Virus record (IMG/VR): IMGVR_UViG_3300036893_000013
Coordinates: 32,001 to 96,000 of that record
From: a virus
Direction: 5' to 3' (one strand)
DNA: 64,000 nucleotides
This document shows positions 1 through 64,000 of the stretch, piece by piece. Numbering within the stretch: the stretch's first letter is position 1; the number at the start of each line of letters is the position of its first letter. The translations under genes and the position numbers were made by a program. The notes under the pieces were generated by a model that made no database searches, had not been told where the DNA came from, and saw only the letters and a list, made by a program, of their open reading frames with translations.

Positions 1-77
1 GATTTAGTTCTGACGTTTTCTGTTTCACAGAGCCTAAACGCAATCTTGGATGTTTCGAAGGGATTGTCACCGGGCAA
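1..77 (+). mobile_element. C-terminal end of an intein in the RNR (Gln-terminated)
   Basis: Translation DVFCFTEPKRNLGCFEGIVTGQ followed by Cys (nt 78-80); typical block F/G of RNR inteins inserted before the catalytic Cys. Confidence 0.85.
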
Positions 78-971
78 TGTGCGGAGGCAACTCTCGAAAA
101 CGGGGAACCTTGTAATCTTACCGAAACCGCCCTTTGTAACCTCGACGGAAGTGATGAATTTATTAAAGCAGTGCGACTTATGCAACGATACGCAAAAAGA
201 GTAACCCTTGAAAGATATCATCACAAAATCTCCGACGAAGTTATTAAAAGAAATCGCCGCACAGGTAATGGAATCACTGGCTGTTTGGCAAGTCCGCTTT
301 TTACTCCCGAAACATTGGACCGTGCGTATGCAGCGATCCAAGATGAGGATGAAAAATACTCAAAAGAATTAGGTGTTCCTCGCAGTAAACGAACCACCGT
401 GGTCAAACCCTCCGGAACAATGAGTAAGGTTCTAGACTGTATGGGATATGAAGGAATCCATGCGGCGTATTCTCGGTATATGATTCAGCGAGTTAGGTTT
501 GCTTCAAACGATCCTTTGATTCCTAAGCTTCGTGCGGCGGGCCATTACATGGAACTGTTGAACGACTTTGGGACCATCGACCGTGGTACAATGGTAGTGG
601 ACTTCTATGTATCTGCGCCAGAAGGCTATCCTGTTGCCGACGAGGACTGGGATGTATGGAAGCAGTTAGACATTTTAAAAATGGCGCAAAAACATTGGGC
701 TGACCAATCTGTATCAGTTACGGTATACTATAAGAGAGAAGATATACCTAAGCTAAAAGTGTGGTTAGCTGAGAATCTACAGTATTTAAAAACAATTAGC
801 TTTTTATGTCATTCGGACCATGGGTTCCCCCAAGCTCCTAAAGAAGCTATTACACAAGAAAGGTTTGAGAAGTTATCCAACAAGATAAAACCCATCGACT
901 TTGAAGATATCGAAGAAGGTGATATGATTGATGGGATGGAGTGCCAAGGTGGAAGCTGCCCAATTAAATAA
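1..971 (+). CDS. nrdJ: Class II (B12-dependent) ribonucleotide reductase, C-terminal part; truncated by the window edge, begins inside an intein
   Basis: Frame open from nt 3: ...GQ|CAEATLENGEPCNLTE (active-site CxE and CNL motifs), NRRTGNGITG, TTVVKPSGT, C-terminal CQGGSCPIK redox pair. Confidence 0.88.
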   Translation, partial: FSSDVFCFTEPKRNLGCFEGIVTGQCAEATLENGEPCNLTETALCNLDGSDEFIKAVRLMQRYAKRVTLERYHHKISDEVIKRNRRTGNGITGCLASPLFTPETLDRAYAAIQDEDEKYSKELGVPRSKRTTVVKPSGTMSKVLDCMGYEGIHAAYSRYMIQRVRFASNDPLIPKLRAAGHYMELLNDFGTIDRGTMVVDFYVSAPEGYPVADEDWDVWKQLDILKMAQKHWADQSVSVTVYYKREDIPKLKVWLAENLQYLKTISFLCHSDHGFPQAPKEAITQERFEKLSNKIKPIDFEDIEEGDMIDGMECQGGSCPIK

Positions 972-978
972 GGAGAAT

Positions 979-2223
979 ATGACAATACTGAGTCCAATGA
1001 GTGAGAGTACGTTGCGAATCCGTAAGAAGAAAATGGATATTTTGAAAGAACAACCCCTCAAGCAAGAGGGAGCAGGGTACGGTCTTAAGACTTATTATCT
1101 TAAGAGTGGTAATACGTATAGGGTTAGTTCTGAAGGGGCTTTGGACCTTCATTATACCCTTCCGGTAGGTACATATATTGTACGAGCGGATTTGTCTGGA
1201 TTTTATCTAGAGACTACCGAAAGCTTCAAAGTTCCTAGTGTTCTTTACGGAGATGTTCTGTCTACTGCTCAGAGAATACTAAACACGTTTGCCGAACGGG
1301 AAGTTAGTACCGGAGTTCTCCTTTGCGGGGAAATGGGAAGTGGTAAAACGCTTTTGGCTAAAGTCACGAGTGCAGAAGCAGCTAAACAAGACATTCCCAC
1401 AATCATCGTTAACAGTCCTTACTGTGGGGATACGTTCAATACGTTCATCTCAACTATCCAACAGCCGGTGGTTCTGTTCTTCGATGAATTTGAGAAGGTA
1501 TACGACGAAGAACATCAACAGGCTTTGCTGACCTTGTTTGATGGAGTGTTTGGTAATAAGAAACTCTTTGTCTGCACTTCTAACAGCAAGTGGAAAATCG
1601 ACCTTCACATGAAAAACCGTCCCGGAAGATTCTTTTATTTTTTGGAATTCGAAGGGTTGGACTATAACTTCATCAGAGAGTACTGCGAGAAGAATCTTTT
1701 AGACAAGAAGTTTACGGAACAAGTGTGCGTGCTAGCGACACTTTATGATTCTCTCAACTTCGACATGCTTCAAGCGATTGTAGAAGAAATTAACCGGTAT
1801 GGGGAAAGTCCTAGACAAGTGATTAAGTTCTTGAATACGAAGCCCAGCGTAACTGCACAGGCGACCTATAACCTTCTTCTAACCCTTAATGGAGTCGATC
1901 TACCGAGTCAAAATCTCAGTAATAGACAGTGGGCTGGAAATGCTCTGGATTCTGATATTGATGTATACTACAAACTGGTCAATGTACCCGAGGGTGCAAA
2001 TTTGGAAGAAGAAGATTATGCTGCCCCTTCTGTCGCCCCTTCTGTCGCTTCAGCGCTAGAAGCTATCAGCCTCATTCCTTGGAGTGTGATGCGTTTCACT
2101 ACGCAGGATATCATATTCGTAGATGTTCGAACTGGGATTGTAAGATTTCAAAAAGATAACACTGTCTTGACTCTTACCAGAGAAGTTAAAAAGGCATTCG
2201 ACTACGAAAGAGTTCTGGCATGA
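979..2223 (+). CDS. AAA+ family ATPase
   Basis: Walker A GEMGSGKT, Walker B LFFDEFEK, NRPGR arginine finger; AGGAG RBS before ATG 979. Confidence 0.85.
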   Translation: MTILSPMSESTLRIRKKKMDILKEQPLKQEGAGYGLKTYYLKSGNTYRVSSEGALDLHYTLPVGTYIVRADLSGFYLETTESFKVPSVLYGDVLSTAQRILNTFAEREVSTGVLLCGEMGSGKTLLAKVTSAEAAKQDIPTIIVNSPYCGDTFNTFISTIQQPVVLFFDEFEKVYDEEHQQALLTLFDGVFGNKKLFVCTSNSKWKIDLHMKNRPGRFFYFLEFEGLDYNFIREYCEKNLLDKKFTEQVCVLATLYDSLNFDMLQAIVEEINRYGESPRQVIKFLNTKPSVTAQATYNLLLTLNGVDLPSQNLSNRQWAGNALDSDIDVYYKLVNVPEGANLEEEDYAAPSVAPSVASALEAISLIPWSVMRFTTQDIIFVDVRTGIVRFQKDNTVLTLTREVKKAFDYERVLA

Positions 2224-2420
2224 AGGTTACTCAAGTAGAACTAGAGAACGTAGGTCATCCCGCAAAGATGGTCTGCTGGCTTAATCGGGGAAGGTACAAG
2301 TTCAAAACAGGAACCATACTTTCATTGGAAGGGGTAGACGGACTATGGAAGGTGAGTAAGGTATATAGTACTCAGGATCATTACTCTATTAACAGGAAGT
2401 GGGATGTGGGAGGATTATGA
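2220..2420 (+). CDS. Hypothetical protein
   Basis: 66 aa, ATGA-coupled on both sides. Confidence 0.7.
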
Positions 2421-3388
2421 GCATATCGGATTCGGTAGCACAAATTGAGAAACAATTTGGGAAAGGTTCTATCGCACAGTTAGGAGCGAAAGGGGCCTTT
2501 CTACCTATATCCTCTATCTCAACTACTTCATTAAGTTTTGATAAAGCATTGGGTATAGGAGGTATTCCAAAAGGCCGGATAACTGAAATCTTCGGTCCTC
2601 AGTCATCTGGCAAAACTACGGCTTGTTTACACGTCATCGCAGAGGCTCAAAGAACTGGGGGAATTGCAGCCTTTATTGACGCAGAACACGCTATCGATCC
2701 TGTTTATGCTAAAAAGCTAGGAGTCAATACAGATGAACTGTGGGTGTCACAACCGGATAGCGGAGAGCAAGGATTAGAGATAACGGATTATTTAGTTAGG
2801 TCGGGCGATGTGTCAGTGCTGGTTATAGACTCGGTAGCTGCGCTAGTTCCTAAAGCAGAGCTAGAAGGTGATATGGGAGACTCTCATATGGGTCTACAAG
2901 CTAGACTAATGGCTCAGGCACTCCGTAAGTTAACGGGGGCTGTTGCTAAAACCCAAACCGCTTTAGTATTTATCAATCAGGTAAGGGATAAAATTGGTGG
3001 ATACGGGGCTTCCGAAACAACTACCGGAGGAAGATCGTTACCTTTTTATGCTTCCGTTCGTATAGATATCCGTAGAATCCAGAATATAAAAGAAGGAGAT
3101 AATGTTGTAGGGAGTCGTACTAAAGTCAAAATTGTAAAGAATAAACTAGCTGCTCCCTTCAAAGAGACAGAATTCGATATCATGTATGGAGAGGGAATTA
3201 GCCGGGAGGGAGATTCTCTTGATTTAGCCGTAGAAGCGGGCATAGTGGATAAGTCTGGGGCATGGTACAGTTATAACGGAGAACGGTTAGGGCAAGGAAG
3301 GGAGAAAACTAAACTATTCCTTAAGGAAAACCAAGAAATGTTGCTTAAAATTGAGCAAGAAGTAAAAGAGAGTTGGGAGGAGTTATGA
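2417..3388 (+). CDS. recA: Recombinase RecA
   Basis: [61 protein letters not shown]; GGAGG RBS before ATG 2417. Confidence 0.97.
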
Positions 3389-3591
3389 TCACATACCCGA
3401 ATTTAAAGGAGTTTCTACAGTTTTTTCGTCTTCAGCCCACTTGGGATGAACTTAAAACAAAATATCCGTCAGTGATTAAAGGAGACCGGAAAGCTACCTA
3501 CGAAAACGGAGTAAATGACGGTAAAGTACTGTTTGCCAGAGAGACGTGGAGAGTTCTGGGGTTTGAGGAGAATGAGGAAGATGAAACATAA
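3385..3591 (+). CDS. Hypothetical protein
   Basis: GGAGGAG RBS, ATGA overlap with the recA stop. Confidence 0.65.
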
Positions 3592-3859
3592 ATACGGAAA
3601 ATGGACTTTTAGAGAAGACAATAATACTCTTCAGTTACCGGAAGGGTATCCTTATGGAGCATATTACTTTGACCTTGATAGGACCCATTCTAGCGCAGCG
3701 GTTCTAGATCAAATATTCCAAATATCTGGGAAAATTTGGGCTACACCTAGAATTACAAAGTCTCTGCTGACAGCAATAACCGAGTTGGTTGATCCCCAAG
3801 CGAACCTCTGTAGCGGAGGGGCCGAAAAGACTCTGGGCAAGAAAAAACCCACCGGTTAA
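3581..3859 (+). CDS. Hypothetical protein
   Basis: GAGGA RBS before ATG 3581 (MKHKYG...); last gene before the convergence point. Confidence 0.7.
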   Translation: MKHKYGKWTFREDNNTLQLPEGYPYGAYYFDLDRTHSSAAVLDQIFQISGKIWATPRITKSLLTAITELVDPQANLCSGGAEKTLGKKKPTG

Positions 3860-3870
3860 GGTGGGTTATT
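3842..3870 (-). terminator. Intrinsic terminator at the convergence point, possibly bidirectional
   Basis: AACCCACC-GGTTAA-GGTGGGTT hairpin overlapping both stop codons, followed by a T6 run on the - strand. Confidence 0.75.
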
Positions 3871-6800
3871 CTTGGTCTTCTATAGGTGCGTATCGTCGGG
3901 CTGCTTTGTAGTAGGGGTCCTGACTTCGAGTTAACGGAGTCTCGTCCTTCAACGACTTGTGGATATAATTTTTAGCCTTCTTAATTAACAGCTTTTGAAG
4001 GATTGTTTTCTCGCTGGGATTGGAGTCCCTGTAAACCTGATCCGACCCGGCAAAATCGAGCCTAGTAACGCGGGAATACAATCTAGCCATTTCCGGGTCT
4101 TCTCCTGCCGTTTCCTTAGCATTCTTAATAGCTGCTTTGGCGTCTGCTTCGGGAAGGTTTCCTTCATCGACCATTCTTTGAATGTCATTGTTATTGATTT
4201 GGCCATTACGCAAACTATCTTCTAACTGGAGAAGTAACCGGTGTCTTTGAATCATAGCTGGATTCATACTTCCTTCTTCACTTCTTTCAGCAGCTAAATT
4301 AGCAGCAGTCTTCTGGGCTGGGGTTCGGTACACTTGTGCCGTTGCTCCAGCCCATTTTGCTACCTGCTCGCCAGTATTGGTATCAGCACTAGTAGCTAAG
4401 TGGGTAACATCCTTTAACCCTGCCTGTCCCCAAATGGGAGCAAGGTTAGAGATTAAATCAACATACTTCTGTCCATCTGTTAGCTTCTGCCCGTACTGGT
4501 TTCTCCCTGTATAGGTTTCTATACCGGATCGCAGGAAGGGACTCTCGCGGCCTATTAAGAATCCTTGAGGATCAGAAGCCATGTGGAGGATATCAGTAGG
4601 CAAGGTACGAACAGAAAACTCTATCTCTCTGCCGTCTTTATCCTTAGTAGCCAATCCAAAAGGAGTCTCTAAGTGAGGGTTACCGGAATACAACTGATTT
4701 AACAGCCTAGCAGTAGTCCAGAGAACTACAGCAGCACCGGCTACTTGTTCCCGGGAAAAATTTCTCCCACTATCCGGTTCATATTTTGCTGGGCCAATTC
4801 CCAACCCTTTGAACAACCCCGCAGCGAATCTCATTTCCGACTCTAGCCAGTCAGGGGCGAGAGCTACCAGATGGAACCAGTCTTGGGTAGCTGCGCTGCG
4901 GCCCATCTCTCTCCAGTTCTGTCCACCGAAAGCGTTGTTAACGTGTTCGGCTGCTGCTTTAGCTACAGCATCGTCTGTCCAGTCCGGATGGGCGGAAGCA
5001 TACTTATCGAACATTTTCCGGAATCCGGAAGCTTTGTAGGAGGGTATCAACCGGTTAAACAACAGATCGTGAACCTGATCGGACACTCTAAGGTACTGGT
5101 TGAGGATAGGAACCTTACGGAGAACGTTGTCCTCCCCAATGTGGCTGGAAACTCCAACGGCATAGTCTTCGGCATCGAACCGGTTAGAGAATAGAGTAAG
5201 CCCGTTCTCTACCCCCAATCTCATAAGCTTTCTTGGGCCTTTAACCGTGTTGTACTCTTCGTCTAGGTCTTCTAGGGGGTTAGGACGCACGAAGGGGTTA
5301 ACGTGCAGCATAAGGGCACGTAGAGCCTCTTGGACGATATGGAACGGCGAGCCGCTGAGGATAGCTGCTTTAGCCGCTGCCCCTCCCTTGAGAATAGGGG
5401 CGGTGATCTTTCCTAGCCCTTCCCGCTTACGCAGCCACGAAGGTTCTAACCCCAATCGGTTCACTAAGTACCTGTAATAGTGTCTGGAGACAGTCATATC
5501 AGATTGGGCTAATGTAGGAGTACCATCAGACGCCGTAGCCATCCACTTGTAGGCGTGGAAAGCGGGGTGGTCCACTGGAATATGATTCTTAGGTGCCCAG
5601 AGGTATTGTTTCTCTTGCCGCTCGTTGATGTCCCTTAGCTTCTCTTCCGACTCCAGTTTGTTCTGCTCTATAGTTTGCTTGTTGATGGGTAGCTTAAATT
5701 TAGTTTCTTTCCAAGGGATTTCTCCACCAGCTTGGGTAGTAAGTACATTATCTACATACTTAAGATCAGCTAAATCTTTAATTAACTGTGGATGTTGGGT
5801 ATTTTCTGCGGCATGAGCTATGTGATAGATTGCACTATTGATTCCTTTTAGACTCCAGTCCCCTCCCGTTAAACCATTGACATGCTCAATGTAATCAATA
5901 AGTTCCGGGTCTAAGTGGTCCTTCTCCTGAAATATTAATCTAGCAATCTCATGGGGCATTAGGTCCTTACCGGAGAAACTTTTGTCTCCGTCTTCGTCGG
6001 TAACTTGACGCGAGGACCGACCCTCAGCATACTCATGATTTCTCAAAGCATACTGCTCTAACCGCTCTAAATCGCCGGGAGTTATCTTCTTTCTAACTTC
6101 GCCATGAAGAACGTTCGCTAGGTACGCAGCTATATTAATGTCATTCGGTTTGTGCTCTAAATCTATAGGAGCATAGTTCTTGCCGTCGATAGGACCCTGA
6201 TCCTTGAGTTGTTGGATAGCTTGATCTAAGTAATCCGCAATCTTTCCTGCTTGGGTTTTGGCAAACAACTGCAATTGCCCCCATCCAGCTTCATGTCTTT
6301 TGTTAAGACGATCTGCCGCACTTATTAGGAGAGGATTTTTCTTCTCCAGTTTATCTATCTTGTCCTGTGTACTCTTTACCCAATCCTTTACATTTCCGAT
6401 GTTCACCTGAGGAGTACGGTCTACAACTCTACCATCCTTGATGTAAGCACCGAGGAGGTTAGCCTTCTTTAACCGATCTATATCCGTAATGCTCATCAAA
6501 ATATTACGGACAATATTGGGATTGACTAATATACTGCTGCTGCTCCCGTCTTCGCCGGGTACTTGAGAACCCTGCCCACGGAAAGCCGCAATAGGCATTC
6601 CTTCTGCATCCTTAAGTCCTGATTTTTGAAGAAGATCAAGGACGTGGCGAGCCGCTGACGCACGAGCTATGTTATTAGCATCGTGAGCGATTAGTGCAGC
6701 GGGGTCGTGTACCTTAAGTTGTCTGCCTTGTAAAATACCCTCAAAGGCAGTACCCCAACTTCTATGACGAGCCTGAGTAGCATTAATAGCAAAAGCACCA

Positions 6801-9250
6801 CTTGCGGCATGTTGAAGAACGGAGTTACCTACGGGTTCTTCTTCTTCACCCCAAATGTGGTGTATGTGATTGTCAACAATACTCTTAATGATTCCGTTAT
6901 TATACCCTACCTTCCAGTTTTGGTCGTCCGCGTCTCGAAGAGATTGATACATCGCTTTCTCTTTGGGGGTAAGATCGCGACTGGCAATATCGGACAAAAT
7001 CTTTACGGTTTTCTTCACGTAATCTACGTGGTCATCGGAGAAATTTTTTCCCCGAGTTTTATCTACCTTACTAACAATGTCCTGAGGTAGTGCGGGGTGT
7101 AGAGGTCCGTCCTGCCAAGCAGCTACCGGGAAAGCACTCGTGCTACCCCCGTTTATTGTGCTGGGAGGAAATTTTCTCCTCCAGTCCTCTGGGTTGTTTT
7201 CGACTTCTCTTTTTTGTAATTTGGCTAATGCCTGTTTCTGATTGTCTCCTAAGAAAATTCGTCCCTCTCCCCGGCCATCATACCAATTCTTACTTTTTGG
7301 GTCTCGGTAAATAGTGGCATAGTGCTCTCCGTTTAGTGAAACTTTATACTCCTTGGTATCCTCATAGTCCTCTGCTTTTCCCGCTTCTGCGTGTTTCTCT
7401 ACGGCAGGGGTTACAGTAAATTCTGGCTCCTCTTGGCTTGGGTACTCTCTAGAAGCATAGGTCTTAAGATGAGGAAACTTATCCTCAATAATGGCAATAT
7501 CTTGAGGGTAGTTACCTAACGCCCTGACTTTCTCGTTCCATGCGTCTACACTGTTGTGGGATTCTTCCGCAGCTTGGTTTAACGCACGATGCATCTTATC
7601 GAGCAATCCTTTATATTGTTCCTCTTTAGGATTTTGCCATTCTTGTGCTTCCTGAACTTCTCGGTCTAGGTGAGGTTGGTATAATTGGAGTTCGTTTCTC
7701 TGATTAGTGAGTTGCTTAACTTGTTCATTTAATAAGAGTTGTTCCTCCGGAGAAACTTCTTTCTGGTCTTGTAGCTTCGCAAGATTTTCATTAAGCTCAT
7801 CTATCTTCTTGGCGTTTGACTCCGCAGACGATTTAGCATAAAGTAAGTTATCGCTTTGTTCTTTAGCGATATTTTCTACTGTTCTAGCTGGGGCGTTATA
7901 AGAAGGAACATTTTCCTTAGCCCAGTCCTCTAATTTGTATCCGTGAATTAGTGCCTGTGCTTCCTGATGGCTTAATACTCTATCTCCACCATTATCCAGT
8001 AAAAGAAACATCTTCTTCTGAACGTCAGCAAGTTTTTCGCGGTCGGCTTTGGTAGATATTATTTGTCTCCACGCGGAGGATATTTCGTCTAGTAATCCAA
8101 CTTTAGACCAATCTCCTGATTTGAGATTGGCAGGAACCTCGATCCCCGCTAGGTCTAACATCTGCGCTTGATGTTGTCTTAATCTCTTCGAGTTCTCTAC
8201 GTTAGATTTAGCTAACAATCCATCATGCACCCCAAACAATTTCTTGATGGCTTCGGTCTCGTCACTGAGTTCAAGATTATTCTTTTCGTTAAGTCCGGGT
8301 ATAAGATCATTAACACTGTATAATGAGTGGGCCAATCCAAGAGTCCCGAATACTGTTCCGGCTCCAGCTTCAACCATATATTCAGCGGCATCGTCATAAT
8401 CTCCTTGTGCTAACAAATCCATTACTCGCGGGTATGCGTACAGCGCACCATGAACTTGCTGGAGTGCAAAGCCCGCGTTAACTAACGTTTCTGCGCCCTT
8501 AGCTACCTGTAGAGCCTTACCCACAGGGAGACCGGCTTTAGCCAATCCAGAAGAGGCGACTCTCCGGGCCAAGCTTTCGCTTAGCATATCCGTTTCGTGC
8601 AGTCCTTGATTTCTTAAGTACTGCCCGTAGTTCAAAAATTCTTGGTAGGGTAACGCCCCTTCCGTAGCTGAGTTAACTGCTCCCTCAATACTAGTTCCCG
8701 CAACCTGCGCTTTCTTTGCTGCGGCTACGGCTTTCGCGTAGTTCTCGACCTTTCCTGCTGCGGCGAATCCATCTAACGCCTCACCACCTAATGCCTCAGC
8801 ACCTTCTGTAAGCCCTGCTTTGAGAGTAGAACCGGCCACACTCTCTGCAATCCCTGCTGGAGCAAACGCAGCTAAAAGACCTAATGAGAGGGGAGAAGTA
8901 AGTCCTGAAGCAACTTTTTCTATTCCGCGTTCTATACCACCGGCACCTTGGCGGTACTGTCCCCATCCTAGTATAGATTCAGTTAGCGGTTTGTTTAGAA
9001 AACTCCAACTTTTCTCTAACCAATTTGCATTGGGATCGGGCTGAGTAAATCTATCTGATTCGTCACGAGCGGGTCTACTCTCTCCAGTAAGGTCCGAAAA
9101 GTCGAGGCTTTGCCCCTTCTGGGATCGAGTAGGGGCAGACCCAGATTGGGGGCTAGTTAAATCTGAGAAATCTAAAGCTGGACCACTAGAAGAAACCCCC
9201 GGTTGCGCCGGGGATTTTGTTAAGTCCGTAAAATCTAAGGTATTGGGCAT
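3866..9250 (-). CDS. Large internal virion (ejection/DNA-delivery) protein
   Basis: 1794 aa, helical and charged, last gene of the structural operon after the nozzle; three N-terminal LDF(T/S)DLT repeats. Confidence 0.65.
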   Translation of the reverse strand: MPNTLDFTDLTKSPAQPGVSSSGPALDFSDLTSPQSGSAPTRSQKGQSLDFSDLTGESRPARDESDRFTQPDPNANWLEKSWSFLNKPLTESILGWGQYRQGAGGIERGIEKVASGLTSPLSLGLLAAFAPAGIAESVAGSTLKAGLTEGAEALGGEALDGFAAAGKVENYAKAVAAAKKAQVAGTSIEGAVNSATEGALPYQEFLNYGQYLRNQGLHETDMLSESLARRVASSGLAKAGLPVGKALQVAKGAETLVNAGFALQQVHGALYAYPRVMDLLAQGDYDDAAEYMVEAGAGTVFGTLGLAHSLYSVNDLIPGLNEKNNLELSDETEAIKKLFGVHDGLLAKSNVENSKRLRQHQAQMLDLAGIEVPANLKSGDWSKVGLLDEISSAWRQIISTKADREKLADVQKKMFLLLDNGGDRVLSHQEAQALIHGYKLEDWAKENVPSYNAPARTVENIAKEQSDNLLYAKSSAESNAKKIDELNENLAKLQDQKEVSPEEQLLLNEQVKQLTNQRNELQLYQPHLDREVQEAQEWQNPKEEQYKGLLDKMHRALNQAAEESHNSVDAWNEKVRALGNYPQDIAIIEDKFPHLKTYASREYPSQEEPEFTVTPAVEKHAEAGKAEDYEDTKEYKVSLNGEHYATIYRDPKSKNWYDGRGEGRIFLGDNQKQALAKLQKREVENNPEDWRRKFPPSTINGGSTSAFPVAAWQDGPLHPALPQDIVSKVDKTRGKNFSDDHVDYVKKTVKILSDIASRDLTPKEKAMYQSLRDADDQNWKVGYNNGIIKSIVDNHIHHIWGEEEEPVGNSVLQHAASGAFAINATQARHRSWGTAFEGILQGRQLKVHDPAALIAHDANNIARASAARHVLDLLQKSGLKDAEGMPIAAFRGQGSQVPGEDGSSSSILVNPNIVRNILMSITDIDRLKKANLLGAYIKDGRVVDRTPQVNIGNVKDWVKSTQDKIDKLEKKNPLLISAADRLNKRHEAGWGQLQLFAKTQAGKIADYLDQAIQQLKDQGPIDGKNYAPIDLEHKPNDINIAAYLANVLHGEVRKKITPGDLERLEQYALRNHEYAEGRSSRQVTDEDGDKSFSGKDLMPHEIARLIFQEKDHLDPELIDYIEHVNGLTGGDWSLKGINSAIYHIAHAAENTQHPQLIKDLADLKYVDNVLTTQAGGEIPWKETKFKLPINKQTIEQNKLESEEKLRDINERQEKQYLWAPKNHIPVDHPAFHAYKWMATASDGTPTLAQSDMTVSRHYYRYLVNRLGLEPSWLRKREGLGKITAPILKGGAAAKAAILSGSPFHIVQEALRALMLHVNPFVRPNPLEDLDEEYNTVKGPRKLMRLGVENGLTLFSNRFDAEDYAVGVSSHIGEDNVLRKVPILNQYLRVSDQVHDLLFNRLIPSYKASGFRKMFDKYASAHPDWTDDAVAKAAAEHVNNAFGGQNWREMGRSAATQDWFHLVALAPDWLESEMRFAAGLFKGLGIGPAKYEPDSGRNFSREQVAGAAVVLWTTARLLNQLYSGNPHLETPFGLATKDKDGREIEFSVRTLPTDILHMASDPQGFLIGRESPFLRSGIETYTGRNQYGQKLTDGQKYVDLISNLAPIWGQAGLKDVTHLATSADTNTGEQVAKWAGATAQVYRTPAQKTAANLAAERSEEGSMNPAMIQRHRLLLQLEDSLRNGQINNNDIQRMVDEGNLPEADAKAAIKNAKETAGEDPEMARLYSRVTRLDFAGSDQVYRDSNPSEKTILQKLLIKKAKNYIHKSLKDETPLTRSQDPYYKAARRYAPIEDQE

Positions 9251-9259
9251 TGTTCGGTC

Positions 9260-11089
9260 TTATGGAGCGGGTAGAATGTTTGTCGTTGGAGGAGATGTAT
9301 GATCTGCTATCCACTGTACGCCTTGCTCGGCTCTGGTAGGGGGTAACTCTGAAGTCGTCGAACCTGACTCGCTAGAAGCAGGAGGATTCTTAACTCCCAG
9401 TTTACGCCAAACTTCTAGGCGAACATTTTCAGGTACACCGGCCTTATCGAATTGCGCCTGAATTTGAGCGGGATCAGTAACACCAGTACTCGAAATCCTA
9501 CCAAAAATTTGCTTTGCCATCGGAGATAACGGAACGGCATTCCCCCCGAGAAGTTTGTTCTTGGCAAAAGCCAAACCACTTAGCTCGGCTCCTAATATAT
9601 TTATCTGTTCTCGATTATCGGCGGTGACTCCTCCTTCATCAGCAGCTTTAGGAGATAAAGATACATATTTATCAAGCTTTTGGAAATAAAGACCATCTAA
9701 AGCTTTACCTAATTGTTCTTGTTTTGTATGTATGTCATTTATTTCACTGGCGGTATAGGGTTTATTAGTAGTCGGATTTACCCCGGTTAGATCAATAGGA
9801 TTTCCCTTAGCGTCGAGTCCTATTGATTGATTATTCATGAGAACATTATCCACAAGATCAAAGTGCTCTTTCAAGAGATTTGTTCCTTCTTCGGCATCTT
9901 CTTCGCTTTTGAAGTGGAACTTCTGATATTGAGCAACTATGTTATGTTCTGCCGCTTCAGCATCTCTTGCTCTGATTTCAGATCGTTCTGTTTGAATAGC
10001 TAAAGAATCTTTCTGAATTTTCTCATAATCTTGAAGTTCTTTATATGCGCTATGAATTTGCCCGAAAGGCACAGTTGTTCCAGCTTTCTGTGCCGTTTCT
10101 AAACTTTTGTACATAGCATTAAGCCGGTTTTTAGGATCGGAAGCCACTGCTTTAAGACCTTCGACAAGAGAAGGAGAAACTTTACTTGCAGCAGGGTATA
10201 CGGTAAATAAAGGAGTGACGGTTGCTTTGCCGGTATTGGGATCATAGCTAACGTCTGTGTCTGTATGAAGAAAAGTATACTTAACAGAATGAGAAGCATT
10301 ATTTCCTAGTAACTTGTTTCCCTCTTCCTCAGTTATGTTTTTCGCTAAAGGGTCTACGTTAAGTTCTTGGTGACCTTGTACTTCGAGTTTGTCCGCAGCT
10401 ATCTGCATTTCTGAGGCATGAAGTAAAGGGGCTGCTACGTCCATAGCTTTTTCTTTACCGAAGTCATACGCCTGTTTCTGGAATGTTTGTTCTCTTAAAA
10501 CTTTCTCTTGATTGTAGTTGGCAATTTGAACTTGGTTAAGTTGTTCCTGTAAAGAAAGCTTTTTATTTTCGCGAGCCTCCTCGTTAGCCTTAAGTTGATT
10601 AGCATACTGCTGCTGGGCTTCCGCTCTGCGCTGCTGATCTAGTTTCTCTTGGCCTTCCTGAGAGGCTTTAACGCCCCCGCCCAGCCCAGAGAGTAATCCT
10701 TGAGTGAAGGTGTGTTCTCCTTCTTTGTTACCGATACCTTGGGCACCTAGAAGACCATACGCTAGTATACTTCGGAAAGTCTGACCGGGTGTTTCTTTTA
10801 CCTTAGTGGAAACCGTTTGGCCTGTGTTGGGATCAATTGCATACTCGTTATGTGATCCACTTAACCCGTTAAGAAGTTTACCGAATACGTGGCCCTTTAC
10901 TTGATCGGGATCAGGGGTAGTTTGTCCAGTCTGTTGCTGAGGAGGAGGCACAGGGGTGCCCATCACAGGACTTCCGGTTAATGGAAGTTGTGCTTGGGGT
11001 ATTTGCTGTTGTCCTATTCCAAACCCTGTTGAGGAGGTAGTAGGCTCGGGAGGATTGCTCGGCACGAGTGAAGAGGATAAATCCGGCAT
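9260..11089 (-). CDS. Putative ejection protein
   Basis: 609 aa: Pro/Gln-rich N-terminus, Gly-rich hydrophobic segments (GLLGAQGIG, GLLSGLGGG), coiled coil; position typical of podovirus core proteins. Confidence 0.6.
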   Translation of the reverse strand: MPDLSSSLVPSNPPEPTTSSTGFGIGQQQIPQAQLPLTGSPVMGTPVPPPQQQTGQTTPDPDQVKGHVFGKLLNGLSGSHNEYAIDPNTGQTVSTKVKETPGQTFRSILAYGLLGAQGIGNKEGEHTFTQGLLSGLGGGVKASQEGQEKLDQQRRAEAQQQYANQLKANEEARENKKLSLQEQLNQVQIANYNQEKVLREQTFQKQAYDFGKEKAMDVAAPLLHASEMQIAADKLEVQGHQELNVDPLAKNITEEEGNKLLGNNASHSVKYTFLHTDTDVSYDPNTGKATVTPLFTVYPAASKVSPSLVEGLKAVASDPKNRLNAMYKSLETAQKAGTTVPFGQIHSAYKELQDYEKIQKDSLAIQTERSEIRARDAEAAEHNIVAQYQKFHFKSEEDAEEGTNLLKEHFDLVDNVLMNNQSIGLDAKGNPIDLTGVNPTTNKPYTASEINDIHTKQEQLGKALDGLYFQKLDKYVSLSPKAADEGGVTADNREQINILGAELSGLAFAKNKLLGGNAVPLSPMAKQIFGRISSTGVTDPAQIQAQFDKAGVPENVRLEVWRKLGVKNPPASSESGSTTSELPPTRAEQGVQWIADHTSPPTTNILPAP

Positions 11090-11772
11090 TATTCTTTACC
11101 TGTCTTTAAATACTTTCCAATGTTGTCCACGGCTTGTTTTAGCTTCGGATTCTTTTCGTAAAAAGACTTCCACTCATCGTTCTTATCGGGAAACAATCTG
11201 CCACGCACGTATGCCTCTGATCGACTGTTTTCAAACCATTTATTAAAAGAACGTTTCTCGCCATTCTTAACATCGTCTTTATAAGCCTTATAGTCGATAG
11301 CAATCTGTTCGGCATCTCTTGCCTTCTTTACTTCTTGCTTCATTTTATAGTATGTAGAATCGACAGGCTGTTTAGTACTCGGGTTTATAGCCCCTGCTAT
11401 ATGAATTAAATCTCCGGCAATCGCATCCCGCGCTTCTTGTCTACTCTGGAAGGGTTTGTATACTTCTATAGTAATCTTGCCGGGATGAGGATTGAATTCC
11501 TCCCACGGTGGATAGGTCTCTAATCCATCATCCTCCGATCCTTTAGGGGGAGTGGCATCGTACGCTAACACATTTTTTGTATGAGGAGCTAAGACGGGAT
11601 AAGTAGCAGCTACATCTTGTAGGGCATCGGCATACCCGGTACTGGTGCTAGCATTCTTAGGATAACTTGTATCTTCTTTAGATGCTTGAGCAGGGCCTAA
11701 GGAGTCAAAAAAATTTGGCCCACCGTCCTGAAAGGTTAGGCTATCAGTTAGGGCCATATTAATCCTTGTCAA
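11089..11772 (-). CDS. Hypothetical virion-module protein
   Basis: 227 aa ORF coupled to its neighbours. Confidence 0.65.
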   Translation of the reverse strand: MTRINMALTDSLTFQDGGPNFFDSLGPAQASKEDTSYPKNASTSTGYADALQDVAATYPVLAPHTKNVLAYDATPPKGSEDDGLETYPPWEEFNPHPGKITIEVYKPFQSRQEARDAIAGDLIHIAGAINPSTKQPVDSTYYKMKQEVKKARDAEQIAIDYKAYKDDVKNGEKRSFNKWFENSRSEAYVRGRLFPDKNDEWKSFYEKNPKLKQAVDNIGKYLKTGKE

Positions 11773-12148
11773 AGTAAGACAACGTGGTTGCTAGATCAAT
11801 GTCTTTGTTGACGCATTTGCGTAGGAAGAAAACTACTTCCATTTGCGACTGTTCTTGAGAAATACCATACACTTTCAGGAGATTCTTTAGAGTGTCAGAA
11901 GGTTTTAATCCAGTGTTGCTATTACCACTTATTTTGAGCAAAATATCATAAGCAGCAGCGCGTATGCCCCCCTGATGACTTTCAAACTCGCGAATTCCCT
12001 GCTCATTTACGGAATGCTTTCCCGCCTTAGAGTATGATTTCAACATAAGAGGATTCTTTAACCTGAATGCCTCTGACTGTGGATTTGAGTAGTCATGCAC
12101 GTAAGCTATTGAAAATAATAGGTTTTCTGTTTTTTGTACTTTATTCAT
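11759..12148 (-). CDS. Putative lysozyme-like-fold virion protein, divergent
   Basis: AFRLKNPLML...REFESHQGGIRAA...TLKNLL resembles the (R)NNPGN...F.t.e.G.rA...Tl..ii pattern of phage lysozyme-like structural proteins. Confidence 0.45.
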   Translation of the reverse strand: MNKVQKTENLLFSIAYVHDYSNPQSEAFRLKNPLMLKSYSKAGKHSVNEQGIREFESHQGGIRAAAYDILLKISGNSNTGLKPSDTLKNLLKVYGISQEQSQMEVVFFLRKCVNKDIDLATTLSYFDKD

Positions 12149-12154
12149 AATTCC

Positions 12155-12949
12155 TTAGAAAGAGGGAAGAAGACTAGACCCTAAACCATTACCAGCATTA
12201 GGATCAAATCCGTACCCTCCTCCTCCGCTATTGAAGTTAGGTAACTGAGGAGCTTGGTTACCAAAAGTAGTTTGTAGTTGACTTTGAGAGTTAGTGTCAG
12301 TATTTCCGCCGAGGCCACTTGTAAGGCTTCCTGCTCCGGGAAGATATGCATTAAGTGCTGTTCCGGCTAAACTACCTACCAGACCACCAACCTGACTCCA
12401 AGGGGAAGCAGCCTGATTAGTCTTCTGAATAGTAGTAGCGGAGCCAAAGGCGTTTTCTCCTGCATTGTTTGCAGAACCCGCTAAACCATTAGGATTCTCT
12501 ATACTCGCAGCGGAATTGAGTCCAGAAACAGCTTCGTTATAATTCGCTGCGCCTTGTTTATATCCGGCTTCTTGAATTCCTAATAAAGCATTACTCTGAT
12601 TCTGGGCAGACTCTTGGGCCAACTGTGCATTAGTCTCTCCCTGTGCTCCCGTAGGTAGGTTTGCACCCCCTCCAGAAGCCGCTGCTGCTTCTCCCGTAGC
12701 TGCTTTGGCATTCTGGTATGCCTGAGAGTTGCTGGACGTTGCTAGCGTGTTTAAAGCTGAAGTCTCAGGGGCACTGAAACCAAACTGGCTAGGGCCAGCA
12801 TTCAGCGTAGTGGTAAGAGATTTACTCAGACCATTGAGGATGTTCTGCTGACCAGCAAAAGCAGTACCAAAGTCACTTTGCAGTGTATTCATGAAACTCT
12901 GCTGAGACCCGGCAATGCTATTCTGCGCTCCTGTTGCTCCTTTGCCCAT
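12155..12949 (-). CDS. Putative DNA pilot/ejection protein
   Basis: Gly/Ala/Gln/Asn-rich, C-terminal VGGLVGSLAGTAL glycine-zipper-like helix. Confidence 0.6.
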   Translation of the reverse strand: MGKGATGAQNSIAGSQQSFMNTLQSDFGTAFAGQQNILNGLSKSLTTTLNAGPSQFGFSAPETSALNTLATSSNSQAYQNAKAATGEAAAASGGGANLPTGAQGETNAQLAQESAQNQSNALLGIQEAGYKQGAANYNEAVSGLNSAASIENPNGLAGSANNAGENAFGSATTIQKTNQAASPWSQVGGLVGSLAGTALNAYLPGAGSLTSGLGGNTDTNSQSQLQTTFGNQAPQLPNFNSGGGGYGFDPNAGNGLGSSLLPSF

Positions 12950-13353
12950 TATTCTAAGTCCTCTAGTTTCAGTCGGTAAACCGGAAAATCTACTTTAGTA
13001 AAAATTCTTTCGGCTATTTTGTTTGTTTCGGGATGGTCGCCAATAAAGTAAATCTCGCCGCAATCTTTGAGATACCCTAAAGTGATAGCGTGTTTGACTA
13101 ACTCCCGCATACCCTCAGCTATCTCTAAATCAGTAGCGTCTGGAGACATAACCAAAGAATCTAACACTTGGCTTGAAACAAAACTCAGTGTTTGCACTGG
13201 CATGAAGCCAATGATACGGTCTTTCTTATATACACAGAGTACGTAAGTATGGGCGTAAGTAATCACGGTAGGGTCAAAACTCGGGTGGCTAGAATACCAC
13301 GCTGTAAATAATTCAGAATCGTCCGGTCTAGCCGGTCTTACAAACATTGTCAT
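12949..13353 (-). CDS. GNAT-fold-like protein of the podovirus core module
   Basis: MFVRPARPDD start, beta-strand IIGF, position between nozzle and ejection genes. Confidence 0.5.
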   Translation of the reverse strand: MTMFVRPARPDDSELFTAWYSSHPSFDPTVITYAHTYVLCVYKKDRIIGFMPVQTLSFVSSQVLDSLVMSPDATDLEIAEGMRELVKHAITLGYLKDCGEIYFIGDHPETNKIAERIFTKVDFPVYRLKLEDLE

Positions 13354-13616
13354 TTATGCAACACAATTGTAATAAGGTCTTGACGCAGACCCTTTACTTC
13401 CTTGGTTAAGTCATCTACCGCAGCTTGAAGGTGAGGTAAATGATTAGTAGCGAGAGTCTGAATAGTCTCGCCGGATTCTTTGATCTTGTCTAGGAATAAG
13501 GATACTCTCCACGTTATTTTTATGGAGTTGTATATTAAGAAAATCCACCCAGCGACGTGGATATTTTGTCTAGCTAACTCCATTACAGCAGAAAAAAAAG
13601 AAATTAAGTCTGGCAT
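13350..13616 (-). CDS. Small membrane protein with coiled coil (holin-like?)
   Basis: One hydrophobic segment followed by TNHLPHLQ and a heptad tail. Confidence 0.5.
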   Translation of the reverse strand: MPDLISFFSAVMELARQNIHVAGWIFLIYNSIKITWRVSLFLDKIKESGETIQTLATNHLPHLQAAVDDLTKEVKGLRQDLITIVLHK

Positions 13617-13622
13617 TTGGTC

Positions 13623-13988
13623 CTACGGTAGCAACGGGGTTAGGGTGCCCAAATCTATCAGGGGGGCATAATTTAAAGTGAAAATTTGGGGAACGGCCCA
13701 AATCAAAATCCCAGCAGAAGTATAGGCTTTAACTGTATAATAAGAATTAGCAGGAGTGAGAAGGCTGTTAGCCCACAGATATTGGTTGGGTGCTGCATTG
13801 CCGTTTACATCAAGGTATAAGTTTATTACATTGCCAGCAATAATTTGTATGCCAGTTGGACCACCAAGTATAGTCACGTTTGAATCATGATTTAACTGCC
13901 ACGTAAGAATTCCAGACACTAATGGCTGTCCGCTGGGGTCTTGGAATTGACCCCCGACTATTTTAGATTTTTGATATATATTAGTCAT
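13623..13988 (-). CDS. Stand-alone beta-sandwich resembling fibre N-terminal anchor domains
   Basis: GGQFQDPSGQP...LDVNGN...LWANSLLTPANSYYTV pattern; no signal peptide. Confidence 0.5.
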   Translation of the reverse strand: MTNIYQKSKIVGGQFQDPSGQPLVSGILTWQLNHDSNVTILGGPTGIQIIAGNVINLYLDVNGNAAPNQYLWANSLLTPANSYYTVKAYTSAGILIWAVPQIFTLNYAPLIDLGTLTPLLP

Positions 13989-13989
13989 A

Positions 13990-14205
13990 TTATCCTATAA
14001 ACAGCCTAAATTGGGGAATATTTCCTCGTAGATAAAACTGGTCTAAATTATCTACAGATATAGTGCCTAGCGGAGGAACTGGACATCTTAGAAACACACT
14101 ACGATGCGAGTCTTGTAGAAGACTGCTTACCGGGGGTTGAGGAGCAATTGGTCTTAGACCTTCGGTATTAAGATTTGAAGTTAGAGATTGTTCGAGGGAG
14201 GGCAT
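13990..14205 (-). CDS. Hypothetical Pro-rich protein
   Basis: AAAGGA RBS upstream, 71 aa. Confidence 0.65.
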   Translation of the reverse strand: MPSLEQSLTSNLNTEGLRPIAPQPPVSSLLQDSHRSVFLRCPVPPLGTISVDNLDQFYLRGNIPQFRLFIG

Positions 14206-14234
14206 TGGTGTCCTTTCTAAATAGGCCGCTGCTG

Positions 14235-14263
14235 ATCGTATTATTATTGGATTATCTTGTAAA
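14235..14263 (-). promoter_or_regulatory. Putative sigma70-type internal promoter
   Basis: TTTACA-17 nt-TACGAT in the 62-bp gap after the nozzle gene. Confidence 0.5.
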
Positions 14264-14267
14264 AGAC

Positions 14268-17200
14268 CTAAAGCTCAACTTGAAAACCCCCAAAAATAGT
14301 AAGAGTAAATAACTCGTCTTGTGAGTTCGTTTCATCGAAGACACCCATTATCTGCATATGACGACATAAAATACTCTGCTTAGTCTGAGACATATAAAAT
14401 CTCTGATTATACAGAGAATCACTAGGGGGAAGTTGAGCAGGATCATTAGTCCAAAATACTAGATCATCGAAGGGGCCAGCAATTTCGCCTATCCGAACAC
14501 CCAATGATATAGGATGACTTCCCTGTATTCTTACGCAATCAGTAGTAATAAATTCTGCTGCGGCAACTTGACCCGGGTAGGCAAGAACCAAGCTTCCTAG
14601 AATAAAGTTGGCCGGGTAAGTACTTCCGTTGTCTTCCCAATTGGTATAATCACGGTAAAGAATAGGACCTGAATAAGTAGGGGGAGGAGCTATCAGAAGC
14701 TGAATATTACCGGGGGTTGTTTCTACGGACTGAATGGCCCCGCAACCTTCCACTATATTAGCCTTTAGACTCCATGTCATACTAATATTTTCTGGGGGAG
14801 CGGTTGGTGACAGTCTATACCATCCGGTGCTACCGTCGGCCACAAACAAGCACTGATCGTTGCTCCCATTAACATGCCAAGTTAAATAACTAGCAGATGG
14901 ATCAAACTGTTGCAATAGGTCTGCTATAGGAAACCCAACCTGACTTATTCCGGAATGTACATTCAGTTCCACTGTCTGTCTGTCTGTAGTCATGAAGTAC
15001 ATAATACTTCCATTTACAGTCAGAGCATTGTAGCTCAACAGACCTACTCTTTGAATAAGAGGTTCCGAAGTAAAAGGTTCTTGTGCAGTTCCGTTACCGG
15101 AAATAACATAAATATCGGAGACGGTGAAAATCAGCATACCAACATTCAATGGAACCATTCTCTTAACCAGAGAGGGGAACTCGGCATAGTTATTAGGGGC
15201 AAAACCGTTGTAACCATTTCCAATAGGGGTATCGGGTCCAGTACTCCAAAACACCGTGTTGTCAACTGATACAAATAAACGGTTATCTTGGAAGGCTAGA
15301 TTTATACTACTCTTAGGGGGAAGGGAGTTTTGTAAAGCTAACGGAGCTTCGAGAAGAGTATCTAGCCCCGAATCGAGAGTTGTATCTGTAAATCCTTGAG
15401 CTAAGTATTGAGATAAAGGAACGGTATACTCGGTGTTTCCGTTTCCGGAAGCTGGAGGGGGAATTAAATAATAAGTAGCACCACCATCATCTGTTCTGAA
15501 AATAGCAACATAATCTGCTTGAGGGTCAATAACTTGGGGCAATCCTCCGGAGATGAATACCCCGCTGGCCTCAAAGAAACTGCCCGTAGCGGGAGATACC
15601 AAACTCGCGTTTGATACAGTATCGTCTAGAGTATTAACAAGGGCAACGGCATAGCTCCAGCCGCCTTGTGTTGTGGTTAAGCTTCCGGTAGGAGTTACGC
15701 CTATAGGACCGTTGTTCATCCATACCAAGTTGGGTACGTCAGCAGTTAAACCGTATAGAGTTGTAGAGAAAGTGGGTTCGGCGGTACCGCTAATTCCGGC
15801 TTCATACGCAATCTCTTCATTCGAATTCTGGTCTACCACAAAAGGCTGGGTGGTTTGATTTACATCTGCTGTCCATCCAAAGGTAGATACCGGTCCTATA
15901 TTCCACCATGTGTAATTTCCAGAAGGTTCTATTACAGTAGGGTATGCTGGGGAATCTGTTTGTAGAGCAGAAAGAGTACTAGGCCAGTCCGGGAAGGTAG
16001 GAGAAGTCCCTCCAGTACATGCTATACCAGCGGGAATAACGTTGTAGTTTATAGTGCTTCCGGGAGGGGAATAGACCATATAGAAACTAATAGTATTGTT
16101 GGCGAATGGTAGAGCAGGCGAAGTAGTTGGAAGAGTTTCTCCTGACGTACTGTGGTACCATACGCCGTATTGAATCTCAGCCGGATAGACTCCGGCAGCA
16201 GGAAAAGTAACCTGAACAATACTTGATGCAATACTAAGACCAGAAGATGGGTAATTAGCACTCATGATCTTATATCCTTTGATCGGTGTGCCGGTAGAAA
16301 AGTTGTAAGTGTTAGGATTGCCGCTATTGTTCCAAGTCATAGGTCCAATTGCAGAAGGTACTAATGTAGCCCCTGAATCAGCGGTTCCTACGTCAGCCGC
16401 AGGACCATAGTTAGAATGATTAAGTGGTGCTGTGAATGTCATCCCAGAAACAGAATCAATACTAACTGTCTCTCCGTTGAGAAACGTAGCGTTAGATAGT
16501 CCGGCAAAAGTAAGCTGCACCCCAACGCTAACTAGAGAGGCTAGGGTTCTGTCGCACTGCACAGTTACTTCATTGTTATTAACAGTAATATTTGTTACAT
16601 TCAGAGATATAGACCCATTACCTATGCCCCAGAACATAGCTACTTGGTGACCAAACGTAAAAGTGTAAGTTCCCGGGGCCGGAATTATAAAGACCGGTAG
16701 CATGGCAATACTTAAATTTTCCATCGCAGAGGGAAACAGTGTGCTTAATGTGCCACTTAGTGTTCCATCTCCATAGCTAAAAACACCTACTTCGACCGCA
16801 TTAGTTCCGCCTTGAGCACTGAGAAAGAAGCTACTCATAGTACCACTACCAGTTGCTGTTGAGACAGGCTGAGTACCATTTTGGCTCATTGGAGTATTAA
16901 AAGTACTGCCCGGAGGTCCGTTAGGAAGCTCACCCGCCGCACCTACATCGCTATTCTTCTGACTATTACATTGCCAGTAATAGACAGGAAAGTTGCTTCC
17001 CTGAGTCATTATGCCCGTATAGGGTTGAAGCTGGTAAACACAGTTGGTCGATCCCGGAGTATCTTCAATGATATGTCCAGATGAATATATCGTATGAGCA
17101 GCCCAAGTAAGAGTGGTATCTGAATCGTTAGATAAGCACTTCCACTTGGCGGTTCCGTCTGTAGTAATCTGCCCGACAATAGTACTACTAGTAGTCCACG

Positions 17201-19667
17201 GCGCAGTACCCCCAGAAACCCCACTGTCTACTAACTGCTGAAGATACTTGCTACCACTAACAGTAATGATAATAAACTGCCATCTGTTGTAGTAAGTATT
17301 TGCTTTCCAACCAGATACGGCATTATTAACAATTACATTAGGAGCAGTGCTCCCCCCGGCCATTCCCCAGTTCCAGACAATACCCCCATCAACAGAACTA
17401 CCTCTGTTAATCCATAATGCAGACCCATCTATGGTAGTTGTACCTTCTGTTAATGGCCACTGAACAGCATTGTTTGCGGTATAACTAGATATCGGATTAC
17501 CCCCAGAATTAACTGTTGGAATCTCAAGATCAGTAGTCGGAGGATAATAGCTAGAACCCAAAGCAACTATATTTACCGTACATCCTGTACCAGATATACC
17601 GGCTGTAGTAGCAACACCATTTTCAGTAGAATATCCAGTTCCTACATCTGTTATCTGGATAGTAGCAACACCACCAGTTGACCCGGTTAAACTAGCTACT
17701 CTAAACTGTGCTGTCCCAGAAGTACCAGACTGAGTGGGGAATAACCTATCACCTATTGCATATCCAGTACCGGCAGTTCCCAGTGTTCCTGCTGTAATAC
17801 CTCCCACAAGAACTCCAGTTATATTTACAGTCGCCCCGGTCCCCGTACCGTTAGTAGTGGTGCTCACACCAGAAGCTACAGTGTAAGGCAGATACCCAGC
17901 GTTGTGAACTGTAAGACCAGTTATTGTAGTTCCCGATACCGTAGAGACTGTATAAGAGGCCCCGGCCCCCGAAACTTGTGTTGGATATACTAAATCTCCT
18001 ACATTATACCCAGTCCCTCCTGACCCCAAGGAAAAAGTGGCAATCTGTCCACCACTGACAGTAAGTATATTGAAGGTTGCTAAAGTACCTGTTCCAGAAG
18101 TAGTAGTAGCTAGTCCGGATGCAGCAGTATATCCAGTAAAACTAATTCCTTGATATACCAATCCTATGGTTGCGGGAATGCCATTAATACTCTCTACTAG
18201 AAAGACAGCCCCGGAAGCTGGAGAACCTACCGGAACCACTGGATATATAGCTTCTCCGACACTATATCCGGTACCACTTGCAGCTACCGAAGCAGAAGTT
18301 AGAGGACCGCCAGCATAGGTATTAGGAACTTCTGCGCTGAACTGAGTACCAGAGCTTACTATATTTACGGCTAATCCAGTACCAGAAGTAGCAGTAGTAG
18401 GGATATTAGTAGCTGAATAATAACCTTGTCCAGCAACCTGAATAGCAATTGCAGTCGCTACTCCGGTACATAATGTTACTCCTGTAACAGCACTAATCGA
18501 TACGGTAGCAACTTGAAAATAACCCCCTGAACCGCTAGTTTCTTCCGGAAAAATAAAATCTCCGACAGCATATCCAGTTCCCCCGACTGCTACAGTTGCC
18601 CCAGTTAAAGAACCTCCTGAAGTAGTTATATTAAGGGTGCAATTGACACCAATTCCAGACGTTGTGGTAGAGACATTACTACCGTTTATATACCCTGCTC
18701 CAGCAGAAGTTCCAACAGAAGTTACTTTAACTTGCCCATTCATACTCCCAGCCGGAGTAGTTTGGGAGAGAGAAACAATTTCCCCCACAGTATAACCTTG
18801 TCCACCGAAATATAGACTGGCAGTATTTATAGGACCAACAATATTCTCTATGGTTAAGGTTACACTCGTAGACCCCAAAACTTGAGTTACTAACGAATCT
18901 CCAGAAAAATAAAGTTGAAGACCAGATTGCAGTACTTGAGAGGCAGTTGGAAGGGGATTCGAATTAACATCTGTAGCCCGCATGGTAAACACAAAGGTCG
19001 AGTTATAAATGTAGAAACTAGACAACTGCACTACCGTTCCTATTAACTGTTCTACATTACCATTAGGATCAATGATGAAGGAGTTAAGTTCATAAGGAGT
19101 AAAATTGTACGGATTCAAGACAGCGTATAAGTTGCCGTTCGCTACTGCAATTTCTTGAAGAACAGTGGAATAAGGGATTCTCGTTTGAAGGGTATTAACC
19201 CATTTCTTCTGATTAGCTCCATCCCCCCAAAATAGAACGTTCCCCACACTCTGCATATAACTCTGTCCAGAATACGGACTTTTATTCCAGATATCTATCT
19301 GACCGTTATTTGAGGCATCATATAAGGCAGATTTGGTATCCACCATAGTTTTTATTTGTTCAGTATTAGCATTGAATAATCTAAACTCATAAAAACCATT
19401 TATATTACTCCACGTGTTACTATTCCACACGGAATTCCCCGGACGGCGAACCACTGTAAGTCGTTGGCTGAGTTCCAGATTTTCTCCCCCAAGAAAGGCA
19501 TCTCCTCTAGGCCCGTAAAATTTCTCTTCCAAACGGGTAGAAGCGGCATCTCGTATAGCTGCGCGGTTGCTCCATAGCCCAGTAGTCCATCTTGCCCCCT
19601 GATAAAGAGCAGACTTCCTAGAAGGGCGGGGAGGTTGGGCACCGGCTACTTGTAGAGGATTAGGCAT
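14268..19667 (-). CDS. Tail nozzle/stabilisation protein with large inserted repeat and carbohydrate-binding-like domains
   Basis: 1799 aa; N- and C-terminal beta-propeller-like segments (VVRRPG, FWGDG, YVAIFRTDDGG, NRLFV) flank GTGYxVGD repeats and a PA14-like segment; no signal peptide. Confidence 0.65.
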   Translation of the reverse strand: MPNPLQVAGAQPPRPSRKSALYQGARWTTGLWSNRAAIRDAASTRLEEKFYGPRGDAFLGGENLELSQRLTVVRRPGNSVWNSNTWSNINGFYEFRLFNANTEQIKTMVDTKSALYDASNNGQIDIWNKSPYSGQSYMQSVGNVLFWGDGANQKKWVNTLQTRIPYSTVLQEIAVANGNLYAVLNPYNFTPYELNSFIIDPNGNVEQLIGTVVQLSSFYIYNSTFVFTMRATDVNSNPLPTASQVLQSGLQLYFSGDSLVTQVLGSTSVTLTIENIVGPINTASLYFGGQGYTVGEIVSLSQTTPAGSMNGQVKVTSVGTSAGAGYINGSNVSTTTSGIGVNCTLNITTSGGSLTGATVAVGGTGYAVGDFIFPEETSGSGGYFQVATVSISAVTGVTLCTGVATAIAIQVAGQGYYSATNIPTTATSGTGLAVNIVSSGTQFSAEVPNTYAGGPLTSASVAASGTGYSVGEAIYPVVPVGSPASGAVFLVESINGIPATIGLVYQGISFTGYTAASGLATTTSGTGTLATFNILTVSGGQIATFSLGSGGTGYNVGDLVYPTQVSGAGASYTVSTVSGTTITGLTVHNAGYLPYTVASGVSTTTNGTGTGATVNITGVLVGGITAGTLGTAGTGYAIGDRLFPTQSGTSGTAQFRVASLTGSTGGVATIQITDVGTGYSTENGVATTAGISGTGCTVNIVALGSSYYPPTTDLEIPTVNSGGNPISSYTANNAVQWPLTEGTTTIDGSALWINRGSSVDGGIVWNWGMAGGSTAPNVIVNNAVSGWKANTYYNRWQFIIITVSGSKYLQQLVDSGVSGGTAPWTTSSTIVGQITTDGTAKWKCLSNDSDTTLTWAAHTIYSSGHIIEDTPGSTNCVYQLQPYTGIMTQGSNFPVYYWQCNSQKNSDVGAAGELPNGPPGSTFNTPMSQNGTQPVSTATGSGTMSSFFLSAQGGTNAVEVGVFSYGDGTLSGTLSTLFPSAMENLSIAMLPVFIIPAPGTYTFTFGHQVAMFWGIGNGSISLNVTNITVNNNEVTVQCDRTLASLVSVGVQLTFAGLSNATFLNGETVSIDSVSGMTFTAPLNHSNYGPAADVGTADSGATLVPSAIGPMTWNNSGNPNTYNFSTGTPIKGYKIMSANYPSSGLSIASSIVQVTFPAAGVYPAEIQYGVWYHSTSGETLPTTSPALPFANNTISFYMVYSPPGSTINYNVIPAGIACTGGTSPTFPDWPSTLSALQTDSPAYPTVIEPSGNYTWWNIGPVSTFGWTADVNQTTQPFVVDQNSNEEIAYEAGISGTAEPTFSTTLYGLTADVPNLVWMNNGPIGVTPTGSLTTTQGGWSYAVALVNTLDDTVSNASLVSPATGSFFEASGVFISGGLPQVIDPQADYVAIFRTDDGGATYYLIPPPASGNGNTEYTVPLSQYLAQGFTDTTLDSGLDTLLEAPLALQNSLPPKSSINLAFQDNRLFVSVDNTVFWSTGPDTPIGNGYNGFAPNNYAEFPSLVKRMVPLNVGMLIFTVSDIYVISGNGTAQEPFTSEPLIQRVGLLSYNALTVNGSIMYFMTTDRQTVELNVHSGISQVGFPIADLLQQFDPSASYLTWHVNGSNDQCLFVADGSTGWYRLSPTAPPENISMTWSLKANIVEGCGAIQSVETTPGNIQLLIAPPPTYSGPILYRDYTNWEDNGSTYPANFILGSLVLAYPGQVAAAEFITTDCVRIQGSHPISLGVRIGEIAGPFDDLVFWTNDPAQLPPSDSLYNQRFYMSQTKQSILCRHMQIMGVFDETNSQDELFTLTIFGGFQVEL

Positions 19668-20884
19668 TAATGAATAGAACCACCTGAAATTTTTCCGTAA
19701 AGGCCACTATTAGTGGTGGCAGTGTTGATGGTATAAGCCCCATAAGAACTTACCGTTGAATCTGAAAGTGTACTTGTGCCTGCCACTACGTTAAGAGTAG
19801 TCACAGTACTATTGATAGTTATGGTATTACTTGATCCCGAAAGAGAGGTGCCGGTACTGCATCCGGTTCCCGCGCCGTTTGTTACTGGAGTTGTGCCATT
19901 CTCCGTATAACACATAATTGTAGTTCCAGAATTTGAGTTAGAACAGGTAACTGTTATGGAAGAACTTGAGACACCAGACCCGGGAGTACAGGTAGGAGCA
20001 GTTGCATTTCCACCGCTGTTCACGGTGTAACTGAAGTTATAAACCCAAAGAGGTCCGACTGTATTTCCATCAGTTCCAGCCGTAAGACCCACATAAGCTG
20101 TGTTCATGCTGCCGACGATTGACGGAATGTTAACGCTAGTCCATACATTATGAAAGCAAGTCGAAGAAGAGGTTGGAGTACACGTTCCTCCAGCAGTAAT
20201 ATCATAGAGATTTAGAGTGAAATTTGAACCATCATAAATAACTGTGGCCGAATAAGTGTCTCCAGTCGTGGTGTTAACGGTCGTGGCTGGAGAATTTAAT
20301 GGTACCGGAGAGGTACTGATCTTACTAGGAGTGTAGTCCGAGTTATACGGAGGAATACAAGGAGACTGACTAGCTTGATAAATCTGAGCACTGCTGTAAC
20401 TGAATGGAAAGGGCCACACAGCACTAGATGACAGTGTACTGATCTGATCGAGTTCTAGAGCAAAAACATTATTAGGTTCGGGAGGTACGAAAGCTTGATA
20501 AAATCCACCTTCGCATCCGGCCCCGGCAACGAAGGTCTGTCCTTGTGCTCCTCCCAGATTGTTCGTATTGTTCAGAGTGAAAGCAATATTGACACCGTTT
20601 GGTACGAAGGTAAAAGTAGAGGTAAAAGCTTGTACATTAACGGCGTAGTAATAAATCAAACTTGAAGACCCATGCCCGGCTCCGTTAGGCTGCAAAAGAA
20701 TATTACTACTTGAAACACTTGAATCTGAGTTATTGAAAAACTGGAAACCCGGATTTCCATATTGCTGTACACTACACGTTCCAGATGTCGCAGCAATCCA
20801 GTTTCCTTGTGTGCAACTGAATATTGACTGCGCCGAAACAAGGGAACTGAAGCAAATAATGCCAAGAATGAGTAGTATTTTCAT
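19667..20884 (-). CDS. Secreted legume-lectin-like protein with C-terminal Fn3-associated (chitobiase C-terminal-like) domain
   Basis: Signal peptide MKILLILGIICFSSLVSA|Q; AFTSTFTF, FALELD, ATVIYDG, AYVGLTAGT; MCYTENGTTP. Confidence 0.75.
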   Translation of the reverse strand: MKILLILGIICFSSLVSAQSIFSCTQGNWIAATSGTCSVQQYGNPGFQFFNNSDSSVSSSNILLQPNGAGHGSSSLIYYYAVNVQAFTSTFTFVPNGVNIAFTLNNTNNLGGAQGQTFVAGAGCEGGFYQAFVPPEPNNVFALELDQISTLSSSAVWPFPFSYSSAQIYQASQSPCIPPYNSDYTPSKISTSPVPLNSPATTVNTTTGDTYSATVIYDGSNFTLNLYDITAGGTCTPTSSSTCFHNVWTSVNIPSIVGSMNTAYVGLTAGTDGNTVGPLWVYNFSYTVNSGGNATAPTCTPGSGVSSSSITVTCSNSNSGTTIMCYTENGTTPVTNGAGTGCSTGTSLSGSSNTITINSTVTTLNVVAGTSTLSDSTVSSYGAYTINTATTNSGLYGKISGGSIH

Positions 20885-22309
20885 TTACTGTATTGTTGTG
20901 CCAGAATTATATACATCACCGGAGTTAAATGCACTAGCAGAGACACACCCGGGGGTTACAAGTCCGGTTGGTAAATTGGTGGAACATAGCCACTGCGGAT
21001 AGAGCGGATCATACCGACTAGTATTTGAGACTGTCTGATAGCCGTATGCTGCTGCTACAGAAGTTGGGGTAAAATTAGAAATTAGTGTAGCCATACACGC
21101 TACGGTACTCGCATACGAAGAACAAGATGGTGCTCCCGGAACTGTTGGATTACTAAACGAAACGGCTGTTCCGATGGTATTATTAGGACCATAAGCAAAT
21201 GATCCTGAAGTATAAATTATAGTATTGTTTCCACTTACTCCCGAAGCATATGTGCTGTACAAATGATCGGTCGCATTTCCGTTGCCGACAGCCATCGCGT
21301 AGATCGCATTACCACCAAGACCCGTAGCTGTCGATGTCTGGAGAAGGTTGTTCCAAGCCTGCACATTGTAAGCTGAATAAAGAAATAGTTCTCCAACATC
21401 TGTGCGATTTTGATGTGTATCCCGAAGATTACCCCAAGAGGTATTGTAAAGCATATACACATTACCTAGCGAAGAACCCACTGAATTATAAGGCACTTCA
21501 AGGCCGCTGCTGCCGTTCCCTACAGTAATATTGTTTTGTACAACGACTTGTTGAGAATATGGAGTACCACTCGACTGGGAATAATCTAATGAATCTACGA
21601 TAATTCCTTCTCCATCTGTTGAACCTCCTCCATTACAGGTGGCAGGATCATAGTTGGCATAAGAAAAATTACCCGCAATATAGATATGAGTGCCGGGACT
21701 GGTGTCTTTAGCAAGAGGTTGATAGACACTTATACCACTATAACAGGCAGTATTTCCCTGAGCAGCGTTATAAACTATATCCCCTACAATTGCAATGTAA
21801 TCTACCGAGTAGCTAGTACCGTCATTAAATGTGGAAAATCCACCTCCAATACAGCCGTTAGCTATATCGTCAACAAAGGCAACATCGTACACTTCTGAAG
21901 GTGTAGTTTGATTAGGGGAGGCCATAAAGCATCCTATGTATTGCTGAGGAGCAGAAGAACCCTGAACTTCCCACCCAGCAATCATCCAATGCGGCTTATC
22001 TACCCAGAAGTAGCCCGTAGAACCACTAATGATACAGGCATCAAAGGTGGTACATTTAAGAGTGGCAAAACAGTGGCCTGACCCAGTAACCGCGCCCCAT
22101 TCCCCTTGCCAGAAGTTCCACCCGCTATACGAAGAAGAAGCAGCGGCTGTGATTATATCACCACAATTAACGGCATGGTTTGGACTGAGCCAAGGTGTTC
22201 CGGTAGAGGTTCCGTTATTTGAGTCACTTCCCGACGGCGACAGATAGTAGTTTGTCGCAAAACAGGGAATGGCAAACAGAGATATAAATATTAGAAGATA
22301 TCTTATCAT
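20885..22309 (-). CDS. Secreted right-handed beta-helix (pectin-lyase-like) protein
   Basis: Start MIRYLLIFISLFAIPCFA|TNYYLSPSGSDSNNG...PW; TDGEGIIVD, NNITVGNG repeats; TAATG-coupled start at 22309. Confidence 0.75.
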   Translation of the reverse strand: MIRYLLIFISLFAIPCFATNYYLSPSGSDSNNGTSTGTPWLSPNHAVNCGDIITAAASSSYSGWNFWQGEWGAVTGSGHCFATLKCTTFDACIISGSTGYFWVDKPHWMIAGWEVQGSSAPQQYIGCFMASPNQTTPSEVYDVAFVDDIANGCIGGGFSTFNDGTSYSVDYIAIVGDIVYNAAQGNTACYSGISVYQPLAKDTSPGTHIYIAGNFSYANYDPATCNGGGSTDGEGIIVDSLDYSQSSGTPYSQQVVVQNNITVGNGSSGLEVPYNSVGSSLGNVYMLYNTSWGNLRDTHQNRTDVGELFLYSAYNVQAWNNLLQTSTATGLGGNAIYAMAVGNGNATDHLYSTYASGVSGNNTIIYTSGSFAYGPNNTIGTAVSFSNPTVPGAPSCSSYASTVACMATLISNFTPTSVAAAYGYQTVSNTSRYDPLYPQWLCSTNLPTGLVTPGCVSASAFNSGDVYNSGTTIQ

Positions 22310-24504
22310 TAGTTGTGCGCCATCATTCCAATCTGGTTGCCTGACCCCCACGATGCTGTTGGAATAGTGATTGTTGACGGTAGTTGCCCGTTTGTGGATG
22401 TTTGACTTACAGGCTGACTGGCATTATATGGGGTGAAACCTTTCCACTCTTCGTCAAGATTAAGAACAGTGGCATTTCCGGTTACCGCCATATAATAATA
22501 CTGACCGGCTGCTGGAGCAGTTAAAGTTACAGGGGAAGATTGGGTAATTGCCTGATCCCATTGACCAGTATGAGTTATGGCTACACCTTGAGAACCGGAA
22601 CCAATATCAGCAACTAGAGGGCAACTTGTTCCACCTAGAGCACAAGGACCATAAATACCTATGTCGTAGTAATGTCCAGAAGTAGTGTCATCAGTAGAAA
22701 CTTGGAAATCTAGATAAGAAATTTTCTGAGCGGTCGCTGGCCCGTTTACGATTACCCAAGTATAAACAGTTCCAGCAGTTCCTACTCCGAAACTTCCCTG
22801 ACTGGTTGAACCCATTGAAATGGGCCAGATAGAAGCAGAAGTGGAACTTCCGCTAGCACAGTTTGCCACATAAGCATCTGTTGCAATATCAGTGTTACTT
22901 GCACAAGATTGTGTCGGAGCGGTAGGAGTTCCTGTAAGAGCAGGAGAAGCAGCAAGTACAACGTTGCCAGTACCAGTACTTGATACATACCCAATTGCCG
23001 ACCATCCGCTAGATGGAGTACCTGCGGTCATGAACTGGGTTCCGGAAGGAGCAGTTGTACTCGGTTGCCATCCGTAAGCAGTAGCAGAAGTCGAGGAGAA
23101 TCCACCAATAGCGAAGTCGTGTGTAGGGATAGTTTGATTTGTAGTGTTACCACCTAAATACATCATACCGGCATCTCCAGAAGGGGGAGCAGAACCAATT
23201 GGTCCAGCGGAAGCTGTAATACCTCCGCTACCGGCGTATGTTAAGGTATTAGCAGTTGTTGCCCCATCATCGAGGTTAGAATCCCCACTAACCGTGCTAC
23301 CAGTTGACGAATACCATGTAATATGACCAGCATTTCCACTACTAACCGTGCCCCCGCCTCCCACAAAAGTACATGTGGATATTGCACTAGAAGGAGTTCC
23401 GCAGCTTAAAAGTGGTGTCGAATTGGTGGGTCCAGTAGCTGGTAGCTGGAGAGCATAAGCTGTAAAAGAAGCTGACGAGGGTCCCATAAATCCAGTGGTA
23501 TTCGAAGTAACGGCCTGATTTGCTGTATTGCCTATAAGAGAAATATATCCAGAATGCACACCGTCTGAAGTCGCTGAAACACCAGAACTAAAAGCCGCAG
23601 AAGTACCAGTAAGTGCTCCGGTTAAAGTGCCTCCTGTAAGAGGAAGATCGAGAGTGGCACTGTTAGCCACACACGAGGCGCAAGTACCAGTTAAGTTGGT
23701 AATTACTCCGGAAGCGGGAGTTCCTAACGCAGGAGTGATAAGGGTAAGATTGGTTGCACTCAATCCACTAGGAAGAGTTGTGCTTTCGGAGGGAACTCCG
23801 CTGCCGTTAGTACTTACAACTGCATTATTTACAGGAGTAACTCCAGCCAAAGCCGAAGTAGTACCTGCGCTATATACGATTGAATTAGTAGCTAAGTTAG
23901 CAAGAGTACCGAGATTTGCTGCTGTTGCTGCGGTTGGACCCGCACTTGTTGAATCAAATTGAAATCCGGAAATAGCCGATCCACCTACTTGAGATACTGT
24001 TCCTGTTTGTGTATACCACGTAACATCGTATTGGGGTTCAGCGGTTACTGTTCCTGATCCGGAAGGAGTTTGGCAAGCTCCATCTCCTCTGAGATACGTA
24101 GAGGAACTACAAGTTCCCGACCATAACCCATACACATCCGCTGCGACTGCTATAGAAGGTACACCGGTAGTTGTAGTATTTTTTAAAATACCTGTTCCAA
24201 GGCCGGACAGAAGGGTTCCGTTAATACCTTTTACAGTAGTAGCACCCCCTGTAGAAGTACTGACAGCATCGCCAGTAAGGGCATTGAAGGTACCACTTCC
24301 ACCAAAAGCTGTCCATGTGTTTGTTGCAGAACAGTAGTATGGAGATTCAATCCCACCAGAAAGCAGGTAGAAATTAATCACAGGACTACTAACCGAGCAA
24401 GTCGCGGGGAGACTAGAACCACTACCGTAACTTACAACTCCGCTTTGTGGTCCCGTCTGCGCGAGAGCGGGGAGTGCGAAAAATAAAAATAAGAGTTTTT
24501 TCAT
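22309..24504 (-). CDS. Signal-peptide-bearing tail-fibre-like protein
   Basis: MKKLLFLFFALPALA|Q; fibre motifs LTGDAV, LPLTGGTLTG, TPALGTP, SPALTGTPTAPT...IATDAYV. Confidence 0.7.
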   Translation of the reverse strand: MKKLLFLFFALPALAQTGPQSGVVSYGSGSSLPATCSVSSPVINFYLLSGGIESPYYCSATNTWTAFGGSGTFNALTGDAVSTSTGGATTVKGINGTLLSGLGTGILKNTTTTGVPSIAVAADVYGLWSGTCSSSTYLRGDGACQTPSGSGTVTAEPQYDVTWYTQTGTVSQVGGSAISGFQFDSTSAGPTAATAANLGTLANLATNSIVYSAGTTSALAGVTPVNNAVVSTNGSGVPSESTTLPSGLSATNLTLITPALGTPASGVITNLTGTCASCVANSATLDLPLTGGTLTGALTGTSAAFSSGVSATSDGVHSGYISLIGNTANQAVTSNTTGFMGPSSASFTAYALQLPATGPTNSTPLLSCGTPSSAISTCTFVGGGGTVSSGNAGHITWYSSTGSTVSGDSNLDDGATTANTLTYAGSGGITASAGPIGSAPPSGDAGMMYLGGNTTNQTIPTHDFAIGGFSSTSATAYGWQPSTTAPSGTQFMTAGTPSSGWSAIGYVSSTGTGNVVLAASPALTGTPTAPTQSCASNTDIATDAYVANCASGSSTSASIWPISMGSTSQGSFGVGTAGTVYTWVIVNGPATAQKISYLDFQVSTDDTTSGHYYDIGIYGPCALGGTSCPLVADIGSGSQGVAITHTGQWDQAITQSSPVTLTAPAAGQYYYMAVTGNATVLNLDEEWKGFTPYNASQPVSQTSTNGQLPSTITIPTASWGSGNQIGMMAHN

Positions 24505-24507
24505 ATT

Positions 24508-25617
24508 TTAGTATCCGTAGTAATAGCCGTAATTAAAGGGACTTGCAGGACCAACAGGATAGAACGGACCTAAAACAGAATCTCCGGACATTTGCGTATC
24601 GGGGAAAATACTCCATGCCTGTTCTTCCCTCTCTCCTGCTCTTATAGCTTGCTCAATTTGTTCATGCCACATCTGATTCTGCATAGCTGCGCGGGGGGAA
24701 TTAGCATGTTGAAGGCATTTAGCAACAAATCCTTCCCGGAAAAGATAAGCTAAATCATCTGGAACTGGAGAAATAGTCTGGTCTAAATACTTGAATCTAG
24801 GTGCTCTACGTTGGTAAACAATCCAAAATAACCAAGTAAATCCGCCTTCAGCAGGCAGAGGATTTACTCTTATAGCAAAGCCATTAGGATTAGCTACTGT
24901 CCAAGTAAGAGTACCGTCAGGTACCGTAGTACCCGGGGGCGAGGCGGGAGGAAGTTCCGGAGCAGTAGAACCCGAAGTTCCAAAATTAGCACCCGTACTG
25001 TTATAGGGATTAGGTGTCGGTAAAGGAATATTAGTCCCTTGATATCCTTGAACATTAGGAGTAAGGCCCATGATAGAAGTGTCTAGGAATAGCATGTTCC
25101 CATTAGCATCTACGATTTGTTGAATAGGAGTTTGCGGAGAACCAGAAGTACCATATCCGCAGTTGTATACTGTATTAGCAGTCCAAGTACCAAAATTACA
25201 CTGGTTATTAGGTATAAAGCATACTATACTGGGATTTCCCTGATAAGGAGTAAGTCCCATGTCTCTATTAGTTTCCATAAGAAACAGTGGTTTTGGACAG
25301 AGATTGCCTGTATTAGTGTTATTATTGATATCAATTCTAAATGCTGACGTTAGCCAGCCCACGTCAGTTAGATTAGTAATATAGTCTTGCTGTAGAGAAT
25401 TAGATAAGAATAAGGGAACATAAGACGCATTCCATCTCCAATTCAAACCTTGCGATAGAATTTTTTGAAGAACATCGTTAGCGAAGGTCAGCGCTGGTTC
25501 AAAAGTATAGCCACCCGCAGGAAGAATTGGATTACACTCAGAAAAACTTCTAGCATAATCAACTACTTCCTGTAGGGTTATAGAGCTAGGTGGAACTAGA
25601 TTTGGAAGAACAGGCAT
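24508..25617 (-). CDS. Head-tail adaptor/ring protein, paralog 1 (with inserted module)
   Basis: WRWN, QQDY, IRVNPLP, YQ..AP.F..LDQT.SP.PD; shares motifs with 35913-36647. Confidence 0.6.
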   Translation of the reverse strand: MPVLPNLVPPSSITLQEVVDYARSFSECNPILPAGGYTFEPALTFANDVLQKILSQGLNWRWNASYVPLFLSNSLQQDYITNLTDVGWLTSAFRIDINNNTNTGNLCPKPLFLMETNRDMGLTPYQGNPSIVCFIPNNQCNFGTWTANTVYNCGYGTSGSPQTPIQQIVDANGNMLFLDTSIMGLTPNVQGYQGTNIPLPTPNPYNSTGANFGTSGSTAPELPPASPPGTTVPDGTLTWTVANPNGFAIRVNPLPAEGGFTWLFWIVYQRRAPRFKYLDQTISPVPDDLAYLFREGFVAKCLQHANSPRAAMQNQMWHEQIEQAIRAGEREEQAWSIFPDTQMSGDSVLGPFYPVGPASPFNYGYYYGY

Positions 25618-25625
25618 GGGTTTCC

Positions 25626-26297
25626 TTAATTAATCACTGAACCTGTCAGGTTTTGTGGAGTGGGTGGAGTTGGTATAGAGGGGGCAGTAGCCACGACAAC
25701 TGAAAAGGTATTACTAGGGGCACTTTGCGTACCCGCCGCGTCAACTGAAACTACGTAGTAATCATATGTAGTCGAAGCATCGATTGTTTTATCAGTATAG
25801 GTTGTAGTTTGTATAGCTGTTGGTGTCAGTTGTATTGCTGACCCTCCAGCAACAGATCGAAATACAAGGTACCCAGTTACAGCCGGAGTGCTAGTAGTAG
25901 GAGCTTGCCATACGAGTGATACACCACAAGCCGGATTAGGATCAGTAGCACAGAACAGAGCGGGAGTTACTGGAGTTACTGGGGTTACTGGAGGCGTTGT
26001 TCCCGCAGCATTGACCGTCAGCGTCAATTTCGTCGTCGTATAAACACCAGCCGTGGGCGTGGCCTGCTGAACCTCGATATTATAGGTTCCTGCTGCCGTT
26101 GGAGTACCTGAAAGAATTCCAGTGGTGTTATCGTAACTTAATCCGTCTGCTGATATCTCCTGTATACCGTTAATTGTGACCAGATAACCGCCGTTTGAAA
26201 CAGGTGCCGCAATAGCCTGACTGAAAGGTACCCCTACAGTTGCGGTTGTGGTTTGAGCGTAAACAGTAGATGCCAGCAAAAATAGTATTAGTTTCAT
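25626..26297 (-). CDS. Secreted He_PIG/Ig-like plus fibronectin type III protein
   Basis: MKLILFLLASTVYA|Q; GLSYDNTTGILSGTPTAAGTY; VSLVW...GYLVFRS...TYDYYVVSVD...SAPSN. Confidence 0.8.
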   Translation of the reverse strand: MKLILFLLASTVYAQTTTATVGVPFSQAIAAPVSNGGYLVTINGIQEISADGLSYDNTTGILSGTPTAAGTYNIEVQQATPTAGVYTTTKLTLTVNAAGTTPPVTPVTPVTPALFCATDPNPACGVSLVWQAPTTSTPAVTGYLVFRSVAGGSAIQLTPTAIQTTTYTDKTIDASTTYDYYVVSVDAAGTQSAPSNTFSVVVATAPSIPTPPTPQNLTGSVIN

Positions 26298-29200
26298 TTT
26301 AATTGTACCTGTTTGGCGATTAAGTTCCCACTCAGTCCAATTGGTGGAGGAAGCGGTACTGAGCTAAAGTTAGCTGTAAACGTAGAAGCTTGATTTAAAG
26401 AGAATTGAGGACATGGATTTATTGTGCCTACGCAAACAGCACTACCTGATGCCCCGGACCACCCTGAAAAAGCATATCCCGGATTAGCCACTGGAGTGCA
26501 TGGTCCGATCAATGTACCAGAAACATAAGAAGCTGTAGCACAATTTGTACCTGTAATATATCCGTTCGAAGCTATGGTAGTCAGGGAAACTCCGCTAGTA
26601 ATTACCCATGTTCCACCTTCAACTGCTGAAGAAGTATATCCGGCTTGACATGCAATTACCCTCATCGTGGTTGTTGTTGAAAATGACTGTGCAGCATACG
26701 CAGGACTAGAACAGGTTGGTGCTGAGCCATCTAAAGTCATGAACATAGAGCAACCAGAAGTTGGAGAAGTCCAACTTACTGAAACAGGAGGAGTAGAGTA
26801 AGTGCCTGAATAGTTCGGTGGGTTTTGATAAGGATTCCCGCAAGTAGAAGTACCTCCCGTAAAAGTTGCAGTTACGGTGGTTGCAGTTGTCAAAACAAAC
26901 GAAGGACATGGATTTGTTGTTCCACTGCAAGCAGCATTGCCAGATACCGTCCATCCTGCAAAGGTTGATCCACCGGTGGCTGTTGCTGTCAAAGGACCTA
27001 TAGTTGTACCTGATGTATAAGAACCTGTTAAAGAATTTGTACCAGTAATTGTGCCTGTTCCAGACCCAGAAGTTGAAACAGTTAAACTTACTAATGTACT
27101 TCCTCCAATAAGTGGATGTGGATACTGGGCAGGAATATATGCAATAGTCCAAGTATTTGTAGAGGTACATTTGAACAACTCACCTTGTCCAAACCCATTG
27201 CCACTGCTATTCCAGTTCCCCTGATCTGTCGCCCAGTACCCTACGCCTGTAGTGCAGCTAGAGGGCCGATTCGCTAATGCACCAAACCCAACACCGCATG
27301 TGTAATTTCCGGACCCTGCGTTACAAGTTGTTGAACCATTAAATGGAACTGTTGTTGAAGTTTGTGCTGTTGGACCGGAGAGGCCCCCAGCCTTCCAATC
27401 GTCGGTGTAGAAATCACGATTTTGGATGGTCTGTCCAGCATAATTAGTCCCGAATTGTTGACCTAGAAATGAGGCGGGGGTAATGGTATCATCCCATTCA
27501 TAAGCAGGATCAAGCACTTCGTTCATCGGCGCGGTTGGAGTTGGTACTGCCGCTCCTGAAATATAAGCCCCTTGCCCTCTTCCCCACTGATCTTCGCAAA
27601 CCGTGGCCCGGATGATCTTATAAGTATCTCCGGGATTGTAAGAGGCCCCGTTGTTGATTTCGGCGTACATCGTCAGGGTGTTGTTAGTGTTGGATGTGAT
27701 CTGCGCACCGAAGCTTTGCGTTGTATCGTAGAAGAAATAAGGTGCGCCATAAGGTGCCCACTGATTAGTTGTCCAACTCTTCGACGTATCGGTAATCGTT
27801 GTTGTCCCGCCCCCAGTCAGCGTGCTTGAGACATAAGTCACATTGTCCACGGTATCGCCGGGATCGATTGAGGTCAATCCACCGCATGTTCCGAAAAAGG
27901 GGTTAGCTAGAGCAATACGGTAGGTCGTACCGTCCATGATCTGGTTAAAGTAAGCTCCACCTGAACTAATACCGGTATTACCAAATGCAATCCCTGTACC
28001 ACCCCTGAATGAGACAACAGCATCACCGCAATTTAAGGTACAAGTAAGCACATTTCCGTATGTTTCTGTATGTCTTCCAGACCTCGGTCTGCCAGTCGAA
28101 TCTGTTCCGTGAACGGCTGTATAAGCAAAAGCGTTGTAACCTATCGAATGATTAAAGCGATTTACGACTCGGCATCCACCACTTTGGTTAACTGTGATAC
28201 CAGCTTCGGTGCAATCATTGAATGTGGAACCATTTAAATTAACCTGATTATTTTCTGCAAACCAGTTAGTCAATCCGCCGAAACTATCTGGTTGTGCCCA
28301 TGAGTTATCGCCAAACTGTCCCACCCCGAGATAGGAGGACATCTGTGCGGTGTAAAGATGGTTTGAAAGACTACCTGTTGGGAGGGTGGAGTGATCTACA
28401 ACTCCAATGGCATCATCCACTCGGATCATGTCCACTGTGTTATCGCCGTTGCCGGATTCAGTCCACTGCGTTGAAATGCCAAAACCGATGTTATCAACAC
28501 GCACTTGAGGAAATCCGGCAGAAGTGGATGTTCCCTCGATAAATACCACTCCACCCAAACTCGTAGAACCGTTGATTGGGTCCAGATTCATACTCTCAAG
28601 TTTCGTTACATTACTAGTTCCATTATATGTAGGCTGAAGGAACCAGATAGGACCACTCGGATTGTTGGATTTTATCGTTAGAGTATTAGAACCTGATCCA
28701 AATGTTGATGTGCCTGTATTAGCACCTGCGTTTGGACCAGTAATATCAATTGAAGCTGTTACTACTACATCAGTTGTCCACGTACAGGTGCCCGCAGGAA
28801 TTGAAATAATATCTCCATTACAAGCAATATGGGCCGGTCCATTGATAGCTGAGTTGACATCGGATTGGTTGCAAGATGCAGCCGTGTAATTACCACATCC
28901 TGTAGAAGTACCGCTGGCACTGAGAGTTGCATTTGAACTTAGTGTGCAGGAAGCTGTCCCCGTTCCTGAAACCCCGCTACAAGACCCAGTACCAGACCAC
29001 CCAGAACTGAACGTATACCCAGCACTTGGCGTAAACGTGCATGGTCCAATAGAAGTTCCTGAAGCATATGTTCCAGTTGCACAATTAGCACCCGAAATTG
29101 TACCGTTGGTTGCGGTTACCACCAATGAATAATTAGTAGGTGTAGAGCCAGTACTTACAAAAGTAGTGATGCTTTGTGCAGGTATCGTGTAGGTGAATGA

Positions 29201-30511
29201 CTGACTTGAAACGGTTATATTTGCCAACTGCTGAATACTTTGAGTTGCAGAAGTAATGGTTGGCGTAAGAGTCGTGAACGTCGGGGCGTTCGTGATGTTG
29301 AAAACTTGGGAGAGCGAGGACCCGGTGTAGTTAGTCGCGATGATGACCAGTGTGTTTGAAGAAGTTTGTTGATACGCTGAAACTGTAACTCCGCTTTGCG
29401 GGTTGTGCGTAGCACTAATACGGTAGTAGCCGGGTCGAACGAATTTGCTGTACTGTGCTAATACGTAAGCCCTATCTGCAACCGCATATCCGCTTGCAGC
29501 ATTGGCTATAAGCGAGCCGTTGCTTGTTGTTCCTGCCCCTCCAGCCTGATTGAAGTCGATTAGCTGCCAGAAAAGCCACATGTTAGCTCCATCTTGCATC
29601 CGCTGATCGATGATCGCACCCCAACACAAACCGTCTGAAATCGTGGCGGTGAAGCTTGAATACGAACCGCACGCCGGACCATAGCTGGGACCTTGTGATG
29701 CTTCTGTTTCCCACCATTTCTTTCCGCTTGCCCAACCCGCAGGATAAGTGGCAGGACTTACTGGAGGTACTCCACCAGAAAGAAAAGCATCGTAATCGTG
29801 CCAATCTGCGACTCCAAGATAAGTCGTGCAGGAGGGGTCTGTACCGCAAGTTCCACCACTCGATGATACCGCACTGTACTGGTAAGAAGTGGGCATGAGG
29901 ATTAGTGCCGGGATGCTTTGGGAAGCGAAGGTCGGTCCTAGATTAGTTTTGATAAAAGTATCGATGTTTCCCGAAGACCATAAGGCACTGTCATACGTCT
30001 CGCATTCTTCAGGCTCGTTTTGGACTCCCATTCCGTATAACTGAATACCATAGTAGGTCGAGAGGCTTTTGTAGAAGTTTGCGCCCCAGATTGCGTAGTC
30101 GCCGTAATGTCCAGATGCAAGTGCTCCTGAACCGGGATTACATATTGTGCTGTTATTGGTGGTATATATGGCGGGCGGGGACCAAGGATGAGAGATAATT
30201 CTCACGTTTTGAGATGCAGCGTACTGCAAGTCGGCAATTACAGATCCAGCGCATCCAGAATTAACAGTCGTACAACTTTGGCCGGGACCATCCTGATGGC
30301 CATTAGTCTGCCCTATCCGCAAAACTGACAAACCGAGTTGCCCTGTTCCATTTCCGAAGAAAAATTGCTGGTGTGCATTAGACATGGAAGTAGTCCAGCC
30401 TTCGTTCGAACCACCGAAGCCATCGATTATCTGGGCTGGGGCAGTCCAGTTGATGGTGGCCTGTCCAGCAAGCGAGAGCGGAAAGAGCAGCAGAAGTATA
30501 AGTCTTTTCAT
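26294..30511 (-). CDS. Secreted multidomain glycosidase: GH30 (glucuronoxylanase-like) + InlB-B-like repeats + beta-helix-like domain + Fn3-associated domain
   Basis: Start MKRLILLLLFPLSLAG|Q at 30511; QIIDGFGGS, LGLSVLRI, PWSPPA, QNEPE (acid/base), WWETE (nucleophile), QYSKFVRPG; PGYAFSGWSG...FTANF repeats. Confidence 0.85.
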   Translation of the reverse strand: MKRLILLLLFPLSLAGQATINWTAPAQIIDGFGGSNEGWTTSMSNAHQQFFFGNGTGQLGLSVLRIGQTNGHQDGPGQSCTTVNSGCAGSVIADLQYAASQNVRIISHPWSPPAIYTTNNSTICNPGSGALASGHYGDYAIWGANFYKSLSTYYGIQLYGMGVQNEPEECETYDSALWSSGNIDTFIKTNLGPTFASQSIPALILMPTSYQYSAVSSSGGTCGTDPSCTTYLGVADWHDYDAFLSGGVPPVSPATYPAGWASGKKWWETEASQGPSYGPACGSYSSFTATISDGLCWGAIIDQRMQDGANMWLFWQLIDFNQAGGAGTTSNGSLIANAASGYAVADRAYVLAQYSKFVRPGYYRISATHNPQSGVTVSAYQQTSSNTLVIIATNYTGSSLSQVFNITNAPTFTTLTPTITSATQSIQQLANITVSSQSFTYTIPAQSITTFVSTGSTPTNYSLVVTATNGTISGANCATGTYASGTSIGPCTFTPSAGYTFSSGWSGTGSCSGVSGTGTASCTLSSNATLSASGTSTGCGNYTAASCNQSDVNSAINGPAHIACNGDIISIPAGTCTWTTDVVVTASIDITGPNAGANTGTSTFGSGSNTLTIKSNNPSGPIWFLQPTYNGTSNVTKLESMNLDPINGSTSLGGVVFIEGTSTSAGFPQVRVDNIGFGISTQWTESGNGDNTVDMIRVDDAIGVVDHSTLPTGSLSNHLYTAQMSSYLGVGQFGDNSWAQPDSFGGLTNWFAENNQVNLNGSTFNDCTEAGITVNQSGGCRVVNRFNHSIGYNAFAYTAVHGTDSTGRPRSGRHTETYGNVLTCTLNCGDAVVSFRGGTGIAFGNTGISSGGAYFNQIMDGTTYRIALANPFFGTCGGLTSIDPGDTVDNVTYVSSTLTGGGTTTITDTSKSWTTNQWAPYGAPYFFYDTTQSFGAQITSNTNNTLTMYAEINNGASYNPGDTYKIIRATVCEDQWGRGQGAYISGAAVPTPTAPMNEVLDPAYEWDDTITPASFLGQQFGTNYAGQTIQNRDFYTDDWKAGGLSGPTAQTSTTVPFNGSTTCNAGSGNYTCGVGFGALANRPSSCTTGVGYWATDQGNWNSSGNGFGQGELFKCTSTNTWTIAYIPAQYPHPLIGGSTLVSLTVSTSGSGTGTITGTNSLTGSYTSGTTIGPLTATATGGSTFAGWTVSGNAACSGTTNPCPSFVLTTATTVTATFTGGTSTCGNPYQNPPNYSGTYSTPPVSVSWTSPTSGCSMFMTLDGSAPTCSSPAYAAQSFSTTTTMRVIACQAGYTSSAVEGGTWVITSGVSLTTIASNGYITGTNCATASYVSGTLIGPCTPVANPGYAFSGWSGASGSAVCVGTINPCPQFSLNQASTFTANFSSVPLPPPIGLSGNLIAKQVQLK

Positions 30512-32541
30512 TATTGTAAAGCCACACTCACGTTGATGAAATTTTCCGTGGTCCCAGTCGTCCATGTTGGGGTATAGAGTCCCGCTGATGCCTGCGTATA
30601 ATGACCTCCCGCTTGGGTGGCTCCTGCCGAATTGGTTGCGTTTATATCGAACGAAAAAGGAGATGGAGCACTAAGAGCTACCCCAGCCCCTATTCCAATG
30701 AACGTGAGGACTAGAGAATTTGCTGCGGTAGTAGTAAGGGAAGAACCTGTACAACTGGACGAGCAGGAGGCCGTGCCGTAACTGGACAGCACGATCCCTG
30801 TTGTCGTGGCATTTGATATCTGTTCTAAGACTCCACCCATCCCAGCATAAGAAGTTGAGGTTCCTGATACTGTGACCGTACAAGAACCGGTGACATTTGC
30901 AACCCCTGTCCAGATTGACTGGCCCGAGGACCCGGTGGTTGGTGAACCCTGTGCAGTCCAAGTGGGTACACAACCTGAAGGCGTGTTCCATGCTGTAACG
31001 TTAATTCCAAGACCCCAAAGTACCAGCGTATTTCCAGTCGTGATTGATAATGTGACCGTGCTAGACGGATTTACACTGTAGGCTCCTACCACACCAGCAG
31101 CAGATACAAAAGTCGGATTACCGCCCCCTCCACCTGATCCTCCACCAAGCACAATCCAAGTTCCGGAAGACCCATTACAAGCAACGAAAGCAAAATTTGA
31201 TCCGCCACTAACATAAGTAGCACCAGAAATAGCGGATGTTGAATCTGTAACTGTTGCGGTGGGCCAAGGTTGAGACATGCTACTGCTACAAGTAGGAATA
31301 GGATTTGATGAGGCATTGCCAGCGGTGTATGATATGACACCGGGACCTGTACCAGCTATAACTACAGGAACATGGGCAGTCAGATCACCACTGTTGGTAA
31401 TATTGTAATCGAAGGGTAGATATGAAGTGGCTGTTGTAGCTGTAGCCGCCATAACTCCATACCCGGCAATTTGGCCGGTAATAGAACCTGCGGGAGTACA
31501 CCACGTACCGTTACCACACCAGACAGTTGAACCAGAGGCTCCGGTTCCCCCATTAAAATTAGCTATTTGTAGATTTCCTGTAACTCCACCAGCACCCGTC
31601 CCAGCTAGGTTAATTGCGGGAATAACCGAGGAGTTCAACAATCCACTTGAAAGCTGTGGAATGTCTGAGCCTGAATTACCGACAGTATAACTTGTTCCCC
31701 ACCCAGAACCAGTTGAGTTTGCAAGTCCGGCCCCGGGGTAGGTTGAAGAGGCGCAAGAAGAACAAGAAATACTAATACCTAAAGCAGTGGTGGTAATAGA
31801 AAGGGGAGAGTTGGCAGTAATATTTGTGCCTATATAGCTACCCAGATCATATAGTTGAGGAGCTATTAGACTTCCGGTAGGTTCTTCTCCTAGAAAATAA
31901 GCATGTCCAGTAGTGGTCTGGCCCGATACATAGGATGTAGTGTTAGCGCTGGACTGATAAGGAATAGAGCCTAAACTACCCCCAGCTAGTCCTCCGGCAT
32001 ATCCAGTGGTATTAGCACCATTGTTAGGGATATCTCCTGAAACTAAAGCTCCATAATTAGGAACACCGGCAGACCCAGTATGATTTCCCCATATATAATG
32101 AGCAGAAGTACTACCTAAAGAGAGGGTAACTCCTCCGACAGAATCATTATTAGTGTAAAAACTTCCATCGCCGGAAACCGAACTAACTCCGGAACCAGAA
32201 CCCCCTCCAGTATTACCAATCTGAACAATGGTATTGTTGCATTGACTATATGAAGAACAAACTTTCTCAACCACTCTTGTTCCGGTCTGAACGTAGTAAC
32301 TATATACTCCGAATGCATTAGCAGGAAAAGGTTGAGTTAAAGGAGCGGTAAGTGCCTGATCAGAATAAACTGTTTGCGGTGTAGAACATTGTGCCAGCGA
32401 ATTATATGTACAAACTGATATCTGAGCATTTGGGATAATAGTAGCATAGTTACCGCCAGATTTGGTTATAGCAGTATTCCATCTCTGGGCAGACTGGCCT
32501 AGAAGCATGGTAGGAAATAATAGCAGCAATAAGTATTTCAT
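30511..32541 (-). CDS. Signal-peptide-bearing tail fibre/spike-like protein A
   Basis: MKYLLLLLFPTMLLG|Q; tailspike-like particle-binding domain VYSDQALTAPLTQPFPANAFGVYSYYV; G/S/T-rich shaft motifs. Confidence 0.7.
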   Translation of the reverse strand: MKYLLLLLFPTMLLGQSAQRWNTAITKSGGNYATIIPNAQISVCTYNSLAQCSTPQTVYSDQALTAPLTQPFPANAFGVYSYYVQTGTRVVEKVCSSYSQCNNTIVQIGNTGGGSGSGVSSVSGDGSFYTNNDSVGGVTLSLGSTSAHYIWGNHTGSAGVPNYGALVSGDIPNNGANTTGYAGGLAGGSLGSIPYQSSANTTSYVSGQTTTGHAYFLGEEPTGSLIAPQLYDLGSYIGTNITANSPLSITTTALGISISCSSCASSTYPGAGLANSTGSGWGTSYTVGNSGSDIPQLSSGLLNSSVIPAINLAGTGAGGVTGNLQIANFNGGTGASGSTVWCGNGTWCTPAGSITGQIAGYGVMAATATTATSYLPFDYNITNSGDLTAHVPVVIAGTGPGVISYTAGNASSNPIPTCSSSMSQPWPTATVTDSTSAISGATYVSGGSNFAFVACNGSSGTWIVLGGGSGGGGGNPTFVSAAGVVGAYSVNPSSTVTLSITTGNTLVLWGLGINVTAWNTPSGCVPTWTAQGSPTTGSSGQSIWTGVANVTGSCTVTVSGTSTSYAGMGGVLEQISNATTTGIVLSSYGTASCSSSCTGSSLTTTAANSLVLTFIGIGAGVALSAPSPFSFDINATNSAGATQAGGHYTQASAGLYTPTWTTGTTENFINVSVALQ

Positions 32542-34346
32542 TAGTTTCCTAGATACTCCAGCTTATAGTGAACATCGTAACTTATGGTTCCGCTGGCCGT
32601 TACTAACGGAGTAATAGTAGTATTTACGGCTGCGTAGAAGACGGCACTGTACTGGTCCCACGCAGGAGCACTGGACCAGATATCGTTCCAAGTAAAGGTG
32701 TTGCCCGAAGTATGGGCATTTTGATAAGTAACTGTTAAAGTAGTATGGGGCGAACTAGTTTCACTAACCGCATTTACATAATATGTAAACCGATACATAC
32801 CTGCTACGGGGGTGGCGTAGCCGGAGGGAGCATAAGTAGTTGTCTGAGCGGTAGCAGATAAAGATTGCACTATAGAAGAACTTGTGTATTGACTTATTGG
32901 AAAACCAACATAACTGCTGCCGTTCCAATAACATAGATTTATTTGATTTGAGAAGGTTCCACCACCAACACTGCAATCAGTTGGAGTTTGACCGTCTGAT
33001 ACGAAACTTACCGATTGGTAAGCTGATCCCGGATTTGGTAGTCCCGCTATGTTTGTAATATAATTTAGGTTCGGCCAGTTAGGACTTATACCTAATGTAT
33101 TTAGTGTAGAATTGTAATATAATGGGGGTTGAACTAGTAAATTTGAACTGCTTGGGGGAGCAGTTCCTGTATAATGAACTTCAAGACCCATTAGGGGAAT
33201 ATATATACTGCCCTGTCCATTACAGCAGCGGGAGGCATTCATTTGAATAGCTGAATAGTTTGTAGGTAGGGCACTAAAAGCAACAGAAACTTGCCCCAAC
33301 GGATAGTCTAGAGCAGGCTGTGAAGCTCCATTAACTCCTTGAAGCATAGAAGCTCCACCGGGGATGGTTCCGCCACCAGCACTATTTACCCACATACCCT
33401 CGAATTCGGAGTTTGCCATGCTAGAGGCTGATATCATAAAAGCATATACAGCCGTTATGTTAGATTGAGTAACATAAGAAGGTAATGTAAAATTCGATAC
33501 CGTAATACCAGAACTCCCTGTACCGTCTACAAGTCCTCCAAAATATTGTCCAGCAGCATTCTGATAGCAAATAGGATTCGCACCTATACCAGTGTTGGTA
33601 ATTGTACAACTTGTTCCAAATACTAGCACGTACTGGCCTGTACCTTGTGGTACATATTGGGTAGCTAAGTTGGAAGCTGCTACATATGCACTTAAATCTC
33701 CTCCACTATCGCTTTGGAAAGTTACAGCTACATTTCCTGTTGGAGGGGTTGGGGTAGTATCATTAAAGTTCAGCAGGACTTGATCTGTAAGATTGGTTCC
33801 ATTATGCTGTAAAACAAGTTGTTTAGCGCACCCGGAAGTAGTAGCTCCTCCTAAAGAATCTATACAGAGAAGAGAACCAGAAGAACCTATAGTCCCAGAT
33901 GAGAGTAGTTTACTGTCAGTTCCTTGAACACTATAGCTACTTCCCCAAGCTGTACCTGTAGAAACGGGAACTCCCGCTGGGGGATAGACCATACTTCCAT
34001 TTCCGGTATTGCCTATATAAACATCGTAAAAACTACATTGATTATATGGCGCACATACTTGCTCAACTACATGAGTTCCGCCATCGACATAATAGCTATA
34101 TACCCCTACTCCATTTGCAGTAAGAGGTTGAGTAATTCCTTGGGTCAAAGCCGGGTCAGAATATATAGAAATTTGACTTATACAATTAAGAGAAGAGTTC
34201 CATTCACAAACTGTAATTTCTGCGTTGGGAATAACAGTAGAAAAATTACTGCCTGAAGCAGGTACCGTTGCTGTACTCCATCTCTGGGCAGACTGACAAA
34301 TTCCGGAAAGTGGAAAAAGTAGAAACAACAGCAAAAGCTTATTCAT
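32541..34346 (-). CDS. Signal-peptide-bearing tail fibre/spike-like protein B
   Basis: MNKLLLLFLLFPLSGIC|Q; same N-terminal domain as 30511-32541 (IYSDPALTQGITQPLTANGVGVYSYYV), different C-terminus. Confidence 0.7.
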   Translation of the reverse strand: MNKLLLLFLLFPLSGICQSAQRWSTATVPASGSNFSTVIPNAEITVCEWNSSLNCISQISIYSDPALTQGITQPLTANGVGVYSYYVDGGTHVVEQVCAPYNQCSFYDVYIGNTGNGSMVYPPAGVPVSTGTAWGSSYSVQGTDSKLLSSGTIGSSGSLLCIDSLGGATTSGCAKQLVLQHNGTNLTDQVLLNFNDTTPTPPTGNVAVTFQSDSGGDLSAYVAASNLATQYVPQGTGQYVLVFGTSCTITNTGIGANPICYQNAAGQYFGGLVDGTGSSGITVSNFTLPSYVTQSNITAVYAFMISASSMANSEFEGMWVNSAGGGTIPGGASMLQGVNGASQPALDYPLGQVSVAFSALPTNYSAIQMNASRCCNGQGSIYIPLMGLEVHYTGTAPPSSSNLLVQPPLYYNSTLNTLGISPNWPNLNYITNIAGLPNPGSAYQSVSFVSDGQTPTDCSVGGGTFSNQINLCYWNGSSYVGFPISQYTSSSIVQSLSATAQTTTYAPSGYATPVAGMYRFTYYVNAVSETSSPHTTLTVTYQNAHTSGNTFTWNDIWSSAPAWDQYSAVFYAAVNTTITPLVTASGTISYDVHYKLEYLGN

Positions 34347-34638
34347 TCTTTTTACCCTTAAGGATGTTTAATATATCAGTAATACTGCCCGATGCCCTGT
34401 TAACTCCATAAGGAGCAGTAAAGAAAAGAACCAGCGCAGAAATTATTAAAGGAATTGCCGCTAACCATGAGTTGAGTATAACCACATCCGTGATTTTTAT
34501 TATGTGATCAAATACTTCTATAAGGATATAAGATGAAACTATAGCAAGAATTGTACTTAGGACACGACTACTCGATCCATTTCCGTTATCTGAATACACA
34601 GATTGGAAAAAAGCACAGAATTTACTTAGAAAGTTCAT
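34339..34638 (-). CDS. Holin-like two-TM membrane protein
   Basis: SSSRV followed by two hydrophobic helices, basic C-terminus. Confidence 0.55.
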   Translation of the reverse strand: MNFLSKFCAFFQSVYSDNGNGSSSRVLSTILAIVSSYILIEVFDHIIKITDVVILNSWLAAIPLIISALVLFFTAPYGVNRASGSITDILNILKGKKNE

Positions 34639-34646
34639 AAATTTCC

Positions 34647-35912
34647 TTACGGTAGCGTGACTGTTTGCGCGGGAATGGTAACTGTAATGGGACTTCCGCT
34701 CGTCTGAATTGTCAGTGTTTGGGCTGGAATACTTAAACTGGCGGGTAGGGTTACTGGAATGTTGATCGTGTAGGACACTATCGAGGTTGATGATTCGGTG
34801 TCGCCGGGTGCCGTTGCATAAGCTGCGATGCTTTCGTTCTGACCTACTGTAAGCGGCTTGGTATAGATCGTCTCTGCTGCGCCGTTGACACTGTAATAGA
34901 TGGTTGCGCCGGGAGTTGTGTCCGAAATAGTGACTGTTTGTGCCAAAGTGTAAGTGCCCGGTCCCGGTAAAAAAGTCGGTGTATCAACCGTTGGTGCAGG
35001 GGCTGCAACAGAACCCGTTGTATAACTGAATTGACGGATGACAAGAGGGGTAACGGCTCCGTAAGGAGTATCCGAAGTGCCTGCTGTTAATCCGGCATAA
35101 GCTGTACTTCCACCTACCAACGAAGGAATGTTTACGTTGGACCAAGTGTACGTAAAACATCCAGACCCGGGGCACGATCCACCAGCACTTACATCGTAGA
35201 GATTAAGCGTTACATTTGAGCCGTCGTAGCTAATAGTTGCTGAATAGGTGTCCCCTGTACTTGTATCACTTGAGGATACAGGAGAATTCAAAGAAACAGG
35301 AGCGGTGCTGATTTTGCTTAGAGCGTAATCAGTAGAGACTGGAGCGGGGATACACGGCGATTGATTACTTGAGTAGATTTGTGTGCTACTGTGACTAAAC
35401 ACAAAAGGATACGGAGCACTTGCTGATAGGGTGCTGGCAGAGTCTAGTTCAAGAGCAAATACATTATTTGGCTCTGGGTTAGGTGGTGTTTCCTGATATC
35501 CGAATGCCTGATAAAATCCCGCTTCGCATCCTGCTCCAGCCGTGAAGGTTCCACCCTCTGCTGAATTTGTACCCGGCTGATTATTCGTGTTATTCAGAAG
35601 AAAAGCCACGTTAGCCCCATCTGGAATAAACTCAAAGCTGGCAACGAAATTGTTGACAGGTAGGGGTTTCTGGTATATAAGTGAAGTCGATCCATGACCA
35701 GACGGCAGTCCAACCATAGTCAAAGCTGATCCAGATATACCTGAATTGTTCTGTGGTGAATTTAGATAGAAGGGAAAGTTTCCAAACCCACCTTGTACAC
35801 TAACAGCACAAACTGCTGCGGGGACTGTATTAAAGCCAGAACAATTAAACCCGGTCTGACCATACACATACACAGGAAGAGATAGTATAAAAAGTAGTAT
35901 AAAATTTTTCAT
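34647..35912 (-). CDS. Secreted legume-lectin-like protein with Fn3-associated domain (paralog of 19667-20884)
   Basis: MKNFILLFILSLPVYVYG|Q; shared AGAGCE.GFYQAF, PEPNNVFALELD, TGDTYSAT..YDGSN; TPTFLPGPGTYTLAQTVTISDTTPGATIYY. Confidence 0.78.
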   Translation of the reverse strand: MKNFILLFILSLPVYVYGQTGFNCSGFNTVPAAVCAVSVQGGFGNFPFYLNSPQNNSGISGSALTMVGLPSGHGSTSLIYQKPLPVNNFVASFEFIPDGANVAFLLNNTNNQPGTNSAEGGTFTAGAGCEAGFYQAFGYQETPPNPEPNNVFALELDSASTLSASAPYPFVFSHSSTQIYSSNQSPCIPAPVSTDYALSKISTAPVSLNSPVSSSDTSTGDTYSATISYDGSNVTLNLYDVSAGGSCPGSGCFTYTWSNVNIPSLVGGSTAYAGLTAGTSDTPYGAVTPLVIRQFSYTTGSVAAPAPTVDTPTFLPGPGTYTLAQTVTISDTTPGATIYYSVNGAAETIYTKPLTVGQNESIAAYATAPGDTESSTSIVSYTINIPVTLPASLSIPAQTLTIQTSGSPITVTIPAQTVTLP

Positions 35913-36647
35913 TTAGCTTCCGCTACGACCTTGACGACCAATTGCTCCGGTCTGGGACACAGATTGTGTTTCTCGTTGATAAATCAAATGTGGAAATAGA
36001 AAGATATTTTTCTGAGTTTCAGAAAGTCCTTCAGAGGCAGCAATAACTTGTTTAAGAAACTCCTGATGAGCAAAGGCAAATCTTTCATCGCCTTTATATT
36101 CATATGTTTTGGCTAAGTAGCCTTGGTTATATATATAAGAATAATAATCGGGAATGGGCGACCAAGTATCAAAAACAGTACCGAAAGTTGGAGACGATTG
36201 TTGATATAAGATATTTAGAACATAGGCTTTATCAGGTACAGGCATCAATCTGAAAGTAATATTGCCGTTGTTATCGTCAAATACTGGTGAGATATAGGCA
36301 GGTTGTCCTAACCTAGTTTCACCGACTAACGCCATGTTAACTTCAAGCTCTTTGGAATAAAGGACTTGGTTGCCATCGGTATTAGGAGGAAATACTATGG
36401 TAGCTTTTTCAATCCAGCCAAAATTAGATACAGTAACTTGATAGTCAGAAGTACCCGGTTCACAAACTATAGGAGGTACTGCTGCTCTATTCCAACGCCA
36501 AGCGAAGGGGGGAGCTAACATAAATTGACGTACCCAATCGCCTATTGAATACGCCAATGCCCCACTATTCACGTAGAGTAGAGGGGCATTATAGATAAAC
36601 CGAGAAGTAATATCTATCGTTGTTTTTAACTGGATCGAGGATGACAT
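35913..36647 (-). CDS. Head-tail adaptor/ring protein, paralog 2
   Basis: AWRWNR, GTSDY, FRLMPVPDKAY.L...YQ, WSPIPD. Confidence 0.65.
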   Translation of the reverse strand: MSSSIQLKTTIDITSRFIYNAPLLYVNSGALAYSIGDWVRQFMLAPPFAWRWNRAAVPPIVCEPGTSDYQVTVSNFGWIEKATIVFPPNTDGNQVLYSKELEVNMALVGETRLGQPAYISPVFDDNNGNITFRLMPVPDKAYVLNILYQQSSPTFGTVFDTWSPIPDYYSYIYNQGYLAKTYEYKGDERFAFAHQEFLKQVIAASEGLSETQKNIFLFPHLIYQRETQSVSQTGAIGRQGRSGS

Positions 36648-36686
36648 TCTAATCTCTAGAGTTGCACCAATCCGGCCAATCTCGGG

Positions 36687-37193
36687 CTAATTGTTTTTCT
36701 TAAAAAGTAAGGCTTCTAATTGTTCCATAGGCATCTCATATAACTCTTCAGTAGTGTAGCCTTTAAGACCAAAGTCGGTATAAGAGGTTTTAGTTTTTTC
36801 TGGTTCTTTTTTAGCAGGTTTGAGAAAGTTGAATATTTCTGCTAGAATTCGATCTTTCTCTTCCGGAGTTTGCCTAGCTAGCTGTCTAATAAGCTTTTCG
36901 CCGTTGGGAAGATGGTCTAAGAACTGCCCTGACTCGGGCATCTTTTCGAAGTATGCTATGTTTTCAAAATAGTATTTGTCGGCAGGATCAATATTAGAAA
37001 TTAATTTAAGGCAGTAAGGACAAACTCCTACAATCTCTCCCGTAGGTAACTTCAAACAGTGGAAGGCGCGTTTAGGCGAATCCGCTGTAGGTTCAGATTG
37101 TCTATGTAAACACTCTTTTTGTCTTGCTTGACGTAGCTTTATCTTATGAATTTCTATATCCCGAATACCATCGCGGAGACTTTTTTCGTTCAT
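36687..37193 (-). CDS. Hypothetical Cys/His (Zn-binding?) protein
   Basis: CLH...AFHCLKLPTGEIVGVCPYC; tandem paralog of the next gene. Confidence 0.65.
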   Translation of the reverse strand: MNEKSLRDGIRDIEIHKIKLRQARQKECLHRQSEPTADSPKRAFHCLKLPTGEIVGVCPYCLKLISNIDPADKYYFENIAYFEKMPESGQFLDHLPNGEKLIRQLARQTPEEKDRILAEIFNFLKPAKKEPEKTKTSYTDFGLKGYTTEELYEMPMEQLEALLFKKNN

Positions 37194-37756
37194 TAGATCA
37201 ATTCATCCTCAAAATCTTCTAAAAGGGGAGCTTCTTTTTCAGCCTTTTCTCTGGCTGCTATAACTCTAGCTCTTTCGTCAGGACTTAACCTAGCCAGTTG
37301 CGCTTTGATTGGATCAGCCATAATAAACTGTCCTGATTCAGCTATCGCACCACTCCGTTTACGGAAGTATTTAGTATCTTCTGGATTAACTGAAGAAATG
37401 ACTTTGAAGCAGTAAGTGCAGATTCCGATTAGTTCACCGGTACAGAGTTTGAGACAGTGAAAAGCAGCTTTACCATTTCTGTCAGTGCCATTTTGTCCTT
37501 GCTCGTGTTCGCAAAATCTCTGAGTTCGCTTACGGTTCTTGAGTTTGTTGATTTCGATACTACGCTGGACTTGTCTTTGTTCTTCCGTAAACTGTTGTTG
37601 TTCTGGACTTTTATAAGTAGGAGATAGCTTTTCAAAAGCTTCAGCTAATGTCTTGGCATTGTCCTTGTTCATCATTGTAAGAAGATTAACAAGGTCTGCT
37701 CCAGTTAATGTAATAGGAGCGTTTAAATCAATTTCTTTCTTTTCTTCCTTTGGCAT
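37193..37756 (-). CDS. Hypothetical Cys/His (Zn-binding?) protein
   Basis: CEH...AFHCLKLCTGELIGICTYC. Confidence 0.7.
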   Translation of the reverse strand: MPKEEKKEIDLNAPITLTGADLVNLLTMMNKDNAKTLAEAFEKLSPTYKSPEQQQFTEEQRQVQRSIEINKLKNRKRTQRFCEHEQGQNGTDRNGKAAFHCLKLCTGELIGICTYCFKVISSVNPEDTKYFRKRSGAIAESGQFIMADPIKAQLARLSPDERARVIAAREKAEKEAPLLEDFEDELI

Positions 37757-37771
37757 GAACGGAATACCCCG

Positions 37772-38428
37772 TTATCCTCTCTTTTGATTCCTGTAGTTAT
37801 AAAGGGTTTTTGCCCAGATTTTTTCATCGCAAAACCCAAAAACTTTATTAACTTCTTGTTCAGTTAAATAACCGTCAATAATTAATTTAAGAAGTACTCC
37901 TCGATAACCTCGGTGGGTCTCATCAATAGGTACTCCATTTCTATCGTATTTATATGAACTAAACTCTTGGATTCTACCTGATGGAATAAAACCTATGTAT
38001 CTAACTCCATTAGTATCAACACATCTGGAATCAATTATGTAAAGAGAAAATTCATCTAGAAAGTATGCATCTCCCACAATAAGATTGACACCTAGCAGTT
38101 CTCTTAGTTTAGAAATGAAGTCGCTGTGCCAGAGCCATCTACCTATAGAATCTCTCTCTAGATAGTCTAGTTCATCCGGTCTTCGCTGAGCTTCTACCGC
38201 CGCTGAATTCTCATTCATCTCTCGATAACGATGGTAGTTTTCTTCGATATTAAGCCGGGGGGTATTTAAACACTGATTACACAGGTTTGCATGTCCGTCC
38301 CGGCTGCTGGAATCTTTCTTAAACTTCTTATAAATGTACGCTCTACGACAAGCTGCACATTCTTTTCCCAGCAAAGAAGAAGAGAATGCAAGATCATGGT
38401 CAAGAACATTTTCTGGAGAATGCAACAT
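37772..38428 (-). CDS. Hypothetical protein with N-terminal CxxC-CxxC zinc ribbon
   Basis: KECAAC...FKKDSSSRDGHANLCNQC. Confidence 0.7.
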   Translation of the reverse strand: MLHSPENVLDHDLAFSSSLLGKECAACRRAYIYKKFKKDSSSRDGHANLCNQCLNTPRLNIEENYHRYREMNENSAAVEAQRRPDELDYLERDSIGRWLWHSDFISKLRELLGVNLIVGDAYFLDEFSLYIIDSRCVDTNGVRYIGFIPSGRIQEFSSYKYDRNGVPIDETHRGYRGVLLKLIIDGYLTEQEVNKVFGFCDEKIWAKTLYNYRNQKRG

Positions 38429-38457
38429 TAAGTCCTCTCGACACTTAAAATTATTCT

Positions 38458-39150
38458 TTAGATTTGATCTAGTGCGAACTCGCAGATAGTAACTGAGCCA
38501 CCTGCCGCACTACCAAAAACGGCACTCGGAGTAAAAATGAGTTTCGAGACTGTGGTAACTGCCACCTGATTGGAAAGTGCCGCTTGTGTTTTAGCTGTAT
38601 TACCAACCTGACCATCAAATATTCCACTGAGAGTCTGAGTGGTAGAATCCCACTGCACAATTGCCTCTAGGTAAAATTGACCAGTAGAAGTCGTGGTTGT
38701 ACTAGCGTTAGAGATACCAGCAGTTAAAGCAGCAATCTTGTAGGTGGCGGTGACAGCCGTCCCGTTGTAGATATTTACTGCGACTGTATTCGGACTAGCC
38801 GTAACAGTAGTTGGATTAACCGAAGCAGTTCCCATTACGCGAAGCTTAAAAGGTCTGCCACTATCAAAGGTAGTAGTACTAAAGAACGGAGGTTCGGTAA
38901 ACACACTAGTTTTGCGCCCGAAACTCTGACTTGAAATAGAACCGTTTTGATTGAATTCAATCGGGCTACCAGACCCAACTAAGTTACCAGTATTACCCTG
39001 AGGCACTGTGAGGGTTGCCGAGACCGTGGTCCCTGAAGTATCTGTACCGAGAGCAAATACCGTTTCGGTAGCACTCGCTAAAGTGAGCACGTTGACTTGG
39101 TTCCGTCCGGTTCCACCAACGTAAAGAGCAATTGTATCTGAATTAGCCAT
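38458..39150 (-). CDS. Putative capsid decoration/structural beta protein
   Basis: Thr/Ser-rich beta protein near the capsid gene; paralog of 51672-52274. Confidence 0.55.
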   Translation of the reverse strand: MANSDTIALYVGGTGRNQVNVLTLASATETVFALGTDTSGTTVSATLTVPQGNTGNLVGSGSPIEFNQNGSISSQSFGRKTSVFTEPPFFSTTTFDSGRPFKLRVMGTASVNPTTVTASPNTVAVNIYNGTAVTATYKIAALTAGISNASTTTTSTGQFYLEAIVQWDSTTQTLSGIFDGQVGNTAKTQAALSNQVAVTTVSKLIFTPSAVFGSAAGGSVTICEFALDQI

Positions 39151-39159
39151 TATTTCCTC

Positions 39160-39774
39160 TTAACTAACGCTAGCTGCGCTTTCATCGTGCTCTAGCGGCT
39201 TGAATATTCTTTCTGCTGTAATATTACCGTGACCGTCAAAGCCTATAGCTACAACGCCACCGGGCTTTACAACTAAACTTTTGTGATCCCCTGTCAATTG
39301 TGTTCCGACTTCATGTATAACGCTGCTATGAGCAACCACGAATCCCGGTCCTATTTTTGCCGCGTGTTCAAAACATTCAGCTAGAACAGGTAGAATTCTG
39401 TCTTTGAATTCGTTGAGGCTTTCGCCTTCTGGAACCGATTCGTCGGGGTTATTAATATATTTCTCTAACTCTTTTAGGTTTTCTTCGTTCTTAGGTTGAC
39501 CAGAAAACTTTCCTAGATTCCACGCTCTTAGTTGATCTGTGTCTGTAGGTTCTATGTCTGTTCCTTTGGCTAAAATATTTGCCGTTTGGGTGGCCCTTTT
39601 TTTGTCTGAAGAAACAATGAAGGAGGGTTTGACCTCTTCGAGAAATTTTTTAATTTCCTCTGCGTCTTTAAATCCCTCTTCTACTAAAGGAATATTAGCC
39701 TCACCACGAAAAAGTCCTTTTTGGTTGTACAAAGTTTTTCCGTGACGTATGAGATATATGACTGGAGTAAGCAT
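39160..39774 (-). CDS. Histidine phosphatase (phosphoglycerate-mutase-like) family protein
   Basis: YLIRHGKT, SSDKKRA.QTA, PEGES, VVAHS. Confidence 0.92.
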   Translation of the reverse strand: MLTPVIYLIRHGKTLYNQKGLFRGEANIPLVEEGFKDAEEIKKFLEEVKPSFIVSSDKKRATQTANILAKGTDIEPTDTDQLRAWNLGKFSGQPKNEENLKELEKYINNPDESVPEGESLNEFKDRILPVLAECFEHAAKIGPGFVVAHSSVIHEVGTQLTGDHKSLVVKPGGVVAIGFDGHGNITAERIFKPLEHDESAASVS

Positions 39775-39781
39775 ATTGAGT

Positions 39782-40021
39782 TTATTTACTTTTTGCTTCT
39801 CTTTCTCTTTTATATCTTGCGTCTTGTGAAACTTTCATTCTCGCTCTATACTCAGGGTCCTCCCAGAGTTTTATGGCTCTGTGCAAGTATCCGCGAGGAT
39901 TTGTCCTAGCAGAAGACTTATGACTAGTCCATCTGGTACTTACATCATACGTCTTTCCAACATACCATTTATCATTAAGAATATTAGTTATTATGTAGAT
40001 ATAAAAATGTTTAGATTCCAT
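39782..40021 (-). pseudogene. Internally deleted GIY-YIG homing endonuclease remnant
   Basis: YIYIITNILNDKWYVGKT...RWTSH...LHRAIK joined directly to a LWEDPEYRARM tail; only 79 aa. Confidence 0.65.
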
Positions 40022-40408
40022 TTAGCCTACTAGGATAAATTCACAAGGAGTACCTAGCTGGTTAGAAATAAGAGTTAGAGCAGATATACCATTAGTAGTA
40101 GTTACTTCTGAAAATGTAATTAAAGCTCCGGGGTCTAGAACCACAATACTAGCGGAACTGCCATTTGTAGGTGTCCACGACACAGTTAGAGTCGTACCGG
40201 CATTAGCAGACAAATTTTTTATATACAAAAACTCAATAGGATTAATGGGTAAGACAACCGCATAAGCGGTGGTACCAACAATAACGCTTTGACCGTAAGT
40301 ACTTATCTCACCGGTATAAGAGTTATTAAGCGGCTTAGACAAAGCCACACTCCCGGTCAAGTTATCTGTTAATTTTATTGCCCCTTGAATGGTTGCAGTA
40401 ACCGACAT
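40022..40408 (-). CDS. Small structural beta protein
   Basis: AAGGA RBS; FLYIKN motif; first gene downstream of the capsid gene. Confidence 0.6.
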   Translation of the reverse strand: MSVTATIQGAIKLTDNLTGSVALSKPLNNSYTGEISTYGQSVIVGTTAYAVVLPINPIEFLYIKNLSANAGTTLTVSWTPTNGSSASIVVLDPGALITFSEVTTTNGISALTLISNQLGTPCEFILVG

Positions 40409-40439
40409 TTTAATCCTTTAAACTTTTTTCTTAAAAATA

Positions 40440-40614
40440 CTAGCAGGGGAATGATCTTAGGAAGGTCTAAAATATCTTTGGCCCGCCTACTTTCCGGGAA
40501 ATAGAGTTAGCTGTGTGCTTTCTTCTATTTGCCGGAAGTTTGGCGAAGATACTTTACTTAGCGCACTCCCCCGGCCAAGGGTTTGTGCATTCAGGTTCTT
40601 ACGAACCCTGCTAG
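40440..40614 (-). ncRNA. Structured RNA element with predicted pseudoknot
   Basis: 9-bp closing stem CUAGCAGGG/CCCUGCUAG, GGUUC-GUAA-GAACC hairpin, loop UUGGCC complementary to downstream GGCCAA. Confidence 0.55.
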
Positions 40615-40641
40615 ATTAGTAGATCAAGACGTTAGTCTAAA

Positions 40642-41631
40642 TTAGCTTGAGCTTGTGTTGGACAAGATTTTACGGAGGCGCATCACACTACCCGGAGGAG
40701 GTGTAATAGTGAATTTCACATTATAGGAAATCCAGCCACCGATAAGTCTTGCAGGGTCTGACACCGAACCACCTTCAGGGGCCATCTGGATGTTCATACT
40801 GTAGTTCTTCTTATTTTTATCAGCCGGATTAGGACCCAAGAAGATACTGAGCAGAGCATCGTCGGCAAAGATGTACGTTGGATAGAACAAGTTGCCTGAA
40901 ATGGTTGTAGGAGATGCTGTAGTGGTTTCCTTAAACTTAACGCCAGCGAATTCAAAAGGTGCATCGCGGTCAACAGCCGAGAAAAGCTTCTTCTGAGTAT
41001 CACTCTGACGCTTCATAATATCGGTCAAACCGTTGAAGCTAGCATCGTTATACACGTCATGGGTGACGAGAGGATTGATGATACCCGCGTAGGTATCGCC
41101 CTCGAAGAACCGGACGTTGATGCTCGACAACTGTTGAGCGACAGTACGAATGTTAGAAGCGGTAAGAAAGGTACCGGTTGCAAGGGTCTGAAGAACCGTG
41201 CTATCAACACCTGTAGTGGAGTCAGCCGCAGTAGACACAAGCAGGTTAAGGGTGAGTGCCAAGCGATAGTTCATTTCCTCAGCAAGGCTGGACAGAAGAC
41301 CCTTATCATCAAGAGCGGTATCCATCAACAGATCAGAACTGTTAGTGTAGTCAGCATACTGACCAATAACAGCCTGAATCTTGACTGCGCTTTCAGGAAC
41401 CGGCGAACCAACAAAACCTTCAGTTGATTGCTGGATATTAGAACCCAAAAGGTTATAGGAGAAGAACTGTATAGTGTTACCACTATGCATGGGAAGCGGC
41501 CACTGTTTAGTGCAGCCCAAGAAGGGGGTTGACTGCTTCAAGTTAGGAATTGCTTTACGCTCGTAATAGATAGCTAGAGCGTTAGGAAAGTTGCCGGAAG
41601 CAACCGTATTTACTGCTGGTGAATAGGCCAT
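40642..41631 (-). CDS. Major capsid protein (N4-gp56-like, HK97 fold)
   Basis: 329 aa after the scaffold; LPMHSGNTIQF, TEG, QYADY, YAGIINP...D, FAGVKF.ET, DP...GG.ISY; biased codon usage. Confidence 0.85.
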   Translation of the reverse strand: MAYSPAVNTVASGNFPNALAIYYERKAIPNLKQSTPFLGCTKQWPLPMHSGNTIQFFSYNLLGSNIQQSTEGFVGSPVPESAVKIQAVIGQYADYTNSSDLLMDTALDDKGLLSSLAEEMNYRLALTLNLLVSTAADSTTGVDSTVLQTLATGTFLTASNIRTVAQQLSSINVRFFEGDTYAGIINPLVTHDVYNDASFNGLTDIMKRQSDTQKKLFSAVDRDAPFEFAGVKFKETTTASPTTISGNLFYPTYIFADDALLSIFLGPNPADKNKKNYSMNIQMAPEGGSVSDPARLIGGWISYNVKFTITPPPGSVMRLRKILSNTSSS

Positions 41632-41648
41632 TATGGTGCCTTAAAAAA

Positions 41649-42791
41649 TTATTGCCGACCTTGTTGCTGGGCGCGTAACTGAGCCGCAGCAATCATCCTT
41701 AGGTCTGCTAAGGATATATTTTGAAGGTCTACGTCTGTCAGCGGCTTCTCTTCTGGAACCACTGCTGGAGTACTACTCCTAGCGGGAATTCCTAAGCCCA
41801 CTGGCTGTCCGGTAGTTGTAGCAATACGCTGCGGGGCTGGCACGGATGGACCGGGTACAGTCACTGGTTCGGGTTTATGGGTTGCAACAGAACGGGGAGA
41901 CTCTGGACGTTCAAACAATTCGCTTTCAACCAGTTCTTCTTTCGCTGTTTCAAGATTCTCTAGAGTCCACTTACCTCTTTTGTAAACTTCATAAATACAA
42001 TCATCTACGATAGCTTGAGGGGTGTGTTTTGTAATCTTTTTATTCAGATAAGATTTTGCCATTCTAGCGACTAATATACGCATATTTGCTTCATTGACAG
42101 CATTATCTGCGGTCGTTACGTATTCTAGATAGTCAGGATTCTGATTGACAAATTCTGAATTTACTTCGTCTATATTAGCCTTTATATTCTGGGCTTCTAC
42201 TATTCTTTTAGCTTCAGGGGCAGACTTCAAGGCTTCGGCAAACTCGTCTGGATTAAGTCCAAATCTTTTCTTTACCCAAGCATCGATAGCTTCTGAAGGA
42301 TTATCCTGTAGTTTATTTTTAATTTCGTATACATCGTCTGCGGAAAGATTTTCAACTTTCGCTGTATTTCTTACCGGAGCGGCAGTAAGAGTAGCCTCTT
42401 CACCGCCTAAAAGTTTCTCTTTCTTAAGTCTATGAATGGCTTTACTTGCTTCTAACTTACCTTCAGCTAAAGTGAAAATCAATTCATCTTTATTAGGTCC
42501 ATAGAAATTTTCCGCTGTACTATTAGCTTCGCCGGAAGTCAGGGTTGCTCTCCAACCTCTGCTGGTCTTTTCTAACGTAATGCTGCCACCGTTCTTAGCT
42601 ATTCTAGTTTCAGGTGAAGTTTCTGTTGGAACTTCTGGGACTTCTGGAACTTCTGGAACTGTCGGGACCTTGAAATTTTCTGGCTTATCTAATTCTAAAG
42701 GAATTTCTTCAAAGAAATCATTACCTGTAGGATTGGCTAATGATATTCCGCTAGCCCATTCATTGAAAACATCTTTATCTTCGTTCGGCAT
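41649..42791 (-). CDS. Capsid scaffolding protein
   Basis: Acidic and Pro-rich, between portal and capsid; C-terminal helix ISLADLR. Confidence 0.65.
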   Translation of the reverse strand: MPNEDKDVFNEWASGISLANPTGNDFFEEIPLELDKPENFKVPTVPEVPEVPEVPTETSPETRIAKNGGSITLEKTSRGWRATLTSGEANSTAENFYGPNKDELIFTLAEGKLEASKAIHRLKKEKLLGGEEATLTAAPVRNTAKVENLSADDVYEIKNKLQDNPSEAIDAWVKKRFGLNPDEFAEALKSAPEAKRIVEAQNIKANIDEVNSEFVNQNPDYLEYVTTADNAVNEANMRILVARMAKSYLNKKITKHTPQAIVDDCIYEVYKRGKWTLENLETAKEELVESELFERPESPRSVATHKPEPVTVPGPSVPAPQRIATTTGQPVGLGIPARSSTPAVVPEEKPLTDVDLQNISLADLRMIAAAQLRAQQQGRQ

Positions 42792-42814
42792 TAGTCCTCA
42801 TTGTCTTAAAATAC

Positions 42815-43150
42815 TTAAGCCCAATCATCGTTATCATTTGGTATATTTCTAATCTCGCCTAATGTTATTTTTGCCATCTCACCTGCTTGTATAGCAGATG
42901 ATACTGCTTCTTTAACATTATTGTAGGCATTTCTAACTGAATACCAGACAGAAAAGGCAGCTAAGATAGCTTTATCATTTCCCGGTTGTTGCTCGCCTAG
43001 TTGAGTTAGGGCATCCTCTTCGATGCTTTGAAAGGATTTATCTATGATATCCCAGCCTTCAGTAGTAAGAGTAAATCGCAGGGCGTTGGCAGTATTTATC
43101 TGTTCTAGTAATTGTTCTTCTACATTTTGATCGTAGTCATAGTCAGCCAT
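42815..43150 (-). CDS. Hypothetical portal-adjacent protein
   Basis: TEGWDII motif, small helical protein after the portal. Confidence 0.65.
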   Translation of the reverse strand: MADYDYDQNVEEQLLEQINTANALRFTLTTEGWDIIDKSFQSIEEDALTQLGEQQPGNDKAILAAFSVWYSVRNAYNNVKEAVSSAIQAGEMAKITLGEIRNIPNDNDDWA

Positions 43151-43153
43151 ACT

Positions 43154-45247
43154 TTACTCCGGACCAGATTCAGAACCAAAACCGACACCACCGGGGCCGG
43201 GATTTCCAGTTAGTGCTTCCGGGGTTGCGCTTACTTCGAAAGAACGCCTCAAAACCTCGTTTGCGGCTCTAGCCATATTATTTTGTTCGGCAAGAGACTG
43301 CTGATGCTCAAACTTAGCTTGCTGCTGAGCATTGTCGTTCTGCATCTTAGCTTGCTGCATAGCTGCCGGTTGATTCTGCTGGGCCTGTTGTTTTTCTTGT
43401 GGAGTCATATCTATAATAACGCTATAGAAGGTTTTCCAACCGCTGGCCTCAAACATCATTTTCAGAACTTGTACAGTGTCTACTTTCTTACCTTCGGAGG
43501 CTAGGGATTGTACAATAAATTGGTTCTGGAGAAATTGCGTCATAAGGGGAAGTGACTGAGCCATTGCTCTACGTTCACTTAACTTACTTCCCGCTTGTAC
43601 ATCGAATATAAGTCTTGCGTGGCGAATTTCTTCTATATTACCACCGGTAGCAAAATACTGATTCTGCAACTCTTCGTTTAGAATTTTTTCTACCATTCCA
43701 GCAGGGAGTAGTCTTCTGTTCATTTCATCTAATCGGTAAAGAAAAGGAATGAACACTTGCTGGGCAAACTTCTCTAAAAATTCTGAGATTTGAACCCCTT
43801 GACCGCCTGTGATGGCGTTTGCTCCCGCTGCGGTTCTGGCAAGGTTGCTATGTCCAGTACTACCCGCAATACCTTGTGATGTAATTTCTCCGGCACCCGA
43901 GTTTTGTTCGACTCTAGCCTGAGACAAAGCTAGATGTTGCCCAGCTTCCGGAACTACGGGAGGTCTTTCTAACGGTTTAAAATCGTCTGCTTCATCTACT
44001 TCGAAGACCCGACCGGGATGAATACGAATACTCTGGGTCGGAATGCTTTTACCACGCTTGCGGGTATAGACTCCTGCAAGGGCGATGGCGGTTGAATCAA
44101 GCCATGTATTAACAATTCCTTGCTGAAGTCGCTGCTCTGATCCAATTGTTCTAGCGAGTCCAAGACCATAGAAAGCTCCCGGAACATCCCACCAGTTGAC
44201 TGAGAAGAAAGGGATTTCTCCGTAGGGATTAGGTCCATTGCAAATAACTTTCTTTTGTTGAACAACGATGATGATCTTTTCTTTATCCCAACGCTCTAAT
44301 ACTTCAAGGGGTTTTTCGAAAGGATCGTCAGTAGCTTGGGTCCAACGGGGGTTAGCCCTCATATCCCAGACTGCATTTATCCCTGTCTGTTCATCATAAG
44401 CCGGAATAGCTTCCTCTGCGGGAGGCATGAACCAACTCATAACTTCTTGACGGGAGGGTAGAGTATAACCCGGAACATCTCTAAGTTTTTCTAAATCATT
44501 GAATGTCATATACATACGGTGTATGACAAACTTAGCTTCGCGAATATCTGGGGTTCTTAGTGTGGGATCAACCAGAATATCTTTGATGCTCGTGATATTC
44601 TCAAATCGTGGTTGTTCGACACTTATTTCATCTGTTTTTTCTTCTAGAGGAGTATCGGGATCGTGGTAGGTAGTGTCAGGAACTCCGGGAATAGTAGACG
44701 GAATAACTGTTTTCTTATCTTCCCTATCATAGTAAGTATTTTTCTTTTTATAACTACTCCAACCCCACTTCCAGATATTAGTACCATATAAGCAGGCGTT
44801 GAGAACACCACGACGGACTTCTTCTTTGAAGTTAATTTCTTCTAACTGATAACCAATAATATCCGATATGGCTTCTACAGTTTTATATTGAGTGCCGGGT
44901 CTGGGTTGAAAGATGAAGGGAGGATCATCATAAAACAACCCATTTAGAATTTGAGGAGTAAGAGAGTTTACTGCTTTGGCGACGGTATAGAAAGGGATAT
45001 TAGCTCTTTCTAGCTGTGTGCCTTCCCAATATTTAGGAACAGTGGTAGACTGATATACAATAGAAGCTGAATTCCATCCAGCAATCCATTGCTTAGCTGC
45101 TTTAGCAGTTTCCGCGCTATAGGTGTCTCGTAGGACTAGAGTGAGTGCAGGGTCTTCGGCCCATTTCCCTGTCTTAAGGATTTGGGAAATTACTTCCTCC
45201 GTTAGTATCGGAGTGTTGCCGTTTCCTGCATCATCTATTAGAGCCAA
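43154..45247 (-). CDS. Portal protein
   Basis: 697 aa, TTG start; YGTNIWKWGW, DILVDP, NPYGEIPF, PGAFYGLG, RTAAG, Gln-rich C-terminal barrel. Confidence 0.88.
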   Translation of the reverse strand: MALIDDAGNGNTPILTEEVISQILKTGKWAEDPALTLVLRDTYSAETAKAAKQWIAGWNSASIVYQSTTVPKYWEGTQLERANIPFYTVAKAVNSLTPQILNGLFYDDPPFIFQPRPGTQYKTVEAISDIIGYQLEEINFKEEVRRGVLNACLYGTNIWKWGWSSYKKKNTYYDREDKKTVIPSTIPGVPDTTYHDPDTPLEEKTDEISVEQPRFENITSIKDILVDPTLRTPDIREAKFVIHRMYMTFNDLEKLRDVPGYTLPSRQEVMSWFMPPAEEAIPAYDEQTGINAVWDMRANPRWTQATDDPFEKPLEVLERWDKEKIIIVVQQKKVICNGPNPYGEIPFFSVNWWDVPGAFYGLGLARTIGSEQRLQQGIVNTWLDSTAIALAGVYTRKRGKSIPTQSIRIHPGRVFEVDEADDFKPLERPPVVPEAGQHLALSQARVEQNSGAGEITSQGIAGSTGHSNLARTAAGANAITGGQGVQISEFLEKFAQQVFIPFLYRLDEMNRRLLPAGMVEKILNEELQNQYFATGGNIEEIRHARLIFDVQAGSKLSERRAMAQSLPLMTQFLQNQFIVQSLASEGKKVDTVQVLKMMFEASGWKTFYSVIIDMTPQEKQQAQQNQPAAMQQAKMQNDNAQQQAKFEHQQSLAEQNNMARAANEVLRRSFEVSATPEALTGNPGPGGVGFGSESGPE

Positions 45248-45256
45248 AGTCTAACC

Positions 45257-45592
45257 TTAGCCCTTATAGGCTCTGCCGCCATTCCAGCAGCTATTCTGTC
45301 CAGTCGTTAGATCAACGCTACCACCACTGCCAGCACTTGTACCCGCTCCAGCACTTGATTGAGAGGCGCTCTCGCTCGATCCGCCCCAAACAGAAGGACC
45401 GGCAATACCTTTACCTTGCGCTGAGTTATTAAAAATCTGATCGGGAGAAAGCTTGATAATTACATTTGTTGAGCCTTGAGTCTGAGCATTGTCCTTTGAA
45501 GGAGCTTCGTAATCCCGAGGATTGGTAAGGTTTTCAGCAGGTCTAAGAATACTCCCTGAAGTAGACCCACTATTGTTGTTCATGTCAGCCAT
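45257..45592 (-). CDS. Hypothetical Ser/Gly-rich protein
   Basis: 111 aa ORF in the operon. Confidence 0.6.
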   Translation of the reverse strand: MADMNNNSGSTSGSILRPAENLTNPRDYEAPSKDNAQTQGSTNVIIKLSPDQIFNNSAQGKGIAGPSVWGGSSESASQSSAGAGTSAGSGGSVDLTTGQNSCWNGGRAYKG

Positions 45593-46307
45593 TGACTAAT
45601 TCCTTTTCATCTATTTCTTTTTGCTGTCTAGCTAACTCTCGCTTAACTGGGAGACTATCTTCTGGCAGGGTGTGAAATTTATTTTTAACGTTGTCGTAAT
45701 GAGCACAAAGAATTGCCCCGTGCGCTTTGATCTTAAAGCCTTTTTCTCTTACGGTTTTGCAGAAGTAGATATCTTCACTTACAGCGGTTAAACAATTATC
45801 CCCGTTGGCGTCTGGTTTGTACCCCTCTTCTGTTCTGAAGTAGGGAGCTTCTAGACTCTTAAAGACATCTGTATTGATCATCATACAGCCTGCGCCTGCG
45901 GAATCTATATCAAAAATCTCGTTAACTCGCCAGTCAAGAAAAGCTCCAGTTCCATTATCTCTATAAATTACCGGAGCAGGGGAGTAAGTTTTTGTACAAT
46001 AAATTCCTGTCGCAACCATTACATTTTCATCAACGCCATTGTCGAGAATATGACCTAAGCCTTGAATTGTATGTCTGGGAATGAGTACATCATCATCTAG
46101 AAAGAATAAGTATTTACAATTCTGTTCTAGTGCGGTTTTGACGATAGTGTTTCTCGCTGAAGTTATATCTTGACCTTCTACACAAATCACTGTCTGAGTA
46201 GTGTTTACGGGAAAATCTACTGTCTTTAGTGCTACTGCCCACTTGGGGTGAACCAATCTTCCGCCAAAAGGCAATCCAATTGCAATTCCTACTTGTGCCA
46301 TAATCAA
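45585..46307 (-). CDS. Glycosyltransferase, GT-A fold (family 2-like)
   Basis: ARN.IV..AL, YLFFLDDDV (DxD), SAGAGCMMI, SEDIYFC. Confidence 0.85.
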   Translation of the reverse strand: MIMAQVGIAIGLPFGGRLVHPKWAVALKTVDFPVNTTQTVICVEGQDITSARNTIVKTALEQNCKYLFFLDDDVLIPRHTIQGLGHILDNGVDENVMVATGIYCTKTYSPAPVIYRDNGTGAFLDWRVNEIFDIDSAGAGCMMINTDVFKSLEAPYFRTEEGYKPDANGDNCLTAVSEDIYFCKTVREKGFKIKAHGAILCAHYDNVKNKFHTLPEDSLPVKRELARQQKEIDEKELVNG

Positions 46308-46316
46308 TTTACCTGA

Positions 46317-48281
46317 TTACCCGATAAGTCCTGACCCTAGAATATTATCCAAGCCATCGGACTCTACATATGGCATAGGATTTTCAAAGACCTCATCTAT
46401 TAAAAATTCCTCTGGCTGCGGGTTAATATCTAAGGTACGATAACTACTTTGCCAGCCTTCAGTAAAGATCATTTCCCAAGAAGCCTTGTCTACATAATTT
46501 CTTCTACGGGCGGCTAGTTCTTCTTCTATCTTTTTTCTCTCCGCTTCCGTAGGGGGAATCATCGGGAGAAAATCCATCTGATAGCTTATGCAATCTGGGA
46601 TATCATTTTTAGAACTTTTTGTAACCGGTCGAATGATTTGTTCAATAAATCTTTCTAACTCTTTCATACCATATTCGAACTTCATTCTACCGTAAAGAAT
46701 AAGAGGATACAAAGCACTGATTCTATTCTTCTTAGCATCTTTACTGACATCAACTTTACGCCAGTATATATGTCGAACTAAATTCTTAACATAAGTATCG
46801 TCTGTCTTATCCGCTTCTGCCCATATGGTAGCTTCAATCATTCGGATACCTAGCGAATCTTCAATGCTTATTACATCTGGATGATATTTGCAAGCGAATT
46901 GTACTAAACCTTGGGCAATAGCAACTGGAGTCGGATAATTAGTGCAAACAATGTCAATTATGAATCCGGTTCCCTTAGAGTTCCATAAGCAAGTAGTGCC
47001 TACACAGAAGTCATTGTCTTTCTTACCCTTACCGCCATTGAGGTCCCATGTTTGAGTAAGTCTTCCGTAAGGTGGAATATCTCTCCAATTGACCGTGTTC
47101 TTAAGGATTAATTCCCTAGTGAACATTTGCTGGGTAGGGGGTATAACATTCTGGCGCATTTGTGTTTCAAATGCTTCAGGTTCTTCCTCATAAGCTACCA
47201 GCAGAGTGTCAAAGCTGAGAACTTTAGGCATGAGAAGAACACAACCTTCTCTACCAGCTTTTCTAAACCACGAAGCTCTGGGAAGATTATATTTAACCAA
47301 GTCCATTTCAGCTTCTGGCTTAATTGTCATGGCCGCGCCAATTAATATCTCAACGCCTTTGCCGATGTTACTAATCTTTTTTTCACCAATACTGAATTCT
47401 TGGGAAGTAAATTCGCCTAATTCAGCTTTGGCTATGATGTCTCCGTAGAGGTCTAGATCGTGATATCGAGTTCCTAATAGGTTTGTATACCCAAAAGTTC
47501 TTAAAACTTTACGGGTAATACCGTATTTCTTTCGAACACTTATGCACTGTTCTTCGGAAGCAGCATTTCTGGTTTCAACCGCATCATCGCCGTGGAATAC
47601 TTCGAAGTGGAACCCACTTACTGAAGAGGTTACTCCTCGGGACATGATAGTAGGCTCTCTACGTTTAATCTGAAGTTTAGTCCATTGGGGACTAGAGTAT
47701 TCTCCAGATGCGGGTAGGTCCTTCTCTAGCAGACAATGTTCCGGCCAAAAGAGATTTATTAGAGTAGGTTCAGCCTCTTTTATGGTAAAGAAGCCTCGTA
47801 TCTCATCTACGATAGCTGAAGCTAAATCATCCGCTGCGCTTAATACTAGAATACGTATTTTGGGGTCTAGAAGAACCCATTGAATGACATCGAAGATTCC
47901 CCATGAACTCTTTAAACTACCTCTAGGATATAAGATTAATCTTGTCTTAACCTTAGATTGCTGAGCAATAGATTTGGTGGGGTCTTTCTTCACAAACATG
48001 TCTATAACATGTTTATGGTTCTCTAACGTCATTAGGTTTTCTGATATAGGAGCTTCCGGACCACCGAAGGGGTTTGCATCCCACAGAAAGAGATTTAGAA
48101 AGTATAGACTTCTGATTGACCTATCTCGTACAACTTCCCAAATAGGGTGGGCTTGTAGAGCGGTTTCATCTTCAATTTTTTCTTCTGCTAAAGACTTCCA
48201 TAAGTCTTTATTTTCTTCTATAATCTGGTAAAGATTGTCATCCGAGACTTCATCCCAATTGTCAATCTCATTTAGATTCAT
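46317..48281 (-). CDS. terL: Terminase large subunit
   Basis: LILYPRGSLKSS (Walker A variant), GFHFEVFHGDD (Walker B), GTRYHDLDLYG, TWDL, KKNRI, NDIPD nuclease motifs. Confidence 0.9.
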   Translation of the reverse strand: MNLNEIDNWDEVSDDNLYQIIEENKDLWKSLAEEKIEDETALQAHPIWEVVRDRSIRSLYFLNLFLWDANPFGGPEAPISENLMTLENHKHVIDMFVKKDPTKSIAQQSKVKTRLILYPRGSLKSSWGIFDVIQWVLLDPKIRILVLSAADDLASAIVDEIRGFFTIKEAEPTLINLFWPEHCLLEKDLPASGEYSSPQWTKLQIKRREPTIMSRGVTSSVSGFHFEVFHGDDAVETRNAASEEQCISVRKKYGITRKVLRTFGYTNLLGTRYHDLDLYGDIIAKAELGEFTSQEFSIGEKKISNIGKGVEILIGAAMTIKPEAEMDLVKYNLPRASWFRKAGREGCVLLMPKVLSFDTLLVAYEEEPEAFETQMRQNVIPPTQQMFTRELILKNTVNWRDIPPYGRLTQTWDLNGGKGKKDNDFCVGTTCLWNSKGTGFIIDIVCTNYPTPVAIAQGLVQFACKYHPDVISIEDSLGIRMIEATIWAEADKTDDTYVKNLVRHIYWRKVDVSKDAKKNRISALYPLILYGRMKFEYGMKELERFIEQIIRPVTKSSKNDIPDCISYQMDFLPMIPPTEAERKKIEEELAARRRNYVDKASWEMIFTEGWQSSYRTLDINPQPEEFLIDEVFENPMPYVESDGLDNILGSGLIG

Positions 48282-48388
48282 TTAACAATTTTCTTTACTG
48301 CGCCCTTCACTGCTTCCGGACTCGCACCCTTTACTTTGAGTTTGAGCTTTACTTCGGGTTTCTGCTTTTTTTCTGATTCTTTCTTCAT
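48278..48388 (-). CDS. Small Lys-rich protein (36 aa, below the ORF-track cutoff)
   Basis: MKKESEKKQKPEVKLKLKVKGASPEAVKGAVKKIVK; ATGA-coupled on both sides. Confidence 0.6.
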   Translation of the reverse strand: MKKESEKKQKPEVKLKLKVKGASPEAVKGAVKKIVK

Positions 48389-48531
48389 GTCTTTTCCTTC
48401 GAAGCTTTTTCTGGTAACTTAAGTCCTTTGGATGCCTGATCGAACTCCTTGACCTTTGCTTTCCCCATTGCTTTCTTCCCGGCTGGGCTGTTCCCCCACC
48501 GCTCTTGCTTCGCTGTTTTCCAAGGTGACAT
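48385..48531 (-). CDS. Small basic protein (48 aa)
   Basis: MSPWKTAKQERWGNSPAGKKAMGKAKVKEFDQASKGLKLPEKASKEKT; AGGA RBS. Confidence 0.65.
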   Translation of the reverse strand: MSPWKTAKQERWGNSPAGKKAMGKAKVKEFDQASKGLKLPEKASKEKT

Positions 48532-48548
48532 TCAGGTATCCTAATAGC

Positions 48549-48863
48549 CTACATCCCTGCTTGGGGTGCTGGTGCGGGTGCTGGTGCTGGGCCTGCCCCG
48601 GGGCTTTCTGCTCCCGGTATTTGGCCTCCGAACTGACCCTGCATATGTTGTAGAAGACCGTCACTGTCACTTACTCCGTGAACAGCATCTGGAGTGGGAA
48701 GATCATCAGGACCTTGACCCTGATTATCAAAGATATGACGAATAACGTGACTACCATCATCCCCATGTTCGATATGAGTATGACGAATCTTTTTACCGGA
48801 CTTTTTAGGTTTAGATTTTTTGGTCCGTGTTTTCTTGCCTAGAGATTTTTCTGGGGAGGCCAT
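48549..48863 (-). CDS. Hypothetical basic/His-rich protein
   Basis: Lys-rich N-terminus, HTHIEH..DGSHVIRH, PA-repeat tail. Confidence 0.7.
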   Translation of the reverse strand: MASPEKSLGKKTRTKKSKPKKSGKKIRHTHIEHGDDGSHVIRHIFDNQGQGPDDLPTPDAVHGVSDSDGLLQHMQGQFGGQIPGAESPGAGPAPAPAPAPQAGM

Positions 48864-49060
48864 TAGCTTGAGGTTCCTCCATTATTTGAGATTGGGATAA
48901 TCTCAGTCGTGTAGCCCCAAGTAATGTAGGGTTGGTAAGGATAAGGAGTGTAGGGTTGAAAGTCTTGGTTTCTGCGACCACACTTGTCGCAATACCCACA
49001 ACACGGGCAAATACCGGTGCTAAGACCTTTGGAATTTTCGTTTGGAAAGGGGTAATCCAT
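48863..49060 (-). CDS. Small Cys-cluster protein
   Basis: CPCCGYCDKCGRR; TAATG-coupled. Confidence 0.6.
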   Translation of the reverse strand: MDYPFPNENSKGLSTGICPCCGYCDKCGRRNQDFQPYTPYPYQPYITWGYTTEIIPISNNGGTSS

Positions 49061-49212
49061 TACTTCACCTTTTTCAGCTTAGGGTTTTTCGCTTTCGCGG
49101 ACTTACTAGCCCCTCGGGAAGCAGCAGCTAAGATAGCCCCTGCGGATTCTTTACTTTTACCTTCGCCTTCAATCTTCTTCTGGATTGCGGCAAAACCGGG
49201 ATGTTTATTCAT
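49060..49212 (-). CDS. Small basic protein (50 aa)
   Basis: MNKHPGFAAIQKKIEGEGKSKESAGAILAAASRGASKSAKAKNPKLKKVK; TAATG-coupled at both ends. Confidence 0.7.
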   Translation of the reverse strand: MNKHPGFAAIQKKIEGEGKSKESAGAILAAASRGASKSAKAKNPKLKKVK

Positions 49213-49559
49213 TAGCTTGCACTCGCTCCGCTGCTAGAGGTCCAAAGATACAGAACTGTTCCTGTAGCTGTGACTCCGGTAACAGCAAAATTCTGCCAAG
49301 AAAGTATAGCTTGGCCTGTAAGATTATCATTCAGAACTATAGAATATGCGACGTTAGAAGTTGTAACATTAATTGGAGGATAAAGAGCTTGGCTGTTGGA
49401 AGGAAGAGTGATAGTTACTTGTCCAGCCGTAGCAGTAGACCCGGCTACAACCAGCATAAGTTTTAAAATTCTTACTCCGGAACTAACCCCTGCCGATGTT
49501 CTATAATTAGAAAAATCGGTAGTTATAACCATAGGACCGGTTGTATAGGTATTGGACAT
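49212..49559 (-). CDS. Hypothetical beta-rich structural protein
   Basis: 115 aa, Thr/Ser-rich, coupled. Confidence 0.6.
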   Translation of the reverse strand: MSNTYTTGPMVITTDFSNYRTSAGVSSGVRILKLMLVVAGSTATAGQVTITLPSNSQALYPPINVTTSNVAYSIVLNDNLTGQAILSWQNFAVTGVTATGTVLYLWTSSSGASAS

Positions 49560-50290
49560 TATCTGAGTGCCTTATATGCCTCGGTTCCCCAGTAGAAAGG
49601 TTCTGCCATAGGCCCAACGTCCTTAAGGACGGTATATGATCTTTTTAACCAACAACTACGTCCAACACACGGCGCAGGATATAGAAATTCGTGGGTTTTT
49701 TTAGTGATATCACCACTTAAAATATCTAAATTGCCCGTAAAATCATAGAGATTTTTGGTCGTGCCGGTAACATATTCAGAGTTTAAGTAGTCATTTAGAC
49801 TTAAAGTAGTGGTTCTTAATGCACTAAATTCTTCTGTTGCGGAGCTTTCAACCGAATTAAACCCGTCTATTGTGGTCGAAAATTGCCCTAAATCGCCGGA
49901 AAAATCGTTCAAAACCCCAGAGGATTGAATTAAATCTTGATCTAAATTGCTTAGTGTATCTTCGGTTTTCCGTGCTAGGGCCTGTTCTTGGTTAAAAAAG
50001 ATACTTTGATTCTTATTAAAACTGTATGCAGCGATTTCTACTTGTCCAAAAGTACCTCTAACAGTACCTAATGTTCGATTTATATCTGCTAATGTACCAC
50101 AAGAAGTGGTACAATTTCGGTTTAGATTATCAGAAGTAGTATTGATATCCTTGTGGGTATCTCGTAGAAAAGATAGTAATTCGGGTTCCACTTTCTGGAA
50201 TTCTATTACTCCCAACCAAAGAACAAGTGTTAATGAAAGTAAAAGAGTACTGGTAAGTGCCCCAATTGTTATTGTCAACCACTTAGGCAT
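49559..50290 (-). CDS. Membrane-anchored coiled-coil protein (spanin-like?)
   Basis: Likely start MPKWL at 50290; one N-terminal TM, long heptads, two Cys pairs (CTTSC, CVGRSC). Confidence 0.55.
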   Translation of the reverse strand: MPKWLTITIGALTSTLLLSLTLVLWLGVIEFQKVEPELLSFLRDTHKDINTTSDNLNRNCTTSCGTLADINRTLGTVRGTFGQVEIAAYSFNKNQSIFFNQEQALARKTEDTLSNLDQDLIQSSGVLNDFSGDLGQFSTTIDGFNSVESSATEEFSALRTTTLSLNDYLNSEYVTGTTKNLYDFTGNLDILSGDITKKTHEFLYPAPCVGRSCWLKRSYTVLKDVGPMAEPFYWGTEAYKALR

Positions 50291-50597
50291 TAACTCTATA
50301 TCTCGTACGAGCGTAGTGCAGTTGTGTACGAGCCATACCATCGCCATGTTTATCGATGTATTCAGCAAACTCGCGCAAAGCCGTTAATTCATCGACTGGT
50401 TTCCAACGTTTCACTGTAACTTCAGGTCCCATACCCGACATATTCAATGTACCAACTTCGATGTTATTCACAAAACCACTTACGGGAGGAAATCCAGATT
50501 GAATCTCGGGGAGTTTTACGTGCTCCTTACCGCCCCATTCGAAGTGTTCACCTACTTCGAGGTCTTTAAAGTACAATTCTTTGTGCTCGTTATGCAT
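50283..50597 (-). CDS. Hypothetical protein
   Basis: FKDLEVGEHF motif, overlaps both neighbours. Confidence 0.6.
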   Translation of the reverse strand: MHNEHKELYFKDLEVGEHFEWGGKEHVKLPEIQSGFPPVSGFVNNIEVGTLNMSGMGPEVTVKRWKPVDELTALREFAEYIDKHGDGMARTQLHYARTRYRVNA

Positions 50598-50943
50598 TTT
50601 TAATTCCTGCTAAATTCGCTGCTTGTTTTACCAACGCAGGGTTATTCTTCATTAAATTCTCTACTTCAGTAAGTAGCTGAGGGCTGGCTTGAACTTTAGC
50701 TGCGGCTTGAGTAGCTCCACCAGAAGATTGCACTAACGCGGCAAACTCACCGAGAGCAGCAAAAGCAATTCTCTCAATGAGTTGGACTTCAGGACCATAC
50801 ACGGGGACTAGTCCACTAATACTTTCAATAACTCCTTCTTGAGGAGCGATTTTAGTATCTAAAGTGGCTATTGCTTTTCCGGCAACCACTATATCATGGA
50901 AACCGGAGGCAAAAAAATGTCCTACAGAAGTCCAGTTAATCAT
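50590..50943 (-). CDS. Hypothetical amphipathic helical protein
   Basis: 117 aa, TAATG-coupled. Confidence 0.65.
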   Translation of the reverse strand: MINWTSVGHFFASGFHDIVVAGKAIATLDTKIAPQEGVIESISGLVPVYGPEVQLIERIAFAALGEFAALVQSSGGATQAAAKVQASPQLLTEVENLMKNNPALVKQAANLAGIKNA

Positions 50944-51341
50944 TAAGCAATCGGAATAAGGGGAAGAACAGCTTCGATTTCTTCGATCACGCCATTAACC
51001 ACGGCAGTAACCTTAGTTAGGGTAGTCGCGTCTTTGATGTGACCAGCGGTGAGCAGTGACGAAAGATTGCTTTTAACTGCATTCAGAACATTTACAATGG
51101 TTGCAGAAGCGTTGGTGCCTGCTTTAGACTGAGCCAAAAGGCCAGTCAAAGTAGCAAGGTCGGTCTGGGTTTCAGATACGACACTCTGAATGGTAGAAGC
51201 ATCTGACTCTCCAGCAGTAAGAGCAATAATGCTCTCTAGCCCGGGTGCGGCAATACCAATACCAGCGGAAACGGTTTGCTCCCAAGTAGTATTCTTAACG
51301 AACTTCTTGAAAAAATTTTCTACAGAACTGAAAAAAGACAT
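50943..51341 (-). CDS. Hypothetical amphipathic helical protein
   Basis: 132 aa, GAGG RBS, similar N-terminus to the downstream gene. Confidence 0.7.
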   Translation of the reverse strand: MSFFSSVENFFKKFVKNTTWEQTVSAGIGIAAPGLESIIALTAGESDASTIQSVVSETQTDLATLTGLLAQSKAGTNASATIVNVLNAVKSNLSSLLTAGHIKDATTLTKVTAVVNGVIEEIEAVLPLIPIA

Positions 51342-51342
51342 G

Positions 51343-51558
51343 TTACCTCAATATCGCGGTTGAACCGATTATTACTAGTTTTGCAGTTGGAAATCTAATC
51401 CAACATTTAGGTTTTGATATATTGTCTGCGGCTAAATCATAGTAAGTAAAGCCGATAGCTTCTATTATTACAGCTTCAAAATGTTGTTGATTAAGAGGAT
51501 TCCCATCGTCTATTGCCCATATGGGGGGATTAAAATCTTCAATATATAGCCTATACAA
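51343..51558 (-). CDS. Hypothetical protein (start uncertain)
   Basis: The ORF-track ATG lies inside the tRNA; an in-frame TTG at 51558 directly follows the tRNA CCA. Confidence 0.5.
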   Translation of the reverse strand: MYRLYIEDFNPPIWAIDDGNPLNQQHFEAVIIEAIGFTYYDLAADNISKPKCWIRFPTAKLVIIGSTAILR

Positions 51559-51634
51559 TGGCTCGCCCCGCTGGATTCGGACCAGCATCTCCAGAATTAA
51601 CAGTTCTGTGCATTGCCAGTTATGCTAGAGGCAA
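51559..51634 (-). tRNA. tRNA-Asn(GUU)
   Basis: Cloverleaf TTGCCTC/GGGGCGA, D GCAT/ATGC, anticodon arm CAGAA-CTGTTAA-TTCTG, T arm GCTGG-TCCGAAT-CCAGC, G73, encoded CCA. Confidence 0.9.
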
Positions 51635-51671
51635 CCGAGGGGACCGAAGCCCACCCCCGGACCCCTATACT

Positions 51672-52274
51672 TTAGACGTTTTCGAACAAGAATTCCCTGA
51701 TCGTTACCGTATTAGCAGCATTACCAGTACCAAAGACAAAGGTAGGAATGAAGGTAAGATTAGTGACGGAGAGATTAGTGATCGCGGTAATAGCTACAGA
51801 ACCAGTAAATACATTATTCACATCGGACTGGAACCAGCCGTTAAGGTGGCTGGAAGTGGAATCCCAAATGAGGTTATTCTCAAACAAGAAGTTAATGGTC
51901 GAAGCGGTGGTAATAGTGTACGAAGACGAAATAGACACCAGAGTATCGCTCGTAGTAGTCGAACTAGTACCTTGATATAAACTAACTTGGAAAGTAGTCG
52001 AAGCTGATACAGTAACTAATCCAACAATACGAATACGGAACTGACGACCATCCACACTATCATTTACATAAGTGGGAGAACTAGCCTGAGGATTTGAAGA
52101 CTGGTAGTTAGGGGCAACAGCGAGGTACAACCCAGCACCCGCAGCAAACACAGGAGAGGGAAGACCTTGATAGAGGGCGGTAGCAGCAGGAACCAAAAGT
52201 GCGGTTGTAGTTGCGTTGGTAATATTCTGCGCTGGAAGTGAAACAAAACCGTTAGAACTATTTACATTAGCCAT
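51672..52274 (-). CDS. Putative structural beta protein (paralog of 38458-39150)
   Basis: DGRQFRIRIVG, WDSTSSHLNG, LTFIPTFVFG, VTIREF match the other copy. Confidence 0.65.
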   Translation of the reverse strand: MANVNSSNGFVSLPAQNITNATTTALLVPAATALYQGLPSPVFAAGAGLYLAVAPNYQSSNPQASSPTYVNDSVDGRQFRIRIVGLVTVSASTTFQVSLYQGTSSTTTSDTLVSISSSYTITTASTINFLFENNLIWDSTSSHLNGWFQSDVNNVFTGSVAITAITNLSVTNLTFIPTFVFGTGNAANTVTIREFLFENV

Positions 52275-52289
52275 GATAGACCTTTTTAT

Positions 52290-52800
52290 TATGAGATGGG
52301 GCTTTTCAGGCCGGAGAAGGAGGGGTCACACGGTACCCCTCAGTTATGTACATACTCGCCAGCATTGCACTGGCATTGCGAAGACGGGAATTTATGACCG
52401 GCTAACAAAATCCTCCGGCTCACATAAAACTTATAAAACTTATAAAACTTATAAAACTTATAAAACTTATAAAACTTATAAAACTTATAAAACTTAGAAC
52501 ACCGGGCGTTGAGCTTATGCTTGCCCGGTAATCTTAAGTCCGATTTGTACTCCCTCGGAACCGGGGCAGAAGGATTAAAATCCCTCAAATTCTAAACTTT
52601 TTAAACTTTAAACTTTAGCTAGTTTCTCTCACGGGACTAGCGACCCTAGTGAACGGCAGGTAGCGACTGCGCGGAGCCTGTAGTTCTAAAAACTAGCGGT
52701 CACTGGTGCTCTCAGCTTTAAGCTACACCCGTCCACTTAAGGGCGGGAGAAGAGGCGCTAATCTCTTTATCCTTCAGTCGGGTCCGCTATCTTGTGCATC
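52290..52800 (-). ncRNA. Array of structured non-coding RNA domains downstream of tRNA-Pro
   Basis: Four GC-rich multi-stem blocks (about 52290-52423, 52497-52590, 52618-52697, 52694-52789), with AAGUUU-type spacers after the tRNA and between most blocks; no credible ORF. Confidence 0.55.
52424..52495. repeat. Tandem repeat (ATAAAACTT)x8
   Basis: Eight perfect 9-bp units counted directly. Confidence 0.95.
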
Positions 52801-52806
52801 TAAACT

Positions 52807-52895
52807 TGGTCGGGGTAGGAGGACTCGAACCTCCAGTGCTCTTAAGCTCCTGTTTCCAAAACAGGTCGGCTACCATTTACCGATTTACACCCTCG
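52807..52895 (-). tRNA. Atypical tRNA-Pro(UGG) with long variable arm
   Basis: Anticodon arm CCTGT-TTTGGAA-ACAGG, T arm GGAGG-TTCGAGT-CCTCC, C1-G72/A73/CCA; 14-nt variable region and a bulged acceptor stem. Confidence 0.75.
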
Positions 52896-52994
52896 GGGCG
52901 CGACTCCCGTTACGATAATAGCGTTTGCGGGTGGTGCCGGGTTGAACAGATTTTCCATCTAATTACTATTATACTCTCTTTTATCGAAAATTTA

Positions 52995-53843
52995 CTAACT
53001 TCTAAGTTTTTTTCTCTGTAGACACGCCAAATTTAGTATGTATTGTTTAGATACCCCGTATTCTACTGACAATTGTAGCGAGTTTCTTCCCGTATATCTT
53101 CTGAAAATTTCCTCTCTGTTCTCTCTGGATATCTTGGAGTTGGGATGCCTATTTGATTTATGATAATAAAGCATGTTCTCAGCTACAGAAACCCACTCAA
53201 GATTTTCTACTGAGTTATTACTTTTATTACCATCCTTATGATTAACACAAGATTTGTCTTCCGGGTTAGAAATAAAATGCTTTGCAACTAAACGATGAAT
53301 AAAATGTGTTTTGACAATCCCATCTTTACTTAGGTTAACTCTAGTATATCCATAGAAATCGGGTGGTGTTTGTAATAGATAGGCAATCCCTTTTCTTACT
53401 GATATAATCTCCCCTCTAATAGATATCTTATATCTTCCATACCCTTCTATATATTTCCACTCAGAGGATATATATTCATAATCATCCGAAAGTTTCGTGG
53501 ACTTTTTAAGATTTGATGTCCTTTTTATCAGCCCAGTATCTATAGCATGTTTCATGTTTTGAGACTGTGAACACCACTCTAAATTGTCTGATCTGTTATT
53601 TTTTACATCGCCGTCTAAGTGATTAACTATCCTATAATTAAATGGATTAGGTTTAAAGGCTAAAGCCACTAATCTGTGAACTAGGCCGAACTTGGGTTTT
53701 CCTTGTATGAAAAGACTTAGTTGTATGTATCCTTGCTGACTTGTGGTATTTAAACTTAGTTCTTTACCTTGTTTACCTTTAATCTTACCAGAACTAGAGG
53801 CTTGGTATCCCTCATACCCCGGTATATCTCTCCACTCCTCCAT
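52995..53843 (-). CDS. Homing endonuclease with duplicated NUMOD4-HNH units
   Basis: EEWRDIPGYEGYQASSSG...VHRLVA...VNHLDG...NNRSDNLEW, then WKYIEGYGRYKIS...IHRLVA...VNHKDGNKSNNSVENLEW. Confidence 0.92.
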   Translation of the reverse strand: MEEWRDIPGYEGYQASSSGKIKGKQGKELSLNTTSQQGYIQLSLFIQGKPKFGLVHRLVALAFKPNPFNYRIVNHLDGDVKNNRSDNLEWCSQSQNMKHAIDTGLIKRTSNLKKSTKLSDDYEYISSEWKYIEGYGRYKISIRGEIISVRKGIAYLLQTPPDFYGYTRVNLSKDGIVKTHFIHRLVAKHFISNPEDKSCVNHKDGNKSNNSVENLEWVSVAENMLYYHKSNRHPNSKISRENREEIFRRYTGRNSLQLSVEYGVSKQYILNLACLQRKKLRS

Positions 53844-54049
53844 TAATTTACTTTTCGAGTATTTTCGGGCCAAACGATTTTTATTTGTGTTTTTGTTGCA
53901 ATTTCTTCTATTCGAAGGGAAAGTTTATCTTGGTTGGCCTCGTACATCTCTAACGCCTCGTCAAAAAAGTCAAAACATCTGTCTTGGAAGGGAAGGTTAC
54001 ACCCCGCCCAGCAAACAATGTATTGGACTTTTATAAAGACTTCTTTCAT
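53843..54049 (-). CDS. Hypothetical protein
   Basis: 68 aa, coupled. Confidence 0.6.
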   Translation of the reverse strand: MKEVFIKVQYIVCWAGCNLPFQDRCFDFFDEALEMYEANQDKLSLRIEEIATKTQIKIVWPENTRKVN

Positions 54050-54443
54050 ATCAGATTGTCTAGCGCCCCTAAACTTGCTATTCTTCTTATTTCATTCTTA
54101 AACGGCTTTCCATGACCGCAGTATGGAGAAATGTAAATATGGATTTGCTCGTGTAGAATAGTTTGTTTAGTCAACATGACATGAAAAACGGCGGTTCCTC
54201 GGTCCAGAATAATACACTGTTGTCCTTCTGAATCTATGCCGACTATACCGTATTCTCCGGCATCTAACCAATCCTCTTCTGCCTCCGCTTGAGTTAGTTG
54301 GGTGATTCTAAGGAGAGGCGCTGTAAGAATTCTTGTAGGAGCTAAACTATTGTTAAAATAGAGTTTATTTGTACGGTTAAAATAGTTCTGATATCGCTTG
54401 TTAGGTCGGCATCCCTTTATAATCCTTTTGCCGATTTTAACCA

Positions 54444-54444
<1 letters not shown>
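54046..54444 (-). CDS. SprT-like zinc metalloprotease domain protein
   Basis: N..YF.NSL, TILHEQIH (HExxH), HGKPF. Confidence 0.8.
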
Positions 54445-54803
<359 letters not shown>

Positions 54804-54808
54804 AATTC

Positions 54809-54837
54809 ATTATACCATCTATTTCTTTATTTGTCAA
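54809..54837 (-). promoter_or_regulatory. Consensus sigma70 promoter, leaderless transcript predicted
   Basis: TTGACA-17-TATAAT with TGn extension; ATG 5 nt after the -10 box. Confidence 0.8.
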
Positions 54838-54841
54838 CTAG

Positions 54842-55273
54842 TTAGTTGTTTCCGTAGTTGTAATAATAAAGGCTTCCACAAGTACTACAGTTGTTTCCGT
54901 AGTTGTAATAATAAAGGCTTCCACAAGTACAGTAGTTTCCAGAACACCAACCGCAAGAGCAGGTAATATTTCCGGAGGAGGTAATATTTCCGGGAATACC
55001 AGAGAAAACACCCGGGAGGATATAAGATTTAGGAACAATGAACTTATAATCTTCCGAAAACTGGTACCCAAACTCCCATCCCGATTTCTTTTCTATGTAT
55101 TTATGTTGGATATAAGTATTCCAGTCGTCGGAAGCTTTTTGTGCTCTAACTAAATCATCATGTTTGTTTTTGCTGAGAACTTGATCCTGTGGGGATAGCT
55201 CTATTACTTTAGCCGTTTGAGCCGGAAGTATTGTACTCACCAGCAAAAATAGTATTTTTATCATTTTTGTCAT
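54842..55273 (-). CDS. Secreted protein with Cys/Tyr-rich repeated tail
   Basis: MIKILFLLVSTILPA|Q; TCGSLYYYNYGNN twice. Confidence 0.65.
   Translation of the reverse strand: MTKMIKILFLLVSTILPAQTAKVIELSPQDQVLSKNKHDDLVRAQKASDDWNTYIQHKYIEKKSGWEFGYQFSEDYKFIVPKSYILPGVFSGIPGNITSSGNITCSCGWCSGNYCTCGSLYYYNYGNNCSTCGSLYYYNYGNN
54844..54930. repeat. 42-bp direct repeat, period 45
   Basis: AGTTGTTTCCGTAGTTGTAATAATAAAGGCTTCCACAAGTAC at 54844 and 54889. Confidence 0.9.
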
Positions 55274-55276
55274 CTG

Positions 55277-55603
55277 TTACATCCTCTGTAAATACATTCT
55301 TTGTATTGCAGACACAAACTCTACAATTTCTTTCTCAGTAGCTTTAGATTCCGGAAGCTGGAAAAATTCCGGGGAGTGTCCTTTTTGAACAACCACTATT
55401 ATACCGTCAGGAACATGTACATCACGGGAAGCCGAATACTCTCGAAATCCATCTGCCAAAACCCAACGTTTTTTGTTCCCAGACTTAACCTCTATCCATT
55501 GTACACCATTTCGGTTAAGAAATCCACAGTCGGTAACAGTAGCGATTTTTGAGGCGTTTTTTATACTGACAACCCGGTTTCCTATTTTGAACACTAAAAC
55601 CAT
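55277..55603 (-). CDS. Hypothetical SH3-like protein
   Basis: FKIGNRVV...WIEV pattern. Confidence 0.6.
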   Translation of the reverse strand: MVLVFKIGNRVVSIKNASKIATVTDCGFLNRNGVQWIEVKSGNKKRWVLADGFREYSASRDVHVPDGIIVVVQKGHSPEFFQLPESKATEKEIVEFVSAIQRMYLQRM

Positions 55604-55875
55604 CCCTTACTAGGAAGGAAGGGAAGGTCTCTAATCCCCGAAGCTCGGTCTTCTCTAACCGCTTGTATTTCTGCTATCACCAATTTCCTATCCTCTTTAT
55701 TCTGTGGATCAGCTAGTTTGATAGAACCTTTACCACCCTCCCAATTCAACTTCTTTCCAAAGTATACACTAGCTTCAGTTTCAGTACCAAAATACACAAA
55801 CTTTCCATATTCCGGAAATTCCATGATCCAGTATTCTGGTTTAGGATCGTCTTCTGGTAATTTAAATAAAGTCAT
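55594..55875 (-). CDS. Hypothetical protein, first gene of the leftward unit
   Basis: 93 aa directly behind a consensus promoter. Confidence 0.7.
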   Translation of the reverse strand: MTLFKLPEDDPKPEYWIMEFPEYGKFVYFGTETEASVYFGKKLNWEGGKGSIKLADPQNKEDRKLVIAEIQAVREDRASGIRDLPFLPSKGWF

Positions 55876-55880
55876 AATTT

Positions 55881-55909
55881 ATTATATCATTTTTTTGAAA
55901 ATTTGTCAA
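55881..55909 (-). promoter_or_regulatory. Consensus sigma70 promoter, leaderless transcript predicted
   Basis: TTGACA-17-TATAAT with TGA extension and T-tract upstream; ATG 5 nt after the -10 box. Confidence 0.85.
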
Positions 55910-56472
55910 AAAAATTTAGGGAGTAAGAGATATAAAAAAAGGAGGTGTTTTGGTCAGGTCAGGTAAACGCTGGCGTGCCGTGGCCGGGGGGCTTCCCCAT
56001 ACCCGTCTAGCCTAAAAAGGATGGTATCCCGCACGCTACATAATCGTATGTCACGCAAAGCACTCATACTTAGCTCGCCTTGTAATTAACTGAGCTAGAC
56101 AGCATAAATTATCCGCCTCACCCATAAGAATCTGGCGAGCTACCAGTCCAATATGGTCCTGTTTGCGCGGGATTGCGCGTAAACTCAATAGAATCAATCG
56201 CGTTTAGGAATCGCTGTAATGGCTTCACGCGAGAATGCGCGAGAATCGTTACAAACTGTAATGATTACAAGTCAGACACATATAGTTAATAGCTCAAGGT
56301 CAATCCGTATTGAATCGTTAACACTATTGTACCAGACCGTGTAAAGCGTATTGAATCGATGTACTTTAAGCGTAATGATCGATTTTTGATCGATTCCGAC
56401 CCGTATTGACCCGAAAAAAATTTATTCGGCCCTAGAAAATCGCTTTACCTATCGTTTTCCACAAGTGGGGTA

Positions 56473-56501
56473 TTGACACGTTTTCGGGAGTGGATTAGAG
56501 T
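56473..56501 (+). promoter_or_regulatory. Early sigma70-type promoter P1
   Basis: TTGACA-17-TAGAGT with upstream A/T tracts. Confidence 0.7.
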
Positions 56502-56567
56502 CGAAACACGTCAACCGAACGGTGACGAATTCATGGTAAAGCCTACCTTACAGGCAATGGAGAAAAC

Positions 56568-56960
56568 ATGACAATGACACTAGCAGAATCGCTCAAGAAA
56601 AACGAGGAATTACAGGCACGCATCGCAGAATTGGAGGCTGCCAAGGCCGGTCGCATCACAGTGAAGATGAGTGAGTTTGGTGGAGGTACCGTTTCAGTGT
56701 ATGGTATTCGCCGGTTCCCGCTCAGTTTTTTCGCTGGGGAGTGGGCGAAGATCATCGCAGTTGGACCCGAAGTAGACGCATACATTGCAGCCCATTCCAA
56801 TGAGCTACGGTGCGCAGCGTTTGCGAAGGAATACTGCGAGAAGTCGAAAGTCGAGTGGGATTCCAAAGACAAGGAAAACACCGCATACAAGGCGAAGTAT
56901 GCAGAGGGATACGCGCAAGCGATCAAGAATCCCTCGCTGTTCTCTTCCAAGAGCAAGTAA
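56568..56960 (+). CDS. Early hypothetical protein
   Basis: GGAG RBS; ELQARIAELE coil, G.VSVYG..RFP.SFFAGEW motif; GC-rich codon usage. Confidence 0.8.
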   Translation: MTMTLAESLKKNEELQARIAELEAAKAGRITVKMSEFGGGTVSVYGIRRFPLSFFAGEWAKIIAVGPEVDAYIAAHSNELRCAAFAKEYCEKSKVEWDSKDKENTAYKAKYAEGYAQAIKNPSLFSSKSK

Positions 56961-56979
56961 GTTGTTCCTGATTCACTCA

Positions 56980-57007
56980 GCCCACTCTTCGGAGTGGGCA
57001 TTTTTTT
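56980..57007 (+). terminator. Intrinsic terminator
   Basis: GCCCACTC-TTCG-GAGTGGGC followed by A and T7. Confidence 0.9.
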
Positions 57008-57310
57008 GCTCAAAAATAAATCCGCTCTACCGTTTCCGCACGTTCTCCCGTCCTGTATTCGCCCCACTAAATCGCTTTTCTTTTCCCTGTAACGCATTTT
57101 CTCTCCATCGGTGGCACTCTCCATCCTTCCCAAACGAAGTAAATCGCTTTACTGACGATCTGAGCGCTGGTAATCGGTAATCCGATTACCTACAGATATT
57201 ACTACTATGTCTGTGTGGGGGTTGTTGCGCAATACCTAATACCGCAGTTAAGTCTAGTATGATCAAGTATATACGTTCGGACACGGTTTCGTGCCGCAAA
57301 AAAAATTTTC

Positions 57311-57339
57311 TTGACACATTTTTCGGGCCGTGATACCGT
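57311..57339 (+). promoter_or_regulatory. Early sigma70-type promoter P2
   Basis: A-tract, TTGACA-17-TACCGT with TGA extension. Confidence 0.7.
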
Positions 57340-57373
57340 CGAGACGTGCGAAAATTTTTGCACCGGAGGATAC

Positions 57374-57847
57374 ATGGCACGCTACCTTTACAGCGAACTA
57401 GCTAGTGCAATACAGGCTAGACGTAATTGCTTGCGATCAATGCAGGGTTTAAACCCTAACGCAGTATCAGCCAGTGTTGGTATGAAAGATAATGAGTTTC
57501 ACAGATTGGAAGGTTGGGTTGATCGTTGGATTGAGTATATCCAGCAGTTAACAAAGGACTTACCTTCCGGGGCTGGGTTTGACAACGGTACGAAGATCGA
57601 CATAGATAGTAGTCATGCCGAGAAGCTGGTATTCACTACTTCTTTCCATCACATGAATGAATTTGGGTTCTATGGGTGGACAGACCATGTGATTACAGTT
57701 ACTCCTTCCTTCACTGGTATAAACCTACGTGTAACTGGACGTAACCATAATGGAATCAAGGAGTATATACTCGAAACATTCGAGTATGCTTTGACGCGCG
57801 AAACTAGTGTTAGTTTGCAGGGTATCATCTCAGAGGAGGGATTATGA
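57374..57847 (+). CDS. Early hypothetical protein
   Basis: GGAGGA RBS before ATG 57374; LPSGAGFDNG, FHHMNE.G.Y.GWT motif. Confidence 0.8.
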   Translation: MARYLYSELASAIQARRNCLRSMQGLNPNAVSASVGMKDNEFHRLEGWVDRWIEYIQQLTKDLPSGAGFDNGTKIDIDSSHAEKLVFTTSFHHMNEFGFYGWTDHVITVTPSFTGINLRVTGRNHNGIKEYILETFEYALTRETSVSLQGIISEEGL

Positions 57848-58032
57848 CGCTAGAAGGAGCTAGGAAGGAAGCGCAACGTAGGGCTAACGTACTAGGTAAT
57901 TCCTACATAGTATGTAAGTCCTTAACTGCGTTGGATATACCAGAGGAGGATAGGTATATGGTTTGCTTAACGTTGCCTATTCATGCCACGCGCGTTGGGG
58001 AGCGTATCTACCCAGAAAGGAAGGAAGTATGA
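57844..58032 (+). CDS. Hypothetical protein
   Basis: GAGGAGG RBS, ATGA coupling. Confidence 0.7.
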   Translation: MTLEGARKEAQRRANVLGNSYIVCKSLTALDIPEEDRYMVCLTLPIHATRVGERIYPERKEV

Positions 58033-58457
58033 CAATTCAAGAAGCAGCACAAACTGCATTGGATGTACAAGATGCGGTTAATCTATCGGCGGTGGCTAGG
58101 AGTCTAGTTTCAGTCCTAGATGTATTGTGGACTCAGGCTAGGGAGGAAGGGAAGGGTACTGACTATGTCAACACTCATCCCATAGTCACCTTGTTTCTGG
58201 ACAAGCTAACAAGTCTTAACCACGGTGATGTTCTAAGTTGCTATCCTCTCGTAGAGGAGATGACTAAAAAGGTTGCCGTGCCGGATTGGATGACTGCTAA
58301 GCAAGTAGAAGCAGTTCACAATTTGTATACTCGGGATAGACAGGGAGTATCGCGGGAGGAGTTTTTCCGGAAAGTGGAAAACTATGGTGACTACTGCGGG
58401 TTGTCGTGGTGTGGTATGTTCATTGGGATTGAGAAAGACGGATACACTCACAGCTAG
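58029..58457 (+). CDS. Hypothetical protein, likely a two-domain fusion
   Basis: AAGGA RBS; VQDAVNLS.V domain plus C-terminal CGMFIGIEKDGYTHS domain. Confidence 0.75.
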   Translation: MTIQEAAQTALDVQDAVNLSAVARSLVSVLDVLWTQAREEGKGTDYVNTHPIVTLFLDKLTSLNHGDVLSCYPLVEEMTKKVAVPDWMTAKQVEAVHNLYTRDRQGVSREEFFRKVENYGDYCGLSWCGMFIGIEKDGYTHS

Positions 58458-58466
58458 GAGGATGAA

Positions 58467-58742
58467 ATGCCGGTAACAATCCATGAGTTAGCAGTATATA
58501 GGGGCTTGAAGACGGAAGAAGATGGCTCCTATACAATGGCGGATATAGAGGAAGTTGGATTGCCTCTATTGTCAGGTTGCGAGAACTGCGGTGCTTCGCT
58601 GGCCGCATATAACGCTTATCCCTCTACCACTGGATTCATACGTTGTGCTGGTTGCATTGGTAGTCTAGGGTGGACAACAGTTGAGGAGGCTGCTATTGGG
58701 TTATTTAACATAGGAGAGGAAGATGGCAACCTATCACACTAA
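58467..58742 (+). CDS. Hypothetical zinc-finger protein
   Basis: CENC...CAGC; AGGAGG RBS. Confidence 0.75.
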   Translation: MPVTIHELAVYRGLKTEEDGSYTMADIEEVGLPLLSGCENCGASLAAYNAYPSTTGFIRCAGCIGSLGWTTVEEAAIGLFNIGEEDGNLSH

Positions 58743-58872
58743 GCACCCATTTCAGCCGGGTCAGCTTACGCAGGTTTGGAATGGAAAAAAGCACGAATGG
58801 CAACCAAGTCCACATTTTTGTGTAGTATGTGGGCGTAAACAGGACCATGTTCTGCATGGAGGGAAAAAATGA
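58723..58872 (+). CDS. Small His/Cys protein (49 aa)
   Basis: MATYHTKHPF...FCVVCGRKQDHVLH; GAGGA RBS, ATGA overlap with the next gene. Confidence 0.65.
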   Translation: MATYHTKHPFQPGQLTQVWNGKKHEWQPSPHFCVVCGRKQDHVLHGGKK

Positions 58873-59174
58873 GTCTAGCAAGTATCAAGCGGCGGGCTGT
58901 TGTGGGAGCTAAACTCCAGATTGTCAGACATGACTGGCCCATGTTGCGGTTAAATCAAACCGAGGAGGAGTATCAGGCTAAGAGAGATGCTTTCTTTGCT
59001 GTACGAGAGATAGTCATCTCTAAGCCCACGGAAATAGGATTTAGGACGGGGGAGAAAATCTCGTATCTCTCTTGGCCTAAATCTAATGCCGTTAGAGAGA
59101 CTGCTAATGGGTTTGATGTTGATTTGAAAGGAGATGGGGCTTTCAGTGAAATCATCTCGTATGAGTGGAGGTAA
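58869..59174 (+). CDS. Hypothetical protein
   Basis: GGAGG RBS, 101 aa. Confidence 0.7.
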   Translation: MSLASIKRRAVVGAKLQIVRHDWPMLRLNQTEEEYQAKRDAFFAVREIVISKPTEIGFRTGEKISYLSWPKSNAVRETANGFDVDLKGDGAFSEIISYEWR

Positions 59175-59175
59175 G

Positions 59176-59379
59176 ATGACAAGCAAACCAATTGAGTATG
59201 TAACCATGCCAGTGTCTACCCTGATGGCGTTGATTACCATCAAGGATAACCAGTTAAAGCGGATTGTAGGAGATGACCCGGTTTCTGTCATTTCCCGCAT
59301 AAAACTCCAACATGAGATAGACCAGCTAAGAACGGCTATCTTAACAGGACAACAGGTTAACTGCATACCAGTGAAGTAA
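59176..59379 (+). CDS. Hypothetical protein
   Basis: GGAGGT RBS before MTSKPIEY. Confidence 0.65.
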   Translation: MTSKPIEYVTMPVSTLMALITIKDNQLKRIVGDDPVSVISRIKLQHEIDQLRTAILTGQQVNCIPVK

Positions 59380-59388
59380 GGAGGAGTC

Positions 59389-59982
59389 ATGAAAGTAGTT
59401 TTGACAACATCTTTTGGTCGGCTAAGAGCAGCCGGAGCGTGTTCTCTTAGATACAGACATCTAAGAAAAGCGCTAGGTGAGGAGGAGTATACTGATACTA
59501 CTCCTATCAACTTACTAACAATACTCAAAACCAATGGACTAAGCGATGCACTTTGGGCGATGTGTGCTACAAAACAGAATTGCGATAAAGTGTCTCGATT
59601 GATGGCTGCCGATTTCGCTGAATCGGTTCTATTCATCTGGGAGGCCGCGTATCCAGATGACAATAGACCAGCTATGGCTATCAAAGCAGCAAGGGATTTT
59701 GCCGAGGGGAAAATAACTGAAGAGGAGTTGTCAGCAGCATGGCCAGCAGCAGAGACAGCAGGGTTAGACTCGACGCCATCATGGGCAGCAAGAGCAGCAG
59801 CAAGAGCAGCAGCAAGAGCAGCATGGCCAGTACAAAGGCCAGCATGGGCAGCAGCAGAGACAGCAGGATGGGCAGCATCGGCAATAGGGAGGGAGAGGGA
59901 GCTAGCATTAGGTGCAGCAGCATGGGCAGCATCAGCATCGGCACGGACCAAAATCTTCGAGAAGTATCTCTCGGAAGTATGA
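59389..59982 (+). CDS. Imm5-like domain protein with Ala/Trp-rich repeats
   Basis: DFAESVL..WE..YPDDNRP..AI.AAR.FA.G motif, then (AAR)n/AAW repeats; AAGGAGG RBS. Confidence 0.75.
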   Translation: MKVVLTTSFGRLRAAGACSLRYRHLRKALGEEEYTDTTPINLLTILKTNGLSDALWAMCATKQNCDKVSRLMAADFAESVLFIWEAAYPDDNRPAMAIKAARDFAEGKITEEELSAAWPAAETAGLDSTPSWAARAAARAAARAAWPVQRPAWAAAETAGWAASAIGRERELALGAAAWAASASARTKIFEKYLSEV

Positions 59983-60022
59983 GGAATTTTCCAGTCCGGA
60001 AATTTATGAAAGGAGGAGGTAA

Positions 60023-60247
60023 ATGATCTTTCGAGTTCGTCAGAAACAGACATATTACGAGGATTTCGAGGTATCGGCTGTGAGTGCCTATGAAGCCATT
60101 GCGCTAGTAGACTCAGCTAGCGTCGAGTCTCTGGGTGCGCCGGAGTACCTTGAAACAACCAACACCTACATCCTTGCTGACGACGGCATATTTGCTGCCA
60201 AACATCAACCGGAGAATGCTACTCCAGATACTCCAGAAAGTGTGTAA
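60023..60247 (+). CDS. Hypothetical protein
   Basis: AAGGAGGAGGT RBS. Confidence 0.7.
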   Translation: MIFRVRQKQTYYEDFEVSAVSAYEAIALVDSASVESLGAPEYLETTNTYILADDGIFAAKHQPENATPDTPESV

Positions 60248-60248
60248 C

Positions 60249-60527
60249 ATGGAAATCAAAACCATCATTCAGCCCCATCCCGGTAGTTTTCACAATACCC
60301 GGAAGTCCTATACGTTTAAGTCATTTAAGCGTGTGAATCGAAACAACGTGGTTGGCTATCCGCCTGAATATGCCGTTATTAGCTTCTCAGACGGTAGAGT
60401 TGACCGAGTGGAGTATAAATCTCGCGCCGAGTATGACGCTCACTTGCAGAAAGTTAAGCTGAAGCTGCAACTTCAGCATCAGAAGTCCGGTATTCAGCGC
60501 AAAGGTTGCGACTGTGGATACTGCTAG
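60249..60527 (+). CDS. Hypothetical protein
   Basis: MEIKT..., C-terminal CDCGYC. Confidence 0.55.
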   Translation: MEIKTIIQPHPGSFHNTRKSYTFKSFKRVNRNNVVGYPPEYAVISFSDGRVDRVEYKSRAEYDAHLQKVKLKLQLQHQKSGIQRKGCDCGYC

Positions 60528-60714
60528 AGTGTTAACTCTTCGCATTGGCGTACTAAATGGAGTTAAGCCTATTGGTGGTATTGAAAAAGTAGGTTTAGCT
60601 CCATTTCCGGCCCAAGGTGTCGAATGGGTTAACGTTAACCGTACCGTGGTAGTGGCCACTAACTCTGTGTCTACTAGGATGGTATATGGTCCTTTCTGGG
60701 GGAGATTGAAATGA
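60514..60714 (+). CDS. Hypothetical protein
   Basis: Fills the gap in the operon, GTG start. Confidence 0.45.
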   Translation: MDTARVLTLRIGVLNGVKPIGGIEKVGLAPFPAQGVEWVNVNRTVVVATNSVSTRMVYGPFWGRLK

Positions 60715-60938
60715 AGGTTTACGTCATTTGGACTTTGGATGGTGGTCCTTTGGCTGTTGGAACAGACGAACAGGAAACATTTATCAGAGCTAGAGAGCTA
60801 CTGGAAAATGGAGTTGAAAATGTTCGGATAGCCGAAATTCTGATGAACAGTTACGCTCCTTGCGTTCACCGCGAGTGGTTTGTAGATTTGGCAGGTAATG
60901 TCAAATTACTAGGTAAGACTCAAAACCGGACTCAATGA
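60711..60938 (+). CDS. Hypothetical protein
   Basis: MKVYVIW start, GGAG RBS. Confidence 0.65.
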   Translation: MKVYVIWTLDGGPLAVGTDEQETFIRARELLENGVENVRIAEILMNSYAPCVHREWFVDLAGNVKLLGKTQNRTQ

Positions 60939-60954
60939 GGGAGAAGGAGGAAGT

Positions 60955-61200
60955 ATGTTCAAACCAGACATGCAATACAGTTTCGAATTACAGGTAAGAC
61001 TCGGTACTGTCGTTGTGGCTATTGTGATGGTCCAAGCGGACACACTCACCGAAGCTGTGCAGATTGCAAGCAAAAACATCTCCGTAGAACAAGTCGAAAA
61101 ATTGATTCCTACGGAAGCTAAACGAAGAGAGTTACTAGATAAACTCCAGCAAATACAGCTTCCATATTATCCCCTGTGTGTTCCAACTGATACCGGATAG
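60955..61200 (+). CDS. Hypothetical protein
   Basis: AAGGAGG RBS. Confidence 0.7.
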   Translation: MFKPDMQYSFELQVRLGTVVVAIVMVQADTLTEAVQIASKNISVEQVEKLIPTEAKRRELLDKLQQIQLPYYPLCVPTDTG

Positions 61201-61224
61201 CTTGATCCAACATGCTTAGATCAT

Positions 61225-61251
61225 ACCCCTGCTTCGGCAGGGGTTTTCTTT
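61225..61251 (+). terminator. Intrinsic terminator
   Basis: ACCCCTGC-TTCG-GCAGGGGT followed by TTTCTTT. Confidence 0.85.
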
Positions 61252-61396
61252 GGCCCGAATGCCATGCCGCGCCTCGCATCTATACTGGTCAGCAACTTTG
61301 GCCCGCGCAAAAAAAAGTTTTCGACAGTTTTTGCGCGGCTGTGGAAAAGTCGCTCGGACCCGCAAGTAAATCGATTTACCTCGCAAAATTTTTCTC

Positions 61397-61425
61397 TTGA
61401 CAGCCGCGCTCGGGTCCGGTACGAT
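61397..61425 (+). promoter_or_regulatory. Early sigma70-type promoter P3
   Basis: TTGACA-17-TACGAT with phased A/T tracts upstream. Confidence 0.75.
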
Positions 61426-61733
61426 CGGATCGGCGCGCAAAATTTTTTGCGTAGGGAAGGAGGTAGCATAAATGCCCAGACTTTAGCTTTTCTTGGCATT
61501 AGAAGCCAGAATGTTAATACTGCCCAAATCTTGAATCTCATTCAAGAAGCGCTGGGCGGGGGTGATCATTTTTCCTTCCACTCTGAATGAGCACCATCAT
61601 TCTGATCGAGATAGGCGCAAGGCTGAGATGCCTGTCGCATTCGCCTAATCGCAGAGGACACGGGCGAACCTGCCCGTGAAATGCGGAGTACCCAAGGGTA
61701 CGCGGTTCCAATCCCGCATGAAAAGAGGTTTTT

Positions 61734-61877
61734 ATGAAATTGCGAGCGTTTCTCTTAGGGATGCGAGAATTCCGGCAAAGCTTTACCACGCGCATCGAAG
61801 GCGAAGCCGAAATGTCTTACGAATATGGACGCGAGTGGGCGCACCGTTTAACCTTTCGACGTTTCGAATCTCACTAA
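61734..61877 (+). CDS. Small hypothetical protein (47 aa)
   Basis: AGAGG RBS; MKLRAFLLGMREFRQSFTTRIEGEAEMSYEYGREWAHRLTFRRFESH. Confidence 0.65.
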   Translation: MKLRAFLLGMREFRQSFTTRIEGEAEMSYEYGREWAHRLTFRRFESH

Positions 61878-62032
61878 ACATATCCGCACGATTCTTGAAC
61901 TCTCCCGTTTTGGCTTCATGGTGGAGATGTTGTTTGTATTGCGCTTGTTGAATCGACCAAGGAGGTGATGCTAAGCATATAGCAGGTAATGGTTTACCTG
62001 AAATCTCAACTAACAACTTTAGGAGAATCAAA

Positions 62033-62683
62033 ATGTTGGAAGTACAAGGTAGTAATGTCATCGTTGGGATTGACCGGTCTGGATCGATGGATACCAGAGA
62101 TGTTGAAGGTCAGTCACGCTACAACTTTTTGAAAGAGAAGTTGATAGCATTTGTAGGAGAAGCAGTAAAGAGTGCGGCTAACAATCAGGTTACCGCAATC
62201 TTCTTCAGTAGCGGAATTCACGATTTAGTACTACGGAATTCTTCCGACGCTGAAGCTGCTTTCAACAAGTACCCGGTAGGTGGTAGCACTGCCACCGATC
62301 TTGCGATAAACGAGGCTTTGCGTGTCTACAAGGCTAACCCCTCAATCCCAGTTCTGTTCTTTTTGGTAACGGACGGTCATCCAGACGACCAAACTCTGGT
62401 TGATCGGGCCATCATCAATGTTACCAAGCAGATCACCCAACCGGAAGACTTCCGTATCATGATTCTGACAGTTGGTCAACGTGATGCGAATCTGACAGCA
62501 TGGTTGGAACATCTGGATGCCGATTTGGGTCCTGCTGGAGCCAAGTACGATATTGTGGGGGTCAATAACCTGCAAGAAGTTGATTTCAAAGAGGCTGCGG
62601 CTGAACTAATTGCCAGCACAACTACAAACGATGAAGCTACAGCCGGTGCTACAGCAGGTAAGACAACCCACCGCATCGACTAA
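62033..62683 (+). CDS. von Willebrand factor A domain protein (Ter-associated type)
   Basis: MIDAS DRSGS, GGSTAT, LVTDG.PDD, L..LD..L...GAKYDIV. Confidence 0.88.
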   Translation: MLEVQGSNVIVGIDRSGSMDTRDVEGQSRYNFLKEKLIAFVGEAVKSAANNQVTAIFFSSGIHDLVLRNSSDAEAAFNKYPVGGSTATDLAINEALRVYKANPSIPVLFFLVTDGHPDDQTLVDRAIINVTKQITQPEDFRIMILTVGQRDANLTAWLEHLDADLGPAGAKYDIVGVNNLQEVDFKEAAAELIASTTTNDEATAGATAGKTTHRID

Positions 62684-62729
62684 AATTAAACCGGGGGCTA
62701 CTATGTAGCCCCCACCCAAAGGAGGTAAA

Positions 62730-62873
62730 ATGAAAATGAACCTAAGGTTGGCTAGGCTACTGGTTGCTATTGCTTGCTTGCTGGTTGCGAGTCTAGTTTT
62801 CAGAGTTAGCTCGTTTGTGATCGTTGCCCTTTTTTTAGGAGCTTTAGTTAGCTTTCTGGCGTGGAGGAAGTAA
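62730..62873 (+). CDS. Small two-TM membrane protein (47 aa)
   Basis: AAGGAGGT RBS; MKMNLRLARLLVAIACLLVASLVFRVSSFVIVALFLGALVSFLAWRK; TAATG-coupled to TerC. Confidence 0.7.
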   Translation: MKMNLRLARLLVAIACLLVASLVFRVSSFVIVALFLGALVSFLAWRK

Positions 62874-63415
62874 TGATTTTAGTATTCGTAGCCGTAGTCT
62901 TCTTGGATGTGATTTTATCGGGAGACAATGCCCTCGTAATCGGGGCTGCGGCTAATACTCTCCCCAAAACAGAACGGAATATAGCTATTGTATTCGGAAT
63001 GGTGCTGGCTGCTGCGACTAGAATACTTCTTTCTTTATTTGCTGTATCTCTACTACACTATAGGTTGGTAGGATTTGTAGCTGGTCTTACTCTTATGTTT
63101 GTTGATGGCATTCTACTTAAGGGTATAGTAGAGAATAACTTACAAGCAAAGGAGCCGAAACAAGGAAAAACATTTTGGAACACTATTGGAATCATTGCCT
63201 TATCTGATATCAGTATGTCTCTCGATAACATTCTTGCTGTAGCAGGAGTAGCTAGAAATCATCCCGTCATAATGAGTTTAGGTTTGATATGCTCTATTGC
63301 TTTTGTAGGGTTTGGAGCAAAACTAGCCAGTTCTCTACTGGAGAAGTGGAAGTTCTTAAATTGGGTAGCTTTTGTACTGATACTTTTCGTTGCTTTGGAG
63401 TTGATTTGGAGTTAA
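62873..63415 (+). CDS. TerC/YjbE family integral membrane protein
   Basis: DVILSGDNALVI and DISMSLDNILAVAG signature motifs, multiple TMs. Confidence 0.92.
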   Translation: MILVFVAVVFLDVILSGDNALVIGAAANTLPKTERNIAIVFGMVLAAATRILLSLFAVSLLHYRLVGFVAGLTLMFVDGILLKGIVENNLQAKEPKQGKTFWNTIGIIALSDISMSLDNILAVAGVARNHPVIMSLGLICSIAFVGFGAKLASSLLEKWKFLNWVAFVLILFVALELIWS

Positions 63416-63424
63416 GGAGGAGAA

Positions 63425-63613
63425 ATGAGAAAGCAGGAACTGATCACTGAGATAGGGCAGGTAGTACATAACTGCTTGGAAGTAAACGACAACAAAACCG
63501 TTCACTATACTTGCGCTACGGTGTCAGGTAGACAGGCGAAGAATCCCATCATTACGGTTAAGATAGGGGGGATTTTGAGAACATGGACGATAGTGGAGGA
63601 AGAATGCAAATAA
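63425..63613 (+). CDS. Hypothetical protein
   Basis: AAGGAGG RBS. Confidence 0.65.
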   Translation: MRKQELITEIGQVVHNCLEVNDNKTVHYTCATVSGRQAKNPIITVKIGGILRTWTIVEEECK

Positions 63614-63831
63614 GCATCGGGCAAATCTTAACTGACTCCGAAGTAGAAAAAGCAGTTGAGATATACAAGTCAGAAAGCACTCATGGATTTGCAAAGAAAG
63701 TTGCAGATCAGATTATCCGCCGCCCACAATTAGCCAGAATCAACGCGACTTTAGGCCAACAAAACGATCCTATGTACCTAGCATATTGTTTGGAATATGC
63801 TATAATCGTTGCTATCACTCGGGGAGGCTGA
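63604..63831 (+). CDS. Hypothetical protein
   Basis: GGAGG RBS before MQISIG; RINATLGQQND..YLAY motif. Confidence 0.7.
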   Translation: MQISIGQILTDSEVEKAVEIYKSESTHGFAKKVADQIIRRPQLARINATLGQQNDPMYLAYCLEYAIIVAITRGG

Positions 63832-63999
63832 ATGAAAGGAAAACCGTTGGATACATGGCAGATATACTGCTTTTGTATTATAGGGGTTACGGGGATAACC
63901 ACTATGGTATACGGCGGGCCGGTATGGTATTATGGCATACCGTTAGCATTGTTGTGTTTCGTTGCTATGTTTGTGGATTTGAACAGGAGGAAGATGTAA
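63832..63999 (+). CDS. Small two-TM membrane protein (55 aa)
   Basis: GGAGG RBS; MKGKPLDTWQIYCFCIIGVTGITTMVYGGPVWYYGIPLALLCFVAMFVDLNRRKM. Confidence 0.6.
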   Translation: MKGKPLDTWQIYCFCIIGVTGITTMVYGGPVWYYGIPLALLCFVAMFVDLNRRKM

Positions 64000-64000
64000 T

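Follow-up and report, generated by a model that had tools for sequence, protein, structure and literature searches.

In the Kuravirus phage SU10, the adaptor gene (gp11) is followed by the genes of the long fibres (gp12/gp13), the short fibre (gp16) and the nozzle (gp17) (PMC9509320). Proteins of tailspike or fibre type that leave the cytoplasm have been described in bacteria: Pantoea stewartii WceF (PDB 6tgf) is an exported tailspike-like enzyme that acts on exopolysaccharide and needs its P22-type head domain for solubility (PMC7949094), and the MAT fibres of Bdellovibrio combine a signal peptide and a conserved β-rich N-domain of ~130 aa with a phage-like trimeric fibre, variable tips and, in some cases, disulfides (PMC10769870). 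Among phage late proteins, the Sec-dependent endolysin Lys44 and the SAR endolysins are held outside the cytoplasm until holin action (PMC6116005). In the paper on the Tunturi phages, signal peptides go unmentioned (0 occurrences) and no proteomic data on virions are given (PMC11924767). Our literature search found no description of an export route such as the one considered here for proteins of the tailed-phage fibre slot, nor any paper in which a tailed-phage fibre joins the particle after export.

The window analysed here (64,000 nt, positions 32,001 to 96,000 of IMG/VR record IMGVR_UViG_3300036893_000013) comes from a 112-kb phage from soil whose portal and adaptor match SU10 Pfam families. 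On its minus strand, eight genes for signal-bearing proteins, summing to about 4,900 residues, lie together with two adaptor paralogs in a stretch that ends at a putative nozzle gene (Table 1). A first-pass annotation, made from the sequence alone, had placed all eight between adaptor paralog 2 and the nozzle; this is correct for SP731, SP474 and SP405, whereas SP421, SP601, SP676, SP1405 and SP223 are located between paralogs 1 and 2. Its eight start positions were confirmed, and its observation that most of the genes abut or overlap their neighbours agrees with the spacing of -8 to +8 nt found from adaptor to nozzle.

Table 1. Features of the signal-bearing block and its flanking tail genes (window positions; on the minus strand each gene starts at its higher coordinate)
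Feature	Description	Position	Strand	Basis
Adaptor paralog 1	244 aa, 1 Cys, no signal peptide	35913..36647	-	Pfam PF24175 SU10_adaptor
SP421	signal (VYG/Q cut), legume-lectin-type domain, CHB_HEX_C Ig-like domain, 6 mature Cys	34647..35912	-	
TM99	99 aa, two hydrophobic helices, charged C-terminus	34339..34638	-	sequence
SP601	signal (GIC/Q cut), ~100-aa tailspike-like N-domain, variable fibre part, 12 mature Cys	32541..34346	-	
SP676	signal (LLG/Q cut), N-domain paralogous to that of SP601, other distal part, 14 mature Cys	30511..32541	-	
SP1405	signal (LAG/Q cut), GH30-8 glucuronoxylanase-type, InlB B-repeats, central region, CHB_HEX_C, 36 mature Cys	26294..30511	-	
SP223	signal (VYA/Q cut), Ig-like and Fn3-like domains, 2 mature Cys	25626..26297	-	
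Adaptor paralog 2	369 aa, no signal peptide	24508..25617	-	hhalign to other adaptor
SP731	signal (ALA/Q cut), Gly/Ser/Thr-rich fibre-type, 12 mature Cys	22309..24504	-	
SP474	signal (CFA/T cut), right-handed beta-helix of Pel9A/NosD type, 12 mature Cys	20885..22309	-	
SP405	signal (VSA/Q cut), lectin-type paralog of SP421, 10 mature Cys	19667..20884	-	
Putative nozzle or tail-hub protein	1799 aa, no signal peptide	14268..19667	-	position and conservation

Adaptor paralog 1 matches its Pfam family with E 8.7e-7 (30 bits, cut-off 27) and has homologues in 48 IMG/VR loci. The two paralogs align by hhalign (A2 vs A3) with a probability of 99.8% and E 2.4e-27; paralog 2 differs by an insertion of ~110 aa and is kept in 57 loci, both with and without signal-peptide genes. 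The downstream protein is conserved in 42 loci and has five repeats of ~90 aa inserted at about residues 230–710, and it is called a nozzle only putatively because Pfam and PDB searches gave no match. The block also contains a ninth ORF, TM99, which is a two-helix membrane protein and not a signal-peptide protein; it had no match in Pfam or PHROG, its homologues (59% identical) adjoin signal-peptide fibres in two related loci (L001 and L003), and it may be called holin-like by shape only.

Signal peptides were called with our own Sec/SPI heuristic (Lys/Arg in the n-region, an uncharged h-region and small residues at -3/-1), which was positive for all eight block proteins versus none of the genome's 42 other ORFs of at least 200 aa (Fisher about 2e-9, by hand). 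By the same heuristic, no signal was called in the portal, the capsid, both adaptor paralogs or the putative nozzle, as the first-pass annotation had it, and its count of seven Gln residues at the predicted +1 position is likewise confirmed, SP474 having Thr. The h-regions, read by eye, are 10–14 residues long; none of the eight proteins has a membrane anchor or lipobox, and Pfam and NCBIfam gave no T9SS or PEP-CTERM sorting signal in them.

The starts are tightly coupled: the ATG of SP421 abuts the adaptor stop, those of SP1405 (30511) and SP474 (22309) overlap the upstream stop by 1 nt, and an alternative in-frame start is absent over at least 40 codons for most genes of the block and in 80 codons for SP474. 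On the other hand, the gene caller of the source database started SP421 (P0157) and SP731 (P0279) downstream of the signal, at codons 66 and 42, which counts against export. It would fit a reading in which nothing is exported and the N-termini are wrong starts, uncleaved anchors or a shared hydrophobic docking peptide on proteins folding in the cytoplasm. We regard this as very improbable: downstream starts would open 195- and 123-nt gaps in such a compact operon and would remove sequence conserved in homologues, the h-regions are too short for membrane anchors, and small -3/-1 residues with Q at +1 recur in hundreds of homologues despite differing hydrophobic cores. Nor does this reading offer a cytoplasmic explanation for the parity and pairing of the cysteines, or for the loss of paired Cys in signal-less family members.

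The mature Cys counts reported earlier were reproduced exactly and are even in all eight proteins (Table 1), whereas three of them have an odd total, which only the loss of the signal peptide makes even. With the Cys paired off in order along the chains, the partners are no more than 20 residues apart in 39 of 52 pairs, in line with the close pairing noted before, and this closeness exceeds random placement in four proteins (p 0.0005–0.04). Among relatives, even Cys numbers occur in 28/32 signal-bearing ORFs versus 180/333 other ORFs, with a median Cys content of 1.85% versus 0.59% (p 6e-7). Sec export and oxidative folding of the block proteins are thus well supported by textbook signals conserved in homologues, Gln at +1, even, clustered and pairwise Cys, and coupled starts; since all eight carry both signals and paired Cys, they most likely fold outside the cytoplasm, the compartment in which the particle is built.

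Among the eight, a tailspike-like particle-binding N-domain is found only in SP601 and SP676. In both it lies directly behind the cleavage site, in SP601 with two Cys pairs, and even Cys numbers are also kept in the homologues. The N-domain family comprises 162 representative clusters, the domain always starting at residue ~17–45; in clusters with a called signal, Q stands at +1 in 91/126 and Cys are even in 113 and odd in 13. The two Cys pairs are present or absent pairwise (paired patterns in 143/148), and the partner Cys is missing from P0144 and P0149, rare members without a signal. Conservation of signals in relatives, which the first-pass annotation had proposed as a check, was borne out in 126/148 N-domain clusters, in 7/7 SP601 homologues (each with Q next) and in 82/117 homologues of SP731. 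Across 14 related loci the N-domain is the sole conserved part while the distal parts vary, and in two genomes (G002 and G003) a signal-less copy of ~100 aa is encoded directly after adaptor 1. The predicted model of the SP676 N-domain (pLDDT 82.5) best matches the particle-binding domains of the Pan3, Sf6, Pam1 and P22 tailspikes (Z 8.2–9.2 over 83–89 residues, 12–22% identity), although these scores are only 1–2 units over generic carboxypeptidase-regulatory sandwiches (Z about 7). Structure prediction, as suggested earlier, supports the likeness with a small margin: the N-domain folds most like the particle-binding domains of podophage tailspikes and is a candidate anchor.

The reading we prefer, at a probability of roughly 0.48, is that the block is an accessory host-surface cassette in an SU10-type fibre slot, with Sec-exported products of which the anchor-bearing ones would dock late. 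Export of all eight proteins would take place late in infection, at the time of virion gene expression, and be followed by cleavage by signal peptidase I, the exposed residue being mostly a Gln that may cyclise; the mature chains would fold in the periplasm with disulfide bonds. SP601 and SP676, and perhaps SP731, would meet the cytoplasm-built particle only after holin lesions or lysis have joined the two compartments, and they would then dock at the adaptor/nozzle region as additional receptor-binding fibres. Late docking is physically possible, as P22 tailspikes and T4 fibres have been added to particles in vitro. The other five (SP1405, SP474, SP421, SP405 and SP223) would most likely be soluble periplasmic or released glycan-binding or glycan-cutting factors, or fibre riders. 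Of the interpretation first put forward, Sec export and oxidative folding are supported, whereas the docking of all eight as fibres stays conjectural, an anchor-like domain being absent from six; the sequence fits either of the two fates it proposed, docking at lysis or action on the cell.

Several of these proteins resemble bacterial ones. SP421 matches CHB_HEX_C (Pfam, E 2.8e-10) and has more than 390 homologues, of which many carry PF00139 and almost all have a signal with Q next to it; SP405 is 49% identical to SP421 over 85% of its length (E 1.7e-72; P0207), and their lectin family also occurs on Mb-size bacterial contigs. In SP1405, residues 15–454 match PDB 7n6h/3gtn (E 1e-36 to 1e-33); the protein also has Pfam hits and matches NCBIfam XynC, and it opens directly with the complete GH30-8 domain, without an anchor. 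For SP474, a beta-helix of pectate-lyase type, the closest clusters come from bacteria: it reaches TM 0.90 to a 475-aa ESM Atlas cluster in which bacteria predominate and Acidobacteriota are the most frequent group. The GH30-8 xylanase, the beta-helix and the two lectin-type proteins look like ordinary bacterial secreted proteins, which counts against docking. SP223 has a Pfam fn3 hit below the cut-off (E 2.9e-4) and matches PHROG tail-protein Ig regions. SP731 is fibre-like: its nearest ESM Atlas clusters are viral (leads only), even Cys are found in 78 of its 82 signal-bearing homologues, and among the 35 without a signal are classical fibres that bear Collar, S74 or Mtd_N domains.

The cassette is accessory, being present in one near relative and absent in another: the adaptors of L017 and L031 are 84–86% identical, and a 5.5-kb insertion of signal-peptide genes differs between them. 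Adaptor length does not differ between phages with and without the cassette, and no adaptor feature tracks it. This dispensability, the free turnover of distal parts and the bacterial affinities just described, together with the WceF precedent of such an N-domain without a virion and the signal peptides on about 5% of prophage CAZymes (PMC13507307), make it quite conceivable, if the less probable choice, that none of the exported proteins is a virion part. They would then form a late secreted glycan-binding and glycan-cutting set, like soluble depolymerases, WceF or auxiliary metabolic genes, working from the periplasm and, once the cell has lysed, in the surrounding matrix to remodel or degrade host exopolysaccharide and envelope, so that progeny might be freed, receptors on debris destroyed or superinfection blocked; the tailspike-like N-domain would be inherited baggage now serving folding or trimer stability. 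However, the genes fill the exact SU10 fibre slot at the close spacing to virion genes given above, receptor-binding proteins usually combine a conserved N-domain with a distal part that is hypervariable, SP731-type modules also occur in classical tail fibres without a signal, signal-less N-domain copies directly follow an adaptor, and the sorting signals by which such proteins could pass the periplasm before lysis were not found.

It is improbable that the exported proteins instead stay on the infected cell as envelope decoration or receptor masking, giving superinfection exclusion like T5 Llp or lambda Lom/Bor. Two lectin-type proteins in the block would suit such a role, as would the small lipoprotein-like ORFs just ahead of adaptor paralog 2 in the L080, L081 and L031 cassettes, and signal-peptide morons within tail-gene regions are a known kind. 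Yet the total size, enzymes included, is far above that of known exclusion proteins, none of the eight carries a membrane anchor or lipobox, and the operon is lytic-type and late and does not adjoin a repressor or integrase.

Comparable signals occur in cultured phages of Tunturiibacter (Acidobacteriota). They are carried by Tunturi 2 gp12, gp13, gp14, gp16 and gp17 and by Tunturi 4 gp111 (if started at an upstream TTG), gp113 and gp114, with Q next in most, though not in gp14 or gp114; mature Cys are even in the large signal-bearing proteins of both phages, and the N-domain profile matches the N-terminus of Tunturi 2 gp12 with a probability of 94%. A Terriglobia-like member of the Acidobacteriota is the probable host, because the closest isolate is Tunturi 3 (whose tail module has no such signals, which speaks against the preferred reading), P0086 is 57% identical to the Tunturi 4 fibre, the sole GTDB match is a contig of a Ca. 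Sulfotelmatobacter MAG, and an acidobacterial MAG has Q at +1 in 9/25 signals.

Compared with known systems, the cassette with late docking that we favour shares with Lys44 and the SAR endolysins the use of host Sec, but those are enzymes of lysis without homology to fibres or tailspikes, and have no virion role. The MAT fibres resemble it in architecture and differ in being genes of a predatory bacterium displayed by the cell. WceF likewise joins a signal peptide to a head-type domain (6tgf versus the N-domain, Z 5.2) without any virion; it is, however, a chromosomal gene of an exopolysaccharide cluster using the Tat pathway, whereas the proteins here are Sec-type, disulfide-rich and encoded in a phage virion operon. 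In Tunturi 2 and Tunturi 4 (PP885685, PP885687), proteins annotated as tail fiber, pectin lyase and virion structural proteins bear the same kind of signal; the genomes of these phages, one a podovirus of 63 kb and the other a siphovirus of 88 kb, are of other types. The tailspikes of P22, Sf6, Pam1 and Pan3 (1lkt, 2vky, 7ukj, 7eeq, 9vyg) are likewise built from a conserved N-domain and a distal part that varies; unlike theirs, the N-domain here lies behind a cleavable signal and has one or two Cys pairs as staples. Finally, no sequence similarity was seen between SU10 fibres and the block proteins, and the likeness to SU10 is one of position: appendage genes lie between the adaptor and a large downstream tail protein in both, the latter only a putative nozzle here, whereas the duplicated adaptor and the Sec signals and paired Cys on all appendage proteins belong to this phage.

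Probable homologues of tail fibres and tailspikes fill the place of the fibre genes in a virion operon of this virus, yet they carry conserved secretion signals together with a disulfide signature, and the same pattern is found across large protein families and in already-cultured phages. In textbooks, the assembly of tailed phages is entirely cytoplasmic. The virus record is a single sequence of 112,037 bases, of which the window covers bases 32001-96000; a direct repeat at the contig termini was rejected, since the second copy of the first 100 nt lies 615 nt short of the end and not at it. All the genes of the finding lie on the minus strand in one late operon that includes the terminase, portal, head protein and adaptor genes (see table). 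The eight signal-peptide proteins are named here by their length in amino acids (SP405, SP474, SP731, SP223, SP1405, SP676, SP601 and SP421), and their genes, located among the two adaptor paralogs and the putative nozzle gene, are called the cassette. From the adaptor through the end of the nozzle gene there are 12 ORFs whose spacing ranges from -8 to +8 nt, which bears out the first-pass annotation that most of the signal-peptide genes abut or overlap their neighbors.

Features of the late operon and other elements in the window (window coordinates)
Feature	Positions	Strand	Evidence or remarks
1794-aa protein, downstream of nozzle	3866-9250	-	no family match
609-aa protein, downstream of nozzle	9260-11089	-	no family match
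Putative nozzle, 1799 aa	14268-19667	-	position; kept in 42 related loci, always after the adaptors
Adaptor paralog 2	24508-25617	-	hhalign vs adaptor 99.8%, E 2.4e-27; ~110-residue insertion
TM99, 99-aa ORF	34339-34638	-	no family match
SU10-type adaptor (paralog 1)	35913-36647	-	PF24175, E 8.7e-7, above cut-off
Histidine-phosphatase-family gene	39160-39774	-	PF00300, E 1.4e-33
79-aa ORF	39782-40021	-	N-terminus GIY-YIG nuclease motif-like (by eye only)
Major head protein	40642-41631	-	
SU10-type portal	43154-45247	-	PF23899, E 8.6e-27, above cut-off
Terminase large subunit	46317-48281	-	PHROG 38
tRNA-Asn (GTT)	51559-51634	-	
tRNA-Pro (TGG)	52807-52892	-	
Small ORF with signal, outside tail module	54444-54803	-	no Pfam match
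Small ORF with signal, outside tail module	54842-55273	-	no Pfam match

Profile comparison shows the second adaptor-like protein to be truly paralogous to the adaptor. The nozzle is putative and named by position only: it had no Pfam match and no PDB sequence match, and the AlphaFold model of its residues 1115-1799 reached a pLDDT of only 42.9. It is 500-850 residues longer than the versions of relatives, which align at residues 1-220 and 713-1798 only, and the extra part (residues ~230-710) contains five repeats of ~90 aa, each with a GxGYxVG[DE] motif. The two large proteins encoded downstream of it may, by position, be ejection or internal virion proteins. The histidine-phosphatase-family gene lies within the structural module, where it is retained in nearly all relatives, and is adjoined by the 79-aa ORF.

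Signals were called by a rule-based heuristic (charged n-region, uncharged h-region, small residues at -3/-1). By this heuristic all eight proteins have a Sec signal of the signal peptidase I type (basic n-region, h-region of ~7-15 residues, small -3/-1 residues), with Lys or Arg in the n-region and an h-region of 10-14 residues by eye, often with Pro or Gly at its end; the +1 residue is Gln in seven and Thr in one, in agreement with the first-pass annotation. None of the 42 other ORFs of at least 200 aa in the genome scored as carrying a signal peptide. Lipoprotein and Tat signals are ruled out by sequence, since +1 is never Cys and the RR motif is absent in all eight; the Cys at -1 of SP601 comes after Ile and is thus incompatible with a lipobox. 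Neither a T9SS C-terminal domain nor a PEP-CTERM sorting signal was found on the eight with Pfam and NCBIfam. Starts downstream of the hydrophobic segments, an objection already raised at first pass, are not credible, as most of the genes have no downstream in-frame start for at least 40 codons and the N-termini of homologues are conserved. Signal-less isoforms from internal starts were also rejected, an ATG near the cleavage site being present only in SP676 (codon 12). A database gene caller starts SP421 and SP731 downstream of their signals (P0157 and P0279); these starts would leave gaps of 195 and 123 nt respectively and truncate sequence conserved among homologues. In the protein collection the genes at 34647-35912 and 22309-24504 exist only as 356- and 690-aa products lacking signals, so automatic gene calling hides the feature. 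Outside the tail module, two small ORFs also have textbook signals, one ending in AFA before Q and followed by a Thr-Pro repeat, the other ending in LPA before Q and with 7 Cys.

The mature chains of the eight proteins contain 10, 12, 12, 2, 36, 14, 12 and 6 Cys, even in every case, which reproduces the earlier hand count; total Cys is odd in SP405, SP474 and SP601 and becomes even only after removal of the signal peptide. When Cys are paired in sequence order, 39 of 52 pairs are spaced by 20 residues or less. The large structural proteins without a signal contain few Cys; the 1794-aa and the 609-aa protein have none. Among relatives, even Cys numbers occur in 28 of 32 signal-bearing ORFs versus 180 of 333 others, with a median Cys content of 1.85% against 0.59%. 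Even mature Cys, gain and loss in pairs and a Cys content above that of cytoplasmic neighbors, as in disulfide proteins, are all observed. Sec export, cleavage by signal peptidase I and periplasmic disulfide formation are predicted from these sequences with high confidence.

The eight proteins belong to several types. SP731 is of fibre type, rich in Gly, Ser and Thr, and its closest Atlas clusters are viral (leads only). A signal is found in 82 of its 117 homologues, with even Cys in 78 of these 82; the 35 signal-less homologues have 0.63% Cys, and among them are classical fibres that bear Collar, S74 or Mtd_N domains, a module homology that favors a role in the virion. SP1405 bears a complete GH30-8 glucuronoxylanase-type domain directly behind the signal: residues 15-454 match the GH30 TIM barrel plus beta-sandwich (7n6h, E 2.8e-36; 3gtn, E 3.3e-33) and NCBIfam XynC at E 9.7e-45, far below the equivalog cut-off, and nearer the C-terminus the protein has InlB B-repeats and a CHB_HEX_C domain. 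SP474 is a beta-helix of the Pel9A/NosD type whose closest clusters are bacterial, most commonly from Acidobacteriota, and SP223 is Ig/Fn3-like. SP421 and SP405, which are paralogous at 49% identity, fall in a family of legume-lectin-type plus CHB_HEX_C proteins; it has more than 390 members, and contigs of 0.4-2.7 Mb encode some of them; PF00139 did not match either protein at E 0.01 and is precomputed in many homologues of 43-57% identity. Of 120 SP421 homologues, 56 have a called signal (with even Cys in 54), and many others have one behind an over-long start call, while all seven SP601 homologues have a signal followed by Q. No match was obtained for SP601 and SP731 in a set of 50,697 phage records searched by tblastn, for SP676 in a GTDB scan, or for seven of the eight proteins in PHROGs; sequence searches of PDB were likewise negative for SP421, SP474, adaptor paralog 2 and the nozzle, as well as for profiles A2 and A3 of the adaptor paralogs and profile A4. 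Three of the protein types resemble ordinary bacterial secreted proteins, which speaks for the main rival explanation, that none of the exported proteins docks on the particle; we consider this rival less likely than not, though by no means remote.

Behind their signals, SP601 and SP676 share a putatively tailspike-like domain of ~100 aa (N-domain). An exhaustive search with the mature N-terminal 110 residues of SP676 gave 162 representative clusters, with proteins of 106 to 2584 aa and an N-domain starting at residue 17-45 in nearly all of them. A signal was called in 126 of 148 (the remainder being mostly fragments or signals with Pro at -1), with Q at +1 in 91 of the 126, and mature chains with an even number of Cys outnumber those with an odd one by 113 to 13. 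In 143 of 148 sequences each of the domain's two Cys pairs is either complete or missing altogether; in the few truly signal-less members (P0144 and P0149), one Cys is kept and its partner is missing. The model of the N-domain (pLDDT 82.5), a beta-sandwich, is structurally most similar to the domains by which podophage tailspikes bind the particle (Pan3, Z 9.2; Sf6, 8.4; Pam1, 8.4; P22, 8.2). Tailspike N-domains make up the top 6 matches and 13 of the top 14, with top Z values of 8.2-9.2; generic carboxypeptidase-regulatory sandwiches reach Z ~7, so the margin over them is modest. In related loci the conserved part of SP601 and SP676 is the N-domain alone and the rest is variable, and this build, a conserved anchor-like domain with a variable distal part, favors a virion role. 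So do signal-less N-domain-only proteins of ~100 aa encoded directly after adaptor 1 in genomes G002 and G003 (locus L080, 1338-1637, plus strand; locus L082, 10760-11065, minus strand); in both genomes the next gene carries the N-domain behind a signal peptide. On the other hand, the domain is missing from six of the eight proteins, which counts against such a role. Of the first-pass reading, Sec export and oxidative folding are well supported; the docking of all eight, one of the two fates it offers, is a weaker case, given the six proteins without an N-domain. The reading preferred here, with a probability of about 0.48, is a mixed one: the N-domain fibres would dock once holin lesions or lysis join the compartments, and the enzymes and lectins would be soluble factors or be carried on the fibres. 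Everything in it after export we infer.

Relatives of the adaptor are encoded in 48 IMG/VR loci. Large signal-peptide ORFs lie between the adaptor paralogs in many of them (two in G001, five in G002, one in G003 and five in G004), whereas in L008, L010, L012, L041 and L084 adaptor 1, adaptor 2 and nozzle follow each other with nothing interposed. The survey of syntenic genes proposed at first pass found signal-peptide genes in this place in many loci and no genes there in others; the retention of the signals across relatives and families indicates that they are selected. Loci L017 and L031 have adaptors 84-86% identical, yet differ in an insertion of 5.5 kb that holds three signal-peptide genes, so the cassette is accessory. 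This, together with adaptor lengths that do not differ between phages with and without the cassette, argues for exported proteins that do not dock, while a virion role is favored by the position of the genes in the fibre slot and by their tight coupling to those of the virion. In L080 (13303-13818), L081 (10966-11451) and L031 (15755-16222) adaptor paralog 2 is immediately preceded by an ORF of 155-171 aa with a lipobox-like G-C or A-G-C at the end of its signal, and these may be lipoproteins. TM99, inside the signal-peptide block, has two hydrophobic helices and a Lys-rich C-terminus, and appears holin-like in shape only; homologues with 59% identity adjoin signal-peptide fibres in L001 (17983-18279) and L003 (10756-11049).

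The feature is also present in cultured phages. Tunturi 2 (PP885685; L104, 5075-18017), a podovirus of Acidobacteriota, encodes five consecutive or near-consecutive tail-region proteins with Sec-type signals: gp12, gp13 (annotated as a tail fiber), gp14 (annotated as a pectin lyase), gp16 and gp17 (annotated as a virion structural protein). The signal is followed by Q in all except gp14, the four large ones have 20, 10, 20 and 34 mature Cys, and the N-terminus of gp12 matches the N-domain profile with 94% probability. In Tunturi 4 (PP885687) signals are found on gp113 and gp114. The deposited start of its gp111, annotated as a tail fiber (L103, 8656-11751), is a GTG and looks too short: no stop interrupts the frame between it and an upstream TTG at 8656, from which the protein has a signal nearly identical to that of gp113 and a mature chain with 12 Cys. 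Tunturi 3, the closest isolate to the window, has a tail module without such signals. The paper on the Tunturi phages does not contain the term "signal peptide" in its text and reports no virion proteomics.

Gln at +1 corresponds to the Bacteroidetes Q-rule, in which it yields pyroglutamate (PMC5837995), and would suggest a Bacteroidota host. That host was rejected on the basis of an acidobacterial MAG control, the Tunturi phages and kinship leads. In ~195 kb of the acidobacterial MAG, Q occupies +1 in 9 of 25 called signals; the nearest isolate is a Tunturiibacter phage, Tunturi 3 (portal 36% identity); in GTDB the adaptor has a single match, a contig of a Ca. Sulfotelmatobacter MAG; and P0086, a family member, is 57% identical to the Tunturi 4 tail fiber over 530 residues. 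These point to Acidobacteriota as the better guess, with a G+C content of about 44% and the lack of the lectin domain in 151 Acidobacteriota genomes counting against certainty.

It is tentatively proposed, at a little less than even odds, that tailed phages of soil bacteria possess a widespread extracytoplasmic arm of tail assembly, in which Sec-exported receptor-binding fibres and tailspikes, cut by signal peptidase, capped by pyroglutamate and stapled by disulfides in the periplasm, join cytoplasm-built particles only once holin lesions or lysis have opened one compartment to the other. Such an arm would extend over hundreds of protein clusters and the cultured Tunturi phages, and would provide hardened appendages fit for acidic, enzyme-rich soil. 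If the exported proteins join the particle, this would be a categorically new assembly route, a claim made with equal reserve; recombinant receptor-binding proteins and depolymerases would then require oxidative folding, and host prediction would be affected as well. If they are soluble, many soil "viral carbohydrate-active enzymes" would be built for extracellular life, with a bearing on how phages count in soil carbon turnover. For annotation, these N-termini are trimmed or ignored by gene callers and curators (Tunturi 4 gp111 and two genes here). Under either reading, Tunturi 2 and Tunturi 4, with the bacteria that they infect, now make the question testable.

Several known systems can be compared. 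In the literature covered in full text, with few subscription journals, Sec signals on tailed-phage fibres were not found described; endolysins are exported by Sec (PMC6116005), and about 5% of prophage CAZymes have signal peptides (PMC13507307). WceF, an exported bacterial enzyme, retains a P22-type head domain without any virion (PMC7949094), and the MAT fibres of Bdellovibrio display the same architecture on a cell (PMC10769870); both count against a role in the virion. WceF differs, however, in being encoded in a chromosomal exopolysaccharide cluster and in having a Tat signal, whereas the genes described here lie in a phage virion operon and carry Sec-type signals. In phage SU10 the gene order is adaptor gp11, long fibres gp12 and gp13, short fibre gp16 and nozzle gp17, and the fibres dock on the adaptor and a nozzle loop (PMC9509320). 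The portal and adaptor of the present virus are of the SU10 type, and its signal-peptide genes sit exactly in the SU10 fibre slot. Receptor-binding and depolymerase proteins of phages are known; their predicted routing through Sec would be new.

Follow-up and report, generated by a model that had tools for sequence, protein, structure and literature searches.

Predicted Sec leaders ahead of a tailspike head-binding-like domain in two paralogous tail-block proteins of an uncultured soil phage

In the textbook account, tailed-phage particles assemble entirely in the cytoplasm. In several podophages the spike begins with a head-binding domain, a beta-sandwich of ~100 residues that precedes a variable spike body, as in P22 gp9 (residues 1-108), Sf6 gp14N, Pam1 (7eeq_A) and Pan3 (9vyg), and in cyanophage A4 such domains dock at the adaptor/nozzle junction (PMC12002296). 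Leader-bearing proteins are found in cultured podoviruses. In Cellulophaga phage phi18:3 (Pachyviridae), the fibre-like proteins gp085-087 carry leaders with Gln at +1, GenBank notes describe them as structural "based on experimental MS/MS proteomics", and their leader-bearing N-terminal module is common to phages with different bodies. In Tunturi_1/2, a podovirus of the Acidobacteriota host Tunturiibacter, the leader of gp12 likewise has Gln at +1; its gene is the next one after that of a tail protein and belongs to a series whose products have leaders (gp12, 13, 14, 16 and 17). The published description makes no mention of signal peptides or virion proteomics. A cellular counterpart is provided by the MAT fibres of Bdellovibrio, which combine a signal peptide, a conserved beta-rich N-terminal anchor of ~130 aa and mosaic, phage-like tips (Caulton et al. 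2024, PMC10769870). Our literature searches found no published case of leader-bearing or exported tail fibres.

The window analysed here (the whole stretch of DNA, 64,000 nucleotides) comes from an uncultured 112-kb soil phage, and contains two adjoining tail genes whose products we call p676 and p601. The first-pass annotation had described both proteins as a signal peptide followed by a common domain and then by divergent sequence, and the open reading frames, the leaders and the BLASTP comparison agree with this. A single significant segment joins residues 16-115 of p676 to residues 18-118 of p601 (58/101 identical, 57%; E 1e-30), and BLASTP detects no similarity beyond the first ~118 residues. 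The two proteins are paralogs whose common part consists of a Sec-type leader and a domain of ~100 residues, hereafter the N-domain, and no third copy of the N-domain is present in the 112-kb genome. The pattern quoted in that annotation (QSAQRW, IPNA, VC...C, YSD.ALT, TQP..AN..GVYSYYV, VVE.VC..Y.QC) is found in both. The two genes are divided as follows.

30511..32541, minus strand: p676 gene, open reading frame where the first-pass annotation had it
32497..32541, minus strand: predicted p676 leader, residues 1-15, MKYLLLLLFPTMLLG, predicted cut before Q16; n/h/c layout, and homologs have equivalent leaders
32206..32496, minus strand: p676 N-domain, residues 16 to ~112, a tailspike head-binding-like beta-sandwich with Cys pairs
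30511..32205, minus strand: p676 body, residues ~113-676, rich in G/S/T and unrelated to p601
32541..34346, minus strand: p601 gene, open reading frame likewise as first placed
34296..34346, minus strand: predicted p601 leader, residues 1-17, of which 2-9 are helical in the full-length predicted model; homology places the cut before Q18, with a cut after G15 as the alternative
34002..34295, minus strand: p601 N-domain, residues 18 to ~115, paralogous to that of p676
32541..34001, minus strand: p601 body; residues 175-221 Tunturi_3 gp18-like, ~230-400 a beta-sandwich module

The annotated start codons are supported because the p676 ATG overlaps the p601 stop codon as TAATG at 32541, and the p601 start lies in an 8-nt overlap with the preceding gene at 34346.

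An AF2 model of the p676 N-domain has a pLDDT of 89.9, and the p601 N-domain reaches 87-97 within the full-length model. The best solved matches are the head-binding domains of the podophage tailspikes of Pam1, Pan3, P22 and Sf6, with VIA Z scores of 8.6 for Pam1 7eeq_A (88 aligned, rmsd 4.5), 7.7-7.8 for P22 gp9N (2vnl, 7.8) and 7.4 for Sf6 gp14N. Foldseek placed the same tailspike chains (Pam1, P22, Sf6) at the top, and BFVD returned 11 matches with E<=1e-3, the best of them (TM 0.79, rmsd 2.1) closer than the solved structures; those with names are a tail spike, a pectate lyase, an EPS depolymerase and a P22 tailspike N-terminal domain. The tailspike scores of Z 7-8.6 are poorly separated from those of generic transthyretin/CnaB-like sandwiches (Z 6-8), and we count this closeness against the reading favoured below. 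In profile searches the top PDB matches were weak and limited to the Pan3 tail spike (E 0.003) and the Pam1 head-binding domain (E 0.03-0.17); both fall on the YSD.ALT..QP..AD..G.Y motif, which podophage head-binding domains and the N-domain have in common in the form Y-[ST]-x-x-A-L-T...P..A[DN]..G. When the family profile was aligned with the N terminus of the leaderless tailspike of Serratia phage MTx, hhalign gave a probability of 86% (E 4.6e-6). Fold, weak profiles and the MTx alignment agree, the shared motif is the one that had been flagged at first as resembling phage spike attachment domains, and on profiles and predicted models together the N-domain is homologous to tailspike head-binding domains.

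Other searches with the N-domain returned little. Pfam Head_binding (PF09008) matched none of 21 family members even at E<=1, tblastn against cultured phages gave only a weak match to a Delftia phage, and a word-indexed homolog search returned the query protein alone. The nearest cultured-phage relatives were reached through profiles and models. MTx and Escherichia phage ECO1230-10 (a BFVD match) carry the homologous domain at the same extreme N-terminal position, but their spikes lack both leader and cysteines, and the phages infect Enterobacteria. Tunturi_1/2 gp12 contains a domain distantly related to the N-domain (hhalign 95%; HMMER E 2.4e-4), although its sequence is very divergent and it belongs to another phage lineage, with a genome of 63 kb. 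The phi18:3 proteins differ in having few cysteines, a Bacteroidota host and an unrelated N-domain that gives no HMM match; the Bdellovibrio fibres differ in being cellular, on the predator surface, with an N-domain reported to have no PDB homolog (PMC10769870).

A prealbumin-like fold this generic raises the question of whether p676 and p601 derive from captured host surface-protein genes, carried as lysogenic-conversion cargo and merely resembling the tailspike beta-sandwich. Carboxypeptidase-regulatory, CnaB and pilin domains do match the N-domain at Z 6-7, and two of the 21 family members, both distant, match Pfam CarboxypepD_reg (PF13620) at 8e-6; a further relative, G015, falls below the cut-off at 0.0013, and the p676 and p601 domains themselves have no match to this family. 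We regard a host origin as very improbable. Tailspike N-domains are the best matches by every method, the longest contigs with relatives are phage-sized (75-118 kb), and nothing indicates that the genes are transcribed as a unit of their own. Matches confined to cellular surface proteins, which the first-pass annotation had named as the outcome that would speak against a phage domain, are not what we see: tailspike domains rank first, and the N-domain turned up in no more than 2 of the 301 Acidobacteriota genomes sampled, one copy sitting in a podophage-like region.

Unlike in podophage head-binding domains, the N-domain stands behind a cleavable-looking Sec leader, with Gln as its first residue. 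Both leaders are basic, then Leu-rich, then composed of small residues that end just before the Gln, and both pass a crude, rule-based scan for Sec/signal peptidase I criteria (basic n-region, uncharged h-region, small residues at -3/-1). The same crude scan is passed by six other tail-block proteins and by 132/150 relatives, among which Gln is the commonest +1 residue (71/132). Both proteins would accordingly be translocated and cleaved, with indirect support from the Gln at +1 and from the co-varying Cys pairs described below. Gln at +1 had been considered as a sign of a Bacteroidota host; this was dropped, as an Acidobacteriaceae MAG also shows Gln enrichment by a crude count (25 of 99 crude leaders in the Acidobacteriaceae genome sample). 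The paper on the Q-rule left Acidobacteria out of its analysis.

The family also differs from podophage head-binding domains in a Cys-x7-Cys loop and, often, a second pair of cysteines. Relatives of the N-domain form at least 276 clusters; in these the domain spans residues ~20-120, and whole proteins range from 106 to 2584 aa. The cysteines of the first pair are present in 147/148 and 140/147 members. The claim of two added Cys pairs therefore holds family-wide for the first, which is near-invariant; the second occurs in only ~40% of members, always as both cysteines or neither. A near-invariant first pair and a co-occurring second pair argue for real export and disulfides.

These features bear on a second alternative, in which p676 and p601 are ordinary spikes assembled in the cytoplasm and the hydrophobic N terminus is a structural or membrane-tethering helix, or is bypassed by an internal start. 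This agrees with textbook assembly, and in p676 residue 12, immediately ahead of the domain, is an in-frame Met. The p601 leader, however, contains no internal Met, and the ATGs coupled to upstream stop codons are those that start the leaders. A full n/h/c leader is kept across most relatives, commonly with Gln at +1, Cys pairs that co-vary strictly would be hard to explain in a cytoplasm that is reducing, and leaderless homologs such as that of MTx have neither leader nor cysteines. We consider this alternative unlikely.

Behind the N-domain the family is highly modular. Hundreds of different bodies are joined to this one domain, PHROG tail-fibre families and beta-helix domains occur among the bodies of relatives, and at least three further N-termini, all leader-bearing, precede copies of the p601 body. 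These exchanges support the proposal, made at first from the two paralogs, of a common docking domain with swappable ends. Related loci were found by searching with our alignment A4 (alignment A1 gave none), and a 115-kb relative has the same gene layout. Some relatives, however, encode the protein between portal and scaffold, a position that we count against the reading favoured below.

In the soil phage, p601 and p676 lie within a block that runs from an adaptor through a second adaptor to a nozzle. Other genes in and beside this block are listed in their 5' to 3' order.

35913..36647, minus strand: tail adaptor (SU10_adaptor family; Pfam PF24175, 8.7e-07; Tunturi_3 gp13, BLASTP 5.9e-39), candidate docking partner
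34647..35912, minus strand: leader-bearing 421-aa protein with a CHB_HEX_C_1 domain, first gene after the adaptor
34339..34638, minus strand: 99-aa protein, two hydrophobic segments, ending in a KGKKNE tail; flanked by leader-bearing genes
26294..30511, minus strand: leader-bearing GH30-type protein (Pfam GH30, CHB_HEX_C_1, Flg_new_2)
24508..25617, minus strand: adaptor-like tail protein, the second in the block, homologous to Tunturi_3 gp12 (BLASTP 7.1e-54)
19667..24504, minus strand: three leader-bearing genes (731, ~473 and 405 aa), between second adaptor and nozzle
14268..19667, minus strand: nozzle-like tail protein of 1799 aa, homologous at its two ends to Tunturi_3 gp19 (BLASTP 1.6e-166 and 1.5e-52) and with a large insertion in between
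13623..13988, minus strand: 121-aa protein equivalent to the N-terminal domain of Tunturi_3 fibres gp15/gp14, without the distal part (BLASTP 5.2e-18)

The p601 and p676 genes are translationally coupled to their neighbours, with TAATG/ATGA junctions and overlaps of 1-8 nt; the GH30-type protein really starts at the 30511 ATG, whose overlap with the end of p676 again reads TAATG. The 99-aa protein has no Pfam or PHROG match, and in L002 a similar protein of 106 aa follows the adaptor. In consensus scans, promoter- and terminator-like sites around p601 and p676 were not above shuffled expectation, and the two genes do not form the separable unit with its own promoter and terminator that characterizes a moron. 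No leaderless spike or fibre is obvious elsewhere in the phage besides the 121-aa stub, and the N-domain has no detectable relation to this stub or to Tunturi_3 gp15. A terminal repeat of the contig was suspected and not confirmed (250/615 identity).

The reading that we favour, tentatively and at somewhat below even chances, is that p601 and p676 belong to a podophage of Tunturi_3/SU10-like type as spikes or fibres that are exported and join the tail at lysis. The two paralogs would have a disulfide-stabilised head-binding (tail-docking) domain as the mature N terminus and different glycan- or receptor-binding modules as bodies. Made late, together with adaptor and nozzle, they would be exported by Sec, cut by signal peptidase I before the Gln, and folded and oxidised in the periplasm; the N-domain may then dock on the adaptor/nozzle junction of cytoplasm-built particles once lysis breaches the inner membrane, or later in the lysate. 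The head-binding domains of phage A4 are a precedent for the docking, and phi18:3 gp085-087 for leader-bearing proteins that reach virions. A leader and disulfides conflict with assembly in the cytoplasm, and the view of the first-pass annotation that such proteins are virion parts rather than cargo is an inference.

The leader and conserved disulfides, which indicate an extracytoplasmic life, also speak for the main rival, in which the proteins derive from tailspikes and never enter the virion, being secreted instead to the envelope of the cell, whether infected or lysogenic. By binding or cutting glycans at the surface they could release progeny or keep out superinfecting phages through destroyed or masked receptors, or they could act as surface fibres, with the N-domain serving in trimerisation or in anchoring to an envelope component. 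The leader-bearing neighbours resemble ordinary secreted bacterial enzymes (GH30, CHB_HEX_C_1, InlB B-repeat), the phage encodes an integrase, so that expression from a prophage is possible, and the architecture recurs in the cellular Bdellovibrio MAT fibres (PMC10769870). The exported bacterial tailspike-like protein WceF (6tgf) is among the fold matches to the N-domain. One chromosomal copy of the N-domain, in an Acidobacteriaceae MAG, sits alone in a mobile island with recombinases, and no related portal gene was found in that genome; this too counts against a place in the virion. On the other side, the N-domain is the most conserved part of these proteins, and its homologs in tailspikes have no known function other than tail docking. 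The genes do not resemble morons, being coupled within the operon that runs from adaptor to nozzle, no obvious leaderless spike or fibre besides the stub is encoded by the phage, and the domain is rare in cellular genomes. We judge secretion without incorporation to be possible if doubtful.

A leader directly before a tailspike-type docking domain, an arrangement absent from the papers we found, suggests host-recognition proteins that fold outside the cytoplasm in which particles are built. It is conceivable, at a probability clearly short of even, that a clade of Acidobacteriota tailed phages (and, with other domains, phages of Bacteroidota) sends its spikes or fibres through Sec for disulfide-dependent folding in the periplasm and attaches them by head-binding domains at lysis. 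If export to the virion is correct, an extracytoplasmic step is added to tailed-phage assembly; a tail-docking domain with conserved leader and disulfides reflects either this step or a phage route from spike genes to secreted proteins that act on the envelope. Either outcome bears on the annotation of host-range modules in soil viromes, on the expression of spikes for study (in the periplasm, under oxidising conditions) and on how Acidobacteriota phages cope with thick extracellular polysaccharide. Tunturi_1/2, which are in culture and share this layout, already make the question accessible to experiment.

As to the bodies, neither p676 nor p601 matches a Pfam or PHROG family. Residues 175-221 of p601 resemble the N terminus of the Tunturi_3 gp18 fibre (BLASTP E 6.5e-4), and residues ~230-400 form a confidently predicted beta-sandwich module that is common to P0165-P0169, all leader-bearing. 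Foldseek gave this module weak CBM22/SGBP matches (E 2e-5) on a low-confidence model; in the full-length model (pLDDT 60) little besides the N-domain and a single middle module is well predicted, and the CBM-like matches are therefore only a lead. The ESM Atlas matches of both bodies are likewise leads, because they score below our threshold of 0.9; for p676 the look-alikes score 0.77, and the nearest clusters are mostly viral.

The virus record is a single sequence of 112,037 bp, about 98% complete by CheckV, with a G+C content of 44%, low for Acidobacteriota. The window, bases 32001-96000 of that record, consists mostly of one long late operon on the minus strand, which includes the following genes, in order of transcription:

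46317-48281, minus strand: terminase, first in transcription order
43154-45247, minus strand: portal (Pfam SU10_portal, 8.6e-27)
40642-41631, minus strand: major capsid protein
35913-36647, minus strand: adaptor, SU10-type
32541-34346, minus strand: p601
30511-32541, minus strand: p676
24508-25617, minus strand: second adaptor-like protein
14268-19667, minus strand: nozzle-like protein, 1799 aa

The portal is 36% identical to that of Tunturi_3, a cultured podovirus whose host, Tunturiibacter, belongs to Acidobacteriota, and p601 and p676 are placed between the two adaptor genes. The nozzle-like protein aligns well with Tunturi_3 gp19 (1136 aa) at its ends only, and the ~660 extra residues in mid-protein might be an insert that binds a receptor or acts as an enzyme. 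A histidine phosphatase gene (39160-39774, minus strand; His_Phos_1, 1.4e-33) lies amid the head genes. A match to a tyrosine integrase family, above the Pfam cut-off and located outside the window (G000:C1:10576-11064), suggests that the phage may be temperate.

The first-pass annotation described p601 and p676 as tandem paralogs in which a signal peptide and a common domain precede divergent remainders, and alignment bore this out. The only segment they have in common, residues 16-115 of p676 and 18-118 of p601, shows 58/101 identities (E 1e-30); beyond it the two are unrelated. Both open with a short basic, Leu-rich leader ending just before Gln, and no further copy of this N-domain was found elsewhere in the genome.

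A profile built from the two N-domains matched 276 representative clusters among 1.84 billion proteins (E<=1e-3), nearly always at residues ~20-120 of proteins 106-2584 aa long. AlphaFold2, given an alignment of 57 family sequences, predicted a seven-strand beta-sandwich (pLDDT 89.9). The top Foldseek PDB matches, with weak E-values, were the Pam1 tail machine, the Pan3 tail complex and the P22 and Sf6 tailspike N-domains. An aligner independent of Foldseek gave Z 8.6 for Pam1 (7eeq_A), 7.8 for the P22 head-binding domain, 7.7 for P22 gp9N in situ and 7.4 for Sf6 gp14N; since generic sandwiches (transthyretin-, CnaB- and carboxypeptidase-regulatory-like) also score Z 6-8, the PDB comparison alone is not decisive. 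The signal was clear among predicted viral structures (BFVD), with 11 matches at E<=1e-3, the best of which (TM 0.79) superposes 97 residues with an rmsd of 2.1 Å. All named matches were tail spike, pectate-lyase-type spike, EPS depolymerase, 'P22 tailspike N-terminal' or fibre proteins. Profile searches against the PDB placed only the 'tail spike protein' of Pan3 (E 0.003) and, at E 0.03-0.17, the 'tailspike head-binding domain' of Pam1 at the top, in both cases aligned on the motif flagged at first reading. The family profile also aligned with the leaderless N-terminus of the annotated Serratia phage MTx tailspike (hhalign 86%, E 4.6e-6), with 27% identity across 63 columns. Pfam's curated Head_binding model did not match the N-domain. 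Because structural models and sequence profiles agree, we place the N-domain in the broad class of particle-binding folds found at tailspike N-termini, and the proposed likeness to virion-attachment domains of spikes thus held.

Hundreds of different bodies were found behind the N-domain. Just 2 of 38 long relatives carry a Pfam-recognisable body domain, several match PHROG tail-fibre, tail-protein and pectin-lyase families, and one (in genome G015) has a pectate-lyase-type beta-helix. A counterpart of mid-p601 (residues ~225-520; 34-64% identity) occurs in five further proteins, which are all leader-bearing and have between them three or more different N-termini. Residues 175-221 of p601 are similar to the N-terminus of gp18, a Tunturi_3 fibre. 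The full-length p601 model is confident only in the N-domain and in a sandwich module at ~230-400, whose CBM-like matches are a lead and not a result. The earlier proposal of a docking domain with swappable ends therefore stands as regards a docking-domain homolog with exchangeable bodies; docking on the phage tail itself remains putative. It is firmly supported that the shared module is the tailspike docking domain in a variant with leader and cysteines, that it serves as the common N-terminus of exchangeable bodies, and that it is expressed with tail genes.

A crude, rule-based scan that ignored the +1 residue accepted leaders in 132/150 relatives, and Gln was the commonest +1 residue (71 of the 132). 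In the window it accepted eight proteins of the adaptor-to-nozzle block (19667-35912), namely p601, p676 and products of 421, ~1405 (GH30), 223 (fn3), 731, ~473 and 405 aa; Gln adjoins the predicted cut in seven. The syntenic block of Tunturi_3, in contrast, encodes none. Leader-start ATGs are coupled to upstream stops by TAATG at 32541, 30511, 22309 and 19667, by ATGA at 26297 and by an 8-nt overlap at 34346. Almost every family member has the first Cys pair (147/148 and 140/147); of the second, both residues are present in 59 members, neither in ~80, and a single Cys occurs once. The leaderless MTx homolog also lacks the cysteines. Together, the start/stop coupling, the leader scan, the Cys-pair pattern and the leaderless, Cys-free MTx tailspike speak for genuine export of the leader-bearing family and for its folding under oxidising conditions, and it is improbable that p601 and p676 are not really exported. 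Gln at +1 is the Bacteroidetes Q-rule (PMC5837995), in an analysis that did not extend to Acidobacteria; by a rough count in 400 kb of an Acidobacteriaceae MAG, Gln was enriched there too (25/99 crude leaders). Our literature search found no paper discussing leaders on tail fibres, the nearest being a report (PMC10367356) that Porphyromonas phages have Q-rule signal peptides in genes of unknown function.

The overlaps with upstream stops also bear on gene starts. For the GH30 protein (26294-30565, minus strand), the ATG at 30511 is a likelier start than the mechanical 30565 because it overlaps the p676 stop (TAATG), and for a 488-aa ORF the real start is likelier the ATG at 22309. A 99-aa protein inside the tail block (34339-34638, minus strand) has two hydrophobic stretches and ends in a charged tail, a holin-like topology; it matched no family, and a similar 106-aa protein comes after the adaptor in viral contig L002. 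Outside the tail block are two more small leader-bearing proteins (54444-54803 and 54842-55273, minus strand), the mature part of one opening with a Thr-Pro repeat.

Cultured phages carry comparable proteins. After tail protein gp11, Tunturi_1 encodes five with leader-like N-termini (gp12, gp13, gp14, gp16 and gp17), Gln adjoining the predicted cut in four. The gp12 N-terminus aligns with the N-domain family (hhalign 95%, leader included; HMMER domain E 2.4e-4) and with leaderless enterobacterial tailspikes as well. Cellulophaga phage phi18:3 gp085-087 have a leader of the same kind on an unrelated N-domain, and GenBank lists them as 'structural protein, annotation based on experimental MS/MS proteomics analysis'. 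In Cellulophaga phage phi46:3, gp080 (L043 6980-7285) shares its first 102 residues, a leader plus N-module, with phi13:2, phi19:1 and phi19:3 at 91% identity, and the remainder does not align; a common leader-bearing N-module with a swapped body is seen here as in the window phage, in an unrelated family.

P22 tailspikes classically attach in vitro to spikeless heads, so late docking is biochemically plausible. We tentatively read p601 and p676 as exported spikes that would dock on the tail at or after lysis, a reading given somewhat less than even odds. In its favour, the N-domain is demonstrably a homolog of docking domains, and the proteomics annotation of phi18:3 gp085-087 stands. That they are exported and never enter the virion is a doubtful but serious alternative, for which the Bdellovibrio MAT fibres are an architectural precedent (PMC10769870).

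The largest recorded contigs of close relatives are 75-118 kb. A 115-kb viral contig has the same layout: adaptor, two tandem leader-plus-N-domain paralogs, second adaptor and nozzle. In another lineage the N-domain gene lies between portal and scaffold genes; four IMG/VR contigs (L006, L007, L008 and L010) have, between the portal region and a scaffold-like gene, a 1523-aa leader-plus-N-domain gene together with a small leader-bearing one, in the head rather than the tail module. Only 2 of 301 sampled Acidobacteriota genomes contain the N-domain. The first copy is in a podophage-like region, adjoining a weak terminase match and proteins that, from their size and order, could be capsid, adaptor and nozzle. 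The second is a lone 1593-aa gene on an island flanked by resolvase and integrase, in a genome where a search for a related portal found none. That p601 and p676 are captured host surface genes is very unlikely. Given where family members occur, the host is probably an acidobacterium (Acidobacteriota). The lone copy (L011 9944-14725; Acidobacteriaceae MAG CAVVBW010000006.1) has host-like G+C (55%), and its island holds, besides the resolvase and integrase, large, mostly unannotated ORFs and a Laminin_G_3 protein.

Follow-up and report, generated by a model that had tools for sequence, protein, structure and literature searches.

The locus that we studied raises a simple question, namely, what is encoded in the 720 bases without genes that lie behind a tRNA-Pro gene, on the minus strand, in an uncultured 112-kb phage that appears to come from soil. 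The window that we analysed is a stretch of 64,000 nt (positions 32001-96000 of an IMG/VR virus record that is 112 kb long and has a completeness estimate of 98%), and positions given without a contig handle refer to it. Along the minus strand, the order is an HNH ORF, the gene-free 720 bases, a 200-aa ORF, tRNA-Asn, small ORFs, and then the terminase, portal and capsid genes; there are only three tRNA genes in the entire genome of this phage. The features of the locus are listed here from 5' to 3' on the minus strand, with their homologues in related phage contigs (handles beginning with L):

53873-52995, minus strand: HNH endonuclease ORF (PHROG 59, E 4e-85), abutting the operon on its 5' side
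52968..52973, minus strand: -10 box TATAAT of the predicted operon promoter, about 20 nt past the stop of the HNH ORF
52893..52960, minus strand: predicted transcribed leader with short G+C hairpins, 5' of the tRNA, aligned in the window phage, L002, L003 and L043
52807..52892, minus strand: tRNA-Pro(UGG) with a long variable arm and an encoded CCA (ARAGORN; Rfam tRNA, 29.9 bits)
52802..52807, minus strand: first AAGUUU linker, whose first A is the A of the tRNA-Pro CCA end
52693..52791, minus strand: cassette A, about 99 nt (homologues L003:2528-2622 and L043:2804-2899)
52617..52685, minus strand: cassette B, about 69 nt (homologues L002:358-426 and L043:2905-2972)
52594..52615, minus strand: three consecutive AAGUUU linkers at the junction of B and C, located by string search
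52538..52589, minus strand: cassette C, about 52 nt (homologues L043:3208-3259 and L044:3309-3396)
52501..52529, minus strand: G+C hairpin ACCGGGC/GCCCGGU, a predicted fold present only in the window phage, with no homologue
52424..52496, minus strand: 9-nt linker unit AAGUUUUAU (RNA strand) in eight perfect tandem copies (Tandem Repeats Finder)
52289..52386, minus strand: element D, the conserved leader of the 200-aa gene, found in the window phage, L002, L003 and L043
51672..52274, minus strand: 200-aa ORF inside the RNA operon, without a family in Pfam or PHROG
51559..51634, minus strand: tRNA-Asn(GUU), the last unit of the operon (ARAGORN and Rfam, 52.5 bits)

The TATAAT box is unchanged in all four aligned phages (the window phage, L002, L003 and L043) and is preceded by an extended -10 (TGn) in three of them, the window being the exception; our consensus promoter scan missed the box because its -35 is weak. 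The hairpins of the leader vary between CCCG/CGGG and CCCC/GGGG, as judged by eye rather than by a formal count, and are followed in order by tRNA-Pro, cassettes A, B and C, the expanded linker repeat and element D. Since the box is invariant and no terminator-like site lies between the units (a terminator scan returned no intrinsic terminator there), the arrays look like single operons, and the whole array would be made as one transcript. The tRNA-Pro gene, which is also present in L002 and L003, scores barely above the Rfam cut-off (29.9 versus 29 bits). Its variable arm has 13 nt (GCU-UAAG-AGC), and the window phage alone carries an extra A in the 5' acceptor strand, the L003 copy having a perfect 7-bp acceptor stem. 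The 200-aa protein is 72-85% identical to its counterparts in the relatives; its AlphaFold model has a beta-rich C-terminal half and is poor (pLDDT 50), too poor for a structure search. None of the ORFs neighbouring the array has an RNA-related domain. Upstream of the HNH gene, in or beside small minus-strand ORFs, lie a (GGTGTC) x5 repeat (54718-54749) and a perfect 45-nt tandem duplication (54844-54940).

Using the 200-aa protein as the query, we recovered five IMG/VR contigs and seven metagenome loci; the latter mostly repeat the IMG/VR contigs, with a new array only in L045. Our comparison therefore covers 5-6 related phage contigs, in a family of about six metagenomic contigs. At this locus the relatives have an operon of Pro, Ala, amber-suppressor (CUA) and Trp tRNAs, the 200-aa gene, and Gln and Asn tRNAs, and it is among these genuine tRNA genes that A, B and C occur as separate cassettes at differing positions. 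A follows tRNA-Pro in the window, tRNA-Trp in L003 and a Leu-like tRNA in L043; B follows A in the window and in L043 and comes directly after tRNA-Ala in L002; and C follows B in the window and lies well downstream of tRNA-Trp in L043. Furthermore, B is missing from L003, which does have A, and A is missing from L002, which does have B. The original prediction had read the stretch as discrete non-coding RNA units tied to the tRNA, and this reading is supported, because the units, separated by a recurring linker, reappear as independent cassettes with conserved cores and compensatory changes. The window phage lacks tRNA-Ala, the amber-suppressor, tRNA-Trp and tRNA-Gln, all carried by its sister phages; that it has kept the cassettes and lost these four genes argues that the cassettes are not mere passengers of tRNA genes. 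In our judgement, the locus is a real, selected and strand-specific set of small structured RNA units plus element D, a reading for which the comparative sequence evidence is moderate. Probably it is a phage tRNA operon in which most tRNAs have been lost or replaced and three structured RNA cassettes have been kept, these being released at the linkers, with D as a leader that acts in cis.

A different reading takes A to D together as one long 5' leader, acting in cis on the late or structural operon whose first gene is the 200-aa gene. The units would then not be released, and their folds would serve for mRNA protection, for pausing or antitermination of the polymerase, or for translational control. 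Such a leader would fit the position of D, the best-supported structure of the locus, which, apart from L045 with its intervening HNH ORF, always lies just 5' of the 200-aa gene, as well as the lack of a terminator between array and gene and the terminase, portal and capsid genes that follow on the same strand. However, A, B and C vary in order and in distance to the gene, from which they are separated in the relatives by tRNA genes and in L002 even by small ORFs, and the linker they carry is also that of the tRNAs, whose excision is certain. We consider this reading unlikely.

Several further units were noted in the arrays of the relatives. The amber-suppressor tRNA lies at L003:2318-2392 and L043:2648-2722, scoring 70.5 and 55.5 bits, respectively, in the Rfam tRNA model. 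Directly 5' of cassette A in L043 there is a tRNA-like gene (L043:2724-2792) with the anticodon loop CCUAAAG (UAA with C33), which scores 51 bits in the same model and was missed by default ARAGORN. The unit at L004:3760-3880 (= L043:3260-3380) is tRNA-shaped, with a normal D arm and T arm, the tail CUCA instead of NCCA, and about 55 nt between the two strands of the expected anticodon stem; either an intron-like insertion or a further non-decoding cassette might account for it. The two small ORFs of L002 (440-835), located within the tRNA operon between cassette B and tRNA-Trp, encode signal-peptide-like, Cys/Pro-rich products of about 60 aa. Elsewhere, a blastn search of the stretch against 50,697 GenBank phages gave no match, and exact or degenerate patterns of the cores recovered from IMG/VR only the known sister contigs, plus chance matches in coding DNA. 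A terminase-based search reached more distant phages (49% identity) that have neither tRNAs nor cassettes upstream, and when the genome and 25 loci were searched with a covariance model of B, no additional copy turned up, diverged or otherwise. As none of 185,579 prokaryote genomes contains the A or the B core, the two are unlikely to be captured host RNAs.

The cores of these cassettes are highly conserved. Between phages, identity is 88-96% in the 68-nt core of A and 92-97% in the 60-nt core of B, versus 70-72% nucleotide identity for the neighbouring conserved ORF. Where substitutions do occur, they affect the outer helices, a single hairpin loop of A, or the strands of the B pseudoknot, and those in helices are compensated. 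The A core has stops in all three sense frames, and the relatives share no ORF with the window here. Part of this high identity could stem from recent cassette exchange and not from purifying selection. Covariation is thin for A, B and C, since each is represented by only three distinct sequences. Against shuffled sequences, a comparison that the original prediction had itself proposed, C and D fold moderately better (z = -2.4 and -2.6), but A and B do no better (z from -1.2 to -0.7 for A and from -0.1 to +0.7 for B, three phages each), so that A and B would fail this check and the case for them rests on the comparison with relatives. For the whole 536 nt, z is -3.1 on the minus strand and -4.6 on the plus strand; this statistic says little, since the plus strand scores even better.

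With three tRNA genes only in the window phage, and Ala, amber-suppressor, Trp and Gln tRNAs at the same locus in its sisters, A to C might also be tRNA pseudogenes in decay, or spacer without function, as the tRNA cluster erodes, the more so as A is cloverleaf-like with a 7-nt loop of anticodon form (CUUAAGU), and the GGG-loop-CCC hairpin of B resembles a T arm with one extra base. Decay is difficult to reconcile, however, with cores whose conservation greatly exceeds that of the coding neighbour and, between the window phage and L043, that of tRNA-Pro as well, the tRNA alignment there extending over only 36 nt at 80%. Moreover, the same cassettes coexist with intact tRNAs in the sister phages, A has no significant similarity to the tRNAs of the arrays (z at most 2.3), no cassette is called by ARAGORN or Rfam even under relaxed settings, and A, B and C run straight into the linker and lack the CCA that is encoded by all 11 CCA-ended tRNAs in the four closest arrays. 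Thus, pseudogenes or spacer seem to us quite unlikely. As for individual searches, the tRNA model (RF00005) has no match in 52275-52806 even at E up to 10, and ARAGORN calls none of A to D as a unit by default, with introns or at an 80% threshold, its relaxed runs yielding noise. A tRNA origin of A, suggested by the anticodon-like loop and by AGCUUAA..GAGCAC shared with the variable arm of tRNA-Pro, was rejected, the alignment being no better than that of shuffles.

Cassette A is predicted to be a junction of several helices, in which an outer helix encloses the AGAG/CUCU hairpin, whose 8-nt loop is variable, a G+C hairpin and a short GCU/AGC helix. The G+C hairpin with its 7-nt loop CUUAAGU and the GCU/AGC helix are invariant, and the outer helix forms in all three phages, each time from entirely different sequence. 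Accordingly, the closing helix predicted for A (UAGCGG at 52789-52784 with CCGCUA at 52699-52694) is found on the minus strand and re-formed in the relatives, and the hairpin AGAG-AUUAGCGC-CUCU predicted at 52766-52751 gains support from one compensatory exchange of A-U to C-G. The loop of this hairpin reads AUUAGCGC in the window, AUUUGCGC in L043 and AGUGACGC in L003, and its proposed partner in B is invariant.

Cassette B is predicted to fold into a CAGG/CCUG helix that encloses a GCG/CGC mini-hairpin, followed by an H-type pseudoknot composed of a GGG/CCC helix and a 6-bp pairing of the loop 52641-52636 with the 3' tail 52623-52618. All 16 pairs of this model are 100% paired in the three sequences, two double changes occur in the pseudoknot helix (strands GCUAGU/ACUAGC, GCCAGU/ACUGGC and CCCAGU/ACUGGG), and the duplex of loop and tail has an energy of -8.6 to -11.4 kcal/mol in all three; relative to shuffles, the pairing support from three sequences is weak, 49 of 500 shuffles doing as well. 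The outer helix originally drawn for B (GCUAGUUU at 52697-52690 with AAACUAGC at 52625-52618) does exist in the window, but its counterparts in the relatives are only 77% paired, with five broken cells; in the window it and the closing helix of A are mutually exclusive, because both use bases 52697-52693. The stretch CUAGGGU...GAGAG of B resembles what we take to be the ykkC core; a search of the genome for guanidine-I (RF00442) at E up to 10 gave no match, and B has no consistent position upstream of a regulated gene.

It had also been proposed that the blocks pair through complementary loops into kissing-loop multimers; equally, they could be parts of one large ornate RNA of the ROOL or GOLLD type. 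Both are structured non-coding RNAs that often occur near tRNA genes in phages. In the window, two UCGCUA segments are indeed present in B (52666-52661 and 52643-52638), the A loop UAGCG is complementary to the CGCUA in them, and the invariant hairpin loop of A contains the palindrome CUUAAG. But the second of the two supposed loops is a strand of the intramolecular pseudoknot and specific to the window, and the pairing of the A and B loops shrinks from five pairs in the window to about three in L043 without compensation, because the A loop varies (in L003 as well) while its B partner does not. Since the loops are not conserved, one of them is occupied by the pseudoknot, and each of A and B is found on its own (A in L003, B in L002), multimers are not upheld. 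Furthermore, ROOL and GOLLD are single RNAs of 500-800 nt, whereas the units here have 50-100 nt and occur independently, and neither was detected in the stretch by full Rfam scans, which covered GOLLD, or, for ROOL, by an additional single-family search, in which the only match to the 574-position model (RF03087) scored 7.4 bits and lay elsewhere in the genome. We thus hold multimers and an ornate RNA to be highly improbable.

Cassette C is composed of a 7-bp hairpin, an invariant 17-nt core (CCCCGGYUCCGAGGGAG) and a closing UCGG. The 5' hairpin is retained with other sequence in L044, where a 34-nt hairpin has been inserted between the core and the closing UCGG, which is the site expected if the core and the closing UCGG pair.

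The AAGUUU-type spacers predicted after the tRNA and between the blocks are present, and they are confined to the sense strand: in 726 nt the motif occurs 12 times in sense versus 0.27 expected from composition, and never in antisense. Eight of the 12 copies fall in the perfect tandem repeat (52424-52496; period 9, 8.1 copies, 100% matches), which is unique to the window phage, absent from the relatives, and looks like a slippage expansion of one linker. In L043 the motif occurs four times (0.39 expected), and it is sense-only in all six arrays. It also lies 3' of A and of B in both L043 and the window. In the arrays of the relatives, the CCA-AGUUU junction follows five of the 11 CCA-ended tRNAs, a count that includes the tRNA-Ala of L003, whose CCA lies just outside the gene end given by ARAGORN; close variants (AAUUU, AACUU and AGAUU) follow others of the 11. 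RNase E prefers single-stranded purine-N-cut-(A/U)-U-U, and in E. coli it separates polycistronic tRNA precursors a few bases 3' of CCA. As AAG|UUU fits this preference, we infer that the transcript would be cut within the single-stranded linkers by an enzyme of RNase E-like preference, an assignment that goes back to a consensus of 5-6 nt. The 3' ends would then be trimmed back to the closing helix of A or to the pseudoknot of B, so that A, B and C might accumulate as discrete stable RNAs of 50-100 nt beside the tRNA. The nearly invariant unpaired nucleotides of the cassettes suggest that each may bind a specific partner in trans, most likely a host or phage protein. Because the fixed linker predicts exact RNA ends and the conserved cassettes are short, both this processing model and the pseudoknot of B are directly testable in vitro.

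A bolder proposal, which we regard as rather doubtful, is that in this phage clade the AAGUUU operon serves as a general expression platform for interchangeable trans-acting small RNAs, at least one of which has an undescribed phage-RNA activity. Cassette B, which is nearly invariant and pseudoknotted, may be the best candidate for such an activity; it could be a new self-cleaving or ligand- or protein-binding fold, or else act as a decoy, a role that the original prediction had suggested too, the target being a host enzyme of RNA-targeting defence or of tRNA processing. If the proposal is true, B has been retained even where tRNA genes were lost.

Element D differs from the cassettes in its fixed place before the 200-aa gene; in L002 and L003 it begins about 10 nt past a tRNA CCA. 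It contains the following hairpins:

52375-52357, minus strand: hairpin H1 of element D, with the loop UGCAA
52341-52320, minus strand: G+C hairpin H3 of element D
52312-52298, minus strand: small GGC/GCC hairpin of element D

All 14 pairs of the inner hairpins are kept, seven of them with compensatory changes, which none of 500 shuffles attains, and the two inner hairpins foreseen in the original prediction are thereby supported. The outer helix foreseen for the same element (GCCGGAG at 52419-52413 with CUCCGGC at 52316-52310) is present in the window but has no counterpart in the relatives. Several G.U pairs of D would be A.C on the other strand, indicating that the RNA is that of the minus strand. 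D would act in cis on the downstream mRNA, affecting its stability, translation or read-through. Between the hairpins of D, at 52320-52356 on the minus strand, there is a loop-less perfect palindrome that differs in each phage (L002, L003 and L043 aligned), the sequences being AUGUACAU, GUGAUAUCAC and GUGAUCAC. Loop-less palindromes of this sort are more typical of a DNA-binding site than of an RNA hairpin. That they change between phages and yet stay palindromic, and that homing endonuclease genes (HNH, in the window and L045) lie beside the arrays or inside them, could be taken to mean that the conserved cores are signals at the DNA level, such as homing-endonuclease targets, recombination sites or operators. 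The G.U pairs and the strictly sense-only linker favour instead a strand-specific RNA feature, and the compensatory changes keep pairing and not sequence; DNA signals in place of RNAs are, in our view, extremely improbable.

The original prediction could match the blocks to no recognised family, and the Rfam scan that it had proposed as a check agrees: at the gathering cut-offs and at E up to 10 in the stretch, and at E up to 1 in five relatives, only tRNAs were detected. The family is new to Rfam, yet it belongs to a known and unexplained kind, that of the T4-type small stable RNAs. The T4 record has in one block seven tRNAs (Gln to Ile), segB, tRNA-Arg, rnaD (119 nt) and rnaC (139 nt), the last two, at the end of the tRNA cluster, being annotated as 'small, stable RNA'. 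Stable RNAs are also found in the tRNA region of phage T5. Like RNAC and RNAD of T4 (species 1 and 2, about 100-140 nt), the cassettes are predicted non-tRNA RNAs in a phage tRNA operon beside a homing endonuclease gene, the class being one that context and not sequence defines; they are non-coding, conserved and on the tRNA strand, which is the setting of the T4-type RNAs. No sequence similarity links rnaC or rnaD to the stretch. The T4 RNAs, moreover, have tRNA-like 3' parts (a T-arm-like GGUUCGAAUCC and a CCA end) that A to C lack, and, unlike in T4, the cassettes here outnumber the tRNAs, change position and are framed by a fixed AAGUUU linker. To our knowledge, the small stable RNAs of the T4 and T5 tRNA clusters have been known for some fifty years and are still unexplained, and the present locus offers a clean, compact example of their kind, with one promoter, one tRNA and three short cassettes.

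The closest precedent for a catalytic role is given by theta ribozymes, HDV-like RNAs that abut phage tRNA 3' ends, by which phages use ribozymes in tRNA maturation (Kienbeck et al. 2024, PMC10879173). By analogy, the array could be divided into its units by one or more of the cassettes themselves, and by B above all, acting as self-cleaving ribozymes of a class not yet described. In favour of this are the small size of B, its pseudoknot and the near-absence of change outside its helices, its place within a transcript that needs processing, and the twister-P5 match elsewhere in the same phage (61650-61717). As in the theta systems, small pseudoknotted RNAs lie just 3' of phage tRNAs, and the relatives carry amber-suppressor tRNAs (PMC10879173). 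On the other hand, only 4.5% of the theta-linked tRNAs encode CCA and no linker intervenes (PMC10879173), whereas here CCA is encoded, a linker follows and there is no HDV-like fold. The theta phages are from the gut, while these contigs appear, from their names only, to be from soil or peat metagenomes. The spacer between tRNA and cassette is 13-20 nt, outside the +/-5 nt around the tRNA 3' end in which theta cleavage sites fall. Neither HDV-like, pistol nor any other Rfam ribozyme matches the cassettes, the first two having been searched for in the genome at E up to 10, and the order of helices in B, with a loop pairing to a 3' tail 12 nt away, precludes a nested HDV fold. We therefore think it very unlikely that the cassettes are such ribozymes. 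Among the candidates tried, the HDV-like models (RF00094 and RF02682) gave no hit anywhere in the genome up to E 10, and the nested double pseudoknot of HDV (P1, P1.1, P2, P3 and P4, with a catalytic C in J4/2) has no room in B, where only 12 nt lie between the strands that should embrace P3, P1 and P4. Pistol (RF02679) had a sole match elsewhere in the genome (7.3 bits, E 9.9), and in B the pseudoknot strand is followed by the linker only, where pistol has P2/P3 and its cleavage site. The type-P5 twister match (RF02684) is on the plus strand and scores 43.7 bits against a cut-off of 37.6 (E 8.5e-6); it lies between genes, in a region of small early ORFs on the plus strand, and is closely followed on its 3' side by a short ORF with its own RBS.
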